Source of the DNA: Chiloscyllium plagiosum | Taxonomy: Eukaryota | DNA: 64,000 nucleotides | NCBI RefSeq assembly: GCF_004010195.1 | Contig: NC_057710.1 | Coordinates: 95,132,381-95,196,380 of the forward strand | Reading direction: 5' to 3' | Shown: piece by piece, positions 1 to 64,000 of the stretch | How positions within the stretch are numbered: position 1 is the stretch's first letter | How the letters are laid out: each line of letters opens with the position of its first letter | Translations under genes and position numbers: made by a program | The notes under the pieces: model-generated | What the model saw: only the letters and a program-made list of their open reading frames with translations | Told to the model about the DNA's origin: nothing | Database searches by the model: none

Positions 1-312
1 TGACTTGTCCGGACTTGTCCGACCTGCCCAGCTCCTTTTCCACCTATCCACTCCACCCTCTCCTCCCTGACCTATCACCTTCATCTCCTCCCCCACTGAC
101 CTATTGTACTCTATGCTAATCTCTCCCCACCTCCACCCTCCTCTAGCTTATCTCTCCACGCTTCAGGATCTCTGCCTTTATTCCTGATGAAGGGCTTTTG
201 CCCGAAACGTCGATTTTGCTGAAGCTCCTCGGATGCTGCCTGAATTGCTGTGCTCTTCCAGCACCATTGATCCAGAATCTGGTTTCCAGCATCTGCAGTC
301 ATTGTTTTTCCC
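1..312 (+). mobile_element. Penelope-like element 3' terminal region (pLTR) with hammerhead ribozyme
   Basis: C/T-rich tract, then CTGATGA-AGGGCTTTTGCCC-GAAACGTC and the tail ...GGATGCTGCCTGA...TTCCAGCA...CCAGCATCTGCAGTC. The same tail follows GIY-YIG coding sequence at 13200-14060 and 44148-44733. Confidence 0.8.
179..215 (+). ncRNA. Minimal type I hammerhead ribozyme (PLE type), intact core
   Basis: CUGAUGA 184-190; stem II GGGC(192-195)/UUUU/GCCC(200-203); GAAA 204-207; loopless palindromic stem III ACGU; GUC triplet, predicted cut after C211; short stem I AUUC/GAUU. Confidence 0.8.
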
Positions 313-319
313 CATAACA

Positions 320-995
320 GAGCACATGTTAGTCAGGCAGAGTCAGCATGGCCTTCTGAAAGGAAAGTCACATTTAACTAATCTAGTTCTTTGAGCATGT
401 AACACACTTTGTGGATGAAGGGGAATCGATGATTATACTGTATTTAGATATCCAGAATGCATTTTATTAAATTTCACATAAAAGATGTTGACAGAAAATA
501 AAGCTCATTGTGTAGTTGCAGCATATTAGCATGGATAGAAGATAGGCTGGCCAACAGAAAGTGGAGAGTATCCATAAATGAGTCTTTATAAGGTTAGTAA
601 GATGTAATAGGTAGTGTGCCACACTATTGGGATCTGACCTGCTTCCAATTTATATCAGTGACTTAATTGAAGGGATGAAAAATATGGTTGCCAAATTTGA
701 CACAAAGTTAGTAAGTTGTGAAGAGGACATAAGGAGGCTGAAAATTATTAGAGATAGGTTGTGATTTGACCAAGATCTGGCAAATGCAGTGAAATGTAGG
801 AAAATGTAAAACTGTCTTTTTGTCACAAAGAACTAAATAGGTATATTATCTAAATGGTGATAGATTGCAGAAATCTGAGGTGCAAGGGGATTTAGGTGTT
901 GTACTGCCTGAATTGCAAAAGGTTAATATGTAGTTACAACAAGCAATTAAGAAAGCTAATAGAATGTTATCATTTATCATGAGGTGAATTGAATC
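320..995 (+). mobile_element. CR1 LINE ORF2 (RT) fragment, decayed
   Basis: Translates with frameshifts to QSQHGLLKGKSHLTNL..FFEHVT..VDEGE..LYLDIQNAF and further RT motifs to KKANRMLSFI. Confidence 0.8.
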
Positions 996-1009
996 AGATT
1001 ACATCTAAA

Positions 1010-1312
1010 TCCATGAGGCTATAGATACCCATATAGGTCCCTGGTTATGTCTGCCGATTTGTGGGGTACGTGGATCACTTCTCATTTGAGTCCTACTCGA
1101 GTCCCTCTCAAAACTCCTTCTCCAATGTACCAATTATGTCAAGGGTGCTGCTTCCTACTCTTGCCTGGAATGGGAAAAATTAATAATTTTGTTTACAATT
1201 TCCATTCTTCTGTCATCTTCATCTGGTGTATCTCTGATTCCTCTCACCCCTTCCTTTACTTCACTGCTTCTATTTCTGGGGGTGGATTGTCCACCAAAGT
1301 CCATTACAAATG
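1010..1312 (+). mobile_element. Penelope-like RT fragment, decayed
   Basis: Degenerate G.AMGT.MGP..A..FVGYV motif, then INNFVYNFHSSVIFIWCISDSSHPFLYFTASISGGGLSTKVHYK, resembling the PLE RT F(T)W.IS...LPFLD.....L.T..Y/HYK region. Confidence 0.65.
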
Positions 1313-1523
1313 CAAATTCAGAGAAATGCAACATAAGCACAAAGAACAGCACTTCATTTTTTGATTGGGCACTTTACAACCTTCAGAATTCAACTGAGTT
1401 CAACAATTTCAGAGTATGAATGTTGATTTCCATTTTCATTATACCACCTGCCCACCCACTTCCATCAATGCCTTGTTTTCATGGGTTTTCTTTCAGCAGA
1501 ACTGGCCTATTTTTCTCCCCTTT

Positions 1524-2070
1524 AGTCATAGTCATAGAGTCATAGAGGTGTACAGCACAGAAATAGACCTTTCGGTCCAACTCGTCCATGCCGTCCAGAT
1601 ATCCTAACCTAATCTAGTCCCATTTGCCAACACTTGACTCATATCTCTCTAAACTCTTCCTATTCATATACCCATCCAGATGCCTGTTAAATGTTGTAAT
1701 TGTACCAGCCTCCACCACTTCCTCTGGCATTCCACAAATGCACTATCCTCTGCATGAAAAAGTTGCCCCTTAGGACCCTTTTAAATTTTTCCCCTCTCAC
1801 CCTAAACATCTGACCTCCAGTTTTGAACTGTCCTACCCCAGGGAAAATACCTTGTTTATTTTTCCTATCCAGGCCCCTCATGATTTTATAAACCTCTATG
1901 AGGTTAGCCCTCAGCCTCCGACACTCCAGGGAAAACAGCCCCATACTATTCAGCCTCTTCCTGTAGCTCAAAGTCTCCAACCCTGGCAATATCCTTGTAA
2001 ATCTTTTCTGAACCCTTTCAAGTTTCACAACATCTTTCCAATAGGAGAGAGGGCATAACTGCACACAATA
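1524..2070 (-). mobile_element. CR1/HER1-type LINE 3' end
   Basis: ORF 1687-2064 (KDVVKLERVQKRFTRILPGL..RRLRANLIEVYKIMRG), 3' UTR and (TCTATGAC)n tail. Confidence 0.9.
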
Positions 2071-2319
2071 TTTGGCATCTCAGTTATCTCTTTAACTACC
2101 ATTAGCATTCCCTTTGACTGTTGTTCTGTGCACCCTCACATCTAATCCATTTGCTTTCTCCTCCACCTTTGTCAACAGTATTTTCCAGCCTCCGTCAGTT
2201 CCAAAGAACAGCTGTGAAATGATAATTCTGTTTCTGACTCTGCAGCTGCTGCCAGACCTGTTGAGTTTATCCAACAATTCCTTTTTTTAAATAAAGTAGA
2301 AAGATTGTGTTTCAGTTAT

Positions 2320-2883
2320 TCGGGGCACAGGTGAGACCACAGCCGAGTGCCATGTATGGTATCGGTCACTCTGTTTAAGGATGGATGTAAATGCACTTAA
2401 AACAGTTTAGAGATGGTTTTCCATGAAATGGGAAGGTTGTTTTATGAGGAAAAGTTGGACAATCCAGGCTTTTACCAGCTGGAGTTAAAATGAGTAAGAG
2501 GTTGCTTGATTGAAACGTATGAGATGGTGATGGGTCTTGACAGCTTGTTGCAGTGAGGATGTTTCCTCTATGGGAGAATCCAGAACAATGGGTCATTGTT
2601 GAAATATAAAGGTCACCCATTTATACAGAGATGAGGCCACTTTTTTTTCTCACAGAGAGTTTTGCGTCTTTGGAACTGTTTTCCTGCAAAGTTGGTGGAA
2701 GCAGAATCTTTGGATATTTTTAAGCCAGAGATGGATAGATTCGTGATAAGCAAGGGGTGAAAGGTTCTCAGGGTTAGTGGAAAAGTGGATCTATGATTGC
2801 AATCAGAACAGTCATGATCTGATTAACAGGTGGAGAAGGCTGAGAGGTACTCCTACTCCTTGTTCATATGTTTGTATGTTCGT
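2320..2883 (+). mobile_element. CR1 LINE 3' end, decayed
   Basis: VRP.L..-like start, ORF2 C-terminal motifs, 3' UTR ending in ...CCTACTCCT..TATGTTTGTATGTTCGT. Confidence 0.75.
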
Positions 2884-3047
2884 CGGTAACCCATACCTTC
2901 CTACCTTTCTTTGTGGTTTATGCAAGATTAGCTACCATGCCTTTGTTCCACTCATTTCCATCATTGATATCAATTGGAAAAAGCTGTGGCCCCAGCAAAA
3001 AAGCACTGTGGGACTCCACGCATCATATCCTGCCAATGAGAAAAACA

Positions 3048-3210
3048 GCTGAAAATGTGTTGCTGGAAAAGCGCAGCAGCATAAGCCCTTCTTCGGCTTA
3101 TGCCCGAAACATCGATTCTCCTGTTCCTTGGATGCTGCCTGACCTGCTGCGCTTTTCCAGCAACACATTTTCAGCTCTGATCTCCAGCATCTGCAGCCCT
3201 CACTTTCTCT
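3048..3210 (+). mobile_element. Short fold-back PLE-terminus insertion with 14-bp TSD
   Basis: TSD CAATGAGAAAAACA at 3034-3047 and 3211-3224; perfect 32-bp inverted repeat 3048-3079/3144-3175; inversion centre lies in hammerhead stem II sequence (GCATAAGCC/GGCTTATGC). Confidence 0.9.
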
Positions 3211-4239
3211 CAATGAGAAAAACACCCAATCTTGACTTTGATCCATGCTACTATGTTATCCTTACACCTTGAGTGCCCACATTGGGCATTCTCAAGGCAC
3301 ACTGTCAAATACCTTCTGAAAATCCCATTTACAATATATTTGTTTAGAGACTCCTCTTATCCACAGGGCATAGTTTCCCTTTCACAAAATCATGCTGATC
3401 TTCCCAACTATCTTGAGGTTTCCACATGTCCATCTAATAACCTCCTTACTGATCAATTTTAACACTTGTTATTCTAAGTAATATAAAACTGTAAAATAGT
3501 AGAATTCAAGTCTCTTTTAACTCCCTTCTACATTATTCCAGGGAAAACAATGAATGGTTCAGCTGTAATGGATGGCACATTTAAAGGGAACATTTCATTT
3601 TTCCATTTCTGACAGTAAAGAGAAGTCACTGCTGAAAGGAGAATGAGTAAGAGTCAAGTTACAGGAAAGAAAAATGTAGATCTATAATGCATCCAAAATT
3701 AGTCAGTAACTGAATGAAAATATAATAAGTGGAATGTATGTAGTTGCTTCTAAGCTTCAGTCCATTTGTGATCCTCTGAGTAACATTTCCACTGTGAATG
3801 TTAACCTATTAACAAATCTACCAAACAACATTTCATTTATGTAATTCAGTGCATGCATGAATTTAAAACATGATATAAACAGACTCACAAAAGTGCACTC
3901 AGTAAAAACCAATGCAGACCTAATTCTTCTACATAGCATTTTCTGTGTGTAACCAATTACAGATTAACATGTGCTTTTTCTTTCTTGTAGACTCTACTAA
4001 TATTTTAAATACTCACCCACTTGTACACACCTATTGTGCCAGGAAGTTACTATCAGCAAAGTTTACAATGAGTGACTTAAATATGAAACACAGCAGGAAA
4101 CATTATTTTCTAATATCAGAGAGCCTCAATACAGTTTGGATAAAATTAATAAGAGTGATGGGCATTTTAATAATCAGTTTAATCTAAGAATACATGCATG
4201 GCAATGGTTAATTTGACTATTTCAGAAATGAGCCAAGGT

Positions 4240-7200
4240 GTAAAAGATATAGCAGAATTAGGCCATTCAGCCCATCGAGACTGATCTACCATTCAATCAC
4301 GGCTGATCTGCTTCTCAACCCCATTCTCCTGCCTTGTCCCCATAACCCTTGATCCCCTTGCTAATCAAAAACCTATCTATATCTGTCTTAAGTACACTCG
4401 ATGATTTGTCCTCCTTAGCCCTCTTGGCAATGAGTCCCACAGATTAGCCACACTCTGGCTGAAGAAATTCCTCCTCATCTCAGTTCTAAAAGTCATCCCG
4501 TCACCCTGAGGCTGTGCCCTCAGGTCCTAGTCCCTTCTGACAGTGGAGATATCTTCTCCATGTTCACTCTATCCAGGCCTCTCAGCATTCTGCAAGTTTC
4601 AGTCAGGTTATCGCTCAACCTCTAAACTCCATCGAATACAGACCCAGAGTCCTCAACCATTCCTCATGCAACAAGCTCTTCATCCCTGGGATCATTCTTG
4701 TAAACATCCTCCGGACCCCTTCCAAAGCCAGCATATTGTTCCTTGGAAAAGGACCAAAACTGCTTACAAATGCAGTCTGACCAGAGTCTTATACAGCCTC
4801 AGCAATACATCTCTGCTCCTGTATTCTAGTTCTCTTGAAATGAATGCTTACACCGCATTTCCCTTCCTAACTGCCAAAATAACTTGCAAATTAACCTGAA
4901 GAGAATCCTGAACGAGGACTCCCAAGTCGCTGTTGCTCAGATTTCTGATGCCTTTCCCTGTTTATAATAGTCTACGTCTCTATTCTTCCGACCAAACTGC
5001 ATCATCTCACACTTTTCCACATATTATTCCATTTTCCACTTCTTTGCCCACTCTTTTAACCTGTTGAGTTACTTTTGCACCTCCCTATTGCCTCAACACT
5101 ATCTGTCCCTCCACCTACCTTTGTGTCATCTGCAAACTTAGCAACCATGCTCTCATATTCTTCGTCCAGATCGTTAATATGTAGCGGGATTAGCTGTGGT
5201 CCCAATACTGACACCTATGGAACCCCACTAATCATCAGTTGCCATCTTGAAAAAGACCCATTTACAGTATCTCCACACTCTGCCTTCTGCCAGTCAACTA
5301 ATCCTCTGTCCATGACAGCTCCTTGCCCCTAACACCATTGGCTCTTATTTTATTTAACAGCCTCTTGTGCAGCACCTTGTCAAAGGCCTTCTGGAAATTC
5401 AAATAGATCACACCCACTCGTTCTCCTGTGGTTAAGATTAGATTAGATTACTTACAGTGTGGAAACAGGCCCTTTGGCCCAACAAGTCCACACCGACCCT
5501 CCAAAGAGCAACCCACCCAGATCCATTCCCCTACGTTTACCCCCTTCACCTAATACTACGGGCAATTTAGCATGGCCAATTCACCTAACCTGCACATTTT
5601 TGGACTGTGGAAGGAAACCGGAGCACCCAGAGGAAACCCACGCAGACACGGGGAGAATGTGCAAACTCCACACAGACAGTTGCCTGAGGCGGGAACCTCC
5701 TCGCAGAATTCTAACAGATTTGTCAGGCAAAACCTCCCCTTGACAAAGTTGTGCTGACTCAGTCCTATTTTACCATGCACTTCCATGTACTCTGCAATCT
5801 CATCCTTAATAATGGGCTCTAAAACCTTCACAACGACTGAGATCAAACCAACCAGTCTACAGTTTCCTGTTTTATGCCTTTCTTGCTGCTCAAACAGGGG
5901 TGTTACATTCACCATTTCCAGTTATCTGGGACCCTCCCTGACTCCATTAATTCCTGTAAGATTATCACCAATATATCAATCATTTTCTCAGTGACCTCCT
6001 TCAGAAGGGTGCAGGGTGTAGTTCACTTGGTCAAGGTGATTTATTCAGCTTTTCCAGCACCTTCTCCTTCATGATGGCCACTAAACTCACCTCTGCCCCC
6101 TGATTCTCTTGAAGTAGTATGCTCTGTAGTTACTGCTGCTGCTGAAAACTGATGCAAAGTACCTATTCAGTTCCTCTGCTATTTCTTTATTTCCCATTAC
6201 TACTTCTGCAGCCTAATTTTTCAGTGGTCTATGACCACCCGGGCCTCTCTCTTGTCATTTAGATGTCTAAAAAAGTTCTCACAAACTTCTTTTATATTAC
6301 TAGCTAGCTTACTTGCATATTGCTTTTTTTAGTTATCCTCTGCTGGTTTGTAAAGGCTTCCCAATCCTCTGATTTCCTATTAATCTTCATCACATTGTAT
6401 GCGTTTTCTCTTGTAATTATGCTGTCCTTAACTTCCCTAGTTAGCCATGTTTGTCTCATCCTTCTCTTAGTATGTGTCCTCTTCCTTTGGATGAATTGCT
6501 ACTGTGCCTCTTCAACTACCCCCAAAACTCCTGCCACTGCTGCTCCACCGCCTTCCTGCTTGGCTTCCCTTCCAATCAACTCGAGCCAGTTCCTTCCTCA
6601 TGTCTTTGCAATTACCTTTTATCAACTACAATATTATTACTTTCAATTCCAGCTTCTCCCTCTCAAACTGCAGGGTGACTTTATCATATTATGGTCACTG
6701 CCACTTAGGGCTTCCTTCACCTTAAGCCCCTAATCAAGTCTGTCTCATTACAAATCCAGAATTGCCTTATCATTAGTGGATTCTAACATTAGCTGTTCCA
6801 AAAAAACCATCTCATAGACATTCCACAAATTCATTTTCTAAAGAACCGCTACCATTTTGATTTTCCCCTTCCATCTGCACATTGAAGTCCCAATTATTAT
6901 TGCAATAAGGCCTTTCTTATATGACTTTTCTATCTTCTATTTTCTTTCCCACATCCTGATGAATGCTAGGAGACCTGTAAAAAACTCCCACCTGGGTGTC
7001 TGGGTTCCTCAACTCTACCTAATACAGATTCTAAGTTTTCAATTCCTTTCATTCCTTGCTATCGATTTAGTTTCATTTCTTACTAACAAGTCAACCCCGC
7101 CCTCTCTGTCCATCCGCCTGTCTTTTCAATAGGATATGTATCCTTGGATATTTAGTTCCCTTTGATTCCCTTGCAGCTATGTCTCTGGATACCCACAACA

Positions 7201-7400
7201 TTATACCTGCCAGCACTACAAGCACATTTACCCTGTTTTGTATACTGGGTGTGTTTCAGCACCAAACCTTCAGTCCTGTGTTGACTGCATTTCTTCTCAT
7301 AGTTGTCCCCTTACCTACTGTGGCTGAAGTTAGGTTCCTGATCTTTTGCATACTCTCCATTCTATTACTTATTCAGGAAACTTTAATAATCTCTGCCTCT
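4240..7400 (-). mobile_element. Long CR1 LINE (most of ORF2: endonuclease, RT, 3' UTR), decayed
   Basis: Minus strand gives AKFADDTKVGG (~5110-5140), NVTPLF..GNCRLVGLISVVVKVLE..SQHNFVKGRFCLTNLLEF (ORF 5556-5915), endonuclease-like sequence near 6700-7250 and the CR1 3' UTR at 4240-4350. Confidence 0.9.
5434..5696 (-). mobile_element. HE1-type SINE, 5'-truncated, inserted in CR1
   Basis: (TAATC)n tail, GGCCTGTTTCCACACTGTAAG 3' end, V-domain-like core TGTGTGGAGTTTGCACATTCTCCCCGTGTCTGCGTGGGTTTCC. Confidence 0.9.
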
Positions 7401-8299
7401 CCATTTAACTTGTTCAGTAATCTTCCATGCAACTGCCACCATCCCCTGACTCCAATATTTAGTTTAAAATTTTAGTTCAGCTTTTATATTCCACAACTAT
7501 AGTTAGAGGCATTAGTTCACTCCCGAGGTCACGTACTTTAAACCCCCAGTCTTTCTGTGATAATTGATTTATTATATCTTTGAATGTTAATACAATTAAT
7601 ATAGGAATATAAGATTACGGATCATACCATAGGTTTGTGACAGAAAGAGAAATAGCTATCATTTTACTTTCTGAACCTTTCACTCATGTTACATTCCAAA
7701 ACAGGACTGATTTCCATGGGAATAATGTCCAGAAGTACATGATCAGAAGATGCAGTCAGTCAGAAATAAGGGTGAAGATTTGCAATGCTGGGTCTGAGTT
7801 CCCATTAAGCCGTTTGCAAATGTTCTAACCCTCTCTCTGAGAAGACCTTTGCAGCACTATGCCTGAAGGAGGCACAGGGAATCAGATCAATTAGGGTTGT
7901 CATAGTTATGGCATTAAATGACCTGTGACCTGATTTCCTGTCCCAACGCCAGTCACAGGTCGTATCCTGGCTGCCCTCATAAATACTGGCCGCCAGCAAA
8001 TAACAAAAGAGTCTTTTGAGTAATGTAAAGCCTGAGCGAACAATAATTCTGAAGTTCAGGATCTTTACCTACTGAGAAAATGTCATTCCTTTATTTCTGC
8101 TCTTGAGCTTCCAAGAAATAGTGGAGTGAAGTTCCATGATGGCTTTACCCATTATCCACTAATGATATGACAGACAATTGGGCGAATGCCTGAGAATTTC
8201 GACTGGTAGTATCTAGAAATGACAGGATGCAATGAGAGAAGTTGCTTAATATTTAAGATGAAGCCCCTGTTTGGAATTTATCCAGAGGCAGGGAAATAG

Positions 8300-9110
8300 G
8301 AAGAGGATGGTAAAGAGGACAGAGGCGAAATGTAAACACAAAGCTTTCTTTGTATACAGCAGCAACAAAGCAGCTTCAGAAAAGAAGGCGATCACCTCAT
8401 AGATATCTGGTTGAGTGTCTTTATGAACTCCAGGGGACATTCCTGGAGCTTGCTGAGTTTAGGAGGGAAGATCACCTGGAGAGACGACAGCCGCCAACTT
8501 ACTATCAGGGACATTGAATATCATCACAGAACTCATTTTCTACAAAATGCAGCGGGCACCAAGGACCAGACACCAGACAGTGCTGAAGTACATATGAATC
8601 CTGGCATCTCCCAGCATATCTGATGCAGATGACCAAAATGACAGTGATTATCATAAACTGGTTGAACATTACTAGGAATGGAAACTTATCATGTTCTAAA
8701 ATGCCAGTAGTTGGCTCTCAGAGCAATATGGCTCTCCAATTCAATAGCATCCTGAAGTTGGGGGAAGATGGAGATGACAGAGAATCCTAATGTCCTTGTT
8801 GTTCAACTCTCTTCTTCAAAACTGAAGACAATGAAGAGGTTGGCTCTTGTGAAAATGGTATCGGTAATATTGGATGCTCATATGAAAGGAGGACTGGGAG
8901 ACGGTGCAGACGTCCCAGATGCTTTCTGAAATGAGTTGCCAGAATAAAAATTAAAGACACCTGCGACCTTGCTGGCCATGGGGTTGATACTGGATCCTAC
9001 TGAGTACCAGTCCTCATCCAACAGTTGGCATCACTCTGAGGCAATGGATAGAGACATCCTTAACCTTCTGCAAAAGTGTCATTCACACATTTGCAGATAA
9101 CTGCAGCAAA
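8300..9110 (-). mobile_element. PIF/Harbinger (HARBI1-like) DDE transposase relic
   Basis: Manual minus-strand translation across stops and frameshifts: SYLQMCE*HFCRRLRMS..CQLL..PMASKVAGVFNFYSGNSFQKASGDVCTVSQSSFH..ITDTIFTRANLFIVF..GFSVISIFP..DAI..HIALRA..ICIRYAGRCQDSYVL. Confidence 0.7.
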
Positions 9111-9729
9111 GCCAATAAACTCTAGTTCTCACCATTCCTGTGTACCTCTTTGTGCTGCTGCTTCTCCCTCTAGATAATGGCCTACAGTCTTCGGAGATTA
9201 CTCTTCTTGCTGGGCTGGCTGAAGCTCCTGGGCCTGCTGTCTCCTTCTCCTGTTGGTTATCAATAGGGACAAGGCTACAAGAAAGTCAGGCATTGCATCT
9301 GACATTTCAGCTCCACTATTTCAATGTGGCGAGATTCCAAGTTTGCATTTGCGTGAGTGACTTGCAACTTCAGCCTGAGACCCGTGATTTTCCAATCATT
9401 CCTCACATTCCATTTTGTGTTGTTCTGTCATTGACAAATTGACACATTTCTGGGAAGTTAACCATCATGCTTTACTTTCCATCCTTGACATTGCAGCTTA
9501 AGAAGAATATTACAGAATAGTTAATTTAGACAGACCATAAAATAGTTACTAAACAGCATAGATGGGAGACTTGTGAAGATGCTGTAGCTATGTGCATTGC
9601 AGCTTTTCTGCTTGTGTCAGAGTATTGCGGGTCTGAGCTACATGATTCTTGGCTTCTTACAGCAAGCTCTTCGGTGCTCAGTGGCAATTAGATCATAAAT
9701 CAGAGCGAATGTAGGGTATTCAGCCCATT

Positions 9730-9854
9730 CCTGAAGAAGGGCTTTTGTTGAAACATTGATTTTCCTGCTCCTCGGATGCTGCCTGACCTGCTGTGCTTTT
9801 CCAGCACCACACTCTCGACTCTAATCTCCAGCATCTGCAGTCCTCACTTTCTCC
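9730..9854 (+). mobile_element. Short PLE-terminus insertion with degenerate hammerhead, 13-bp TSD
   Basis: TSD TATTCAGCCCATT 9717-9729/9855-9867; starts at CCTGAAGAAGGGCTTTTG..GAAAC. Confidence 0.85.
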
Positions 9855-10583
9855 TATTCAGCCCATTGAATCTGCTCTGCAATTCAGTGAGATTATAGGT
9901 GATCTGATTACTCTCAATTCCACTTTCCTTCTTATCCTCATAACCCATGATGCCCTTGCTGATTAAAAACCTAACTCAGCCTTGAATGTAATGACCCAGC
10001 TTTGACAGCCTTCTGCAGAAAAGAGTTCCACACATTTAATTACCCTCCAAAAGAAAAAATGTCCTCCTGAGCTCTGTTTTGAAATGTCAACCCCCTTAGT
10101 AGGAGAGTATGGGTCTGCTCTAAACTCTCCCAGAAAGGAAAACAATCTCTCAGCATCAATCCTGTCAATACCCCTAAGAATCCCTTTCTCCACAAGGTTA
10201 TCTCTCATTCATCCAAACTTCAATCGGTACAGGCCCAAACAGCTCAACTATTTCACGTTAAAAATCCCAGAAGCAAACTCATTCTTCTAATGCTAGTATA
10301 TCCTTCTTTAGATAAACAGCCCAAAACTGTTCAGAGTATTCCACGTGTGCTATAGCTTGTGCCTTGTATCATTTTAGCAAAGCCTTTCTACTTTTATGCC
10401 CTATTCTCTTTGAAATACAGGTCAACTTCCTATTTGATTTCTGTATTACCCTATGAACTTAGATGCTAGCTTTTTTGTGATTTGTTTGCAAGGACAGTCA
10501 AATCCCTTTGAGCTGCTGCTTTCTGCAATTTCCCCACACTCTCTCTCCCCTCTTTCTCTCCCCTCCTCTCTCCCACCTCCCTT

Positions 10584-10813
10584 CACTGTGGCACAGTGGT
10601 TAGGCACTGCTGCCTCACAGTACCAGAGACCTGGGTTCAATTCCTGCCTCAGGCAACCATCTGTGTGGGGTTTCCCTGTGTCTGTGTGGGTTTCCTCCCA
10701 CAGTCCAAAAAATGTGCAGGTTAGGTGAAGGGTAATGGATCTGGGTGGGTTGCTCTTCAGAGGGGCGGTGTGGACTTGTTGGGCTGAAAGGCCTGTTTCC
10801 ACACTGTAAGTAA
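10584..10813 (+). mobile_element. HE1-type SINE, internally deleted
   Basis: tRNA-like head TGGCACAGTGG..GGGTTCAATTCC (A/B boxes) and 3' end GGCCTGTTTCCACACTGTAAGTAA. Confidence 0.85.
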
Positions 10814-11624
10814 ATAATATTCAGCTTTTATAGTCTTCCTGCCAAAGAGCATAGCCTCATATTTTCCCACAATCTTTTCTATTTGGCATGTTTTTGCCAA
10901 TTCACTTAACCTGCTGATATCCATCTGTACACTCTTTGTGTTATCCTACTCACCTGCCTTCCCAGCTATCTTTGTGTCTTCTACAAACTTGGCAAATGAC
11001 ACTCACTTTCCTTATCCAAGTCATAAATATGTGACTCCAGCACTGATTCCTGTGACATTTCACTAGGTACAGATATCATCCTGAAAATGCCCCTAAATCC
11101 TAACTCTCTGTTATGGATTATCTCCTCTTTCCCTGTTAATATATCACTGCCATAACCATTGCATCTTGTCTTACCTTATTAAGTAGCCTAAGTACCGTAT
11201 CAAAGAGTGTTTGGAAATTGAAATATTTAACATTTTCACTTTCCCCTTCATCTGTCCTGCCTGTTAACTCCTCAAAGAGCTGTAATAAATTTCTCAGACA
11301 TTGTTTCCTCTTCATGAAGCCATGCTGACTCGTTGAAATCATGCATTTCAAATGCTCTGCCATTATATCCTTCAAAATATACACTAACAATTAACCAATA
11401 ACAGCTATTAAGCTAACTTGCCGAACCTATCTGTTTATTTTCTTCCCCGATCTTCTTTACATTAATTGTTTTCCATTCCACTGGAACTTTTCCAGAATCT
11501 GAGATTCCTCGGAAGGTTCTGACCAATGCTCCCACTACTCTAAGCTACACTCCTTCATATCATCACATGCAATCCATCAAGGGCAGGGCACTTCTCGATC
11601 TTTTGCCCCATTTGTCTTTTTTTA

Positions 11625-12778
11625 TATTCATTTGTGGCATGTGGCCATCACTGGCTTGCTAATATTTATTACCCATCCTGAGTTGCCCATGAGAAGGTGG
11701 TGGTGAGCTGCCTTCTTGAGCTGCTGCAGTCCACCTACCTGTGGCTTGACACACAATGGGAGGGGATTCCTGAATTTGGACCTAGTGACAGTAAAGGAAC
11801 AGTGATATATTCCAAGTCAGGATGGTGAGTGATTTGGAGAGAAACTGGAAAGTGGTGCTGATCCCATATATATGCTGCTCTTGTCCTTCCATGGAAGTGA
11901 TCATGGGTTTGGAATGTGTTATCTGAGGACCTTTGGTGAATTTCTGCAGTGGACCTTGTTGCTACTGAGCATCGGTGGTGGAGGGAATGGATGTTTATGC
12001 AAATCAAGGCTGCTTTGTCCTGGATTGAGTCAAGCTCCTTAAATGTTAGAGGCGGAGAGCCAATCAATGTCGTGACTTTACAGAGAGGCAAGCGGAAGAA
12101 GAGAAGCAGCAGAGCCTTACCTCCCATGTAAAATTCACGAGCTGTACTCATCCAGGCAAGTGGGGAGTATTCCATCATAGTCCTGACTTGTGCCTTGTAG
12201 ATTGTGGACAGGCTTTGGGGAGTCAGGAGGTGAGTTACTCGCTGCAGAATTCCTAACCACTGATTTGCTCTTGTAGCCACAGTGTTAATGTGGCAAGTCC
12301 AGTTGAATTTCTGGTCAATGGTAACCCCCAGGATGTTGATAGTGAGAGATTCAATAATGATAACACTGTTAAGGAGTGATGGTTAGATTGTCTCTTATTG
12401 ATAATGGTATTTGAGTGGCACGAACATTACTTGTCACGTGTCAGCCCAAGCCTGGACATTGTCGAGATCTTGTTGCATTTGGACACGGACTGCTTCAGTG
12501 TCTGAGGAGTTGTAAGTGGTAGTGAACATTGTGCAATCATCAGCAAACATCCCCACTTCTGACCTTCTGATGGAAGAAAGATCATTGATGAAGCTGAAGA
12601 TGGTTGGGCTTAGGACACTACCCTGAGGGACTCCTGCAGAGATGTCCTGGAGCTGAGGAGACTGACCTCCAACAACCATCTTTCCTAACCATCTTTCTAT
12701 GTGTCAGGTATAACTCCAACCACAGAGTTTGCCACCTGGATACCCATTGATTTCAATTTTGCTAGGATTCTTTGATGC
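11625..12778 (-). mobile_element. Second CR1-clade LINE family ('family B'), RT and 3' end
   Basis: ORFs 12434-12679 (SAGVPQGSVLSPTIF.FINDL..GMFADDCT) and 11735-12280 (LGILQRVTHLLTPQSLSTIYKAQVRTMMEYSPLAW). Confidence 0.9.
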
Positions 12779-12787
12779 TGCAGGAGT

Positions 12788-13196
12788 ATGTCCTTCAGGG
12801 AAGGAAATCTGTCATCCTTGCCTGGTCTGGTATACATGTAACTGCAGACCCGTAGCAATGTAGTTGACTCTCAGTTGCCCTCTGAAGTGGCCTAGCAAGC
12901 CAGTCAGTTGTACCAATCACTACAAAGCCTCAAAGAAATGCAACTGGACTGATTACCTGGCAGCGACATAGGCACCAGAAAAGACAAGCAGAAACAGCCC
13001 TATCCATTTTGCAAAGTCCTCCTGACTGACATCTGGGAGCTAGTGCCAAAATGGGGACAGCTGTCTCACAAACTAGTCAAGCAACAGCCTAACATAGTTA
13101 CACTCACTGAATCATACCTTATAGACAGCATCCCAGGCACCAGCATAACCATCCGGCAGGACAGACCCTGCAGCGGTAGCAGCACAGTGGTATACA
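12788..13196 (+). mobile_element. Family B LINE 5' UTR and endonuclease N-terminus
   Basis: NIW.LVPKWGQLSHKLVKQQPNIVTLTESYL..RQDRP..GSSTVVY (APE-like N-terminus); opposite orientation to the adjacent 3' part. Confidence 0.75.
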
Positions 13197-13199
13197 GTG

Positions 13200-14060
13200 C
13201 ATGCAGATGCACCAAACAACCCCACCACTATGTGGCTAATCACTTCAACTCCCCCTCCCATTCTCCCGAGGACTTGCAGATCCTGGCCCTCCTCCACTGC
13301 CAAATCAAAGCCACTTGCCAAATGTAGAAGAACGCTTGATATTCCACCTTGGGACCTACAAACACATGGCATCAATATTCAAGAGTATCATAGAATCCCT
13401 ACAGTGTGAAAACAGGCCATTAGGCCCAACAAGTCCACACCCACCCTCCAAAGAGTAACCCACGCAGACCCATTCCCCTACACTATTACTGTAAATTTCT
13501 CCTAACTAATACACCTAACCTACACATCCCTGAACACTATGGGCAATTTAGCATGGCCAATTCACTTAACCTGCACATCCTTGGATTGTGGGAGGAAACA
13601 AAAGCAGCCAGAGGAAACCCATGCAGACACAGGGAGAATGTGCAAACTCCACACAGGCAGTTGCCTGAGGCTGGAATCAAACGCGGTCCCGGGCGCTGTG
13701 AGGCAGCAATGCTAACCCCTGAGCCACTGTGCTGCCCTTGACTTCAACAGTTTCCAAATCTCGCCTCTGCCCACCTCATCCGAGATCCAATCCTCCAACT
13801 TGGCACTGCTGCCTTGACCTGTCCTACCTGTCTATTTTCCCACCTATCCACTTCACCCTCACTATCACACTTACCTCCCACCTACATCTACCTATCCCCA
13901 TCCCAGCTACCTTTCTCCCAGCTCCATTCCTACCCCGTATTACCTCTCACCCCCTTACCCCTCCACATTCCTGATCAAAGGCCTGTGCCCAAAATGTCAA
14001 CTCTCCAGCTGCTCGGCTGCTGCCTGACCTGCTGTGTCTATTACAGCGTCACAGCTTTCG
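13200..14060 (+). mobile_element. Penelope-like element 3' part (GIY-YIG C-terminus + pLTR), interrupted by HE1
   Basis: TKQPHHYVANHFNSPSHSPEDLQILALLHCQ...LIFHLGT..HGINI, resuming after the SINE as DFNSFQIS, C/T-rich tract, decayed hammerhead (CCTGATCAAAGGCCTGTGCCCAAAATGTC, ~13970-13998) and terminal motif. Confidence 0.85.
13386..13737 (-). mobile_element. HE1-type SINE, near full length
   Basis: Minus-strand head GGGCAGCACAGTGGCTCAG.GGTTAGCA.TGCTGCCTCACAGCGCC, V-domain-like core, tail ..CACACTGTAGGGATTCTATGA. Confidence 0.92.
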
Positions 14061-14158
14061 ATGTTGGTCAGACCGAAAAACTGCTGGTCACCTGATTGGT
14101 GGGCAGTTCCCAAATGTGAGACTATCCCACCTGTTAGAGGTGGCAAGCCCTGCTTAAG

Positions 14159-14260
14159 ACACTTTCCTCATTCCTGAAGAAGGGCTCATGCCCGAAACGT
14201 TGATTCTCCTGCTCCTTGGATGCTGCCTGACCTGCTGCGCTTTTCCAGCAACACATTTTC
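14159..14260 (+). mobile_element. Short PLE-terminus insertion with hammerhead, 13-bp TSD
   Basis: TSD AGCCCTGCTTAAG 14146-14158/14261-14273. Confidence 0.9.
14170..14205 (+). ncRNA. Minimal type I hammerhead ribozyme
   Basis: CUGAAGA 14174-14180, stem II GGGC/UCAU/GCCC, GAAACGUU (GUU triplet), stem I AUUC/GAUU. Confidence 0.7.
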
Positions 14261-14589
14261 AGCCCTGCTTAAGCCAATCAATGTTGTGACTTTACAGAGA
14301 GGCAAGCGGAAGAGGAGAAGTGGCAGAGCCTGGCCTCCTGTGTAAAATTCAACCCAGTATTGCCACAACTCTCGTGTTGCTTATGCTTCATGAATTTCTC
14401 TCATGGCAGGAAACAGTTCATCCCTACTCTGGTCAAGATTCCACTAATAACTCTCAATGGTGAAGCTCATATGTAATCTGCTGTCTTTCCTGATCTATCA
14501 ATGGATTGTGTTTTAGACTGCTGCATGAAAAAATGGTCATTGGTAGCAGTACCTTAACAAATATTACTTTGCAAATATCACTTCTTAGA

Positions 14590-15530
14590 AGGGACAGGGG
14601 AAGTCAGGGACAGCATAAAAGCAAAAGATAAAACAGAGAGTGTGGTGAAGATTAGTGGGAAGCCCAAGGATTGGAAAGCCTCTAAAAACCAGTAGAGGAT
14701 TTTAAAAAAAAACAAGGGGAAAGAAAATGAAATACAAGGTAATGCTAGCTTGTGATATAAAAGAAGATTATAAGAGTTTTTTTGGATATGCAAAAAGTAA
14801 CAGATCGACAAGAGTAGACTTTAGACCATTAGAAGTTGAGGCTGGAGAAGTAGTAATGGGAAACAAAGAAATGGCAGGGAAACTGAATAGATACGTTGCA
14901 TTGGTTTCCACTGTGGAAGACACTAGCAACATACCAGAACTTCCAGAGTAGTGGGGTGGGGATATGCGCAAGGGAGGTAGGGAGAGGGGAGGGTGGAGTC
15001 TCTGTTTGTGCTGGAGGGAGAGGGATGGGGTCGGTGTGGTGCGGAGGTGAGTGTAGTGGTCATCAAGAAAGAGAGGTGCTGGTGGATCTGAAAGATCTGA
15101 AAATCACCCGGACCAGATCCACTATATCCCAGGGCTCTGAAGGTGATAGCTGAGGAGATTGTGGAGGCAAGGTGGGGATCATTCAGGAATCACTGGAGTC
15201 AGGGATGGCCCCAGAGAACTGGGAATATTAATGTAACACTCATGTTTGAGAATGGAGGGAGAGCGAAGGGATAACCCTTTCAAACTGAGATGTGGAGGAA
15301 TTTCTTCAGCGAGATGGTGGTGAATTTATGGAATTCATTTCTGCAGAAGGCTGTGGAGGCCAAGTCACCGAATGTATTCAAGACAGTGATAGATAGGTTT
15401 TTAATTAATAAGGGGATCAAAAGTTAGTGGGAAAGCAAAAGAATGGGATTGATCAGTCATCATCATATGGAGGAGTAGACTCGATGGGCTAATTGGCCTA
15501 ATTTGCTCCTGTATCTTATGGCCTTACGGT
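14590..15530 (+). mobile_element. CR1 LINE ORF2 middle fragment joined to a 3' end
   Basis: ORF 14727-14951 (LACDIKEDYKSFFGYAKS..GNKEMAGKLNRYVALVSTVED); 3' part FKTE.WRNFFS.. and CR1 3' UTR. Confidence 0.85.
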
Positions 15531-15679
15531 CTAATCATTTCAAGATGCAAATTGTCTGTTCCAGTTGTTCATCCAGGCACAGGCTTTTCTATCTCTCATC
15601 GAAGTTCCCAGTATGTTCCAGCCTCTTAAAACAGTAATAAACCTTTTAGGCTGCAGCTGGAGTTCTCTGTGCCTGCCTG

Positions 15680-16378
15680 ATACCCATAGTTCCTTGAAAG
15701 TGGAGTCACAGGTAGATAGGATAGTGAAGAAAGTGTTTGGTATGCTTTCCTTTATTGGTCAGAGTACTGAGTATAGGAGCTGGGAGTCATGTTGAGGCTG
15801 TACAAGACATTGGTTAGGCTATTTTTTGGAATATTGTGTGCAATTCTGGTCTCCTTCCTATCAGAAAGATGTTTTGGAACTTGAAAGGGATCAGAAATTA
15901 TTTACAAGGATGTTGCTAGGGTTGGAGAATTTAAGCTATATGGAGAGACTGAATAGGCTGGAGCTGTTTTCCCTGGAGTGTCAGAGGCTGAGGGGGGACT
16001 TTATTGAGGCTTATAAAATCATGAGAGGCATGCATAGGATAAATAGACAAAGTCTTTTCCTTGGGGTGGGGGAGTCCAAGACTAGAGGGCATAGGTTTAG
16101 AGTGAGTGGGGAAAGATATAAAAGGCACCTAAGGGGCAACCTTTTCACGCAGAGGATGGTGTGTGTATGGAATGAGCTGCCAGAGGAACTGGTGGAGGCT
16201 GGTACAATTGCAACATTGAAAAGGCATCTGGATGGGTATATGAATAGGAAGGATTTAGAGGGATATGGGCCAAAAGCTGGCAAATGGGACTAGATTAGGT
16301 TGGGATATCTGGTCGGCATGGACATGTTGGACCGAAGTGTCTGTTTCCATGCTGTTCATCTCTATGACTTTATGACTC
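15680..16378 (+). mobile_element. CR1/HER1-type LINE 3' end
   Basis: ORF 15826-16293 (EYCVQFWSP.Y.KDV.ELER.Q..FTRML.GL..RLRGD.IEAYKIM), 3' UTR, (TCTATGAC)n tail. Confidence 0.92.
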
Positions 16379-16469
16379 TGTCAATGTGATACCAACATAC
16401 TGAGAACAATTTGAATATGCCACTGCCGATAGTTAGGAACAATATGTGGAAGGTCAAACTCGAACAAAT

Positions 16470-16655
16470 AAGAGCAAACTACTAGAGATACTTGGAATCT
16501 GAAATAAAAAGACAAAATGTTGGAGAAACTTAGCAGTTATAGCAGCAGCTGTTCCGAAACAGATTATTATCGGACTCTTAAAGTTAACTCTGTTTCTCTC
16601 TCCACAGATGTTGCCAGATCTGCTTAAGTTTCTCCAGAACTTTTATTTTAATGTC
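16470..16655. mobile_element. Old fold-back PLE-terminus element
   Basis: Imperfect inverted arms TGGAGAAACTTAGCAG.. / ..CTGCTTAAGTTTCTCCA with the terminal motif TCTCTCCACAGATGTTGCCAGA. Confidence 0.6.
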
Positions 16656-19600
16656 AGACAATTATGTTTATTGGCCCAAGGTCATTCTATTCTCTCCCTC
16701 TGCCTTTGCTTGTTGGCTTTGTCCCTGGGTAAGCCAACAAGCCAATCGAAACTCCCACGATAAGCAGGGTAGAACTTATCAGAAACATAAAAAGTAAAGC
16801 TTTAATTTTTTTACTGCAGCTTGAGGGAAGTCCAATGAGTGGAAAACGTACAAGGGACATTTCATAGAATACAGCAGAGTGACCTGAAGAGAGAAACAAA
16901 ACTTTGGAGGGTTTCCTTAAGGAGGAGCAAGTGCCCTCCTCATTCTGCAGAGAACATATCAGCCTTGTCAGCCTGGACATTTCCTCTCCTTCTCACAAGT
17001 GGCAAACCAATGCCCACTCCATTCCCTCTCAAAAGCAGCACCACCACCATCTTTACTGAGGATACCACATCTCTGCCACGATCAAAATTGCATTCCTGCT
17101 CCCATTCTCTGGTTCTGAACACATTCCCATCAAATTTGGACAGAAGTCAGATGCATATCATGAGAAGGAGGCCCACCAATTTAAAATTGACCATGCCTCT
17201 CTTGCTTGCTTCCTGCCAGCACACACACACACACTCCCAGTTATAGGCATTTCTTTGGACTCAGAAAACCGGGCCACACTGACACATTTTGTATCATTAG
17301 GTTGTTAACAGCAGTGTTCTGAGCTACACAACACAGATTTTATTTTCAAATAGTAACAAGAAACTTTGCATAAAATTTAACTGTGATCACGTCTCCATTA
17401 AAAAAGCTGTATTTTGCTTCTTTTCTCAATGAGAATAATTCTCTTGAATTCACCTAGGCACTAATCCAATCTTGGGGTTCAGATAACAATAAACCACTCA
17501 AGTATCTCTCTCAGGGGATTATGACATCACCTGAACCCCTCGATTGGATTACTGCCATGTAATTCACTTACAGTATCCATTACATCCTCTACATGTGGTG
17601 GAAAAAGAGAGGCAGCATATCCCTATTCAACCATTTCTATGTTTATTTTAATTCCTTATAAGATAAGTTATCGAATCATGTGTTCACTATATCTGTGCAG
17701 CTATTTATCTCTGCGCATCTACAAGAGTTATTGCTGAGCATGTGTGTTTATCTATTTATATGCCCAAATAAATGATCGTACCGGGAAATGTCAAGCAAAA
17801 ATATCCATGTGAATTGGGAATGTCGTCTGTATAATAAGGGTTAAAAGTTGGAGAATGAAGATAAACTGTTCAGAACTTGAAAGGCACATGGGCCACTCAG
17901 ATGGATGACGTCTGTAAGGCCCAGACCCCCTCCCCAACCCTTGGGGAAATGGAGGGCCAGGTGCATCTTTTTCTAAATCAAATTAACCACAAGATGCCAC
18001 ATCCAATCTTGGTAAATTGATGTGAGACTTTGTGCTGCCTATAGTGGATCTTACAGCAAAGGTCAATGCTGGTGTGTGCTCAGACACAACACATAAGCCT
18101 GCTGCATGGCAACATGTATAGTGGAAGGAAAATATCTGAAAAAATCCAGCAATCAGTAAAAATGGCTCTTGGAAAATTATGCTAGCAATTATGTGAGCTA
18201 TAATACATCTTCATTAGACAGTATTATAACCTACGCACATAACAAATTTTATACATTTGTTTAGACTTGTTGAAAAAGAATATAACATGCCAATAACTAA
18301 ACACATCCAAGAAGGCTTTGTTATTACAATATTATTTAAATCATGTGATAATATCCAAAGAAAACATATTTATACTTTTAGCATAATGTAATCCCAGTCT
18401 GATTTCTCATTTTTTCTCCATTTTTTTGTTTGCTCTATCACTTCACTCCACATTAAATATAAAACTTACCTTTTTCCATTGCTCAAATCAAAAATCTCTT
18501 AAACTGACTTCCAATTTCCTCTATAAAATGATCTTGAAACACCTATTTGTGACGGATGTTCTCTGCTGACTACAATGTACAGCTTTCAAAAGGCTGCATT
18601 AAAATGAGAAAAATGAGTGCAGTGTTCGCATCACTTGCCTTCTGTGTTGGTTGTTTGACTGAGAATGTGTGAACTGTTTAGTAGATTTGACATCTGTGCT
18701 GTAAGTCACATTGGCGCAGTTTAATAGAAATTAATTTAAATCTTGAATCCAATGACACTGGTTCTTCAGTGCGTGCTGCAGAACTCACTTCTCAATTTCT
18801 ATTGATCCAGAAAGGTTTAAAGGATCATATTGGCAAAACAATTCAAATTAATAACTTTCATCAGAATTTTAACAAGACTGCAACTGCAGCATCTTTTAAC
18901 CATGCGACAAATATGGAATAGTATATTCTATTAATTTTTAAGATACATATTGTACATTTTATGTCTAATACTTTGGTTCTATGACCCAAATACTTTCTTA
19001 ATTTTGCTTTTTTATGAATTTATGATGTTTTGTATTTTTCAGCTTGAGCTAGAATATGTATTTACTATTTGACAGTCATCTCTAACAATATAATTTTATA
19101 TTGCTGTTTCTGAAATATATATTTACTATTAAGTTTTCAAACACATAGCTAACAAGCATATTTTTATACTAATATCTTTTCATCTTTTTTATGATTTTTT
19201 ATGATTTTGGTCAGTGAAAGAAATATGCAAAATTAATTGCTTACATTTTGAAGTAATTTTGGAAAACATTGATGACTTTAATGTGCTTATGAAAGTATAA
19301 TTAACAAATTTATGTCACACATAGGCAATGCAGTTGTTAAATTATAGATTCCCTTATTAATTAATATGTAAAAATAAGACTTCCCAGTTAATCAGAAATC
19401 CTAAATTGCAATGCTTGCCTGTATCAATAAGATTTTTGCATACCATCATTCATTTTTTGTCATCTTCCACATGAATTCAATTGAATTTGGAGAAATTAAA
19501 TGAAGCACAGTTATAAATTATACCTTTCCAATGCAGAGTCTTACATGGTCACCGCAGACCATTAAAGATCTTTTAACCAATTCATGTTGCTGGGGAATGT

Positions 19601-19747
19601 TACAAACTGAATTTTGTATGGTGCCCCTATTCTGAATTGAGCAGGATAGTGGTAGATTAAAATGAGGCAGAAAAATTATTGCTGCAACTCTAGCGCAAGG
19701 TATAGTTTCCTCTGCACGGCTTCATAGCAAAGCTTGTCCCTTCACTG

Positions 19748-19842
19748 ATTCCTGAAGAAGGGCTCATGCCCGAAACATCGATTCTCCTGCTCCTTGGATG
19801 CTGCCTGACCTGCTGCGCTTTTCCAGCAACACATTTTCAGCT
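19748..19842 (+). mobile_element. Short PLE-terminus insertion with hammerhead, 9-bp TSD
   Basis: TSD CCTTCACTG 19739-19747/19843-19851; begins ATTC-CTGAAGA-AGGGCTCATGCCC-GAAACATC (stem III broken by CpG decay). Confidence 0.9.
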
Positions 19843-20539
19843 CCTTCACTGTCTACCACCTACTAGCCCCAGGACCAACCAGGGAAAAGGTGGCAATAAG
19901 GTTTGTGGCAGTAGTGACAAACACACAGTTACTGGATGGATGGATGGGCTCTGTTAATGGTCCATTTTCCAAGAAATAGCACCATTACCATTACCAGTAC
20001 TAATAGTAATATACCATTATAAATTACACTCTTAGCTTTCTATTTGAAATATACAAGAAAGTCACATTTCTAGTCTTGAATTTGAATTTTATATGGGTGC
20101 AGTTTCATAACTTCAAATGTGATTATTGTTGGAGATTAAAAAATAGAAGAAGTGAAATGTTTAATTTTTTCTGTCTGATTCTTATCTCACTGATCAGACT
20201 GTCTTTGTAACACAGGAAGAATTCCATTGTAACAATGCAGTTTGTTATTTTATAGCAGTGGAATCTCTCTTGTTGACAGAGATTTCACCAGGATTTAATC
20301 CTCTCTATACACAGAGATAATGAACACTAAGGACAGCAGGTTTGAAGCAATCTTTGGAAGAGATATTGAGCTCAAATGTGTGTGCTACACTTAGAACAAA
20401 TAGGTTACTTCCTTGCATTATTTCTCTCATTTAGCTTTATGAACCCCCAATCTGGTACCTATGGCCTGACTTTGCATGAACAATATGGTGAGGTTAACTG
20501 TGCTCAATATTACTATTGAACAAATTATAGATTTTTCTT

Positions 20540-21020
20540 GCTTTTTGCGGACAGGACATACCTGGGCATTCTTCCACATTGCCAAGTTGATGTCAGTGTT
20601 GTTATCACTGTACTTGAATAGCTTGACCAGGGATGCAACACAGTTTGAAGCACAAATCTTGCTAGAATGTTGTCAGGACCCATAGCCTTTATAATAGCCC
20701 ATGCCATTGCTCCCGATCCTGTAGAATGAATCAAATTGGCTGTTGATTGGCGTCAGTGATGCTGGGGAACTCAGAAGGGGGCTGGGAGAAATTGTTCACT
20801 CAGCATTTCCAGCTGAAGGTGTTGCTGTAAGACCATAAGGCCATTTGGCCCATCGGGTCTGCTCTGCCTTTCAATGAGATCATGGCTGATCTAATACTTA
20901 TCAACTCCACTTTCCTGTCTTTTCACGTAACTCTTCATTCCCCTATTGATTAAAAAAGCTAACTGTATCAGCCTTCAGTTAATTAAGGGTCCAGCCTGCA
21001 CAGTCTTCTGTGGTAAAGAA
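20540..21020 (-). mobile_element. Family B LINE internal fragment (20540-20826) abutting a CR1 3' UTR fragment (20827-21020)
   Basis: KAMGPDNI..WQCGRMPRYVL-like translation; then TAAGACCATAAG tail and CR1 3' UTR. Confidence 0.7.
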
Positions 21021-21214
21021 TGGCTAAATTACATTAAAAATGTGATTGCTATTTATTTGTTTTAATGCTAATATTAAAGAGTAGGTTTTTTGAGTTTATA
21101 CTGTCCATGGCGATCTTGTCTTTTGTCATATTTTGCGATTACTGACTATTTACCTATTGAATAGATTTTGTGCATTTCATTTCAGGATGAATAAAATTAA
21201 ATTCAGACAATACA

Positions 21215-23115
21215 ACAATAATACAATAATCCAATACAGATAGGACTAGGCCCTTCGGTCCACCAAGCCAATTCCTAATCCATATTTACACCCATTACTT
21301 ATTGCCCATATGCGGTTTCTATCCTCTTTTCACACCCCGTTTCATATATCTGTCAAGATACACCTTCACATTGTAATGTTATTGCTTCCACCACCTCCAC
21401 TGCCAAAGTATTCCAGACACCCATGACCCTCTGTGTAAAAATATTTCTCCGCATTTCTCCCCTAACCTTTTCCCGATCACCTTGTTCCTGAGCTTTCCAC
21501 CCTGGGAAAGTGACTCTGACTATCAACCCTATCGATGCCTCTCATAATTTTGTAGATCTCTATTGCATCACCCCTCATGTCCCTCTTTTTGGTGAATAAC
21601 AATGTAAAGTACTCATTAAGGATCTCACCCATTTTCTCTGGCTCCACACAGAACTTCCCTCCTTTATCCTTGAGTGAGTCTACTTTATTTAGCCACCCTC
21701 TTGTTCCTAATATATGTATAAAATGCCATGGATTTTCCTTAAACCTGCCAGCCAATGACATTTCGTAGTCCCTTTTAGCCCCATTAACCCACCACCTCTT
21801 TGAGCTCCTTCCTATTTTCACTATATTCTTCAAGGACATATTCTGTTTTTAGTTGCCTAGACCTTAGGCATGTTTCCTTTTTTGATAATTTCCCCTGTCA
21901 TCCACGGTTCCAAAATTCTGCCATTCCTGTCCTTCACTTTCACAGGAACATACCTGTCCTGCAATCTAATCAACAGGTCTTTAAAAGTGTCCCACACATC
22001 AGATATAGATTTACTCTCAAACAGCTGGTCTCAGTCCACATTCTCCAATTCTTGGCCTTCTTCTAATTTAACACAGTCATCCAAGGTCCTCCCTTGTCCT
22101 TATCCATAATATTCAAAACCATACAGAATTATGGTCACTATTCTCAAAATGCTCCCCCACTGAAACTTTGATCACTTTACTGGGCTCATTTCCCAATATC
22201 TGGTCCAATATGGCCCCCTCCCTCGTTGGATTATCCACATAATATTTCAAAAACCTCTCCTGGACACACTTAACAAATTGCTCTCTATTCAAACCCCTAG
22301 CACTAAGGGAGTCCCAGTCAGTATGGGGAAGTTAAAATCACCCAGCACAACAAAACTGTTATTTTCACATCTTTTCAGAATCTGACTACATATCTCTACC
22401 TCTATCTCCCACTGTTAGCTGGCAGGTCTGTAGTACAATCCCAGCACTGTGATTGCACTCTTCCGATTCCTGAGATCTACCCATAATGCCTCACTGCAAG
22501 ACTCCTTCAGGGTGTCCTCCCTCAACACAGCTGATATGCTCCCTACCCAGTAATGCAACTCCACCACCTCTTTTACTTCCTCCTCCGTCTCATCTAAAAC
22601 ATCAATGTCCCACAATATTAAGCTACCAATCCAGTCCCTCTTTCAGCAATATCTCCATGATAGCAATAACATCATAATTACATGCATTAATCCAGGCTGC
22701 AAATTCATCTGTTTTACCTGTTATATAATGGTTCTACTGAGCTCAGCAACCTCTCCCTGACTGTTCTTCTTCTTATATTTGCCTTAGTCTCAAGCTCTTC
22801 CCCAATCGCTGTACTTACTGACCTGCTGCTCTGATTCCCATTCCCCACCACACTAGTTTAAGCCCTCCTGACTAGCACTATCAAAACTCTCTGCCAGGAT
22901 AATAGGACAGATTAGATATAACCTGTTCTTCTTTTACAGGTCCCACTTTCACTGGATGCTATCCCAATGATCCACCTGTACACAGCTGTCTCGCCTCATG
23001 TGTTCAATTGCACTCTGTCTCTGCTCCTAGCCTCAGTAGCACGTGGCACAAGCAGTAATCCTGAGATTATAATCCTGGAAATCCTGCTTTTCAATTTACT
23101 ACCTAAATCCCTGGA
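21215..23115 (-). mobile_element. CR1 LINE with large internal deletions (ORF1 end, endonuclease, ORF2 pieces, 3' end)
   Basis: ORFs 22415-22615 (SEALWVDLRNRKSAITVLGLYYRP) and 21477-21839 (EILNEYFTLLFTKKRD fused to RGDAIEIYKIMRGIDRVD). Confidence 0.85.
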
Positions 23116-23189
23116 CAATTAAAGAATTAATCTCACATCACAAAAGCAGATGATGAAAATCTGAAATTAAAATACATTCATTTTGTTTT

Positions 23190-23720
23190 TTTTTATTTAT
23201 TGGATGTCACTCACAAAGCCAGCACTTATTGCCTATCCTTAATTGTCCTTGAGACAAGGTAATGATGAGCTGCATTGTTGAATTGCTGCACTGTCAGTGG
23301 TGCAGTTACACCATTGTTGTTATTTGAAAGTTAAAAGTCACGCAACATTTTGTCCACTTCAACTTTGTCCACCCCAGTGAAACACCAGCACCTCTATATC
23401 ATCATTATTTAAGAGGGAATTCCAAAACATAGAATCAGAGAAGATGGAACTCATGAAATGGTTTCACTTTGAACTAGTGTGTGATATTGAAATGGAATTT
23501 AAGAACTGTGATATTTCCATTGACTAAATACCCTTGTCCTTTTATTAGATGGTGATTTTGGATTTGGAGATGCTGTTGGAGCTACCATGGTGAGTGGTTG
23601 CAGTGCATCTTGCACAACAAGGCACAATTCAGGAATGTGATGGAATACTCTCAAAAAGCTCGCTACCACGTGATACAAAGCAACCTGCTTGATCATCTAC
23701 CACCGGAAGCATTCTCAGAT
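23190..23720 (-). mobile_element. Family B LINE 3' fragments, partly rearranged
   Basis: Same 3' UTR as 11625-11900; a plus-strand KAQFRNVMEYS piece at ~23610-23710; a short insertion at ~23325-23405. Confidence 0.6.
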
Positions 23721-23724
23721 TCAC

Positions 23725-24420
23725 AAAATCAGAATTGTTATGCTGCAGAAGGAGGCCATTTGGCCTATCGTGCCTGTACCAGTTATGTTACATCATGCCA
23801 ATCTCTTGCATTTTGCCCATATCTCTGCATACCATTTCTGTAGAGATTATCATCCAATGTCCTCCTGAATGTCCTATTTGATTCTGTCTCCACCGCATTG
23901 CCAGGTGGTGCATTGCATACCCTAATTAATCACTGAACGAAAACATTTATTCTCATATCTTCCGTGCTTTATTTGATTTAAACCTATGCCTTCCAATTTT
24001 TCTTTTATGAGCTGGAACAGCTTCTCCCTATCTACTCTATGCAGCCCGCATGTGATTTGAAAACATCTGTTGAAAGTCCTCTCGGCCTTCTTCTCTCCAA
24101 AGAGATAAGTCTCCAGGCTCCTCTCAGAACTGAGCTTTCTCATTCCTGGAACCATTCTTACAAATTGTTTCTGCACTCCCTCTGATATATTCAGATCTTT
24201 CCTATAATATGATACCCACAATTGTACATAATACTCCAGCTTATGTCTGACAAGAATTTTGTACAGGCTCAACATTACATCCTTGCTCTTGTACTCTATA
24301 TCCCTATCAATAAAGCTGGGAACAGTGTCTACTTTACCTGCCCTGCCACCTTCAATGATCTGCATGCATATACACCCAGGTCCTGCACCCCTTTAGAATT
24401 GCAACAATGTGTACTATGTG
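23725..24420 (-). mobile_element. CR1 LINE 3' end
   Basis: ORF 23922-24365 (IEYKSKDVMLSLYKILVRHKLEYYVQLW). Confidence 0.85.
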
Positions 24421-24429
24421 CATGATGCA

Positions 24430-24880
24430 ATGCCTCCTTCAATATCACCTTTCAAACATGCAACTTCTACCATTTAATCGGACAAGGGCATGACCTGTAA
24501 GTTCCTCTCCAAGTCTCACACTATCCTGATGTTGATTTTGTACTGTTATTCCTCCACTGTGCTGCATCAAAATCCTGGAACTAGCTCCCTAACAACACCA
24601 TGAGTGTACATACATCACATGAAGTACAATGATTCAAGATGGCAGCTTCCTACCACCTTGTGATGGGCAAGTCCAAGCTTGGTGTTGTACAAGTCTTGAT
24701 GGGAGTGAACATGGACTGTTTCAATAATAGAGGAATTGTGAAATGAAATGAATAATGCACAATCTTCAGGAAACAACCTCACTTCTGACCTTATGAAGGA
24801 GGAAAGATCATTGAAATAATTGAAAGATGGTGTCTTGAGACTGAAATGATTGCCTTCCAACAACTCAATTGGCCAAAGGT
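24430..24880. mobile_element. Family B LINE mosaic (+ strand 3' end, - strand RT piece)
   Basis: ORF 24615-24884 FNYFNDLSSFIRSEVRLFPEDC on minus; family B 3' UTR on plus at 24430-24670. Confidence 0.65.
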
Positions 24881-24899
24881 ACACTGCTGAGTTGTTAAG

Positions 24900-25545
24900 T
24901 ATTCAGTCCTGTTCTGGCTTGAGCCAAGTTTCTGTCAATATTACTATGCCACAACCCCCAGAGTGATTTCTGCTTCTAGTTCCCCAATTTTGTTCACTAT
25001 ACTCCATGCATTTTCCATTTGCATACATATAATTTAAATCTGTCCTTGTTCTTTTGTTACCCATGAAAAGGTGACCATTTCTTTGTTCACTATCAGCACT
25101 CAAGGTTTCCCTCATTCCCTTTCCCTGTTCATCTCTCTTTTGCTCTCCTGATAGCTCAAAACCAGACCACTTGGTCACTCTGCTCCCCAACACCTTCTCT
25201 GTAGTGAAGACCACTACACTTGCCTGTGCCCCTCTGACTTTCTTAAAGTTCTGGTATTCCTCTGATGTCTTCCATTGTGAAGTCTGATGCAAAGTACCTA
25301 TTCAGTTCCTCGGCCATTTGTTTGTTCCCCATACTACTTCTCCAGCCTCATTTTCCAGCAGTCCAATTTCCACTCTTACCTTTTATGTATCTAAAAATAC
25401 TCTTGCAATCTTCTTTTATGTTATTAGTTGTCTTACCCTCATATTTCATCTTCTCCCCCCTTATTGCTTTTCTCGTTATCCTCTGCTGGTTTTTAAAAGT
25501 TTCCCTTTCCTTTGTCTTCCCACTAAATTTTGTGATTTTATTCTG
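24900..25545 (-). mobile_element. CR1 ORF2 fragments (endonuclease start and linker)
   Basis: LNYMYANG...IVILTETWL at 24903-25040; 25180-25545 matches the CR1 segments at 6060-6400 and 14650-14940. Confidence 0.75.
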
Positions 25546-26394
25546 TTCAAGGCATGATGTATAAATGCAGGTTACTTTTGCTTTTTAGGTTTGGGGTTAA
25601 TCAAGTATGGTCTGTATTAACGGTCAAGAACAATAATGTCGCATGTTAATTTCTGTCACGAGGTGCATTATGAAAACCAGTTGAAATAAGTGAGTAAAAA
25701 ATGTTATTCTGTCCTTTCATCTTATTGTTGGTTAAATGAATCACCTCTGTGAAGAATGATCCCTTGGGCAAGCTATTGGCGCAGCTAGCATTTTAGCAGC
25801 AGACCCCAGCTGAAGTCAATATCTTCAGTGAAGCAGGGGAGAAAATGAGAAAATATAGATTAAACCAGAAAAGGCTGGACATATTTGCCTCCATTAAGTA
25901 AATCATCTCATAATTATTTTCTACAATTCAACAGAATGCCATGAAGTATGCTTGTCTCAAACAGTCAGGGAATTAAATCAAAATATGAGCTATTGAAATT
26001 ATGATACATATATAATTAATTCATCCATAGTATATGTGCAATGTTTTAAACTGGAGGCATTTATTCTATCCCATTTCTGTACCTTTTCCTCACCACATCT
26101 GGCATGTGACTGATCTGCTGGTTCATTGCTAAATCTGGCTTGAACAGCTGAGGAATTACCATGGCTCCCCTCTCTGGTATAACTTCCTGTTATTCTAAAA
26201 TTATCCTTCACAACAGTGGCAAGTTCAAAATGTCTATATTTTGCTATCAAGAAACATTGTGTCTTTCGTTCATCCATGATCCACTGTTGGCTCACATTCA
26301 AATTCAAAGAGCTCATGGAGTTCATGAATTTATTTGTGCTGAACCTTCCGAGTCACATGACTGCCCTATTGTATCCCTTAACTGTAATTTTTAA

Positions 26395-26735
26395 AAATTC
26401 ATTTGTGGGGTGTGGGTGCCACTGGCTGGCCAGCATTTATTACCCATCCCTAGTTGCCCTTGAGAAGATGGTTGTGAGTTGCCTTCTTGAATCTGCTGTC
26501 TGTTGACCCACAATGCCACTAGGGAGGAAATTCCAGGATTTTGACCCAGCAATATATTTCTGAGCATCAGTGGTGGAGAGAATGGATGCTTGTGGATGTA
26601 GTGCCAATCAAGCAGGCTGCTTTGTCCTGGGTGGTGTCAAGCTTCTTGACTGTTATTGGAGTTGCATTCATGCAGGCAGTATTCCATCACATTCTGATTT
26701 GTGCCTTGTAGATGGACAGGCTTTGGGGAGTCAAG
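26395..26735 (-). mobile_element. Family B LINE 3' end with deletions
   Basis: Matches 11625-12230 (CATTTGTGG..CACTGGCTGGCCAGCATTTATT..TGTGCCTTGTAGATGG). Confidence 0.8.
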
Positions 26736-29429
26736 CATTCTTATCATTTCTTCTCTTCCAAAACTACTCCCACCTATTATGCCAATAATTTCCCCACAAC
26801 AAAGATGGTGTCATCATTGAAGTTTCTGATCTGGGAAGTCCACTATCTCATCAGCAACTATCCTCCTAATCTGCTCTTTTTGATGCAAATTCCCCTTTTC
26901 ATTCCTCTGCTTGCTATTCACATCCATGGATCATCAACATCCGGGTTTATCTCTATATTATAACCCATTCCCACTATCCTATTATCAACCGACCTCAAAT
27001 CTTTTTTCTCTAAACTTCTCCAGTGTATTGTTGCCTCATAACTACACACCCATCTTTCCTGCTATTCTTTATACAGCAACTACTTCAGTCAAAGTTTCCC
27101 TCTTTATCCTTTTTGACCAAATTGCTGCTTTGACACAGTGATCATTCAATTGTGCTTAAATGTTTCTTCACAGTGCATTACTACTCTACTCTGCCCTTCA
27201 AAAGTGTCTCCTTAACAATATTATGGATCTTCCCATGGCTTATCCTCCCATGCATACATAGTCAATAAAGTCTTTATGGTGAGAATACCCAGCTTAATAC
27301 CTTCAGTCTTTTATTTTCACTCTAAGGTAAATTTGTTTGTCTATGCAATTTACTATTCTGACATGCATATTGGCTAAATTCTGCATAGATAAAACTGAAA
27401 TTATCCCCTTGAATTTAGGAACTATGTATATTTTCTCTTCCAACCCATGTAACCTCTTTGATTGAAGCTTCTGCAAAGCTTAATCATCTGAAACTTTGAA
27501 ATATTGTCTTATCCAAGGCTTAGATTTCTCCCACATCTATTTTGCTACCAAGAGATTAAACCTATTATGCTTTGTGACAAAATTCTGCTTCATAATTCAA
27601 ATGGTTTGGTGTAGTACTGCTAGTTATATGGGTTAAAGTTTAACTGCAGAAAATTGGGACATTCATTTGATAAACTGGTGAAAATGAAACTGATGTAAAT
27701 GCAAATCAAACCAGCTGGGTTTAATAGGCTTATAAAGTAATCTCCATTTGTCTTGCAAGGTCAGAGTTGATTGTTAAAAAAAACTTGAACAATGAATGTT
27801 CCATCTCTAAGCTTGTAACAGAGCCTGGGAGTATGGAAAAAGTCATAAAACTCCATTAGCAATCAGGTAAGGGGCGTCTTATCAACCCACAGGGCTGCTC
27901 TTCAGAGAGCAATGACTGCTGGTGGACAGAATCAAAGTGAGTTCACAGGTGAAGGGGAAAGGAGTATAACATTCCTCAAATAGATCTCCCACTGGCCTTC
28001 CACCATCTGATACTTTCCAGGATTTTATAATTGGACAGGTGAGGCTTAGGTTGGATCACACTTCACCAATTTAGGCTCTTCAGTAGTCGATTGATGACTA
28101 CGTAAAAGTTGTTTCCAGTGCCGCCTCATCTTCCAGAGTGGCAGGAAGTTCAGGGATGAGTGGGTACTTGAAATGTGACTCCAATCAGGCCATGTTTGGG
28201 GGAGGAACACCACTTTCAGCAGCCTCCTTTCAACATTGGATGTCCCACAAGGCCTTCCTGTTGCAGATGGTATCTTCCTTCAGCTTTGCCATTAACATCC
28301 TTATCCTGGATTCCTGGGACTTAAGACTCATGCGATTGCTTGTTGCTCCAGAGCTTTCCAATGCATCTGCCAGCACTGCTGGGTCTAGAGAGCTGCTGCC
28401 AGTCAGAATGAGGTGAGACTTCCTTTTGATTAATGGACACAAGTCTCATCTCCAGCCATTGGCTGTGAAGCAGTGATCGCTGGTAATGATGCACTCACCA
28501 CCAATTCTTTGGGCAGTCGTAAAGGAAACCTCACCATCATAAAAATCCTGGCAAAAGAGTTATGTTGAAGGTGATTGAATTTCTTTACATTTCTGCTTGA
28601 ATCAATGGCAAAGCACCCCATCTCTCCAAGAGCTAGTTAATCAGGGTCGAGTCTCAGTGAGAAGAATCTTCCACTTGGTTTATTTAGTACGTTTACTGAC
28701 AGAAGCAAGTAGTTCAGTTTGGGAGCTGACAGAAACATTTGAAGAACTAAAGGAAATGAATATTAGCCAGACCTACATTTAAGGTGAGAAAATATCAACT
28801 TTTTTGTTATTTTGGAGTGCAGGTGGAGACTTGTGCACAGTTTGGAAATTGTGAGATGACATCAAGCTGAAGCCAAGTTTGAAGGTGCTACAGTGATCCT
28901 CACAGAGCCTAATAAAGGAAATCAATCAGCTTGAATAGTTAACTAGGAAAAAAAACTGTCCAGAAGTTATAGAAACAGCTGGAAAAATCAATTTACGTAT
29001 GTCCAAACTCAACATGTGGGGCTAAAGAATCCACAGGCCTAATATCTTGAAAACAATGGAGAGTGATTCAACCAAAACTTAATGAAGTTTCCCCATAAAT
29101 CTTGTGCCTTGGAGAAAGCTAAAGTATCAAGGAGAATCAAAGTCATTTCTAGACGAATGTGGCACACCTTTGTCCCAGGAAAAATGAATTCATTTCAAGA
29201 TCCTTTTAAGATAAGGAGCTTTTAGTCTAAGTAAAAAGTAAAACTTAATTCACAACACATAAAATGTAAAAATAAATTACAGTGTCAATAGTCCTTACTT
29301 TGTCTAATTCTTTTTGATATAAAATAACGTTTGTTAAATTGAAACCTGTAACATTTTGTAACATAGTTCTGTCAGCTAATTGATGGGTGTGAGAGTTTTT
29401 CTTTAAATGTCCATAATGTATCAGTAACA

Positions 29430-29950
29430 CTTTCAGACATTGCTTGTTTTACATCATCAAAACTCCTCTACTGTTCAATATTAATTCATCCCCTTATCAT
29501 CTCAAAACCTGACTGCTGTAATGTTGCTATCAGGTTCCCATGCTACCACCTTGCATGAATTGGAACTTGTTCAGAATGCTCTACCAGCATCTTAACTTTC
29601 ATATTCCTGCTTCTGAATTCAGCAATACCTTGTGACATATTGAAATGAATTTAAGATCTTTTACCTTCTTGGTCTGACCATATTATATCTCACCAGCTTC
29701 CTTTAGGATCTTCTTTCTTTTATTCTGTTGATATAGGTCCACTCCTTCTTCCACCTCTTATTAACATCAGTGACAAGAGTTATTATTTCAGCCACTATTC
29801 AGACTAAAGTCTTCCCATTTTTATTCCAACTTCCAAATTGTTTTTTCAAAATTTTTTTCCACTGCTTCATCGGCTTATTCAATTTGTTCTGTTCTTGCCC
29901 TCTAGCTACAATGCACCCTAAAACGCATTTCCAATTTTAAGAACAGTAAG
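29430..29950 (+). mobile_element. L2 LINE 3' relic
   Basis: Degenerate LIH.LI.S..DCCN....LHELELVQNA motif, resembling L2 ORF2 LIHAF.TSRLDYCN..LQLVQNAAAR. Confidence 0.5.
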
Positions 29951-30009
29951 TAAGCATAAGGAGGAAATTAATGAAGAAAGTCAATAATCGCTCAGAAGGA
30001 TTGCAGTGG

Positions 30010-30333
30010 TGCAGCAAGGTGGCTCAGTGCTTAGCACTGCAGCCTCACAGTGCCAGGGACCTGGATTCAATTCCACCCTCAGGTGACTGTCTGTGTGGAG
30101 GTTGCACATTCTCCCCATCTTTGTGTGGGTCTCCTCTGCAGTCTAAAGATGTGCAGGTTAGATGGATTGGCCATGCTAAATTTCCTATGATATGCAGGCT
30201 AGATGTGCATTCCATGTGAAATGCAGGGTTACAGAGATAGGATGGAGAGTGGCTCTGGGTGGGATGCTCTTCAGAGAGTCAGTGTGGACTCATTGGGCCA
30301 AATGGCCTGCTTCCACACTGTAGGGATTCTATG
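30010..30333 (+). mobile_element. HE1-type SINE
   Basis: GGTGGCTCAGTG.TTAGCACTGC.GCCTCACAG.GCCAGGGACCTGGATTCAATTCC head; tail CACACTGTAGGGATTCTATG. Confidence 0.9.
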
Positions 30334-30649
30334 GTGATAAATCCCATCCACTTGTAATGATGTAGGCAAAGAAGCTTGGTTCAGAATCCCTATTTCCAAT
30401 CCAGATGAGATGAAAAGTTACATTCTTCCCCTCACATGATCTTTCAGGTCCAACCTCCAATACAGGATCCATCCCAACAAACACCGTCTGGCAAACCATG
30501 CTGGCAGCATCAGAGTGAAATATTGTCCAAGCCACATTGCCTCTTTATAGCAATAACTGCTGTATTCTGACAAGTAAATGTTTAAAGGGCCAAAACCATT
30601 TTGGTACTGATTGAGGGAAGTTAGATGTGTTAGGAAAATAGTTCAAGAG

Positions 30650-30858
30650 CAAAAACAGAAATTGCTGGAGAAACTCAGCAGGTCTGGCAACATCTGTAAA
30701 GAAACAGCAAAATTAACATTTTAAGTCGAGTAACTCTTCTTCACAAGGTCCAGGATCATTGGATTTTGAAACATTAACTTTTGATTTCTCTCCAGATACT
30801 GCCAGACCTGCTCAGTTTCTCTGGCTATTTGTGTTTTTGTTTCAGATTTCCAGCACCC
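30650..30858. mobile_element. Fold-back PLE-terminus element, older family
   Basis: Inverted arms GAGAAACTCAGCAGGTCTGGCA / TGCCAGACCTGCTCAGTTTCTC; decayed hammerhead-like TGAAGA-AGAGT..ACTT-AAA on the minus strand near the centre. Confidence 0.7.
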
Positions 30859-30859
30859 A

Positions 30860-31430
30860 CGGGTGAAGAAATTGCTTCTCATGTCAATCCTAAATGTCCT
30901 ACCCTGAATGCATAAACTGTGACCCCCGGTTCCTCAATCATCAGGGACATTCTTTCTATCCTTAGCCTGTCCTGTCCTATTCAAGTTTTATAGGTTTCTT
31001 TTAGATTCCCCTTTATTCTTCTAAATTCCAATGAATATAATCTTAACCAAATTAATCTTTTTTTCGTATGTCAGTCCTGCCATCCCAGGAATTCATTGCA
31101 CACTTTCCATATCCCTTGCTCCTGTAATTGAAACCTCTTACTGTGAAGGCCATCATACTATGTGCATCCTTCACAGCTGGCTGCACTTGCATGCTTACCT
31201 TCAGCAAATGATCTCCAAGGACACCCAAGTTTTATTACACTTCCCCCCCTTTCTCAATGTATCTCCATTCAGATAATAGTAAGTCTTTCATTATTTGCCA
31301 CCAGAGTGGGTAACTTCACATTTATCCACATTATAACTCATTTGCCCATTCACTCAACTTGCCCAAATTACAATGAAGCATCTCTGCATCCTCCTCAGAG
31401 CTCATCCTCCTACCCAGCCTTGTGCCACTT
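30860..31430 (-). mobile_element. CR1 LINE fragment with deletions
   Basis: ORF2 C-terminal motifs on the minus strand, ending at the (D)DTK.GR.. position near 31428. Confidence 0.7.
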
Positions 31431-31433
31431 TTA

Positions 31434-32681
31434 TGTGATGCTTTTCACCATCGTCTGCTGCATCAGAGAGGTGACAGGTACCCTTCATACCAGAATAGGA
31501 GATGGTTCATTTTATTGTCTCTGACCAGAGAAAAGCAGATGAAGGCTGTATATAGCTTTGCCAGAAAAGTAAGCAACCCCATAGCGCAAAGTGCTATCAA
31601 CTTTTGTGCACTGCATTGCAATCTTGAGACGTATATGTGACTATGCTCAGTGATTCCTGGAGTGCTAATGCTAATTTGCTTGTATTTCGATGACTTTATG
31701 AGCAGATAGAATAATCATTGAGGAGATGAAGGCTGCTTTCAGTTGGAAGGATCAAGGTCTTTTTTGCTTAGGGGAAACACCCATACATTAGAAAATCATT
31801 CGGTTTGAACTTGTAGGAGCCCTGGCCAAAGTTAGAAGTAAGGAAACAGATCTCCTGCAACAAATAATTAGGTTAGAAAATTTTTTAAAAAGGGAACGTT
31901 ACCTCAGTGTAAGTTCCAGACTAGAAGTATTTGGTTAAACCCCTGATGGAGTTATTTGAAGTCTATGCTTAGTTGTGTGAATTTGTTTTTATTATTTGTT
32001 CATGTCGCTGGCTGGGCCAGCATTTATTGTCAACTCCTGACCATCCAGAAGGTAGTTAAGAGTCAACCACATTGTTATGGGTCTGAAGTCACATGTAGGC
32101 CAGACTAGGTAAGGATGGCAGTTTCCTTCCCTAAAGCACATTAATAAACCAGATGGGTTTCCCCCCAACAATCTTTCCCACTCTCTTAATTCCAATGCCT
32201 ACCATGGCAGGATTTGAACGCAGGTCCCTAGAACATTCCCTGAATTAACATGTCAAGTGATAATGCTACTAGGCTATCCTAGTACTCAAAGAAGAGGCTA
32301 TTAAACTCTCAAGACTGGGAATTTAAAACAACAGTAAATTCTAAACTATGGGAATTATAGGGAAGTGGATTTTCTCTGGTGTTTGAGTGCTGTAAAGAGA
32401 TCCTATGGAATACTGTATATGGAATATTGTATTTTATTATGCGTTGCAAAATCTTTCAAATTGTGATATAGTAATTACCTTGGTTTATTCCATTTCATCT
32501 TACTTTCTTTTAGATATTAAGCATTTATTTTATTGTTAAAACTAGTTTTGCAGCATTGTGTGCTTGATTTCAGTGAAAGACAACTTCATTAAATAAAAGC
32601 AAATCCAAACATGGTCTATCAAGCCAGATTTCGGTGTGGGACCTGACTTATTCAGGATTAACATGAGCTGGGATCTGAGCA
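31434..32681 (+). mobile_element. Probable solo LTR, interrupted by a SINE-like insertion
   Basis: Starts TGTGATG, ends ..GCTGGGATCTGAGCA; AT-rich U3/R-like segment with AATAAA; resembles shark Gypsy LTR ends from memory only; no TSD seen. Confidence 0.4.
31990..32280 (-). mobile_element. Non-autonomous SINE-like derivative of family B (tRNA-like head + 5' UTR piece + 3' tail)
   Basis: Minus strand: GCGTTCAAATCC B-box-like, then AGGGAAGGAAACTGCCATCCTTACC..GTTGACTCTTAACT (shared with 12790-12890), then AATGCTGGCCCAGCCAGCGAC tail. Confidence 0.65.
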
Positions 32682-32725
32682 AAGGTCATAAAACTTACAT
32701 TAAATTGATGCCTGCTGTTCCCTCA

Positions 32726-33441
32726 GCACTTGAGACACCATGTGAAATTATGTGGGGACAACATGCATTCGCAGCATGACTTGTTAATGGGTTGTTTGCT
32801 CACTTTCACAAGGGAGACTACAAATTGCCTTGGAGGATACCCTCAATTAGTTCTGGGCCTAGAGGCCAATTTTGTACACTGCCATCTTGGCATGGGTGGT
32901 AACAGTCTGGACTGACTGCCTGTTAGATAACAGCAAGGACATTGGAGCGTGACTGAAAAAAAGCTTCATTCCACATGGAATCACCACCACCCCACAGCAG
33001 TGGACTGCTTCAGTTATTTTAATAATGTGTGGAGCACAGACTGCTGGACTGGTCGAAAACCGTGCAAGCTCCTTTGAGCATTAGGATCTGCAGCTGAGCC
33101 TGCACGGTAACAAGCTAAGACTTCATGACCTCAAGCTGAGCTTCCAGTGCAGCACGAGGCTTCAGCTTGTGTGCCAATAAAAGCTAAGCACATCAGACAC
33201 TGCACCATGCTTGGGTATATAATGACTGTCATACAGTTAGTCTCTGTCTCCACTCTAGACAGGGTGCACAGATGATGTTTTGGCCTCAAAACAGTTCCTT
33301 TAGTACTGAAACTATGCACTTGAGACACCATGTGAAATTATGTGGGGACAAGATGCATTCGCAGCATGACTTGTTAATGGGTTATTTTCTCATTTTCACA
33401 AGGGAGACTACAGATTGCTTCGGAGGATACCCTCAATTAGT
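32726..33441 (+). repeat. 126-bp direct duplication (32726-32851 / 33316-33441)
   Basis: 7 mismatches in 126 bp by manual alignment, no indels, 590-bp offset. Confidence 0.95.
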
Positions 33442-33574
33442 AATACATCACAGAATCCAATTCAACAGTCAAACTATTGTTTTGTTGTAGACACTGTCAC
33501 ATTTTTATGTAATCCTGTGTAAAATTCCTCATTTATAGGTAGGATGTATGCTCAGAGAAGCTTTCACACACAAC

Positions 33575-33946
33575 GGTAAGTTAAGGAATTTATGCTGAAT
33601 ATTTATAAAGCTCTGGTTCGGCAACAACTAGAGTATTACACCCAGTTCTGGTCACCACTCTTTGGTTAAAAACTTCAGGATTCTTGACAGGATACATAAG
33701 ACATTTATCAAAATTGTTTCAGGAATTGTGTATTTCAGACACAAGGTTATGTTGGCAATGCTGAAGTTGTTGGTCTTGCATCAATAGAGATTGAAGGGAG
33801 ATTTGATAGATGTGCGCACGATTATGCGAGGTTTAAATAAGGTAGACAAGGAAAATCCATTCTCATTTGCTGATGACACAAAGATGGGGGGTCTCAGATT
33901 TAAGATTTTCACAGAAAATACAGGGAAAATGGAAGGAAAAACATTT
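33575..33946 (+). mobile_element. CR1 ORF2 C-terminal fragment
   Basis: MLNIYKALVRQQLEYYTQFWSP..RLKGDLIDVRTIMRGLNKVDKE. Confidence 0.8.
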
Positions 33947-34729
33947 TGTGATGGTGCAGATGTCGAAATCCTCTGCGAATGAAAACCAAAACACCCAGAA
34001 AAGCTCACCTCGCCATCTGCTAGAAGTGTGAATGAGTGAAAGAAAACCCCTGATTTCCACTGTTTAAAGAAAATAAAAGTGACCACCACCAATAACTACT
34101 AACAAACCTGAGCCACTTTTTTCTTAACTAATCACTATCTGACCCCAACTCTATTAAACATTACATTTACTTAATTTCTCGAAGTCCAGACAATCTGCTA
34201 TGCTGTCTTCCTTCCGGTATTCTGAACTTGCTGCTTCCTTTCGTCCTACCAATGCTGCTGTCGTTACCTTCTTACTTTTTACTGTGAGTGTCTTTGTATA
34301 AAATTTCTTGGTACCTTTAATCAATGATGCCTTCTAAGAGATTTCTTTTGAGAGCGAGATATTTATTTCTTCGGATGGCAGTTGGCTCTCCAGTTCAATG
34401 GGCAGTTAGCTCTGACCAATTTTCAAAATGCCCTTCCTTTTTAAACCCCCAGCATCATACCCTCTCATTGGTCCAATGTTGTCAATACAATAAATTAAAA
34501 TTCATTTGGTTTTTGGTATCTTGGGCATAATTTAAATTCATTGGTTAAATTCAAATCCCGTTGCCTTAACATAAAAACACAACCCCAAGCCAATTGTGAC
34601 ATATTATCAATTCTCAGCACTCTCTACTCCTGTCAGCTAATCACAGGCACACAGGACTGTCATAATCTCTCAGCTCAGAGAAGGCACCTCTCTCTTAAAG
34701 TGACCATACACACTTTGCACTTCATAACA
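33947..34729 (-). mobile_element. Gypsy-type LTR (probable 3' LTR)
   Basis: TG..CA ends with imperfect terminal IR (TGTTATG..CATCACA on minus); preceded on minus by a purine run AAAGGGG and ~170 bp of AT-rich internal sequence (34730-34897). Confidence 0.55.
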
Positions 34730-34897
34730 TGTACCCCTTTAATAAAAAATGAACAATCATAATGGAATGATGACTTCATTTTTTGCCTTCTAAATCTCAA
34801 TGCTATTATTATTAAATACATATGTTATTAATTTAAGTTATACCTTTTGTATTAATTCTGCACACATACACAACATTGGACTGTATTGGTTGAATCT

Positions 34898-35800
34898 TGT
34901 AAGACCATAAGAACATAAGACATAGGAGCAGAAATTAGAACATTCGGCACATTGAGTCTGCTCTGCCATTCAATCATGGCTGATAGGTTTTCTACATTTT
35001 CCTGCTTTCTCCTTGTAACCTTTCATCATCATGGCAATCAAAACTTGTTTAAATATACTCAATGACCTGGCCTCCACAGCCTTCTATGGCAATGAATTCC
35101 ACAAATTCACCACTCTCTGGTTAAAGAACTTTTTCCTTATGTCCATCTAAATGTTCTTCCATTATTCTAAGGTTGCACCCTCAGGTCTTTGTCTCTCCTA
35201 CCAATGGGAACTACTTCCCAACGTCCACTCTGTCCAGGCCATTTGGTATTCTGAAAGTTTCAATAAGATCTCCCCTCATCCTTCTAAACTCCATCGAGGA
35301 TAATTCCAGAGTCCTCAAAGGTTCCTCATATGTAAAGCCTTTCATTCCTGGCATCATTCTCATGAACCTCCTCTGGACTCTTTCCAGCGTCAATAAACTT
35401 TGCTGAGGTATGGGCCCAAAACTGCTCAGAATACTCTAAATGTGGTCTGGCCAGACCCTTATAAAGCCTCAGAAGTACATTCCTGCTTTTATATTTGAGT
35501 CCTCTTGAGATGAATGCCAACATTGCATTTGCCTTCCTAACTACCGACTTAACCTGCAAGTTTACCCGAAGAGAAAACTGGACCAGGACTCCCAAGTACT
35601 TTTGCACTTCAGATTTCTGAATTTTCTCCCCAATTAGAAAATAGTCCATGCCTCTATCCTTCCTACCAAAGTGCATGACCTCACACTTTCCCATGTTGTA
35701 TTTCATCTGCCACTTCTTTCTCCACTTTGCTAAACTGTCTAAAATTTCTGCTGTCTCCCCACCTCCTCAATACCACCTGCCCCTCTGCCCATTTTTGTTT
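34898..35800 (-). mobile_element. CR1 LINE 3' ~0.9 kb, running into the minisatellite
   Basis: ORFs 35326-35706 (MKYNMGKCEVMHFGRK..VRKANAMLAFISRGL.YKS..LLRLYK.L.RPHLEY) and 35211-35393; (TCTTATG)n tail. Confidence 0.92.
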
Positions 35801-38511
35801 CAGCTTCCCCAACTCCTCAATACGACCTGCCCTTTGACCTGTCTTTGTATCGACTTCACCAACTCAAGACTACCTGCTCCTCTACCAATCTTTGTATCAG
35901 TCTCCCCAACTCCTCAATACAACATGCCCCTCGACCTATCTTTGTATCAGCTTGCCCAAAACCTCAATACGACCTGCACCTCTATCTATCTTGTATCTTC
36001 ATCCCCAACACCTCAATACTACCTGCCCCTTTACCTGTCTTTGTATCAGTCACCCAAACTCCTCAATACCACCTGCTCCTCCACCAATCTTTGTATCAGC
36101 CTCCCCAACTCCTGAATACTACCTGCTCCGCTACCTATCTTTGTATCAGCTTCCCCAACTCCTCAATCCCACCTGCTCCTCTACCTATCTTTGTATCTTC
36201 TTCCCCAACTCCTCAATAATACCTGCCCCTCTGCCTATCTTTTTATCAGCTTCCCCAACTCCTCAATACAACCTGCCCCTTTACCTATCTTTGTATTAGC
36301 TTCCCCAACCCCTCAATACTACCTGCTCCTCTACCTATCTTTGTATCAGCCTCCCCAATTCCTGAATACTACTAGCTTTTCTACCTATCTTAGTATCAGC
36401 TTCCCCAACTCCTCAATACCACCTGCCCCTCTACCTATCTTTGTATCTTCTTCCCCACCACCTCAATACTACCTGCTCCTCAACCAATCTTTGTATCAGC
36501 CTCGCCAACTCCTGAATATTACCTGCTCCTCGACCTAATTTTGTAGCTGCCTCCCCACCTCCTCAATACTACCTGCCCCTTTACCTATCTTTGTATCAGC
36601 TCCCCAACTCCTCAATACGACCTGCTCCTCCACCTATCTTTATATGAGCTTCCACAACTCCTCTACCTATATTTGTATTAGCCTCCCCAACTCCTCAATA
36701 CGACCTGCTCCTCAACATATCTTTGTATCAGCTTCCCAAACTCCTCAATACTATCTGCTAATCTACCTATCTTTGTATTTATTTCCCCAACTCCTCAATT
36801 CCACTTGCCCATTTACCTATCTTTGTAGCTGCCTCCCCAACTCCTCAATACTACCTGCCCCTTTACCTATTCTGTATCAGCTCCCCAACTCCTCAATACT
36901 ACCTGCTCCGCCACCTATCTTTATGTGAGCTTCCACGTCTCCTCAATACCACCTGCCCATCTACCTATCTTTGTATCAGCTTCCAAAACTCCTCAATACT
37001 AACTGCTCCTCCACCTATCTCTGTATCAGCTTCCCAAACTGCTCAATACTACTTGCTCCTCTATCTATATTTGTATTAGCCTCCCCAACTCCTCAATATG
37101 ACCTGCTCCTCCACCTATCTTTGTATCAGCTTCCCCAACTCCTCAGAACTACCTGCCCCTCTACTTATCCTTGTATCAGCTTCCCCAACTCCTCAATACT
37201 ACCTGCCCCTTTATCTATCTTTGTATCAGCAACCCCAAGTCCTCACTATTACCTGCCCCATTTCCTATCTTTGTATAAGCCTACCCAACACCTCAATACT
37301 ACCTGCTCATCGACGTATCTCTGTATCAGTTTCCCCAACTGCTCAACACCACCTTTGTATCAGCTTCCCCAACTCCTCAGTACTACCTGCCCCTCTACTT
37401 ATCTTTGTATCAGCTTCCTCAAGTCCTCAATACAACCTGCCCCTTTACCTATCTTTGTATAAGACTACCCAACACCTCAATACTACCTGCCCATCTACCT
37501 ATCTTTGTATCAGCCTCCCCAACTGCTCAATACTACCTGCTTTTGTATCTTCTTCCCCAACTCCTCAATACTATCTGCCCCTCTGCCTATCTTTGTATCA
37601 GCCTCCCCAACTCCTCAATACCACCTGCCCCTCTACCTATCTTTTTATCAGCCTCCCCAACTCCTCAATACTACCTGTTCCTCTACCGATATTTGTATCA
37701 GTTTCCCCAACCCCTCAATACCACCTGCTCCTCTACCTATCTTTGTATCTTCTTCCCCAACTCCTCAATACTACCTGCTCCTCTACCTATCTTTGTATCA
37801 GCCTCCCCAACTGCTGAATACTACCTGCCCCTTTACCTATCTTTGTGTCAGCTTCCCAATTCCTCAATACTACCTGCCCCTTTACCTATCTTTGTATCAG
37901 CTCCCCAACTCCTCAATACGACCTGCTCCTCTACCTATCTTTGTATCATCTTCCCTAACACCTCAATAATACCAGAACCTTTAACTATCTTTGTATCAGC
38001 TTCCCCAACACCTCAATACTACCTGCCCATCTACCTATCTTTGTATCAGCCTCCCCAACTCCTCAATACTATTTGTTCCTCTACCGATCTTTGTATCAGT
38101 TTCCCCAACTCTACAGTACTACCTGCCCCTCTACTTATCTTTGTACCTCGTTTTTATCTTTGTATAAGCCTACCCAACACCTCAATACTACTGGTCATCG
38201 AAGTATCTCTGTATCAGCTTCCCCAACTGCCCAATACTACCTGCTCATTGATGTATATCTGTATCAGCTGCCCCAACTCCTCAGCACCACCTGCCCCTCT
38301 ACCTATCTTTGTATTAGTCTCCCCAACTCCTCAATACTACCTGCCCCTCTACCTATCTTTGTATCAGTCTCCCCAACTGCTCAATACGACCTGCCCCTTT
38401 ATCTATCTTTGTATCTGCATCCCGAAGTCCTCAATACTGCCTGCCGCTTTACATTTCTTCGTATCAGCATCCCCAACCCCTCAATATCACCTGCTCCTCT
38501 ACCTATCTTTG
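35750..38511. repeat. 50-bp minisatellite, about 55 visible copies, truncated by an assembly gap
   Basis: Consensus CTCCTCAATACTACCTGCCCCTCTACCTATCTTTGTATCAGCTTCCCCAA; the reverse complement encodes DTKIGRGAGSIEE of CR1 RT. Confidence 0.97.
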
Positions 38512-39011
38512 NNNNNNNNNNNNNNNNNNNNNNNNNNNNNNNNNNNNNNNNNNNNNNNNNNNNNNNNNNNNNNNNNNNNNNNNNNNNNNNNNNNNNNNNN
38601 NNNNNNNNNNNNNNNNNNNNNNNNNNNNNNNNNNNNNNNNNNNNNNNNNNNNNNNNNNNNNNNNNNNNNNNNNNNNNNNNNNNNNNNNNNNNNNNNNNNN
38701 NNNNNNNNNNNNNNNNNNNNNNNNNNNNNNNNNNNNNNNNNNNNNNNNNNNNNNNNNNNNNNNNNNNNNNNNNNNNNNNNNNNNNNNNNNNNNNNNNNNN
38801 NNNNNNNNNNNNNNNNNNNNNNNNNNNNNNNNNNNNNNNNNNNNNNNNNNNNNNNNNNNNNNNNNNNNNNNNNNNNNNNNNNNNNNNNNNNNNNNNNNNN
38901 NNNNNNNNNNNNNNNNNNNNNNNNNNNNNNNNNNNNNNNNNNNNNNNNNNNNNNNNNNNNNNNNNNNNNNNNNNNNNNNNNNNNNNNNNNNNNNNNNNNN
39001 NNNNNNNNNNN
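38512..39011. other. Assembly gap (500 N)
   Basis: Run of exactly 500 N, probably a placeholder size. Confidence 1.
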
Positions 39012-39296
39012 TAACTCTTTTTCAATTGAGGAGTATTTTCTCTGGTGTATATTAAGTTTCTTTGAACAATAACCAATTGGTCTTTCAATTCCATCATCAC
39101 CCTCCTTGCATTAACAAGCTCCAACCCCTATATTGTTGGCATCAATTGCAACTTTAAAAGGTTTTTAAACATTTGATGTCGCTGAAACTGCTGCGGTAAT
39201 GCGTATGGCTTTGAGCTTTTCAAATGCCTCCTGGCAGTGTTCTGCCCACCAAAAGTTGTGTCCTTCTTTAGCAAATCCAGTAATTGGCATCATACT
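39012..39296 (-). mobile_element. Ty3/Gypsy pol fragment (RT thumb/connection - RNase H)
   Basis: F.WAEHCQEAFEKLKA..*KPFKVAIDANNIGVGA..DDGIERPIGYCSKKLNIHQRKYSSIEKEL. Confidence 0.9.
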
Positions 39297-40556
39297 ATAA
39301 TAATAATTTTGATGAATATATAAGTAGAAATATAAATGTGAAACAACCTAACCTGTATTGTGAAGATTTATAAAACCAATACTTACTTTCCCAATAACAT
39401 GGATTGCAAGTTCAACAATGTTATGACTGCAAATATTAGGAATATTTTATTGACAATATTAGATTTTATTTCTGCCACCATTTCTGATTCGGAATATTAG
39501 TACATTAGAAAAAGTGCAAAGGAAAGCCACAAAGATAAGCCTGGATTCTGCAACCTGTGGTTCCCATGTGGCAAAATACTGTTGTCAATCTCTTATTTCT
39601 CTTGCATAAAAGAATACAAAATGCCTTCATTGCACACTGCCACAATAGATAAGGGGAGAAAGGCTGTTACATTTGGAGAAAGAGATTTGGGTAAAATTTT
39701 TAAATGTAGGTGGGTGATTTGATGCCATAAGAAATTCACTGAGGAACAAAATCCACAGTAAATGGTAAAACTTTAAAGCACAAGTGAGGTAAAGGGTATT
39801 ATTGGTTTGGATACTTAAACTTTTACAGATATAAGGATAAATTGAATAAATTTGCAAAGAGCACTTTGGATCGTATTGTTTTGGAATGAGAACTGCTGAA
39901 TACAAAATCAAATTGATAATCTTTGTTCCACTTGTAGACTCCCACCAAGTGTATGCTACACATGTATTCTGATGAGTTGGAATTGGAGGGTCCAGTGACC
40001 ATGATGCTGGACACATCTCATACACTGGTGTCCTTGTGACTAAGGGATGGTGTAGAAGATTCACGAATTGATAAGAGTGGAAGTCCTTGCCTCCTCATCT
40101 TTGATCTCTCTCCCATCTTGATTTTTGTTTTGCTGTACCAAGGCCAATACACGAAAGAGAGCTGTTATTGCCATCACCCGATGGTCTTTACAATCTCCCG
40201 TTAGACACCCATGCTACTCCCAGAAACAGCTTCACCTCAATATAAAATGGAAATGTGCATCCCATGATGTTATTAAATGTGATTTTGAGACAGGACAACA
40301 CAGACTGCTAAGACTGCCTACTTGCTACATATGCTCTCGCCTGATAGTCATTTCCAGTGCAATTTAAAAGGTCGCTGACCTGCAATTAGTCAGATTATTG
40401 AAATGTTTTGTGAGGAATTTTGTTTGCAATACTCTGATACTTATAACTGGAAAATTGCTACAATTTAGTTCAAAGCTATACAAGATCTCAAGGAAACTCA
40501 GCCAAGAATTGACCACCACAGCTGTCAATCATTTGTGACATTTGAATCGAGCTGGG

Positions 40557-40856
40557 TAGATTAGATTAGATTAGATTCTCTATAGTGTGGAAAAGGCCCT
40601 TTGCCCCAAAAAAACCACACCAACCCTCCCGAAGAGTAACCCAGCCCCCTCTGACTAATGTACCTAACACAATGGGCAATTTAGCGTGGCCAATTCACCT
40701 GACCTGCACATCTTTGGACTGTGAGAGAAAACCAGAGCACCCGGAGAAAACCCATGCAGACACAGGAAGAATATGCAAACTCCACATAGATAGTTGCCAA
40801 GGCTGGAATCGAACCTGGGAACCTGGTGCTGTGAGGCAGCAGTGCTAACCACTGAG
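40557..40856 (-). mobile_element. HE1-type SINE
   Basis: (TAATC)n tail, core, head CTCAGTGGTTAGCACTGCTGCCTCACAGCACCAGG..GGTTCGATTCC. Confidence 0.9.
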
Positions 40857-40865
40857 AAGGAAGGC

Positions 40866-41530
40866 CATAGAGTCATAGAGTCCTGTAGCACAGAAACAGA
40901 CCCTTTGGTCCAATTCGTCCAATCCGACCAGATATCCCAATCTGACCTAGGCCTATTTGCCAGCATTTGGCCCATATCCCTCTAAACCCTTCCTATTCAT
41001 ATACCAAGCGGATGCTTTTTAAATATTGTAATTGTACCCACCTTCACCACTTCCTCTGGCAGCTCTTTCCTCACAGGCACCACCTTCTGTGCGAAAACAT
41101 TACCCCTCAGGTCCTTTTAAATCTTTTCCCTCTTACCTTAAACCTATACCTTCTAGTTTTGGACTCCCCCACCCTAGGAAAAAGAACTTGTCTATTTATC
41201 CTATCCATGCCCTTCATTGTTTTATAAATCTTTTATAAGGTCACCCTGCAACCTCTGATGCTGCAGGGAAAAAAGTCCTAGCCTATTCAACCTCTCCCTA
41301 TAGCTCAAACCCTCCAGTCCCAGCAACATCCTTGTAAATCTTATCTGCACCCTCTCAGGTTTAGCAATATCCTTTCTATAGAAGGACGATCAGAATTGTA
41401 CACGGTACTCTAAATGTGGCCTTACCAATGTCCTGTGCAGCTGCAACATGACATCCCAACTCCTATAAGCAATGTTCTGACCAACGAAGGCAAGTATGCC
41501 AAACACTTTCTTCATCACTCTGTCCACCGC
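40866..41530 (-). mobile_element. CR1/HER1-type LINE 3' end
   Basis: Homologous to 1524-2070, 15680-16378 and 48842-49440, including the (TCTATGAC)n tail. Confidence 0.9.
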
Positions 41531-41539
41531 AACTCCATG

Positions 41540-42525
41540 GAATCAAACTTGATGCAATAAAGAATGTAGGAGGGCATGCAAGGATCAATACCAAGCATAC
41601 ATAAGAATGAGGTCTCAACCTGGTGAAGCTACCAAACAGGACTACTTGCAAGCCAACCAGCATAAGCAGCAAGTGATGGACAAAATGAGGTGGTCCCACA
41701 ACCAACGTCAAACTCTTAAGTCTTGTCACATCCTGTTATCAATAATGGTAAACAATTAAACAACTCACTACAGGAGGATGCTCCACAAGGGTCGGGCAAT
41801 GACCATCTCCAGTAAGAGACAATCTAACCACAGCCTCTTTACGTTGAATGGTGTTATCATCATTGAATGACCCACAAATAGCCTAGGGGTGACCATTGAC
41901 CAGAAACTCAATTGGACTCAGCGTATTAATGCAGTGGCTACAAGAGCAGGTCAGAGGCTACGAATACTGTGGCAAGTGACTCATTTTCTGTTTCCTCCAA
42001 AGTCTGTCCTCCAACGATAAGGCACAAGTCAGGAGTGTCATGGAATACTCCCCATTTGCCTGGATGACTGCAGCTCCAACAACACTCAAAAAGCTTGATA
42101 TTATCCAGGACAAAGCAACCTGCTTGATTAGCAACACATCAATAACTATCCACTCTCTCCACCACTGATAGCAGTGTGTACTATGTACAAGATGCACTGC
42201 AGAAATTCACCAAAGATCCTTAGACAGTACATTCCAAGCCCATGAGCTTTACCATCTAGAGAGAAAAGGGACAGTAGAAACATGAGAACACGACCACCTC
42301 TAAGCTTCCCTTCAAGCCAGTCACCATTCTGACTTGGAAATATATTTGTGCTCATTCACTGTCTCTGGATCAAAATCCTAGAACTCCTTCCTTCAGGACA
42401 TTGTGGGACTATCTATAGTACAGGAAATACAGCAGTTCAAAAAAGGAGCTCAGTACCACCTTCTGTATGGACAGGAAATAAACACTGACCAGCTTGTGAT
42501 GCCCATGTTCCACAAGCAAATTTTA
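41540..42525 (+). mobile_element. Family B LINE (linker piece + 3' end)
   Basis: LGVTIDQKLNWT..KAQVRSVMEYSPFAWM..LDIIQDKATCLI and the family B 3' UTR. Confidence 0.85.
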
Positions 42526-43074
42526 AAAAAGGTCTTGGGCATCAAGGCTCTCTATTCATGATGAGAACACTGTCTGGGGCATTTGTCTCCATACTCACAA
42601 TGAGGACACTGTCCTGTGTGTCAGGCCCTCCATACACATTAACTTGGGCATTAGGTTGTCTATTCATTAAGAGGGCTGTGTGCTGGAGATCAGACTCTCT
42701 TTTTACATGTGATCATGGACATTAGGCTTCCTATTTATGAAAAGAACACTGTATAGGGCATTAGACTATCTATTTACAAAGAGGATAGTGGGCATTAGGG
42801 TTCCTATTTACGAAGGGGACAGTGTTTCCTGCGTCGGGCTCTCTATTTATGAAGAGGATAGAATTCTGGGCTTTAGGTTCTCAATTTATGAAAAGGGCAA
42901 TGTCTTTTTAGTACACACCATCATGGGCATCAGGCTCTCTAATTCCTCACTGTTATAGGCACCAGGGTCTCTATTTATGAAGAGGACAATGTCTTGGGCA
43001 TCAGAATCTCTACTTACATAATGTCCTGAGCAACACTCTCCCATTTATGAAAAGGACACTGTCCTGGATATTAG

Positions 43075-43253
43075 ATAAAAATTGAAAGAACTGCAGATGC
43101 TGTGAATCAGAAACAATAGAAACTGAAAAAATAGAATATGAAAATAGAAAACTGAGTTCTGAGGAAGGGTCACTCAACCCGAAACGTCCATTCTGATTTC
43201 TCTCCACAGATGCTGCCAGACCTGCTAAGCTTTTCCAGTAATCTCTATTCTTG
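43075..43253 (+). mobile_element. PLE-terminus insertion with inverted 5' piece, ~14-bp TSD
   Basis: TSD GTCCTGG(A/G)TATTAG 43061-43074/43254-43267; inverted AACTGCAGATGCTG piece at left, hammerhead and tail at right. Confidence 0.75.
43155..43192 (+). ncRNA. Minimal hammerhead ribozyme, second sequence family
   Basis: CUGAGGA 43159-43165, stem II GGGU/CACUCA/ACCC, GAAACGUC 43181-43188; stem I poorly paired. Confidence 0.6.
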
Positions 43254-43589
43254 GTCCTGGGTATTAGGTTCTCTCTTTATGAAGGAGTCACTATCCTAGC
43301 CATTAAGCTCTCTATTAAGATAAAGGACGTTGTCCTGTGCATTAGCTTCTCTATTTATGGTGAGGACAGTGTCCTAGGCATTAGGAGAGAGGATCACATG
43401 GAGCAGCATTTTAAGCTGCAAGGAGTTTACAGACATTACAAATGAGACCCGATCATTCAAATAATTTATTCTGTTATTGTTTTAGTTAAAGAGGGAAATG
43501 AGAGAAACTGAAAATAACTGTTTTTGTTATAGCAAAGAGGATTAAAAGAAGAAAGATTTGCATTCATATAAAAGCTTCCCTAGGTATCT

Positions 43590-43890
43590 TTGTCCAGCAA
43601 CACTCTGCAGGGCTGTTCCATTAACTGTATAAGTCCTGTCCTGATTTGCCTTACCAAAATGCAGCACCTCACATTTATCAAAATTATTCTCCGTCTGCCA
43701 CTCCTCAGCCACTGGCACATCTGACCAAGTTTGCGTTGTACTCTGAAGTAACCTTCTTCACTGTCCACTACACCAGTAATTTTGGTGCCATCTGCAAACC
43801 TACTAACCATGCTACCTATATTCACATCCATATCATTTGTATAAATGATGAAAAGCAGTGGACCCAGCATCACTCTTTGTGGTCCTGCCA
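43590..43890 (-). mobile_element. CR1 RT fragment
   Basis: ORF 43580-43891: PQRVMLGPLLFIIYTNDMD..VSRFADGTKI.GVVDSEEG. Confidence 0.9.
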
Positions 43891-43894
43891 ACCC

Positions 43895-44147
43895 TGCAAG
43901 TCCTCCTTACTAACATCTGGGGCTAGTGCTAAAATTGCATAGCTGTCTCACAGACCAGTAAAGCAAAAGTTGATAAAGTGTGGAGCTGAAAAGAGTGCAG
44001 CTGGCTAAGCAGCATTAGAGGAGCAGGGGAGTCGAGGTGTCAGGTCGGAACCTTGCAAAGGTTCCGAACAGTAAAGCAACAGCCTGATGTAGTCATACTC
44101 ATGGAATCACACTTTACATCTCCCAGGCATCACCATCACCATCCCTA
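43895..44147 (+). mobile_element. Family B endonuclease N-terminus containing a minus-strand PLE mini-insertion (43967-44068)
   Basis: LLTNIWG..LSHRPVKQ|QPDVVILMESH; TSD CAGTAAAGCAA 43956-43966/44069-44079; the insert ends in hairpin TCGGAACCTT-GCA-AAGGTTCCGA. Confidence 0.8.
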
Positions 44148-44733
44148 TCAGCGTTCCGAAAAGACCACTCCCTCCGTGACTCCCACGTCAGGTCCACACC
44201 CCCCACCAACCCAACCTCCACTCCCAGCACTTTCCCCTGCAACCGCAAGAAATACAAAACTTGCGCCCACACCTCCCCCCTTACTTCCCTCCAAGGCTCC
44301 AAGGGACACTTCCATATCCGCCACAAATTCACCTGCACCTCCACACACATCATCTATTGCATCTGCTGCACCCGATGTGACCTCCTCTATATTGGGGAGA
44401 CAGGTCACCTACTTGCGGAACGTTTCAGAGAGCACCTCTGGGACACCCGGACCANNNNNNNNNNNNNNNNNNNNNNNNNNNNNNNNNNNCTATGGCCTAT
44501 CACCCTCATCTTGACCTCCTTCCACCTATCGCATTTCCAACGCACCTCCCCCAAGTCCCTCCTCCCTACCTTTTATCTTAGCCTGCTGGACACACTTTCC
44601 TCATTCCTGAAGAAGAGCTTATGCCCGAAACGTCGATTCTCCTGTTCCTTGGATGCTGCCTGACCTGCTGCGCTTTTCCAGCAACACATTTTCAGCTCTG
44701 ATCTCCAGCATCTGCAGTCCTCACTTTCTCCTC
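44148..44733 (+). mobile_element. Young Penelope-like element, 5'-truncated: GIY-YIG endonuclease + pLTR (35-N gap at 44455-44489)
   Basis: Open frame 44148-44453, absent from the ORF track: SAFRKDHSLRDSHVRS..TFPCNRKKYKTCAH..FTCTSTHIIYCICCTRCDLLYIGETGHLLAERFREHLWDTRT (Cys linker + IIY..C..C...YIGET..L..RF.EH). Confidence 0.92.
44603..44638 (+). ncRNA. Minimal type I hammerhead ribozyme
   Basis: CUGAAGA 44607-44613, stem II GAGC/UUAU/GCCC (one mismatch), GAAACGUC, predicted cut after C44634. Confidence 0.7.
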
Positions 44734-45829
44734 ACTGGTATGAGAGCAAAGCAGGCTCCCAATTGAAATATAAGCTTGCATTTATTTGGCTGGTGCTGGG
44801 AGGAGCAGTTGCGAGCTCACACAAACATAATTTTAAGCAGCTGCAAATTGGACATCACGCCACAAGCCTCTTCTGTAAAAGTGTGACCCCTTCACTTACC
44901 TTCCTAGACTTACCTTGTTGTAGAATGACTGATAATACAGTGGTCTGACCCTGGTGTCATAGTACAGTTCACCAGTTGCAGAACTGAGACCTGACCCTTA
45001 AAATGCCTCTAAATGCTTCAATTAAATTCAACCACCACTGATACCATTGTTTCAGCTTTCTCCTCCATTAATCATGCAAGTGCATGTCATAACTGGACAA
45101 CACTGGGAAAATCTATTCTGAACTGAGAGCCTGAAGGTGGCACAAATCCAGGATGGTAATCATAGGGATATTTACACCCCATTGGGAGAAGCAAACAACA
45201 TTCAAATCTCATGGAAATTCATAGACCTTTTACTATCAAAAGAAGCCAATGATCTGTTTCTAAGTCATTTCCAGATCAGGAAAAGTCCAGGGGGAATGCT
45301 TTCATACATGAGCAATTCAGAAAGATATGGCTCCCCAGCCAATGAAAACACACAGCAATTCACACAGTCAATGGCTTGCTTGCTGATGAACTGCTGCTGA
45401 CCTTCTTGTGCTGCATTCTTTCTGTTACACGCAAGAGAAGTAAGCAACTAGCTACTTAACTCTAATATCTATTTTTACTTACTTTACTGAAAGTTCCAGA
45501 TAACAGTGGCAGGAGCTGGAGTTGTGGCCTATTTAATTAGTGAGAATAAACTTGGCAATAAAAGCTCACTGCTGCAGGACAGTCAACGCATTTTGAAATG
45601 TTAAAGTGATGTGATTTGTGAAACTAGCTCCATTTTAAAGAGAGCGGTTTCATGAACTCACTGCTTGGTGCAAAATTTGGACATGATCACAAGCTCAGTG
45701 TCATTGGTTCGGGTTTTGATCCTGTTATTCAGACAATCTAAATAGATTGCTAAACGTGCCAATGTAAAAGTTAATGCATAGAGTATATCGTTAGTCATTA
45801 TTTCCTGATTTCCTTGTTGTGATTAAATA

Positions 45830-46290
45830 GAACTGTAGAATATGCAGCTCAGAAACAGACCATTCAGCCCAACCAGTCTCTGCTGACTTTATGTTTCATA
45901 CAAACCTCCTTGTATCCTTCCTATCTACCTCTATCAGCAAAACTTCCTATTCCTTTCTACTTAATAGGTACATCTGGCTTTTCCTTAAATACACTTATAC
46001 TATCATCTTACTCATTTCCTGTTGTAGTACAATTCACAGTGTAAACATACTCCAGGTTCTGACTTTGAGATAAGATTCTTCCTGTGATGACTTATACTTT
46101 AGCTCTTGCCCTCAAATGGGAGGCACATTTGCTGTATGGACTCAATCATAACTCTTCAAAATGCCATGATCCCTCCCTCACCCAATCCTTACCCTCTCAG
46201 CCTTTTCTCTTACAAAGAAAAATGACCCAGCTCTTCATTATTTCCTAATTTGTATAGCCTAACAATTCTGATTTCATCCTTGGAAATGAG
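45830..46290 (-). mobile_element. Old CR1 3' end
   Basis: Degenerate 3' UTR (CAGAAACAGACCATTCAGCCCAACCAGTC) and C-terminal ORF2 remnants. Confidence 0.55.
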
Positions 46291-46980
46291 GTTGCCTTAC
46301 CACACTTAATTCATTTAAATATTTACTCCAAGGTTTCACTGTGCCAACATGCCTGATGTTAAACTGCAGGGATGGAGTGTCTCTTTCTTCTAATCTAATC
46401 CAGCACCAATCCTACAATATAATATTTGGTCAGTTCATTTGAACATCACATGTAACCAATCACACGTAACAGTCTGGCTGGAAATTTTAGGTGCAGTCTT
46501 TACAAAATCAAGTGGCTGAAAATTTCAGACGCAGGCTTGTGAGGAGTAAGGTAAACAGTGAGTCTTGGACATGAATGGATTGTCTGATGGGCAATTATAA
46601 TAGTTCGAGTGAGATTTTGAAACACCTTTTAAAAAATCCTTCACATGGAGAACAAATAAAATAGAGTAGAACCACGAAAGAAGGGAGAAATGGAAATCAC
46701 ATTTTTCAGTGAGGCCAACTATCAGATATTTCTGGATGAAAAGCAATAAAGAAAAGAAAATTTGTTGAGTGCCATAGGAGGAAAAAAAATATCTTTCTTA
46801 CGATGCTTTAAAGCAAAAGAGATCAGAAGATGATGGAGAAAAGAAAGATATCACTAAATACAAGGGAAGGGAAGAAGTCAGTCCTTGTGGACTGTATCAG
46901 TGATGATGAGCACAAGGTATGGAATTGTAGCCATACAATATATTTGTAGAGGAGGGAAAGACAGACAATAAATTTGACAA

Positions 46981-47133
46981 ATTCCCCTACACCTACACTA
47001 AAGGCAATTTAGGAAACCAGAGCAAACCCACACAGACACAACATGCAGACTCCACACAGTTAGTTGCCTGAGGCAGGAATTGAACCTAGGTCTCTGGCAC
47101 TGTTAGGCAGCAGTCTGTGCCACTGTGCCACCC
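46981..47133 (-). mobile_element. HE1-type SINE fragment
   Basis: Head GGGTGGCACAGTGGC..CTGCTGCCT.ACAGTGCCAGAGACCTAGGTTCAATTCC plus a deleted core. Confidence 0.8.
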
Positions 47134-47169
47134 ACAAACTTTGGAAATGCTTAGTCAAACTTAATGTGG

Positions 47170-47800
47170 GCTTAGAAGCCAAAGGTTAGTTGAGGGAAGC
47201 CAGCATGAATTTATTAAAACAGAGTAAAATGCAGTAAATTCTGGAAATTTGAAATAAAGACAGAACATGCTGAAAAAGACTCACTATAGATGATGAGACA
47301 AACAGACTTAATGCTTCAAGTCAATGACTGTAACCAAAATTTTCCCTAAGTGCTGCCTGACTTGCTGCATGTTTTCAGGATTTTTGATTTTTATTATGAA
47401 TTTATCAAAGATAGATTTGCCAAATTAAATGTACTTTTGTTTAAAGGAATGATCAATCACATAGATATTGGAAATGCCACGGATCTCCTTGATTTTCAGA
47501 AGCTATCAATGAGGTACTTAATGAGAGGCTTGTTAGAAAAAAACTATGTGTATGATATAACAGAAAATGTAGCAGATTAACAGACAGAGAAGAAACAAAG
47601 GGTTTGGGCAAATGGGTACTACTTGTATGGGAGAAAGGTCAATAGTGTCCCAAGGGTCAGTTCTGGGTTCACCTTTGCTCCTGGATTTAAAAATAAAGAA
47701 AATGAACTCAAAATTGGCTGATGATACATTAGTGTATCTGGTAAACAATACAAAACACTTGAGGAAAAATTGGCCAGATTACTAGAATCAATGTAAACTG
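47170..47800 (+). mobile_element. Old CR1 RT fragment with nested fold-back PLE element (47219-47395)
   Basis: ESQHEFIK..LDFQK..VPRVSSG..KLADDT; TSD ATGAATTTAT(T/C)AAA 47205-47218/47396-47409. Confidence 0.7.
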
Positions 47801-48129
47801 GATATGCAACAGCTAGCACAGTATTACTAGATTTAACCAGATTAGTCACAGAAAACAATTGCCACATATTTAATGCTAGTCTTCGATTTCACACAGTTGA
47901 ATTTACAAAAATGGCAGAGGACTTAATTAAGTCAACTTGGTGGTACTGTTAATGCAGGGCAATTACCTATATAACTGCAGAATGGATTTTTTTTACAAAG
48001 CATATAATACAAAAATAAAACGCTGTACATCACTGATGTTACAAAAAGGACACATCTTTAAAAACAAGATCAATGGTGACTAGTCAAATGCAGGGACAAA
48101 TCAGACTTAAACTTTTATAGACTTAACAG

Positions 48130-48810
48130 TAAAATCCCTCAGGACACTCATGATAGAATTTGTACTAAGCTTAAAGGCAACAAAAATTGTTACCAGAGAT
48201 GGCTGGAAATCAGTAAACCTGAAGCACATAAGAGGTCCCAAATCAGATTGTGTTACTGATCCACATTGCATTTACACAAGGCAGCTAGAAGAAATAGGAG
48301 CTGTGCTCAGTGGGCTTCTTACTTATATATTTGATCATTTCTTCATTTCTGGCATCATTCCTAATAACTGGAGAGTTTCACTATATCAACATTTAAAAGC
48401 ACCAAAAGGTCAGGACATGGAAATTGTAGGCTTATTTGCTTGAAGTCAGTTATAAGAATATTTTTATAAAGGATCATTAGTAATATTCTATATAACTACC
48501 TTGACAGAGGAGACATTAATAAGAGCAACATGACTTCTGAAAAAAAATGATAATTTTCAATTTAGATGAATTCTTTAAAGATGTTTCTGGTGAATGACCG
48601 AATTCATACGGACATATAGTTGACTTTCAACAAGCCTTTGAGAAGGCTTTTCACAATATGTTATGATAGAAAACAGAGCTATATAGAGGACAGATCTGGA
48701 TTAGATAGGGAATTGGATATATTCTCTTTGGCAAAGATTTGTCATTAATTGGGGTGGCTGTTCATGGGTACAGATTGCCAGTGCAGCCAGTTTAAGTATC
48801 CTGACCAAAT
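48130..48810 (+). mobile_element. Very old CR1 RT fragment
   Basis: ORF 48150-48443: LEEIGAVLSGLLTYIFDHFFISGIIPNNWRV; later DFQQAFEK.FH. Confidence 0.6.
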
Positions 48811-48841
48811 GCTATGCCGCTCTAAACAGTACAGGGTTTAA

Positions 48842-49440
48842 AGTCATAGAGTCATAGAGATGTACAGCACAGAAACACATCTTTCGGTCCAACTCGTCTA
48901 TGCCACCCAGATGTCCTAAATTAATCTAATCTCATTTGCCAGCATTTGGCTATATCACTATAAACCTTTCCTATTCATATATCCATTTAGATGCCTTTTA
49001 AATGCTGCAATTGTGCCAGCCTCCACCACTTCCTCTGGCAGCTCATTCCATACACGCACCACCCTCTGCGTGAAGAAGTTGTCCCTTAGGTCTCTTTTAT
49101 ATCTTTCCCCTCTCACCCTAAACCTATGCCCTCTAAATTTGGACTCCAATACTCTAGGGCAAAGACATTGGCTATTCACCCTATCCATGCCCCTCATGAT
49201 TTTGTAAACTTCTATAAGGTCACACCTCAGCTTCTGATGCTCCAGGGAAAATAGCCCCAGCCTATTGAGCCTCGAACCCACCAACCTTGACCAAATTCTA
49301 GTCAATTTTTTCTGAACCCTTTCAAGTTTCACAGCATCTTTTCTATAGCAGGGAGACCAGAACAGAATGTAATACTCCAAAAGTAGCCAAATTAATGCCC
49401 TGTCCGCAACATGACCTCTCAATTCCTACACTTAATGCAC
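48842..49440 (-). mobile_element. CR1/HER1-type LINE 3' end
   Basis: ORF 48958-49422 (FWSPCYRKDAVKLERVQK..DLIEVYKIMRGMDRV..FFTQRVVRVWNELPEEVVEA). Confidence 0.92.
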
Positions 49441-49874
49441 TTGTGCTGTTCTGCTCAGGTTTTAGGATGTGAATGTGACCTCGCTAGTGCTTGCAACTGA
49501 AAAGGCAAGACATTTAAAAATTCCCCAGTTTCTGTATTTTCACATGTTGGTTGATGTTAAAGCCCTGAAAAATTCAGAATAGGCTGACCAAATTAATTCA
49601 TTTTAAAACTTTTGATTATAATAATGGGGTCAGAAGCTAGATCCTTTTACTGCAGAAAATGTAGACTTAAAGGAGACTTGGATTAAAATATTTAAATAGG
49701 AAAGAGACTAGAAATTGTAAATTTGGAAAGGTTATTTGATAAATTATCATAAACAAGAGTAATGTGTAGAAGTAATGCATGTACATTACTAAACTAGATG
49801 TTAGGAAACTTTACAAATACAGTAATGATAATTGGGATAAATTGATGGTAAATGCAACGGGTATATATTTCTTC

Positions 49875-50628
49875 CAAATAAGCTGCAAATGGCAGAACCT
49901 TTAGAAACATTAACATACAGATGGATCTGGGTGTGCAGGTCCACAGTTCCTTAACAGTGGCTACACAGGTGGCCAAGATGATTAAGAAGGCACATAGCAT
50001 ACTCGCGTTCATCGACCAGGGCATGTCATACCAAGAGTTGGCAAACCATGTTGCAGCTATATAAAACCCTTGTTAGGCCGCATTTGGAGTATTGTGTGCA
50101 GCTTTGGTTGCCACACTACCAGAAGGATGTGGAAGTTTTGGAGAGAGTGTGGAGAAGGTTCACCAGGATGTTGCCTGGTCTTGAGGGCATTGGCTTTGAA
50201 GAAAGGTTAATAAGACTAGGATTCTTTCCATTGGAAAGACAGAGACTGAGAGGAGATCTGATAGAGGTCTACACAATTATGAGAGGCATAGATAGGGTGG
50301 ATAGTCAGAGGCCTTTTCCCAGGGCTGAAGTTTCAATCACAAGGGGGCCCAAGTTCAACATGAGAGGGGGGGAAGTTTAAGGGAGATGTGCGAGGCAAGT
50401 TCTTCATACAGAGAGTGGGAGGAGCCTGAAACACGCTACCAGAAGAGGTGGTGGAAGCAAGCACATTAGTGACATTTAAGATGTCTCTGGATGGTAACAT
50501 GAATAGGGAGAGAATAGAGGGATACAGACTGAATAAGGACAGAAGTGTTTTTTCCATGAGTCAGGACATGATGATTGGAACAGGCTTGGAGGGCCAAAGG
50601 GCCTGTTCCTGTGCTGCACTTCTCTAAA
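49875..50628 (+). mobile_element. CR1 LINE 3' end
   Basis: ORF 50048-50380 (MLQLYKTLVRPHLEYCVQLW.PHY.KDV..LERV.RRFTRMLPGL) and 3' UTR GGGCCAAAGGGCCTGTTCCTGTGCTG. Confidence 0.92.
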
Positions 50629-50980
50629 GGGACTGGAGAAGGGCTATGTAGTTACATACAAAATATGGGTAGGATGTTAGTTAATGTACCTCACGTTCAC
50701 TCTTATCCCTTGGAAATTTTGATTTTTGTTTTTGAGTGGAAGGTGCATTTCCAATACACCATTCCCCTAAATTTCATGGAGGGTTTTAATTATTAAGGTT
50801 TTATGTCTTTCCCAGGTAATTAAATAACTGCTGATGGGATGTATTAGGATAGTCTTATGCTATAATCTAAATGCAACAGAGTTGAATGGAACAGAAGGCA
50901 CTTTTTAACTGTGTGTTTCATTTGTAAGCTCAATGTCTGAGATAAGACATTGTGGGAATAAAAAGAATAAAATGACACTA

Positions 50981-51309
50981 TTCATAGAATTCCTACACAT
51001 GTGGAAGCAGGCCATTTGGCCCATCAGGTTCACACTGACCCCCTGAAGAGCACCCCACCCAGACCCGTGCCCTATCTCTGTAACCCTGCATTTCCCATGG
51101 CTATACCACCTAGTCTGCACATCGCTGGACACTATGGGCAAGTTAGTATGGCCAAACCAACTAACCTGCACATCTTCGAACTGTGGGAGGAAACTTGAGC
51201 ACCCAGCAGACACAAGGAGAATGTGCAAACTCCATGCGTACAGTTGCCCGAGGCTGGGATCAAAAAGCCTGTGAGGCAGCAGTCCTAACTACTAAGCTGC
51301 CATGCTGCC
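50981..51309 (-). mobile_element. HE1-type SINE
   Basis: Same subtype as 30010-30333 on the opposite strand. Confidence 0.88.
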
Positions 51310-51654
51310 ATACTAAAGGTCAACCTTCATTTTAAAAAAAGCATGGAAAGAGATGGATCTTCAATTGATAAAGACCGTGGAGAGATACCTATTGACTCCC
51401 TGCAGAATTCCAAAAGGCTGATGAATGTGATATCAGCACAAGGAGAGTGCTGGTAGGAATTAGTTCTTGCACCATGACAGGGAAAAGGGGCCAGTTGATT
51501 GCTGAGTATCTGCAAATTGGTTAATGACAATTTTATTTTCAAGTTTTAATGTATTATATATTAGTGGTAAAGTTAATACAGTACATAAAAAGCAACATAA
51601 ATAAGTGAATAACATAACTAAATAATGAATCAAAGACTCATTAAGAATGGGTCT

Positions 51655-54600
51655 CAAAGCTGCAGAATGTGGGAGCTCAAGTATATTATTGTGATCCAGG
51701 GAAAACTTATCTGTAGTAAGTGAATTGGAGTGTAGTAAGTGTGTGAATTGGAGTCTGAACTACAGACATTGTGCTGCATCAGAGAAGGGGAAAGATACTT
51801 AGATTCCATGTACCAGGAGACAATCACACCTTGTACGATAGGCTTTCTAATATGGTGACTGGTCAGGGACAGGACGGCATGACTGCAACTAAGACCGTAA
51901 AGAGACATGGAGGACAGGAACACAGGAGTACCAGTCTCTGCAATTGTTCAAGCACAGAGTCATATAGTTATAAAGCACAGAAACAGGCCCGTTGACCAAC
52001 CATGTCTATGCTGACCAACAAACACCGAACTGCACTAGTCCCATTTGCTTGTACTTGGTCTATAGCCAATTATGCCCTTGCATTTTATGTGCTCATCCAA
52101 ACGTTTCTTAAATATTACAAGAGTACCCATCTCCACCACCTCTTCAGTTCCATACTTCTATCTCTCTCTGCATAAATTTTTTTTCAGATGTCTAAACCAC
52201 TTATTCCCCACCTTAAACCTATATTCTCTGGTCTTAGACACATCTGCCATGCAGAAGAAATTCTCATGATATACTCTGTCTATGCTTCTCATAATTTTAA
52301 ATACCTCAGTCAGAACATCCCTCATCTCCATCTGCTCCAGGGAAAACAAACTCAGCCTATCCAGTCTGTACTCCTAACTGAGCCTTTTCATCCCAGGCAA
52401 CATCCTGGTGAATCTCCTCTGCACCCTCTCCAGTGCAATCACATCCTTCCAATAGTCAGGTAACCAGAACTGCACACCATTTTCCACCTGTAGTCTAACC
52501 AATGTTTTATAATGTTTAAACAATAATTTTCATTCCTATGTTCTGTGAAAGCTAATGAAGGCAAGCTTCTTGTATGCCTTTTTCACCTCCCTGTCTCTGT
52601 GCTGACACCTTTAGGGATTGATATACTTGTACATTTTTGTTCGTCAGTACTTCCTAAGGACATTCCATTCATTGTGAATAGCCTTCCCTTATTAGTCCCC
52701 AAAATGCATCACCCCACAACTATCAGCATGAATCACCAACTCCCAAAGCTCTGCTCAAATTAACAGCTAGTCAATATCAAACTGTAATTTGAGACCATCC
52801 TTCTCTCTATCATCCACAAATTTTTGTGTCATCCGCACACTTACAAATCATACCTTCTATATCCTACATTCAAATTGTTAATGTACATATTAAACAGCAA
52901 AGGTCCCAGCACCAATCCTTGTGGCACACAGCAGCTCACAGGCTTCCAATCACAACAACAATCCTCCAGCATCACCCTTTGCCTCCTCTTTTATGCCTGA
53001 TAAAACATCTAACACCTCTTCTTTTATCAATAATTCAATGCCCCGCCTCTCTTACATTCCCTCCATCATGTTGGAAACTTCTATACCCTGGAATGTTGAG
53101 CTGCCAGTCCTGTCCTTCCTTCAACCTTGTCTCAGTGACTGCAGCAGTATCACATTCCCACATGCAAATCAATGCTCCAAGTTCATCCACCTTACTAAAT
53201 AATACCATGTAGCTTTCTGGACCTCCCACATGCCTTATTCTTCCCATGAGGTTCTCCCAGCTGGTTTGACTCAGAGTGGGGAACTGTGGGAGGGAAGAGC
53301 AAAGTGAACCAAGGCACCATTGTACAGGAAGCCATTCGGGAGAGGGAGCCTAAAAGAATGTACTGATATTAGGAGGCAGCACAGTCAGGGGATTGACACT
53401 GCACTTTGCAGCAATGAGTGTGAGCCCAGATGACATGTTATCTGCTGGATATCTGGATTAGAGAACTTGTAATGGGACAGGAAGGATCCTGCCAGAGCCA
53501 CTCATCTACTGACCTCATTACAGCCTTGTTGTGGTCCAAGTAGATGCTAATGGCATAGGTAGAACTAGAAAAGGGGATCTACACAGCCAGTATGAGAAGC
53601 TAGGCATGAGGTTAAGGAGCTGAACTTCAAGGATAATAATCTCTGGATTACGATCTAAACCACACTCAAAATAGGACAGGAGAAACAAGATTACAGAGAT
53701 GAATGCATGACTGAAAAACTGCTGTAAGAGATGTGAGTTTCTGTTCATGGAGTACTGGCACCAATACTTGGGAAAGTGGCCCTTACATCATTGGGACAGT
53801 CTACACACTGACTGTAGTGGGACTGGTGTTTTCATGAACCACATAACTAGGAAAGTAGAGCAGGTTATAAATAAAATAGTGGGGCAAGGATCCAAATTTG
53901 AGAAGTTGTGGTGAATCAATAAGTGGGCAAAATGCAAAAGATGAAGGAATTAACGGTGGAAATGATAAACCGATAATGACAGAAAGGGACAAAGAATTTA
54001 GATCTAAGAGCAGTTAAAGCTAGAGGTTACAAAAATAATAACAAGGGAAAACTTAAGGCATAGTGTTTGAATGCATATCACATTTTGAAAAAACAAAACA
54101 GATGAGCTATTTGAACAATTTGAGATAAGTAAGTATGATGTCGTGACTATTATTGAAACCTAGATTAAGTTCTGGCTATTGAAGGATATGTGACATTTAG
54201 GAAGGAATGGGAAGTTGGGAAATGGTGGAGGAGCTGATCTGTCACTTAAAGATCATATTAGCACAATAGAGAGGGATGATCTAAAGTCAGCAAAACTACA
54301 ATATAAAAGTAATCCGGGTAGAGTTCAGGAATGATAAAGCCAAAAGGTAATTTGTGGAAGGTGTGAACAGACCCCCTGATAGTAACCATATGGTAGGACA
54401 GGCATCAAAGAAGAAACAATGGGGGCTTGTCAAAAGCCTACAGTGGTTATCATAGGAGATTTTGACCTACATATAGACTGGAAAAATCAATCTGAAAAAT
54501 GTAATCAAAATGAGGAATTCATTAAATACTTTTGGGATAGTTTCTTTGAACAGCATGCTATGGCACCAACCAGAAAGAAAGTTGTACTGAACCTGATTTT

Positions 54601-55075
54601 GAGATAAGATTGGATTAATTACTGACTTCAGAGTGAAAGTGGCCCTGGGTAGCAGTGACCATAATACGATTGACTTTTACATTCAGTTTAAGGGATATGA
54701 GTGTGTGCCCAAGACTAATGTTTTGAGGTTAAATAATGACAATTGTGAGGGCATGAAAGCAGAGCTAATGAAATCGAACAGGCAACTTAAATTAAGAGTC
54801 AGATCATTAGAGATGCAGTGGCAAATATTTAAGGAGTTTTCCAGAAACCTCAGAATGGATACATTTCAACAGATAAGAAAAAATCAAGGATGGACCCATC
54901 ATCCATGCTTAGCTAGAATATTCAAAGGTAGTATCAAACTCAAAGAAAAGACATACAATTGTGCAGAACTAGGTAGTAGGTCAGAAGATTGGACAAAATG
55001 TATTCTTAAAAAAATGATTAAAAGCTGAATGAGGAGGGAAAAATTAGAGTTCAAGAGAAAGTTAGCAAAAAAATA
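51655..55075 (+). mobile_element. CR1 LINE 5' portion (ORF1 zinc finger/esterase + ORF2 endonuclease), split by an antisense CR1
   Basis: CRMWEL..ICSK..ESELQTL..IREGERYLDSMYQETITP at 51660-51830; SGNH-esterase-like pieces at 53360-53860; VVIIGDFDLHIDW and LGSSDHNTI.F endonuclease motifs at 54419-54690. Confidence 0.8.
51955..53250 (-). mobile_element. CR1 LINE with internal deletion (endonuclease start fused to RT/3' end)
   Basis: ORF 53035-53247 (KVDELGALI..AVTETRLKEGQDWQLNIPGYRSF), KCADDTK at ~52820-52845, 3' UTR at 51955-52070. Confidence 0.85.
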
Positions 55076-55084
55076 TTGTTGCGG

Positions 55085-55435
55085 CTCTCATAATTTTGAG
55101 AGCCAAGTTATGTTCTGAGGACCAGGTTCAAATCTCACCAGAACGAATGGTGAAATTTGAATTCAATCAAAAATAAATTTGAAATTAAAAGTCGAATGAT
55201 CATCAGAAAATCATTGCTAATTGTCAAGAAAAATCTATGTGGTTGGTTAATGTCCTTTAGGGAGGGAAATCTGCTGTCCTAACCTGATCTAGCCTACATG
55301 TTGACTATTAACTGCCCTCTGAATGATACAACAAGTTGTTTTATTCTATAAACTGCTCAAAAGAAAAAGGGGAAAGAACCTGTACTGAATAGACCAGCCA
55401 ATGATGCCCACATCTTATGAACGAATGAAGAAAAA
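55085..55435 (+). mobile_element. Non-autonomous SINE-like derivative of family B
   Basis: AGGTTCAAATC B-box-like, GTCCTTTAGGGAGGGAAATCTG.. 5' UTR block, CCAGCCAATGATGCCCACATC..GAATGAA tail. Confidence 0.65.
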
Positions 55436-55439
55436 TCAG

Positions 55440-57505
55440 GAAAGCTGTGTTATTGCAAGGGAAGTTGAATGCAAGGTTTATGCTTCAGTTACACAGGGTG
55501 TAATAAGAGTGGATCTGTAGGGTAGTATACTTATAGTAGGATGTTAATGCCATGGAATTGTTTAAGAAAAGGTCTACTGAACTAATGCCTGGCATCAGTG
55601 CATTGTCTTATGAGAAAGGGCTAGACAGAGCAAACCTAAATCCTCTGGAATTTGGAAGACTCAAAGATGATTTAATTAAACATGTAAGGTCCTGACGGAT
55701 CTTGACCAGGTGGATGTGGAAAGGATGTTTTGTCTTCTGGAAGAATCTAGAATGAGGGCTCATGGTTTAAGAATAAGGGGTCATCAATTTTAATTCAGAA
55801 GTGAGAAAAAAATACTCTCAGATGGTTATGAAGCTTTCAAACAGACAAGCTGTTCCATTAGAGTTATAACACTTGCATTTACCAGACAATGTGGATAATT
55901 GCCCAGATATTTCCTGTACATAATAAGCAGGACAAATCCAACCTAGCTAATTCCTGCCCCATCAGTCTACTCTCCATCATCAGCAAAGTGATGGAAAGTG
56001 TAATCAACAGTGCTATCAAGCAGCACCTGTTCAACAATGACCTGTTCAATGGCGTGCAGTTTGGATTCTGCCATGACCACTCAGCTCCTGACCTCATTAC
56101 AGCCTTGGTTCAAACATGGACAAAAGAGCTGAAATCCAGAGGTGAGATGAGAGTGACAGCTTTTGAAATCATGGCTGCATCTGACTGACTATGCCATCAA
56201 GGACCCCAAACAAATCTGGTATCAATGGATATCAGGGGCAAACTCTCCAATGGTTGGAGTTGTACCTAGCACGTAGAAAGATGGCATTGGTTGTTTGAAG
56301 TCTGTCATCTCAGCTCCAGACATAGCTGCAGGAGTTCCTTAGGGTAGTGTACTTGACTCAAACATCTTCAGATGCTTCATCAATGACCTTCCCTCCATGA
56401 TAAGGTCAGAGGTGGGGATATTTGTTGATGATTACACAATATCCAGCACCACTCATGACTCCTGAGATACTGAAAGAGTCCACGTTCAAATGCAAGAAGG
56501 TCTAGACAATATCCAGACTTGACTGACAAGTGGCAAGTAATATTCACATCACACAAATGCCAGGCTATGAACATCACAAATGAAAGACAATGTAATCATC
56601 ACTCCTGACATTCAATGATGTTGCCATCAGTGAATCCCCCACTATCAATATCCTGGGGATTACCATTGACCAGAAACTCAACTGCACTCACCACATAAGC
56701 ACAGTGACTACAAGACCAGCTCAGAGGTGAGGAATACTGCAGAGAGTAATTCACCTCCTGACTCCCCAAAGTCTGTCCATCATCTACAAGGCACAAGTGA
56801 GGAGTATGTTGTAATACCCCCCACTTACTGAAATGGGGGCAGCTCCACCAACTCTCATGACGTTTGACACCATTAAGGACAAAGCAGCCCACTAGATTGA
56901 GACAACATCCACAAATATCCACTCCCTCTAGCACTGATGTCCAGTAGGAGCAGTGTGTACTATCGACAAGATTTACTGCAGAAATTCACCAAAGATCCTC
57001 AGACAGTACCTTACAAACCCATGACCACTTCCATCTAGAAGGATAAGGGCAGAAGGTGCATGAGAACACCACCACTTTCAAGTTCTTGTCCAAGCCACTC
57101 ATCATCTTGACTTGGAAATATTTTGCTGTCCTTTCAATATCAATGGGTCAAAACCCTGGCATTCTCTCCCTCTTGGCATTGTGGGTCAACCCATAGCTGT
57201 GGACTGCAGCAGTTCAAGAAGGAAGCTCGTCACCACCTTCTCAAAGGCAGCTAGAGACGGGCAATAAATGCTGACCTAGCCACGATGTCTGTGTCTTGTG
57301 AAGGAATGAAAGAAATTCACTTCCTCAAAAGGCATTGTAACAGAATGAAAAAATATCTTTGAGGCAGAGGTAGGTAGATATTCCCGAACGAATAATGAAT
57401 TATCGGGACTGTGCAGGAATGTAGAGTTCAGGTTAAAATCAGATCAACCATGATCTAATTGAATATCAGAACAAACATGAAGGGCCAAGTGGCATACTTT
57501 GGTTC
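55440..57505 (+). mobile_element. Old CR1 3' end (55440-55860 and 57315-57505) split by a family B insertion
   Basis: ORF2 C-terminal motifs before the insert and the CR1 3' UTR after it. Confidence 0.65.
55875..57312 (+). mobile_element. Family B LINE, full RT domain to 3' end, decayed
   Basis: ORF 55889-56188 (MWIIAQIFPVHNKQDKSN.ANS.PISLLSIISKVMES..QFGF..HSAPDLITALVQTW), GVP*GSVL, FINDLPS..IFVDD, YKAQVRS. Confidence 0.92.
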
Positions 57506-57569
57506 TGTGTTTGATGGACAGAGAGAGACCTATGTTTAAATACAAAACTCTGCAAAAGTGCCTGGTAAC

Positions 57570-58085
57570 CTCATAGAATCTGGGCTTTTATAAATAAGGG
57601 GAAGAAATTTAAGAACAAGGAATGAGTAATGAATTGATTGGTCAGGATAGACTGAGAACTAAGTTTGTAGCTCTGGGCACTCCATGACTAAAGATCACTA
57701 AAGCAGTGGGGAATTTGCAGCATAGATTCACTGGGACGACGCCAGGGTGAGAATGGATAATTATGAGGAGGGAATTGAGATATTTCCACTTGAGTAGAAA
57801 TGGCTGAGAAGAGAATTAATCAAGTTTTTTTAAAATTAAAAAGTGTTTTTTATTGTGAAATGGAAGGAAAACATTTCCTCTGGCTAGAGTTTCTGTGATT
57901 CAGTATCATCAATTCAAAATTGTCACTAACTGAGGAGGAGAGAGATGAACAGATATTTCTTTACACAGGGCACTGTTCATGAATGGAATGCTTTGCCACA
58001 TTATAGAGAGAATCTCACCTTTTAAAAGAGATTGGATAAAATATTTGAAGCAGAATAATATGCCGTAGAATATGGAGAGAGTGGG
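57570..58085 (+). mobile_element. Old CR1 3' fragment
   Basis: Degenerate LGFINKG.KFKNKE..RFTGTTPG..WLRRELIKFFKI motifs. Confidence 0.6.
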
Positions 58086-59354
58086 GTTCATCCTACACGT
58101 CCTGCATATGTGTGCAACAATATTAACTACTCTCCCCTTCCCCTAATTCTGAAAAAGCGTCACTGAACCCAAAATATTAATTCTGCTTGCTTTCCACAGA
58201 TGCTTTCAGACTTCCTGACTTTCTCCAGCAATTTCTGTTTTTGTTTTGCCTATAGAATGTCTAAAACAAATCTGCACCTACGGCAAGACTTGGTAATTGA
58301 ATTGATTTGGGATCATCCTAGCAGAGAAGTTATAAATAAATGTTGAGCCTAACAGCCTCAGTCTAGCTGTAAAGATCTACTGTAAGTATATCATTGATGA
58401 GGAGAACAATGAAGAGGATCAGGCCATGCAAGAGCAAGAAGCATCCCCACATTCCTGTATCTAAACCCATTTAATGCTAGTCCTAGTGTCACTTCCATTC
58501 TTCTCCACTGCACCAGCTGAAAATGGTGGGTTGGGAATGGGAGGGTGATATATTACGTGATGCTAATTAAGGTTTGGCACTGGATGATTTACAGAGCTTA
58601 AGCTAATGAGAATATATCAGCCTCATCTTGGAGAATGCAGCGTCAGATGCCTTTGGTTTTGCACTTGAAACATTATCTCATGTATGCTCAGTTAAAGAGA
58701 CATGTAAGGAAATCACTCTATATAAGGAATCTGATGTATCAGTTTGGCAATTTACATCTGTGACTGTGTAATCTACAATCCTCATTTGAAGTAATATTAA
58801 ACAAGAGCTATTCTCTGTAGTTGTGAATGAAAATTGACTGAGTCTGGCATCAAGGTGTCCCAGGAAACTAAGTGAATGAGAATCGGGGGATATCTCTCCA
58901 CCAGTTGGAATCATACTTAGCACAAATAAAGATGGTCGTGGTTGTTGGAAGACAGTCATCTGAACTTTAGGATATCTTTGAAGGGGTTTGTTAGGGTAGT
59001 ACCCTAGATCAAACCATCTTCAGCTGCTTCTCCAATGATATTCACAGTATCATACAGTCAGAAGTGGGGATGTTAGCTGATGATTACACAACGTTCTCCA
59101 CCAGTTGCAATTCTTCAGATATCGAAGCAGTCTATGTTGAAATGAAGCAAAACCAAGACAATATCCATGCTTGGACTGACAACTAGCAAATAATATTCAC
59201 CTCACTCGAGTACCAGGTAACAAGCATGTCCAACAAGAGAGAATCTAATATTTGCACCTTGACACTTGATAGCATTACTATCACTGAGTCCCCCCAATCA
59301 AGATCCTCAAGGTTATCAATGATTAGAAATTGAACTGGACTAGCCATATAAATA

Positions 59355-59473
59355 AAAGATCGTGAGATGCTGGAGATTAGAGTCAAAAAATATGTCACTG
59401 GAAAAGCACAGTAGATCAGGCAGCATCCGAGGAGCAGAAGATTCGACGTTTTGGGCATAAGCCCTTCATCAGA
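59355..59473 (-). mobile_element. Short PLE-terminus insertion with hammerhead, ~16-bp TSD
   Basis: TSD ACTAGCCAT(A/T)TAAATA 59339-59354/59474-59489; minus strand begins T-CTGATGA-AGGGCTTATGCCC-AAAACGTC (G12 mutated). Confidence 0.85.
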
Positions 59474-59593
59474 ACTAGCCATTTAAATACTGCCACAACA
59501 AAATCAGGTCAGAGACTATAAATCATGCCATGAGTGACTGACTCACCAAAGCCTGTCCATCCTCCATAAGTCACAAGTCAGGAATCTGAAGGA

Positions 59594-60741
59594 ATAAGAC
59601 CATAAGACCATAAGGCCATAGGAGCAGAAATTAGCCCATTCAGCCCATTGAGTCTGCTCCACATTCAATCATGGTTAGAGACAAAAAAAAACTGCAGATG
59701 CTGGAATCCAACGTAGACAAACAGGAGGCAGGAAGAGCACAGCAAGCCAGGCAGCATCAGGAGGTGGAGAAGTCGATGTTTCAGGTGTAACCTTTCTTCA
59801 GTACGCCTGAAGAAGGGTTACAGCTGAAATGTGGACTTCTGCACCTCCTGATGCTGCCTGGCTTGCTGTGTTCTTCCTGCCTTCTACTTGACCATCATTC
59901 AATCATGGCTGATAAGTTTCTCAATCATATTCTCCCATTTTCTCCCTGTAACCCTTCATCCCTTTGGTACTCAAGAACCTATCTATTTCAGTCTTAAATA
60001 TACTCAGTGACCTGGCCTCCACAGCCTTCTATGGCAATGTATTTCATAGATTCACCACTCTCTGGCTGAAGAAGTTTCTTCTTATCTCCATTCTAAAAAG
60101 TCTTCCTTTAACTCTAAGTCTATGCTCTTGGTCCGGGTGTCTCCTACCAATGGAAACATCTTCCCAACATCTACTCTGTCCAGGCCATTCAGTATTCTGT
60201 AAGTTTCAATTAGATACCCACTCATCCTTCTAAACTACATCGAGTATAAACCCAGAGTTCTCAACCATTCATCATAAGTTAAGCTTTTGATTCCTGGGAC
60301 TATTCTTGTGAACCTCCTCTGAACACTCTCCAGGGCCATTACGTCCTTCCTGAGATATGGAATGCAAAACTGCACACAGTACTCTATATGTGGTCTGATC
60401 TGAGCCTTATAGAGGCTCAACAGTACATCCCTGCTTTTATATTCAAGTCCTCTCAAAATAAATGCTATCATTGCATTTGCCTTCCTAATTACAGACTCAA
60501 CTTGCAAGTTTTCCTTGGCAGAAGCCTGGACTAGAACTTCCAAGCCTTATTGCGCTTCAGACATCTGAATTTTCTCTCCATTTGCAAAACTGTCCATACC
60601 TCTGTACTTCCTACCAAAGTGCATGACCTCACGCTTTCCCATGTTGTGCTCCACCTGCCACTTCTTTGCCTTAACCTACCCAAATCCTTCTGCAGCCTTT
60701 CTGTCTCCTCAATGCTACCTGTCTCTCTACCTATCTTTGTA
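59594..60741 (-). mobile_element. CR1 LINE 3' ~0.9 kb, same subfamily as 34898-35800
   Basis: ORF 60235-60543 (VIRKANAMIAFILRGLEYKSRDVLLSLYKA.IRPHIEYCVQF); (TGGTCTTA)n tail; 5' end at TKIGRETGSIEE. Confidence 0.92.
59675..59895. mobile_element. Fold-back PLE-terminus insertion with two divergent hammerheads, 13-bp TSD
   Basis: TSD CATTCAATCATGG 59662-59674/59896-59908; inverted arms 59726-59801/59807-59882 with 5-nt spacer; each arm starts at CTGAAGA. Confidence 0.9.
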
Positions 60742-61289
60742 GAGAATAATTCCCACTTGCCTGGATGAGTGCAGCTCTGACAAATCTCAAGAATCCTGAC
60801 ACCATCTGCCCACTTATTGACACCACATCCACAAATATTCACTCCCTCTACCACCAATGTTCAGTAGCAGCACTATGCCGTATCTACAAGATGCACTGCC
60901 GAAATTCACCAAGGTTTCTTAGACAGCATCTTTCAAACCCATGATCAGTTCCACTTAGAAGGACAAAGGCAGCAGAAACAGGGGAACACTATCACCTGTA
61001 AGTTTCTCTCCAAGCCAGTCACAATTCTGATTGGAAGTAAAGCATTGTTTCTTCAATGTTACTGGGTTAAAATCCTGGAATTCCCTCTTGAACAGGAACA
61101 TATTGACTGAAGCAGTTGAAGAAAAAAGCTTCATATCCCTTCTCAAGGGCAACTGGGGATGTGCAAAATATATTGGCCCACCCAGTGACACCCACATCTT
61201 CTGAATTAATTTAAAAAAGTGGTAATATTGGTTGAGCCTGTGAATATCCATCCTCAGAAATATCCTGGAATTAATGGCTGGGTCCTTCA

Positions 61290-61712
61290 ACAAGAAATAC
61301 AGTGCAGAGTCCTGGACTGTGGGAAAGAGATTCAGCAGAATTGTATGCACCAGATTTCAGGTCCTAGGAGATGGGATTACTTCTGCTCTTTTAAGACTGT
61401 CCTTTGGCCAAGCTTCCAGCTATCTATCTTGCTACATGAGGTTTGTTCATGGCCTCATAGTACATGGAAGGTCAATTTGGACTGAGATAAAGAAATATTC
61501 TTCACTCAGAGGGTAGTCACACTGTGCAAATCACTACCAGAGAAAGCAGTGCTGGGTGGGGTTCTGCGTATATTCAAAAAAGATTGATAAGTGATTCGAT
61601 TTTTAAAGGCACCAAGGAATATGAAGAGAAAGCAGGAATATGGTTGAGGTAGAGGATCAGCCATGATCATATTGAATGGGTTCTGCTACTCCTGGTTTCT
61701 ATATCTGTTCAT
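61290..61712 (+). mobile_element. CR1 3' end, decayed
   Basis: LGKIQQNC..; TEIKKY.FTQRVV.L..SLPEKAV; 3' UTR AGGATCAGCCATGATCATATTGAATGG. Confidence 0.65.
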
Positions 61713-61789
61713 GTGTTGCACTGTCACATTTTGAATGAGAACAGTTATATAATTGTCAGCTATGGGTGTGTTGCCTTTGCTGGTCTGTA

Positions 61790-62700
61790 TTTTCAGAATA
61801 GGCTCGCTGCCAGACAGCTACACGGAGCAATGGAGAAACAGGTGTAATGGGAGCCAGGGTAACAACGGAAGGGTAGGTATTGTCATGGACAACGGAGGCT
61901 CAGTCTGTTACACTGAGGCAGCAACATTCGCTAACAAAAAGGGTTTATGATCATGCATGAAGAGCGGGTTACCGCCATCTAACAGCCCGAAAACACAGGC
62001 CGAACGCTCCCGTGTACATTTAATGACGACACTCGTCTAACAATATTGTATTGACTATAGCTGAAGGTTATTATTAAGCTAAAGGTTACACAAGTGACCC
62101 GACTATTTTATATAATGTGCGAAGTCAAAGCCTGAGGATATTGCTGCGAGTTGAAAATCACTCACATAATCTACAAAAGCCAAAGGTTCATCAACTGTAG
62201 CTCCTAAACTGAAGATGGAATTTGTTCTATTGTATCCTTGGACTAAATTAGTTTTTTTTATTGATGAATGGGAAACGCTCAGTGACGCCAGCGGTCTGTA
62301 GTTTTAAATCAAAGTGTCAGGTTCGCATATTGCTCAGGATGCTACCAGCGAGGAGAGACGATGGTATATTTTTCATAAAAAAAATAAGATTTTTCAGCTG
62401 GTCATGTTCAACCCGAACAGCCCAGGGACGTAATAATATGAAGTGTCCACACTTGACAAGACAAGTTTCCCCTGTCATGGAAGAGTCCTATTGGCTTTAA
62501 GATATCCCGAAAAGCTTCCGTCCCCATCCCCAGGCGTCTCATACTTCTCTTTAAACGAAATTTCGATTCAGTGAAAGCTACGTCTGGGCTGGAAACTTTC
62601 TCCCAACGTTTTTTTAGCCGGGATTCTATAAAATAAAGTCGGTCTGGCATGTAGGCGTCAGCTGTTACAGATACACTGGTGGGACAGCATTGTGTGACTG
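61790..62700. promoter_or_regulatory. CpG-enriched unique region, candidate promoter or unmethylated island
   Basis: About 34 CpG in ~860 bp by manual count at moderate GC, against strong CpG depletion elsewhere; no recognisable repeat; X-box-like and CRE-half motifs. Confidence 0.5.
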
Positions 62701-64000
62701 TTCAGAATAGGGGCCTGGTTCTTGCAACAGCATGCTGATAACAGTAATGATGTCCATAGTTACATAGATGTGTTTCCCGCTAATCACAGTAGTGCTCATT
62801 CTTAACAACATTGTGAATCAATGTCTAAGTTCATCATTTCCTATACTCTTGCCTGCGCTGAATTGCAGAAATTAGAAAGCACAACTTAATAGGTCAAAGT
62901 TAAGGTCATTAGCCAAAAGCAGAGAAAGCAACCCCTACTGTGCAACTCCCAGCTTTATTTAAATGTTAAACTCTTATGTTAAGTGAATGATACGGAATTG
63001 TAAATAATGTTTTAAACTAGGAACTGGAAAACAGAAAGGAAAGTCATTCACTTCCATGCATTATTGGTGTATGTTGTTTATAGTCACTTAGAGTATTTGT
63101 TATCAGGTTAATAAATCGATTGATAAAATCAGTGTTGATATGACTTAAAATATACATGCGCAATGTAGAAATATTAATACAGCAACGCTGCGAATTAACC
63201 ACCATCAAGTTGTGTATCCGGTTTTGTTTTTCAGGTTTGGTGCAACAGAAACTTTTACTTACAGCTCTTACACATTGTATTTAACTCACCACAGAAAGAG
63301 GAACGAAAATTTTGCAGTGTCATAATTTGTTTACGCATCCATTTAATCTGCGCCTAAGGTTTACATTAAACGCCGCGCTATGAATTAAAAGTGACTATCA
63401 TTTTCTTCCTCGTAGGCGGAACTCATTGTGTATGGTGACACTAATCAGTTAATTCCACTGAACCTCTGGATAAACAATAGCTGGTTGTTGAACAGTAATG
63501 GATGTGGCCAGCCCTGTGGATGTCCTTGCTGTGTGTGCATCCATACAGCTCTATGGCAGCCAGGTTGCCTGAGGGGTTGTACATGCAAAACTTAGGACAG
63601 AAGCTGGTTAATGAGCCTGACCCAGACTCCCCCAACAGCACTTCAATTGATGCTTAATAACGATTTGACAGGTGATGTGAATAATACTAATAATAACGTC
63701 AATTACTAATACAAAGGCAATTTGACAGCTTTAGTGAGATAGAGACCCCGTGATCATATCTTTCTATCCGCCTATCTGTCTGGCCTTCTGTGTTTTTAAA
63801 GGACATTTTATTTTTTCACGAGCAATCAATTTAATGTTCAAGAGTTTAACTGGAAGTAAAATAGATAATGCCAAAAAGTGTGGTCACATGACATTTGCAA
63901 GTATATTTCTCAAATATATATTTACCTCCTGTTAGATTCTACACTTTGACTAGGTATTCTCTGATAATATCACACCGAAGCACACAAAACGTGTCATCTT

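Follow-up and report, generated by a model that had tools for sequence, protein, structure and literature searches.

Short hammerhead-bearing inserts in a Chiloscyllium plagiosum contig read as probable 5'-truncated by-products of EN+ Penelope-like elements

The short hammerhead-bearing inserts dispersed through a 64-kb stretch of Chiloscyllium plagiosum DNA (NC_057710.1, positions 95,132,381 to 95,196,380; 64,000 nucleotides, here called the window) are probably dead-on-arrival, 5'-truncated by-products of several EN+ Penelope-like element (PLE) families in which copying stopped at the edge of the ribozyme. We put the probability of this reading at about 0.7. As a class these stubs are ordinary PLE debris. 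Because their 5' ends cluster and no private columns separate them from long copies, they count neither as simple random truncations nor as a separate family that has been demonstrated.

The preliminary description of this DNA listed nine inserts of 95-220 bp lying between target site duplications (TSDs) of 9-16 bp, and both statements held up. In a TSD search of the window, direct repeats of 9-16 bp bound all nine inserts, which measure 95-221 bp, and a score of at least 9 was reached once among 300 random positions searched with identical geometry. For four inserts (9730, 43967, 59355 and 59675), all of which sit within older repeats, we removed the insert and one repeat, and in every case the remaining sequence aligned without a break to paralogous empty copies. 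The inverted copies that had been reported for some inserts were also found, with a clear head-to-head partner in four of nine (3048, 43075, 47215 and 59675). A profile search of the window gave 20 hits at 16 loci, four of which are the ends of longer PLE copies, and the same search on the reversed window gave no hits. The inserts are therefore abundant, as had been claimed, at a density of about one per 4 kb that exceeds the one copy per 5-7 kb given earlier. A 280-nt stretch was matched by 148,481 contigs from one DNA run, pointing to very high abundance.

The motif CTGANGA..GAAAC occurs eight times in the 64-kb window against 1.33 expected, a count seen in 0 of 100 shuffles. As a family motif it has the CUGANGA, GAAA and NUH core and the helix II of a minimal type I hammerhead, in agreement with the type assigned previously. 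The statement that most inserts carry the core was too strong: CUGANGA..GAAAC-N-UH is found in five of the nine (9730, 14159, 19748, 43075 and the minus arm of 59675), four have an intact helix II, and two, 14159 and 43075, keep the ACGU palindrome as well as core and helix II. The former (14159..14260, plus strand, 102 bp, TSD 13 bp) begins at -15 relative to hammerhead base C3, which lies at 14174, and has no tail. The latter (43075..43253, plus strand, 179 bp) is hosted by a degenerate tandem repeat, with a 14-bp TSD containing one mismatch, and consists of an inverted tail-only arm, filler, and a direct arm from -5 with an intact family-B hammerhead (C3 at 43159). The 95-bp insert at 19748..19842 (plus strand, no tail, TSD 9 bp) starts exactly at A(-4) and retains core and stem II, with the ACGU palindrome mutated; the 125-bp insert at 9730..9854 (plus strand, 5' end at -1, long tail, TSD 13 bp) keeps the core motif with stem II broken. 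The fifth is a 221-bp head-to-head pair of family C (59675..59895, TSD 13 bp) whose arms start at the hammerhead edge (-2 and -1), the minus arm tailed and the plus arm untailed.

CUGANGA is missing from three inserts. The 163-bp insert at 3048..3210 (plus strand; TSD 14 bp, 3034-3047 and 3211-3224) joins an inverted short arm, internally deleted and with its 5' end at +2, to a direct arm with a long tail that begins in stem II (+9), and is 98% identical to 44617-44730. An old 102-bp insert at 43967..44068 (minus strand, TSD 11 bp) starts in stem II, has a broken core and contains an 11-nt fold-back. The old 181-bp insert at 47215..47395, previously placed at 47219, has an inverted long-tail arm, a degraded direct arm and no recognisable hammerhead core, and its TSD is 10 bp exact or 14 bp with one mismatch. 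In the 119-bp insert at 59355..59473 (minus strand, 5' end at -1, partial tail, 16-bp TSD with one mismatch) the core carries a G12A mutation. Absent from the preliminary list were two old family-B head-to-head pairs (16475..16660 and 30644..30862) and an old family-B copy on the plus strand (58100..58250) with a broken core and an uncertain 5' end, -4 to about -41; the TSD search found nothing convincing for these three or for the long copies.

An alignment of 11 copies was used to look for covariation. Helix II is 90% paired, 82% of all cells pair, and four pairs show two-sided change; out of 500 shuffles, 38 reached the observed value for pairs, 15 for cells and 40 for the score. All three of the stem II types noted before occur, and with 11 copies their covariation, for helices I and II, is only suggestive of a real RNA structure. 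Monomers are predicted to fold weakly (-3 to -11 kcal/mol), often into something other than the hammerhead; dimer cleavage of the hammerhead has reportedly been described by Lunse et al. An Rfam search returned no hammerhead family at E<=1. Its hits to mir-1791 and mir-3179 are the hairpin of the 59675 pair, scored far below gathering, and were discarded. Scans for the motif gave no matches in viral contigs or, with a 25-nt pattern, in metagenomes; 48 metagenome loci found with a 19-nt pattern were rejected as chance, their profile scores of 13-21 bits coming from little beyond the seed.

The longer copies, none of them full-length, tie the stubs to PLEs. The reference copy (44133..44732, plus strand) comprises a GIY-YIG EN (44133-44453), an assembly gap, a pLTR and a hammerhead with C3 at 44607 and a predicted cut at 44634/44635, followed by 3' stops at about 44697 (+90) and at 44732 (+125). 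The motif at 179, rather than a micro-insert, is part of the 3' end of a longer copy that reaches the window edge (1..312, plus strand), with a pyrimidine-rich pLTR, a minimal hammerhead that is intact (C3 at 184; the cut is predicted after 211) and a long tail; this copy aligns to 44493-44719. A third copy (13200..14060, plus strand) has an EN C-terminus (13211-13365), a pLTR and a broken hammerhead at 13971, and is interrupted by another repeat (13388-13736). The fourth (1010..2290, plus strand), recognised by tblastn, translation and a profile hit, is degraded and internally deleted; it holds an RT remnant (1040-1310), a LINE inserted at about 1527-2079 and a broken family-B hammerhead near 2201, and a piece near 1320-1415, judged by eye, is probably EN C-terminal.

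The EN at 44133-44453 matches Pfam PF01541 (GIY-YIG; E=1.4e-4, 22.5 bits against a cut-off of 22.6) and is 72% identical to P0001, which itself matches RVT_1 (weakly) and GIY-YIG. The RT of 1040-1310, of PLE type and preserved only as a remnant, is 38-50% identical to P0001 and P0003 (tblastn, E=1e-7 to 3e-6). A C-terminal GIY-YIG with internal cysteines upstream of a pLTR is that of an EN+ PLE, and the anatomy of the insertions agrees: an optional 3' tail of 30-40 bp, and an inverted 5'-truncated partner with a short TSD. Upstream of the GIY-YIG the linker reads C-x4-Y-x2-C in the window copy, one Cys being mutated, and C-x4-C-x2-C in P0001; the position of this CX2-5CxxC linker is typical of Neptune/Nematis, and Poseidon lacks it. 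The PLE origin proposed previously is supported, as is, from the anatomy of the copies, mobilisation by the RT/GIY-YIG machinery, for which 1010, 13200 and 44148 had been cited.

Of the 16 5' ends that were mapped, eight lie between -5 and +2 relative to C3, an 8-nt window about 30 nt upstream of the cut. A uniform null matched this in 0 of 40,000 trials and geometric nulls gave p=0.0002-0.05; when the window was set at 25 nt, the steepest of the geometric nulls gave p=0.32. These ends were mapped by hand, with conservative placements, on 16 arms of which several are old, and the test left out four long copies and two tail-only arms outside -110..+50. The edge is clustered but ragged, with 11 of 16 ends at -15..+9, where uncut core or stem II is retained. 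Truncation lengths thus do not form the smooth continuum that the preliminary description had set against an independent family. Raw reads from organism B, a related species (2,784 reads, about 2% of one single-cell polyA run), show a depth drop of 60% across the 44601/44591 bins versus 3-27% per bin further upstream; subfamilies in which the pLTR becomes divergent upstream of the hammerhead confound this step. Among the best 24 of 1,049 loose ends, a peak of 135 reads stands at 44603, which is A(-4). Head-to-head and tandem joints in contigs, among the best-supported 15 of 82, lie at 44602-44621. The front edge may mark the start of the copied RNA. TCAKTY, an Inr-like motif, is present in only two of four long copies, and the same bases form the 5' strand of helix I. 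No consistent extra G, and so no cap signature, precedes A(-4) in the copies. A spliced template was also considered and is disfavoured: the AG of a possible 3' splice site upstream of the hammerhead lies at -27 (44607), at -20 (184) or nowhere (13971), which is inconsistent between copies, and short copies share no upstream exon.

At the other end, 3' ends in the window lie at +86..+90 or +124/+125 from C3, and public contigs and reads stop sharply at 44731-44733. All six inverted pairs in the tail profile have one long and one short arm. A tail on one arm of inverted pairs, as here, is likewise given in the Fig. 2 legend of Craig 2021 (PMC8557442), and the sections of Arkhipova 2013 (PMC3846280) drawn on here give a 9-10-bp TSD, a 31-bp tail and an inverted pLTR.

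In the mechanism that we propose, each stub would be a copy of the terminal 95-130 bases of a PLE, comprising the hammerhead and an optional tail of about 35 bases. The GIY-YIG of an autonomous element would cut the target, the PLE RT would initiate internally on the RNA at either of two fixed positions, and priming from both cut strands would give the inverted arm, for which fold-back self-priming would be an alternative source. Internal starts and dual priming are carried over from Anolis Poseidon biochemistry, a different clade: in PAc, two internal RT starts bound the tail and both strands are cut and extended (Frangieh 2024, PMC11167929), and the two window 3' stops resemble the PAc starts, about 90-125 nt past the hammerhead, whereas the window EN has, with one Cys mutated, the Neptune/Nematis-type linker position that Poseidon lacks. 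The 5' stop would coincide with the template's 5' terminus, the template being an mRNA presumably starting at A(-4); synthesis primed at the start sites' 5' copy would run off after about 95-130 nt, and copies reaching the pLTR would derive from a tandem transcript's downstream copy. The full version, in which transcription of the PLE mRNA begins at an initiator A lying four bases ahead of the core, internal RT initiation about 90 and 125 nt downstream gives each transcript a second priming site close to its own 5' end, run-off from that site floods the genome with stubs, and one protein dimer primes both nicks, at the two different sites, and leaves the tail on one arm, is tentative, with the odds against it. 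In D. virilis the TSS is 46 nt before a 75-nt intron abutting helix I and not at the ribozyme edge. Fig. S2 of Frangieh 2024 may already show the 5' pile-up.

Nearly as likely as run-off at a template 5' end is that the RT stalls at, or is released by, a folded and possibly dimeric, protein-bound hammerhead on a long template, with microhomology joining afterwards; we consider this course possible and somewhat doubtful. It would account for 5' ends scattered across the ribozyme's 5' half (+2, +5 and +9, with depth losses of 35% and 23% in two bins there) and for microhomology at some junctions (4 nt exact between 5' end and TSD in 9730, 7 of 13 matches at the 5' junction of 14159), and the PAc protein promotes hammerhead folding (Frangieh 2024). 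However, the largest depth step is at the outer 5' edge, where the RT would already be past the 3' strand of helix I and stem II, and the monomer folds are weak. Far less credible is that self-cleavage creates the end of the template and in this way delimits the stubs. Conservation of the motif at core and helix II across families would suit it, but such copies would start at +28, and the observed end positions largely refute this. The stubs keep sequence upstream of the cut, so cleavage cannot define their ends; the ribozyme is decayed in most of them, hammerhead cleavage is unnecessary in PAc, where HHR mutants leave insertion unchanged (Frangieh 2024), and the related-species polyA run, a library unsuited to the purpose, shows no pile-up of RNA starts on the stretch.

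The preliminary description instead proposed an independent SINE-like population. As a SINE- or retrozyme-like non-autonomous family, short masters starting at A(-4) would be transcribed and recopied by PLE protein, which we judge unlikely. The recurrent 5' edge and the huge abundance would fit, as would two bases that 14159 and 19748 share, unlike both 44605 and 3096. In Adineta, pLTRs in cis suffice for trans-mobilisation, and PLE-derived tandem retrozymes have been described, in one chondrichthyan among others. Contigs also contain rare head-to-tail dimers (44733 to 44602, in three contigs, and 44696 to 44604). Against this, identity to the terminal part of the 44133-44732 long copy is 98% (3096), 95% (19745) and 93% (14149), copy 3096 being 99% identical over the shared 76 nt, and the diagnostic substitutions anticipated for short copies were not seen: 0 columns separate five short from three long family-A copies, a small sample of low power. 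Neither the nine inserts nor the long end contained a Pol III A/B box, in a search with motifs that included those of PMC8969392; no tRNA was found in any insert, and no head-to-tail tandem at any of the 16 loci. In PAc the template must extend to +172 of the ORF, past the RT start at +111-118, and the stubs lack this sequence. Several divergent PLE families made the same type of stub, mostly with broken ribozymes. Given the identity to the GIY-YIG-bearing long copy, the lack of private substitutions and the lack of Pol III boxes, an independent SINE is not supported; the head-to-tail joints leave some room for occasional remobilisation of the stub unit.

As probable by-products of EN+ PLEs, the inserts share published traits, namely 5' truncation, an optional tail of about 35 bp, an inverted partner, a TSD and a minimal hammerhead. 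The parts of Craig 2021 and Arkhipova 2013 used here describe heavy 5' truncation, inverted 5'-truncated neighbours, a 30-40-bp tail that is often one-sided, solo pLTRs, a hammerhead within the pLTR and TSDs of 8-10 bp; the window differs in TSDs of up to 16 bp and inserts often under 130 bp in total, and a pile-up of 5' ends at the edge of the ribozyme is not among the features that those parts describe. In the portions of Cervera and De la Pena 2014 (PMC4209133) that we draw on, hammerheads likewise have the core, an extra base between A9 and 10.1, G10.1-C11.1, a palindromic 15.2-16.2 and nearby opposite-strand pairs, and thousands of dispersed solo copies are attributed to truncated PLEs; the predicted window hammerheads differ in a 4-bp helix II, and sharks are not named in those portions. 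Non-LTR retrozymes (Cervera and De la Pena 2020, PMC7229834; Li et al. 2026, bioRxiv 10.64898/2026.07.22.740005) are also non-coding, hammerhead-bearing and related to PLE pLTRs. They form head-to-tail arrays making circular RNA, in contrast to the dispersed monomers or head-to-head pairs of the window with their minimal, mostly broken hammerheads.

PLE debris of this class is very common in the window, at 16 loci in 64 kb, and, if the window is typical, makes up a sizeable fraction of the genome; it is prone to mislabelling as SINEs, MITEs or microRNA hairpins. The set bears on how PLEs finish integration, on the one-sided tail in inverted repeats and on the role of the hammerhead, and thousands of short TSD-bounded copies would separate the run-off, stall and dual-priming models computationally. 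If the run-off account is true, the stubs would preserve, as fossils across the genome, a map of where PLE transcription starts and of dual priming, and the head-to-tail dimers that stubs occasionally form would be the birth step of retrozymes.

Nine short insertions of 95-221 bp (hereafter stubs; at 3048, 9730, 14159, 19748, 43075, 43967, 47215, 59355 and 59675) are all flanked by direct repeats of 9-16 bp (TSDs), in agreement with the preliminary description, and a random-site control with identical search geometry reached a score of at least 9 once at 300 sites. Four inserts, each sited in an older repeat, were tested against paralogous empty sites, and all four gave a continuous match once the insert and one repeat were taken out. 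Searching this repeat-rich vertebrate DNA with a profile built from the window's own copies gave 20 matches at 16 loci, and none in the reversed window. The loci are the nine TSD-bounded stubs, three older stubs (16475, 30644 and 58100) at which TSDs were looked for and none found, and four ends of longer copies of Penelope-like elements (PLEs), with hammerhead position C3 at 184, 2201, 13971 and 44607. The 43075 insert lies in a degenerate tandem repeat of ~34-36 bp units (42640-43400). The window also holds a 2.7 kb pyrimidine-rich minisatellite with a 50-bp unit (35753-38511), a 126 bp direct duplication of 94% identity (32726-32851 and 33316-33441) and a weak Rfam mir-153 match at 20055-20130 (28.8 bits, gathering threshold 54, E=0.32), which is probably chance.

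PLE protein remnants were found near the places first proposed (1010, 13200 and 44148): reverse transcriptase (RT) at 1040-1310 and GIY-YIG endonuclease (EN) at 13211-13365 and 44133-44453. Among 9 matches of 58 candidates, the nearest named relatives of the GIY-YIG remnant are Chiloscyllium punctatum proteins (72% and 67% identity), which makes a shark-like host likely, and a linker motif in the EN sequence tentatively points to the Neptune/Nematis clade. The long remnants at 13200 and 44133 start ~50 nt or less from the equivalent position in two copies of one LINE-like repeat (13014-13200 and 43898-44147), a repeat in which the 43967 stub also lies; this common site may be either chance or a preferred target.

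The hammerhead motif fits the minimal type I form as defined by Cervera and De la Pena 2014 (PMC4209133) and is enriched in the window (8 observed, 1.33 expected); an Rfam search gave no model matching it at E<=1. The earlier description of most inserts as carrying the ribozyme is overstated: the motif is mostly decayed in the stubs, with the core kept in 5/9, helix II intact in 4/9 and the complete ribozyme, ACGU palindrome included, in 2/9. Across 11 aligned copies pairing is 90% in helix II and 70% in helix I. The covariation earlier taken to support an RNA structure is visible as two-sided changes in four pairs, but 15-40 of 500 shuffles attain the observed measures; family knowledge makes the structure credible, and a sample of 11 copies gives no proof.

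In family A, which includes the GIY-YIG-bearing reference copy (44133-44732, + strand), 3' ends fall at +86..+90 or +124/+125 from C3, and public contigs and reads from four runs stop sharply at 44731-44733. The stretch between the two end sites is the optional 30-40-bp tail, mapped between two internal RT starts by Frangieh 2024 (PMC11167929). The inverted copies reported before are present as head-to-head pairs, with the tail on one arm and absent from the other in 6/6, a pattern that, with 8-10-bp TSDs, is already described by Craig 2021 (PMC8557442) and Arkhipova 2013 (PMC3846280). By analogy, we prefer priming at both nicks as the candidate origin of the inverted arm, because PAc (Poseidon of Anolis carolinensis, from a different PLE clade) cuts and extends both target strands (Frangieh 2024); self-priming, as in Arkhipova 2013, is the alternative. 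In the 3048 insert, the inverted arm (3062-3094) carries an internal deletion whose sides meet at a TGC microhomology, which suggests that the template was switched during insertion by jumping. Among the joints listed, the top one, opposite-strand 44692/44732 (18, 12 and 2 contigs), is apparently tail-to-tail and may be an insertion into an AT-rich site of another copy; numerous junctions from 44731-44733 to 44699-44702 may be tail duplications.

At the 5' side, 16 arms with ends between -110 and +50 were mapped by hand, conservatively. Eight end within -5..+2 (uniform null 0/40,000; geometric nulls p=0.05, 0.002 and 0.0002) and 11 within -15..+9 (p=0.0001 uniform; 0.32, 0.02 and 0.001 geometric). 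This clustering is the feature that known PLE anatomy leaves unaccounted for. In X21, raw reads from a related species (2,784 reads, ~2% of one single-cell polyA run), depth is 1,553 at +44, 550 at -6 and 218 at -16. The last step loses 60% within a single bin, compared with 3-27% for each bin beyond it (the edge bin left out), and part of this step could be mimicked by subfamilies diverging upstream of the hammerhead. Loose ends peak at 44603, that is A(-4), with 135 reads. Among the best 15 of 82 joints in DNA contigs, whose depths are not readable as copy numbers, head-to-head joints lie at 44602, 44607, 44612, 44619 and 44621, and tandem joints lead back to 44602 and 44604. X21 reads occur on both strands and 95% continue into unrelated sequence, which fits passengers in host transcripts; none of the features listed for X21 is an RNA-start pile-up, weak evidence in a polyA single-cell library.

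The independent SINE-like population envisaged earlier is not supported. Two bases common to 14159 and 19748 differ from 44605 and 3096 (the direct arm of the 3048 insert), as a self-propagating short family might have, but short copies are 98% (3096), 95% (19745) and 93% (14149) identical to the end of the copy that carries GIY-YIG, and the proposed check for diagnostic substitutions found no column splitting all five short from all three long family-A copies. Pol III A/B boxes and tRNA were sought in the inserts, and head-to-tail tandems within the window, and none was found. The stubs also lack the ~55 nt past the RT start that the template of PAc, the sole reconstituted PLE, requires (Frangieh 2024). 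Three or more divergent families give rise to the same stubs, pointing to a process that they have in common. They are thus probably not a separate family, and self-propagation is unlikely. Identification as retrozymes was rejected, since those are tandem arrays (Cervera 2020, PMC7229834; Li 2026, bioRxiv 10.64898/2026.07.22.740005) and the stubs in the window are not tandem.

We instead read the stubs as dead by-products, which PLE EN and RT would mobilise with RT initiating internally. Their 5' ends may then be set by run-off at the template's 5' end (probability about 0.4), with A(-4) as the putative PLE mRNA start at which RT would run off. A(-4) lies in TCAKTY, which we take to be an initiator consensus, in 2/4 long copies (background 0.0019 per window position), but these bases double as helix I. 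The Drosophila virilis start, too, is placed otherwise, 46 nt before an intron ending at helix I (Schostak 2008; Cervera and De la Pena 2014). RT stalling is a somewhat weaker candidate for setting the ends of such by-products, and definition by hammerhead cleavage is highly improbable, as the predicted cut at +27/+28 lies away from the observed 5' ends. The TSD of 14159 (14146-14158) resembles the element's sequence at each junction, with AGC at the 3' end and 7 of 13 positions matching upstream, a hint that target and template annealed.

Truncated PLEs that leave solo minimal hammerheads have been published before, as have the tails, TSDs and inverted partners; searches of open-access text listed neither shark PLE stubs nor a 5' pile-up at the hammerhead edge. 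The stubs are real, abundant and mostly ordinary, additional shark cases of published PLE debris, and their 5' clustering at the hammerhead edge is the single mechanistic hint, open to test.
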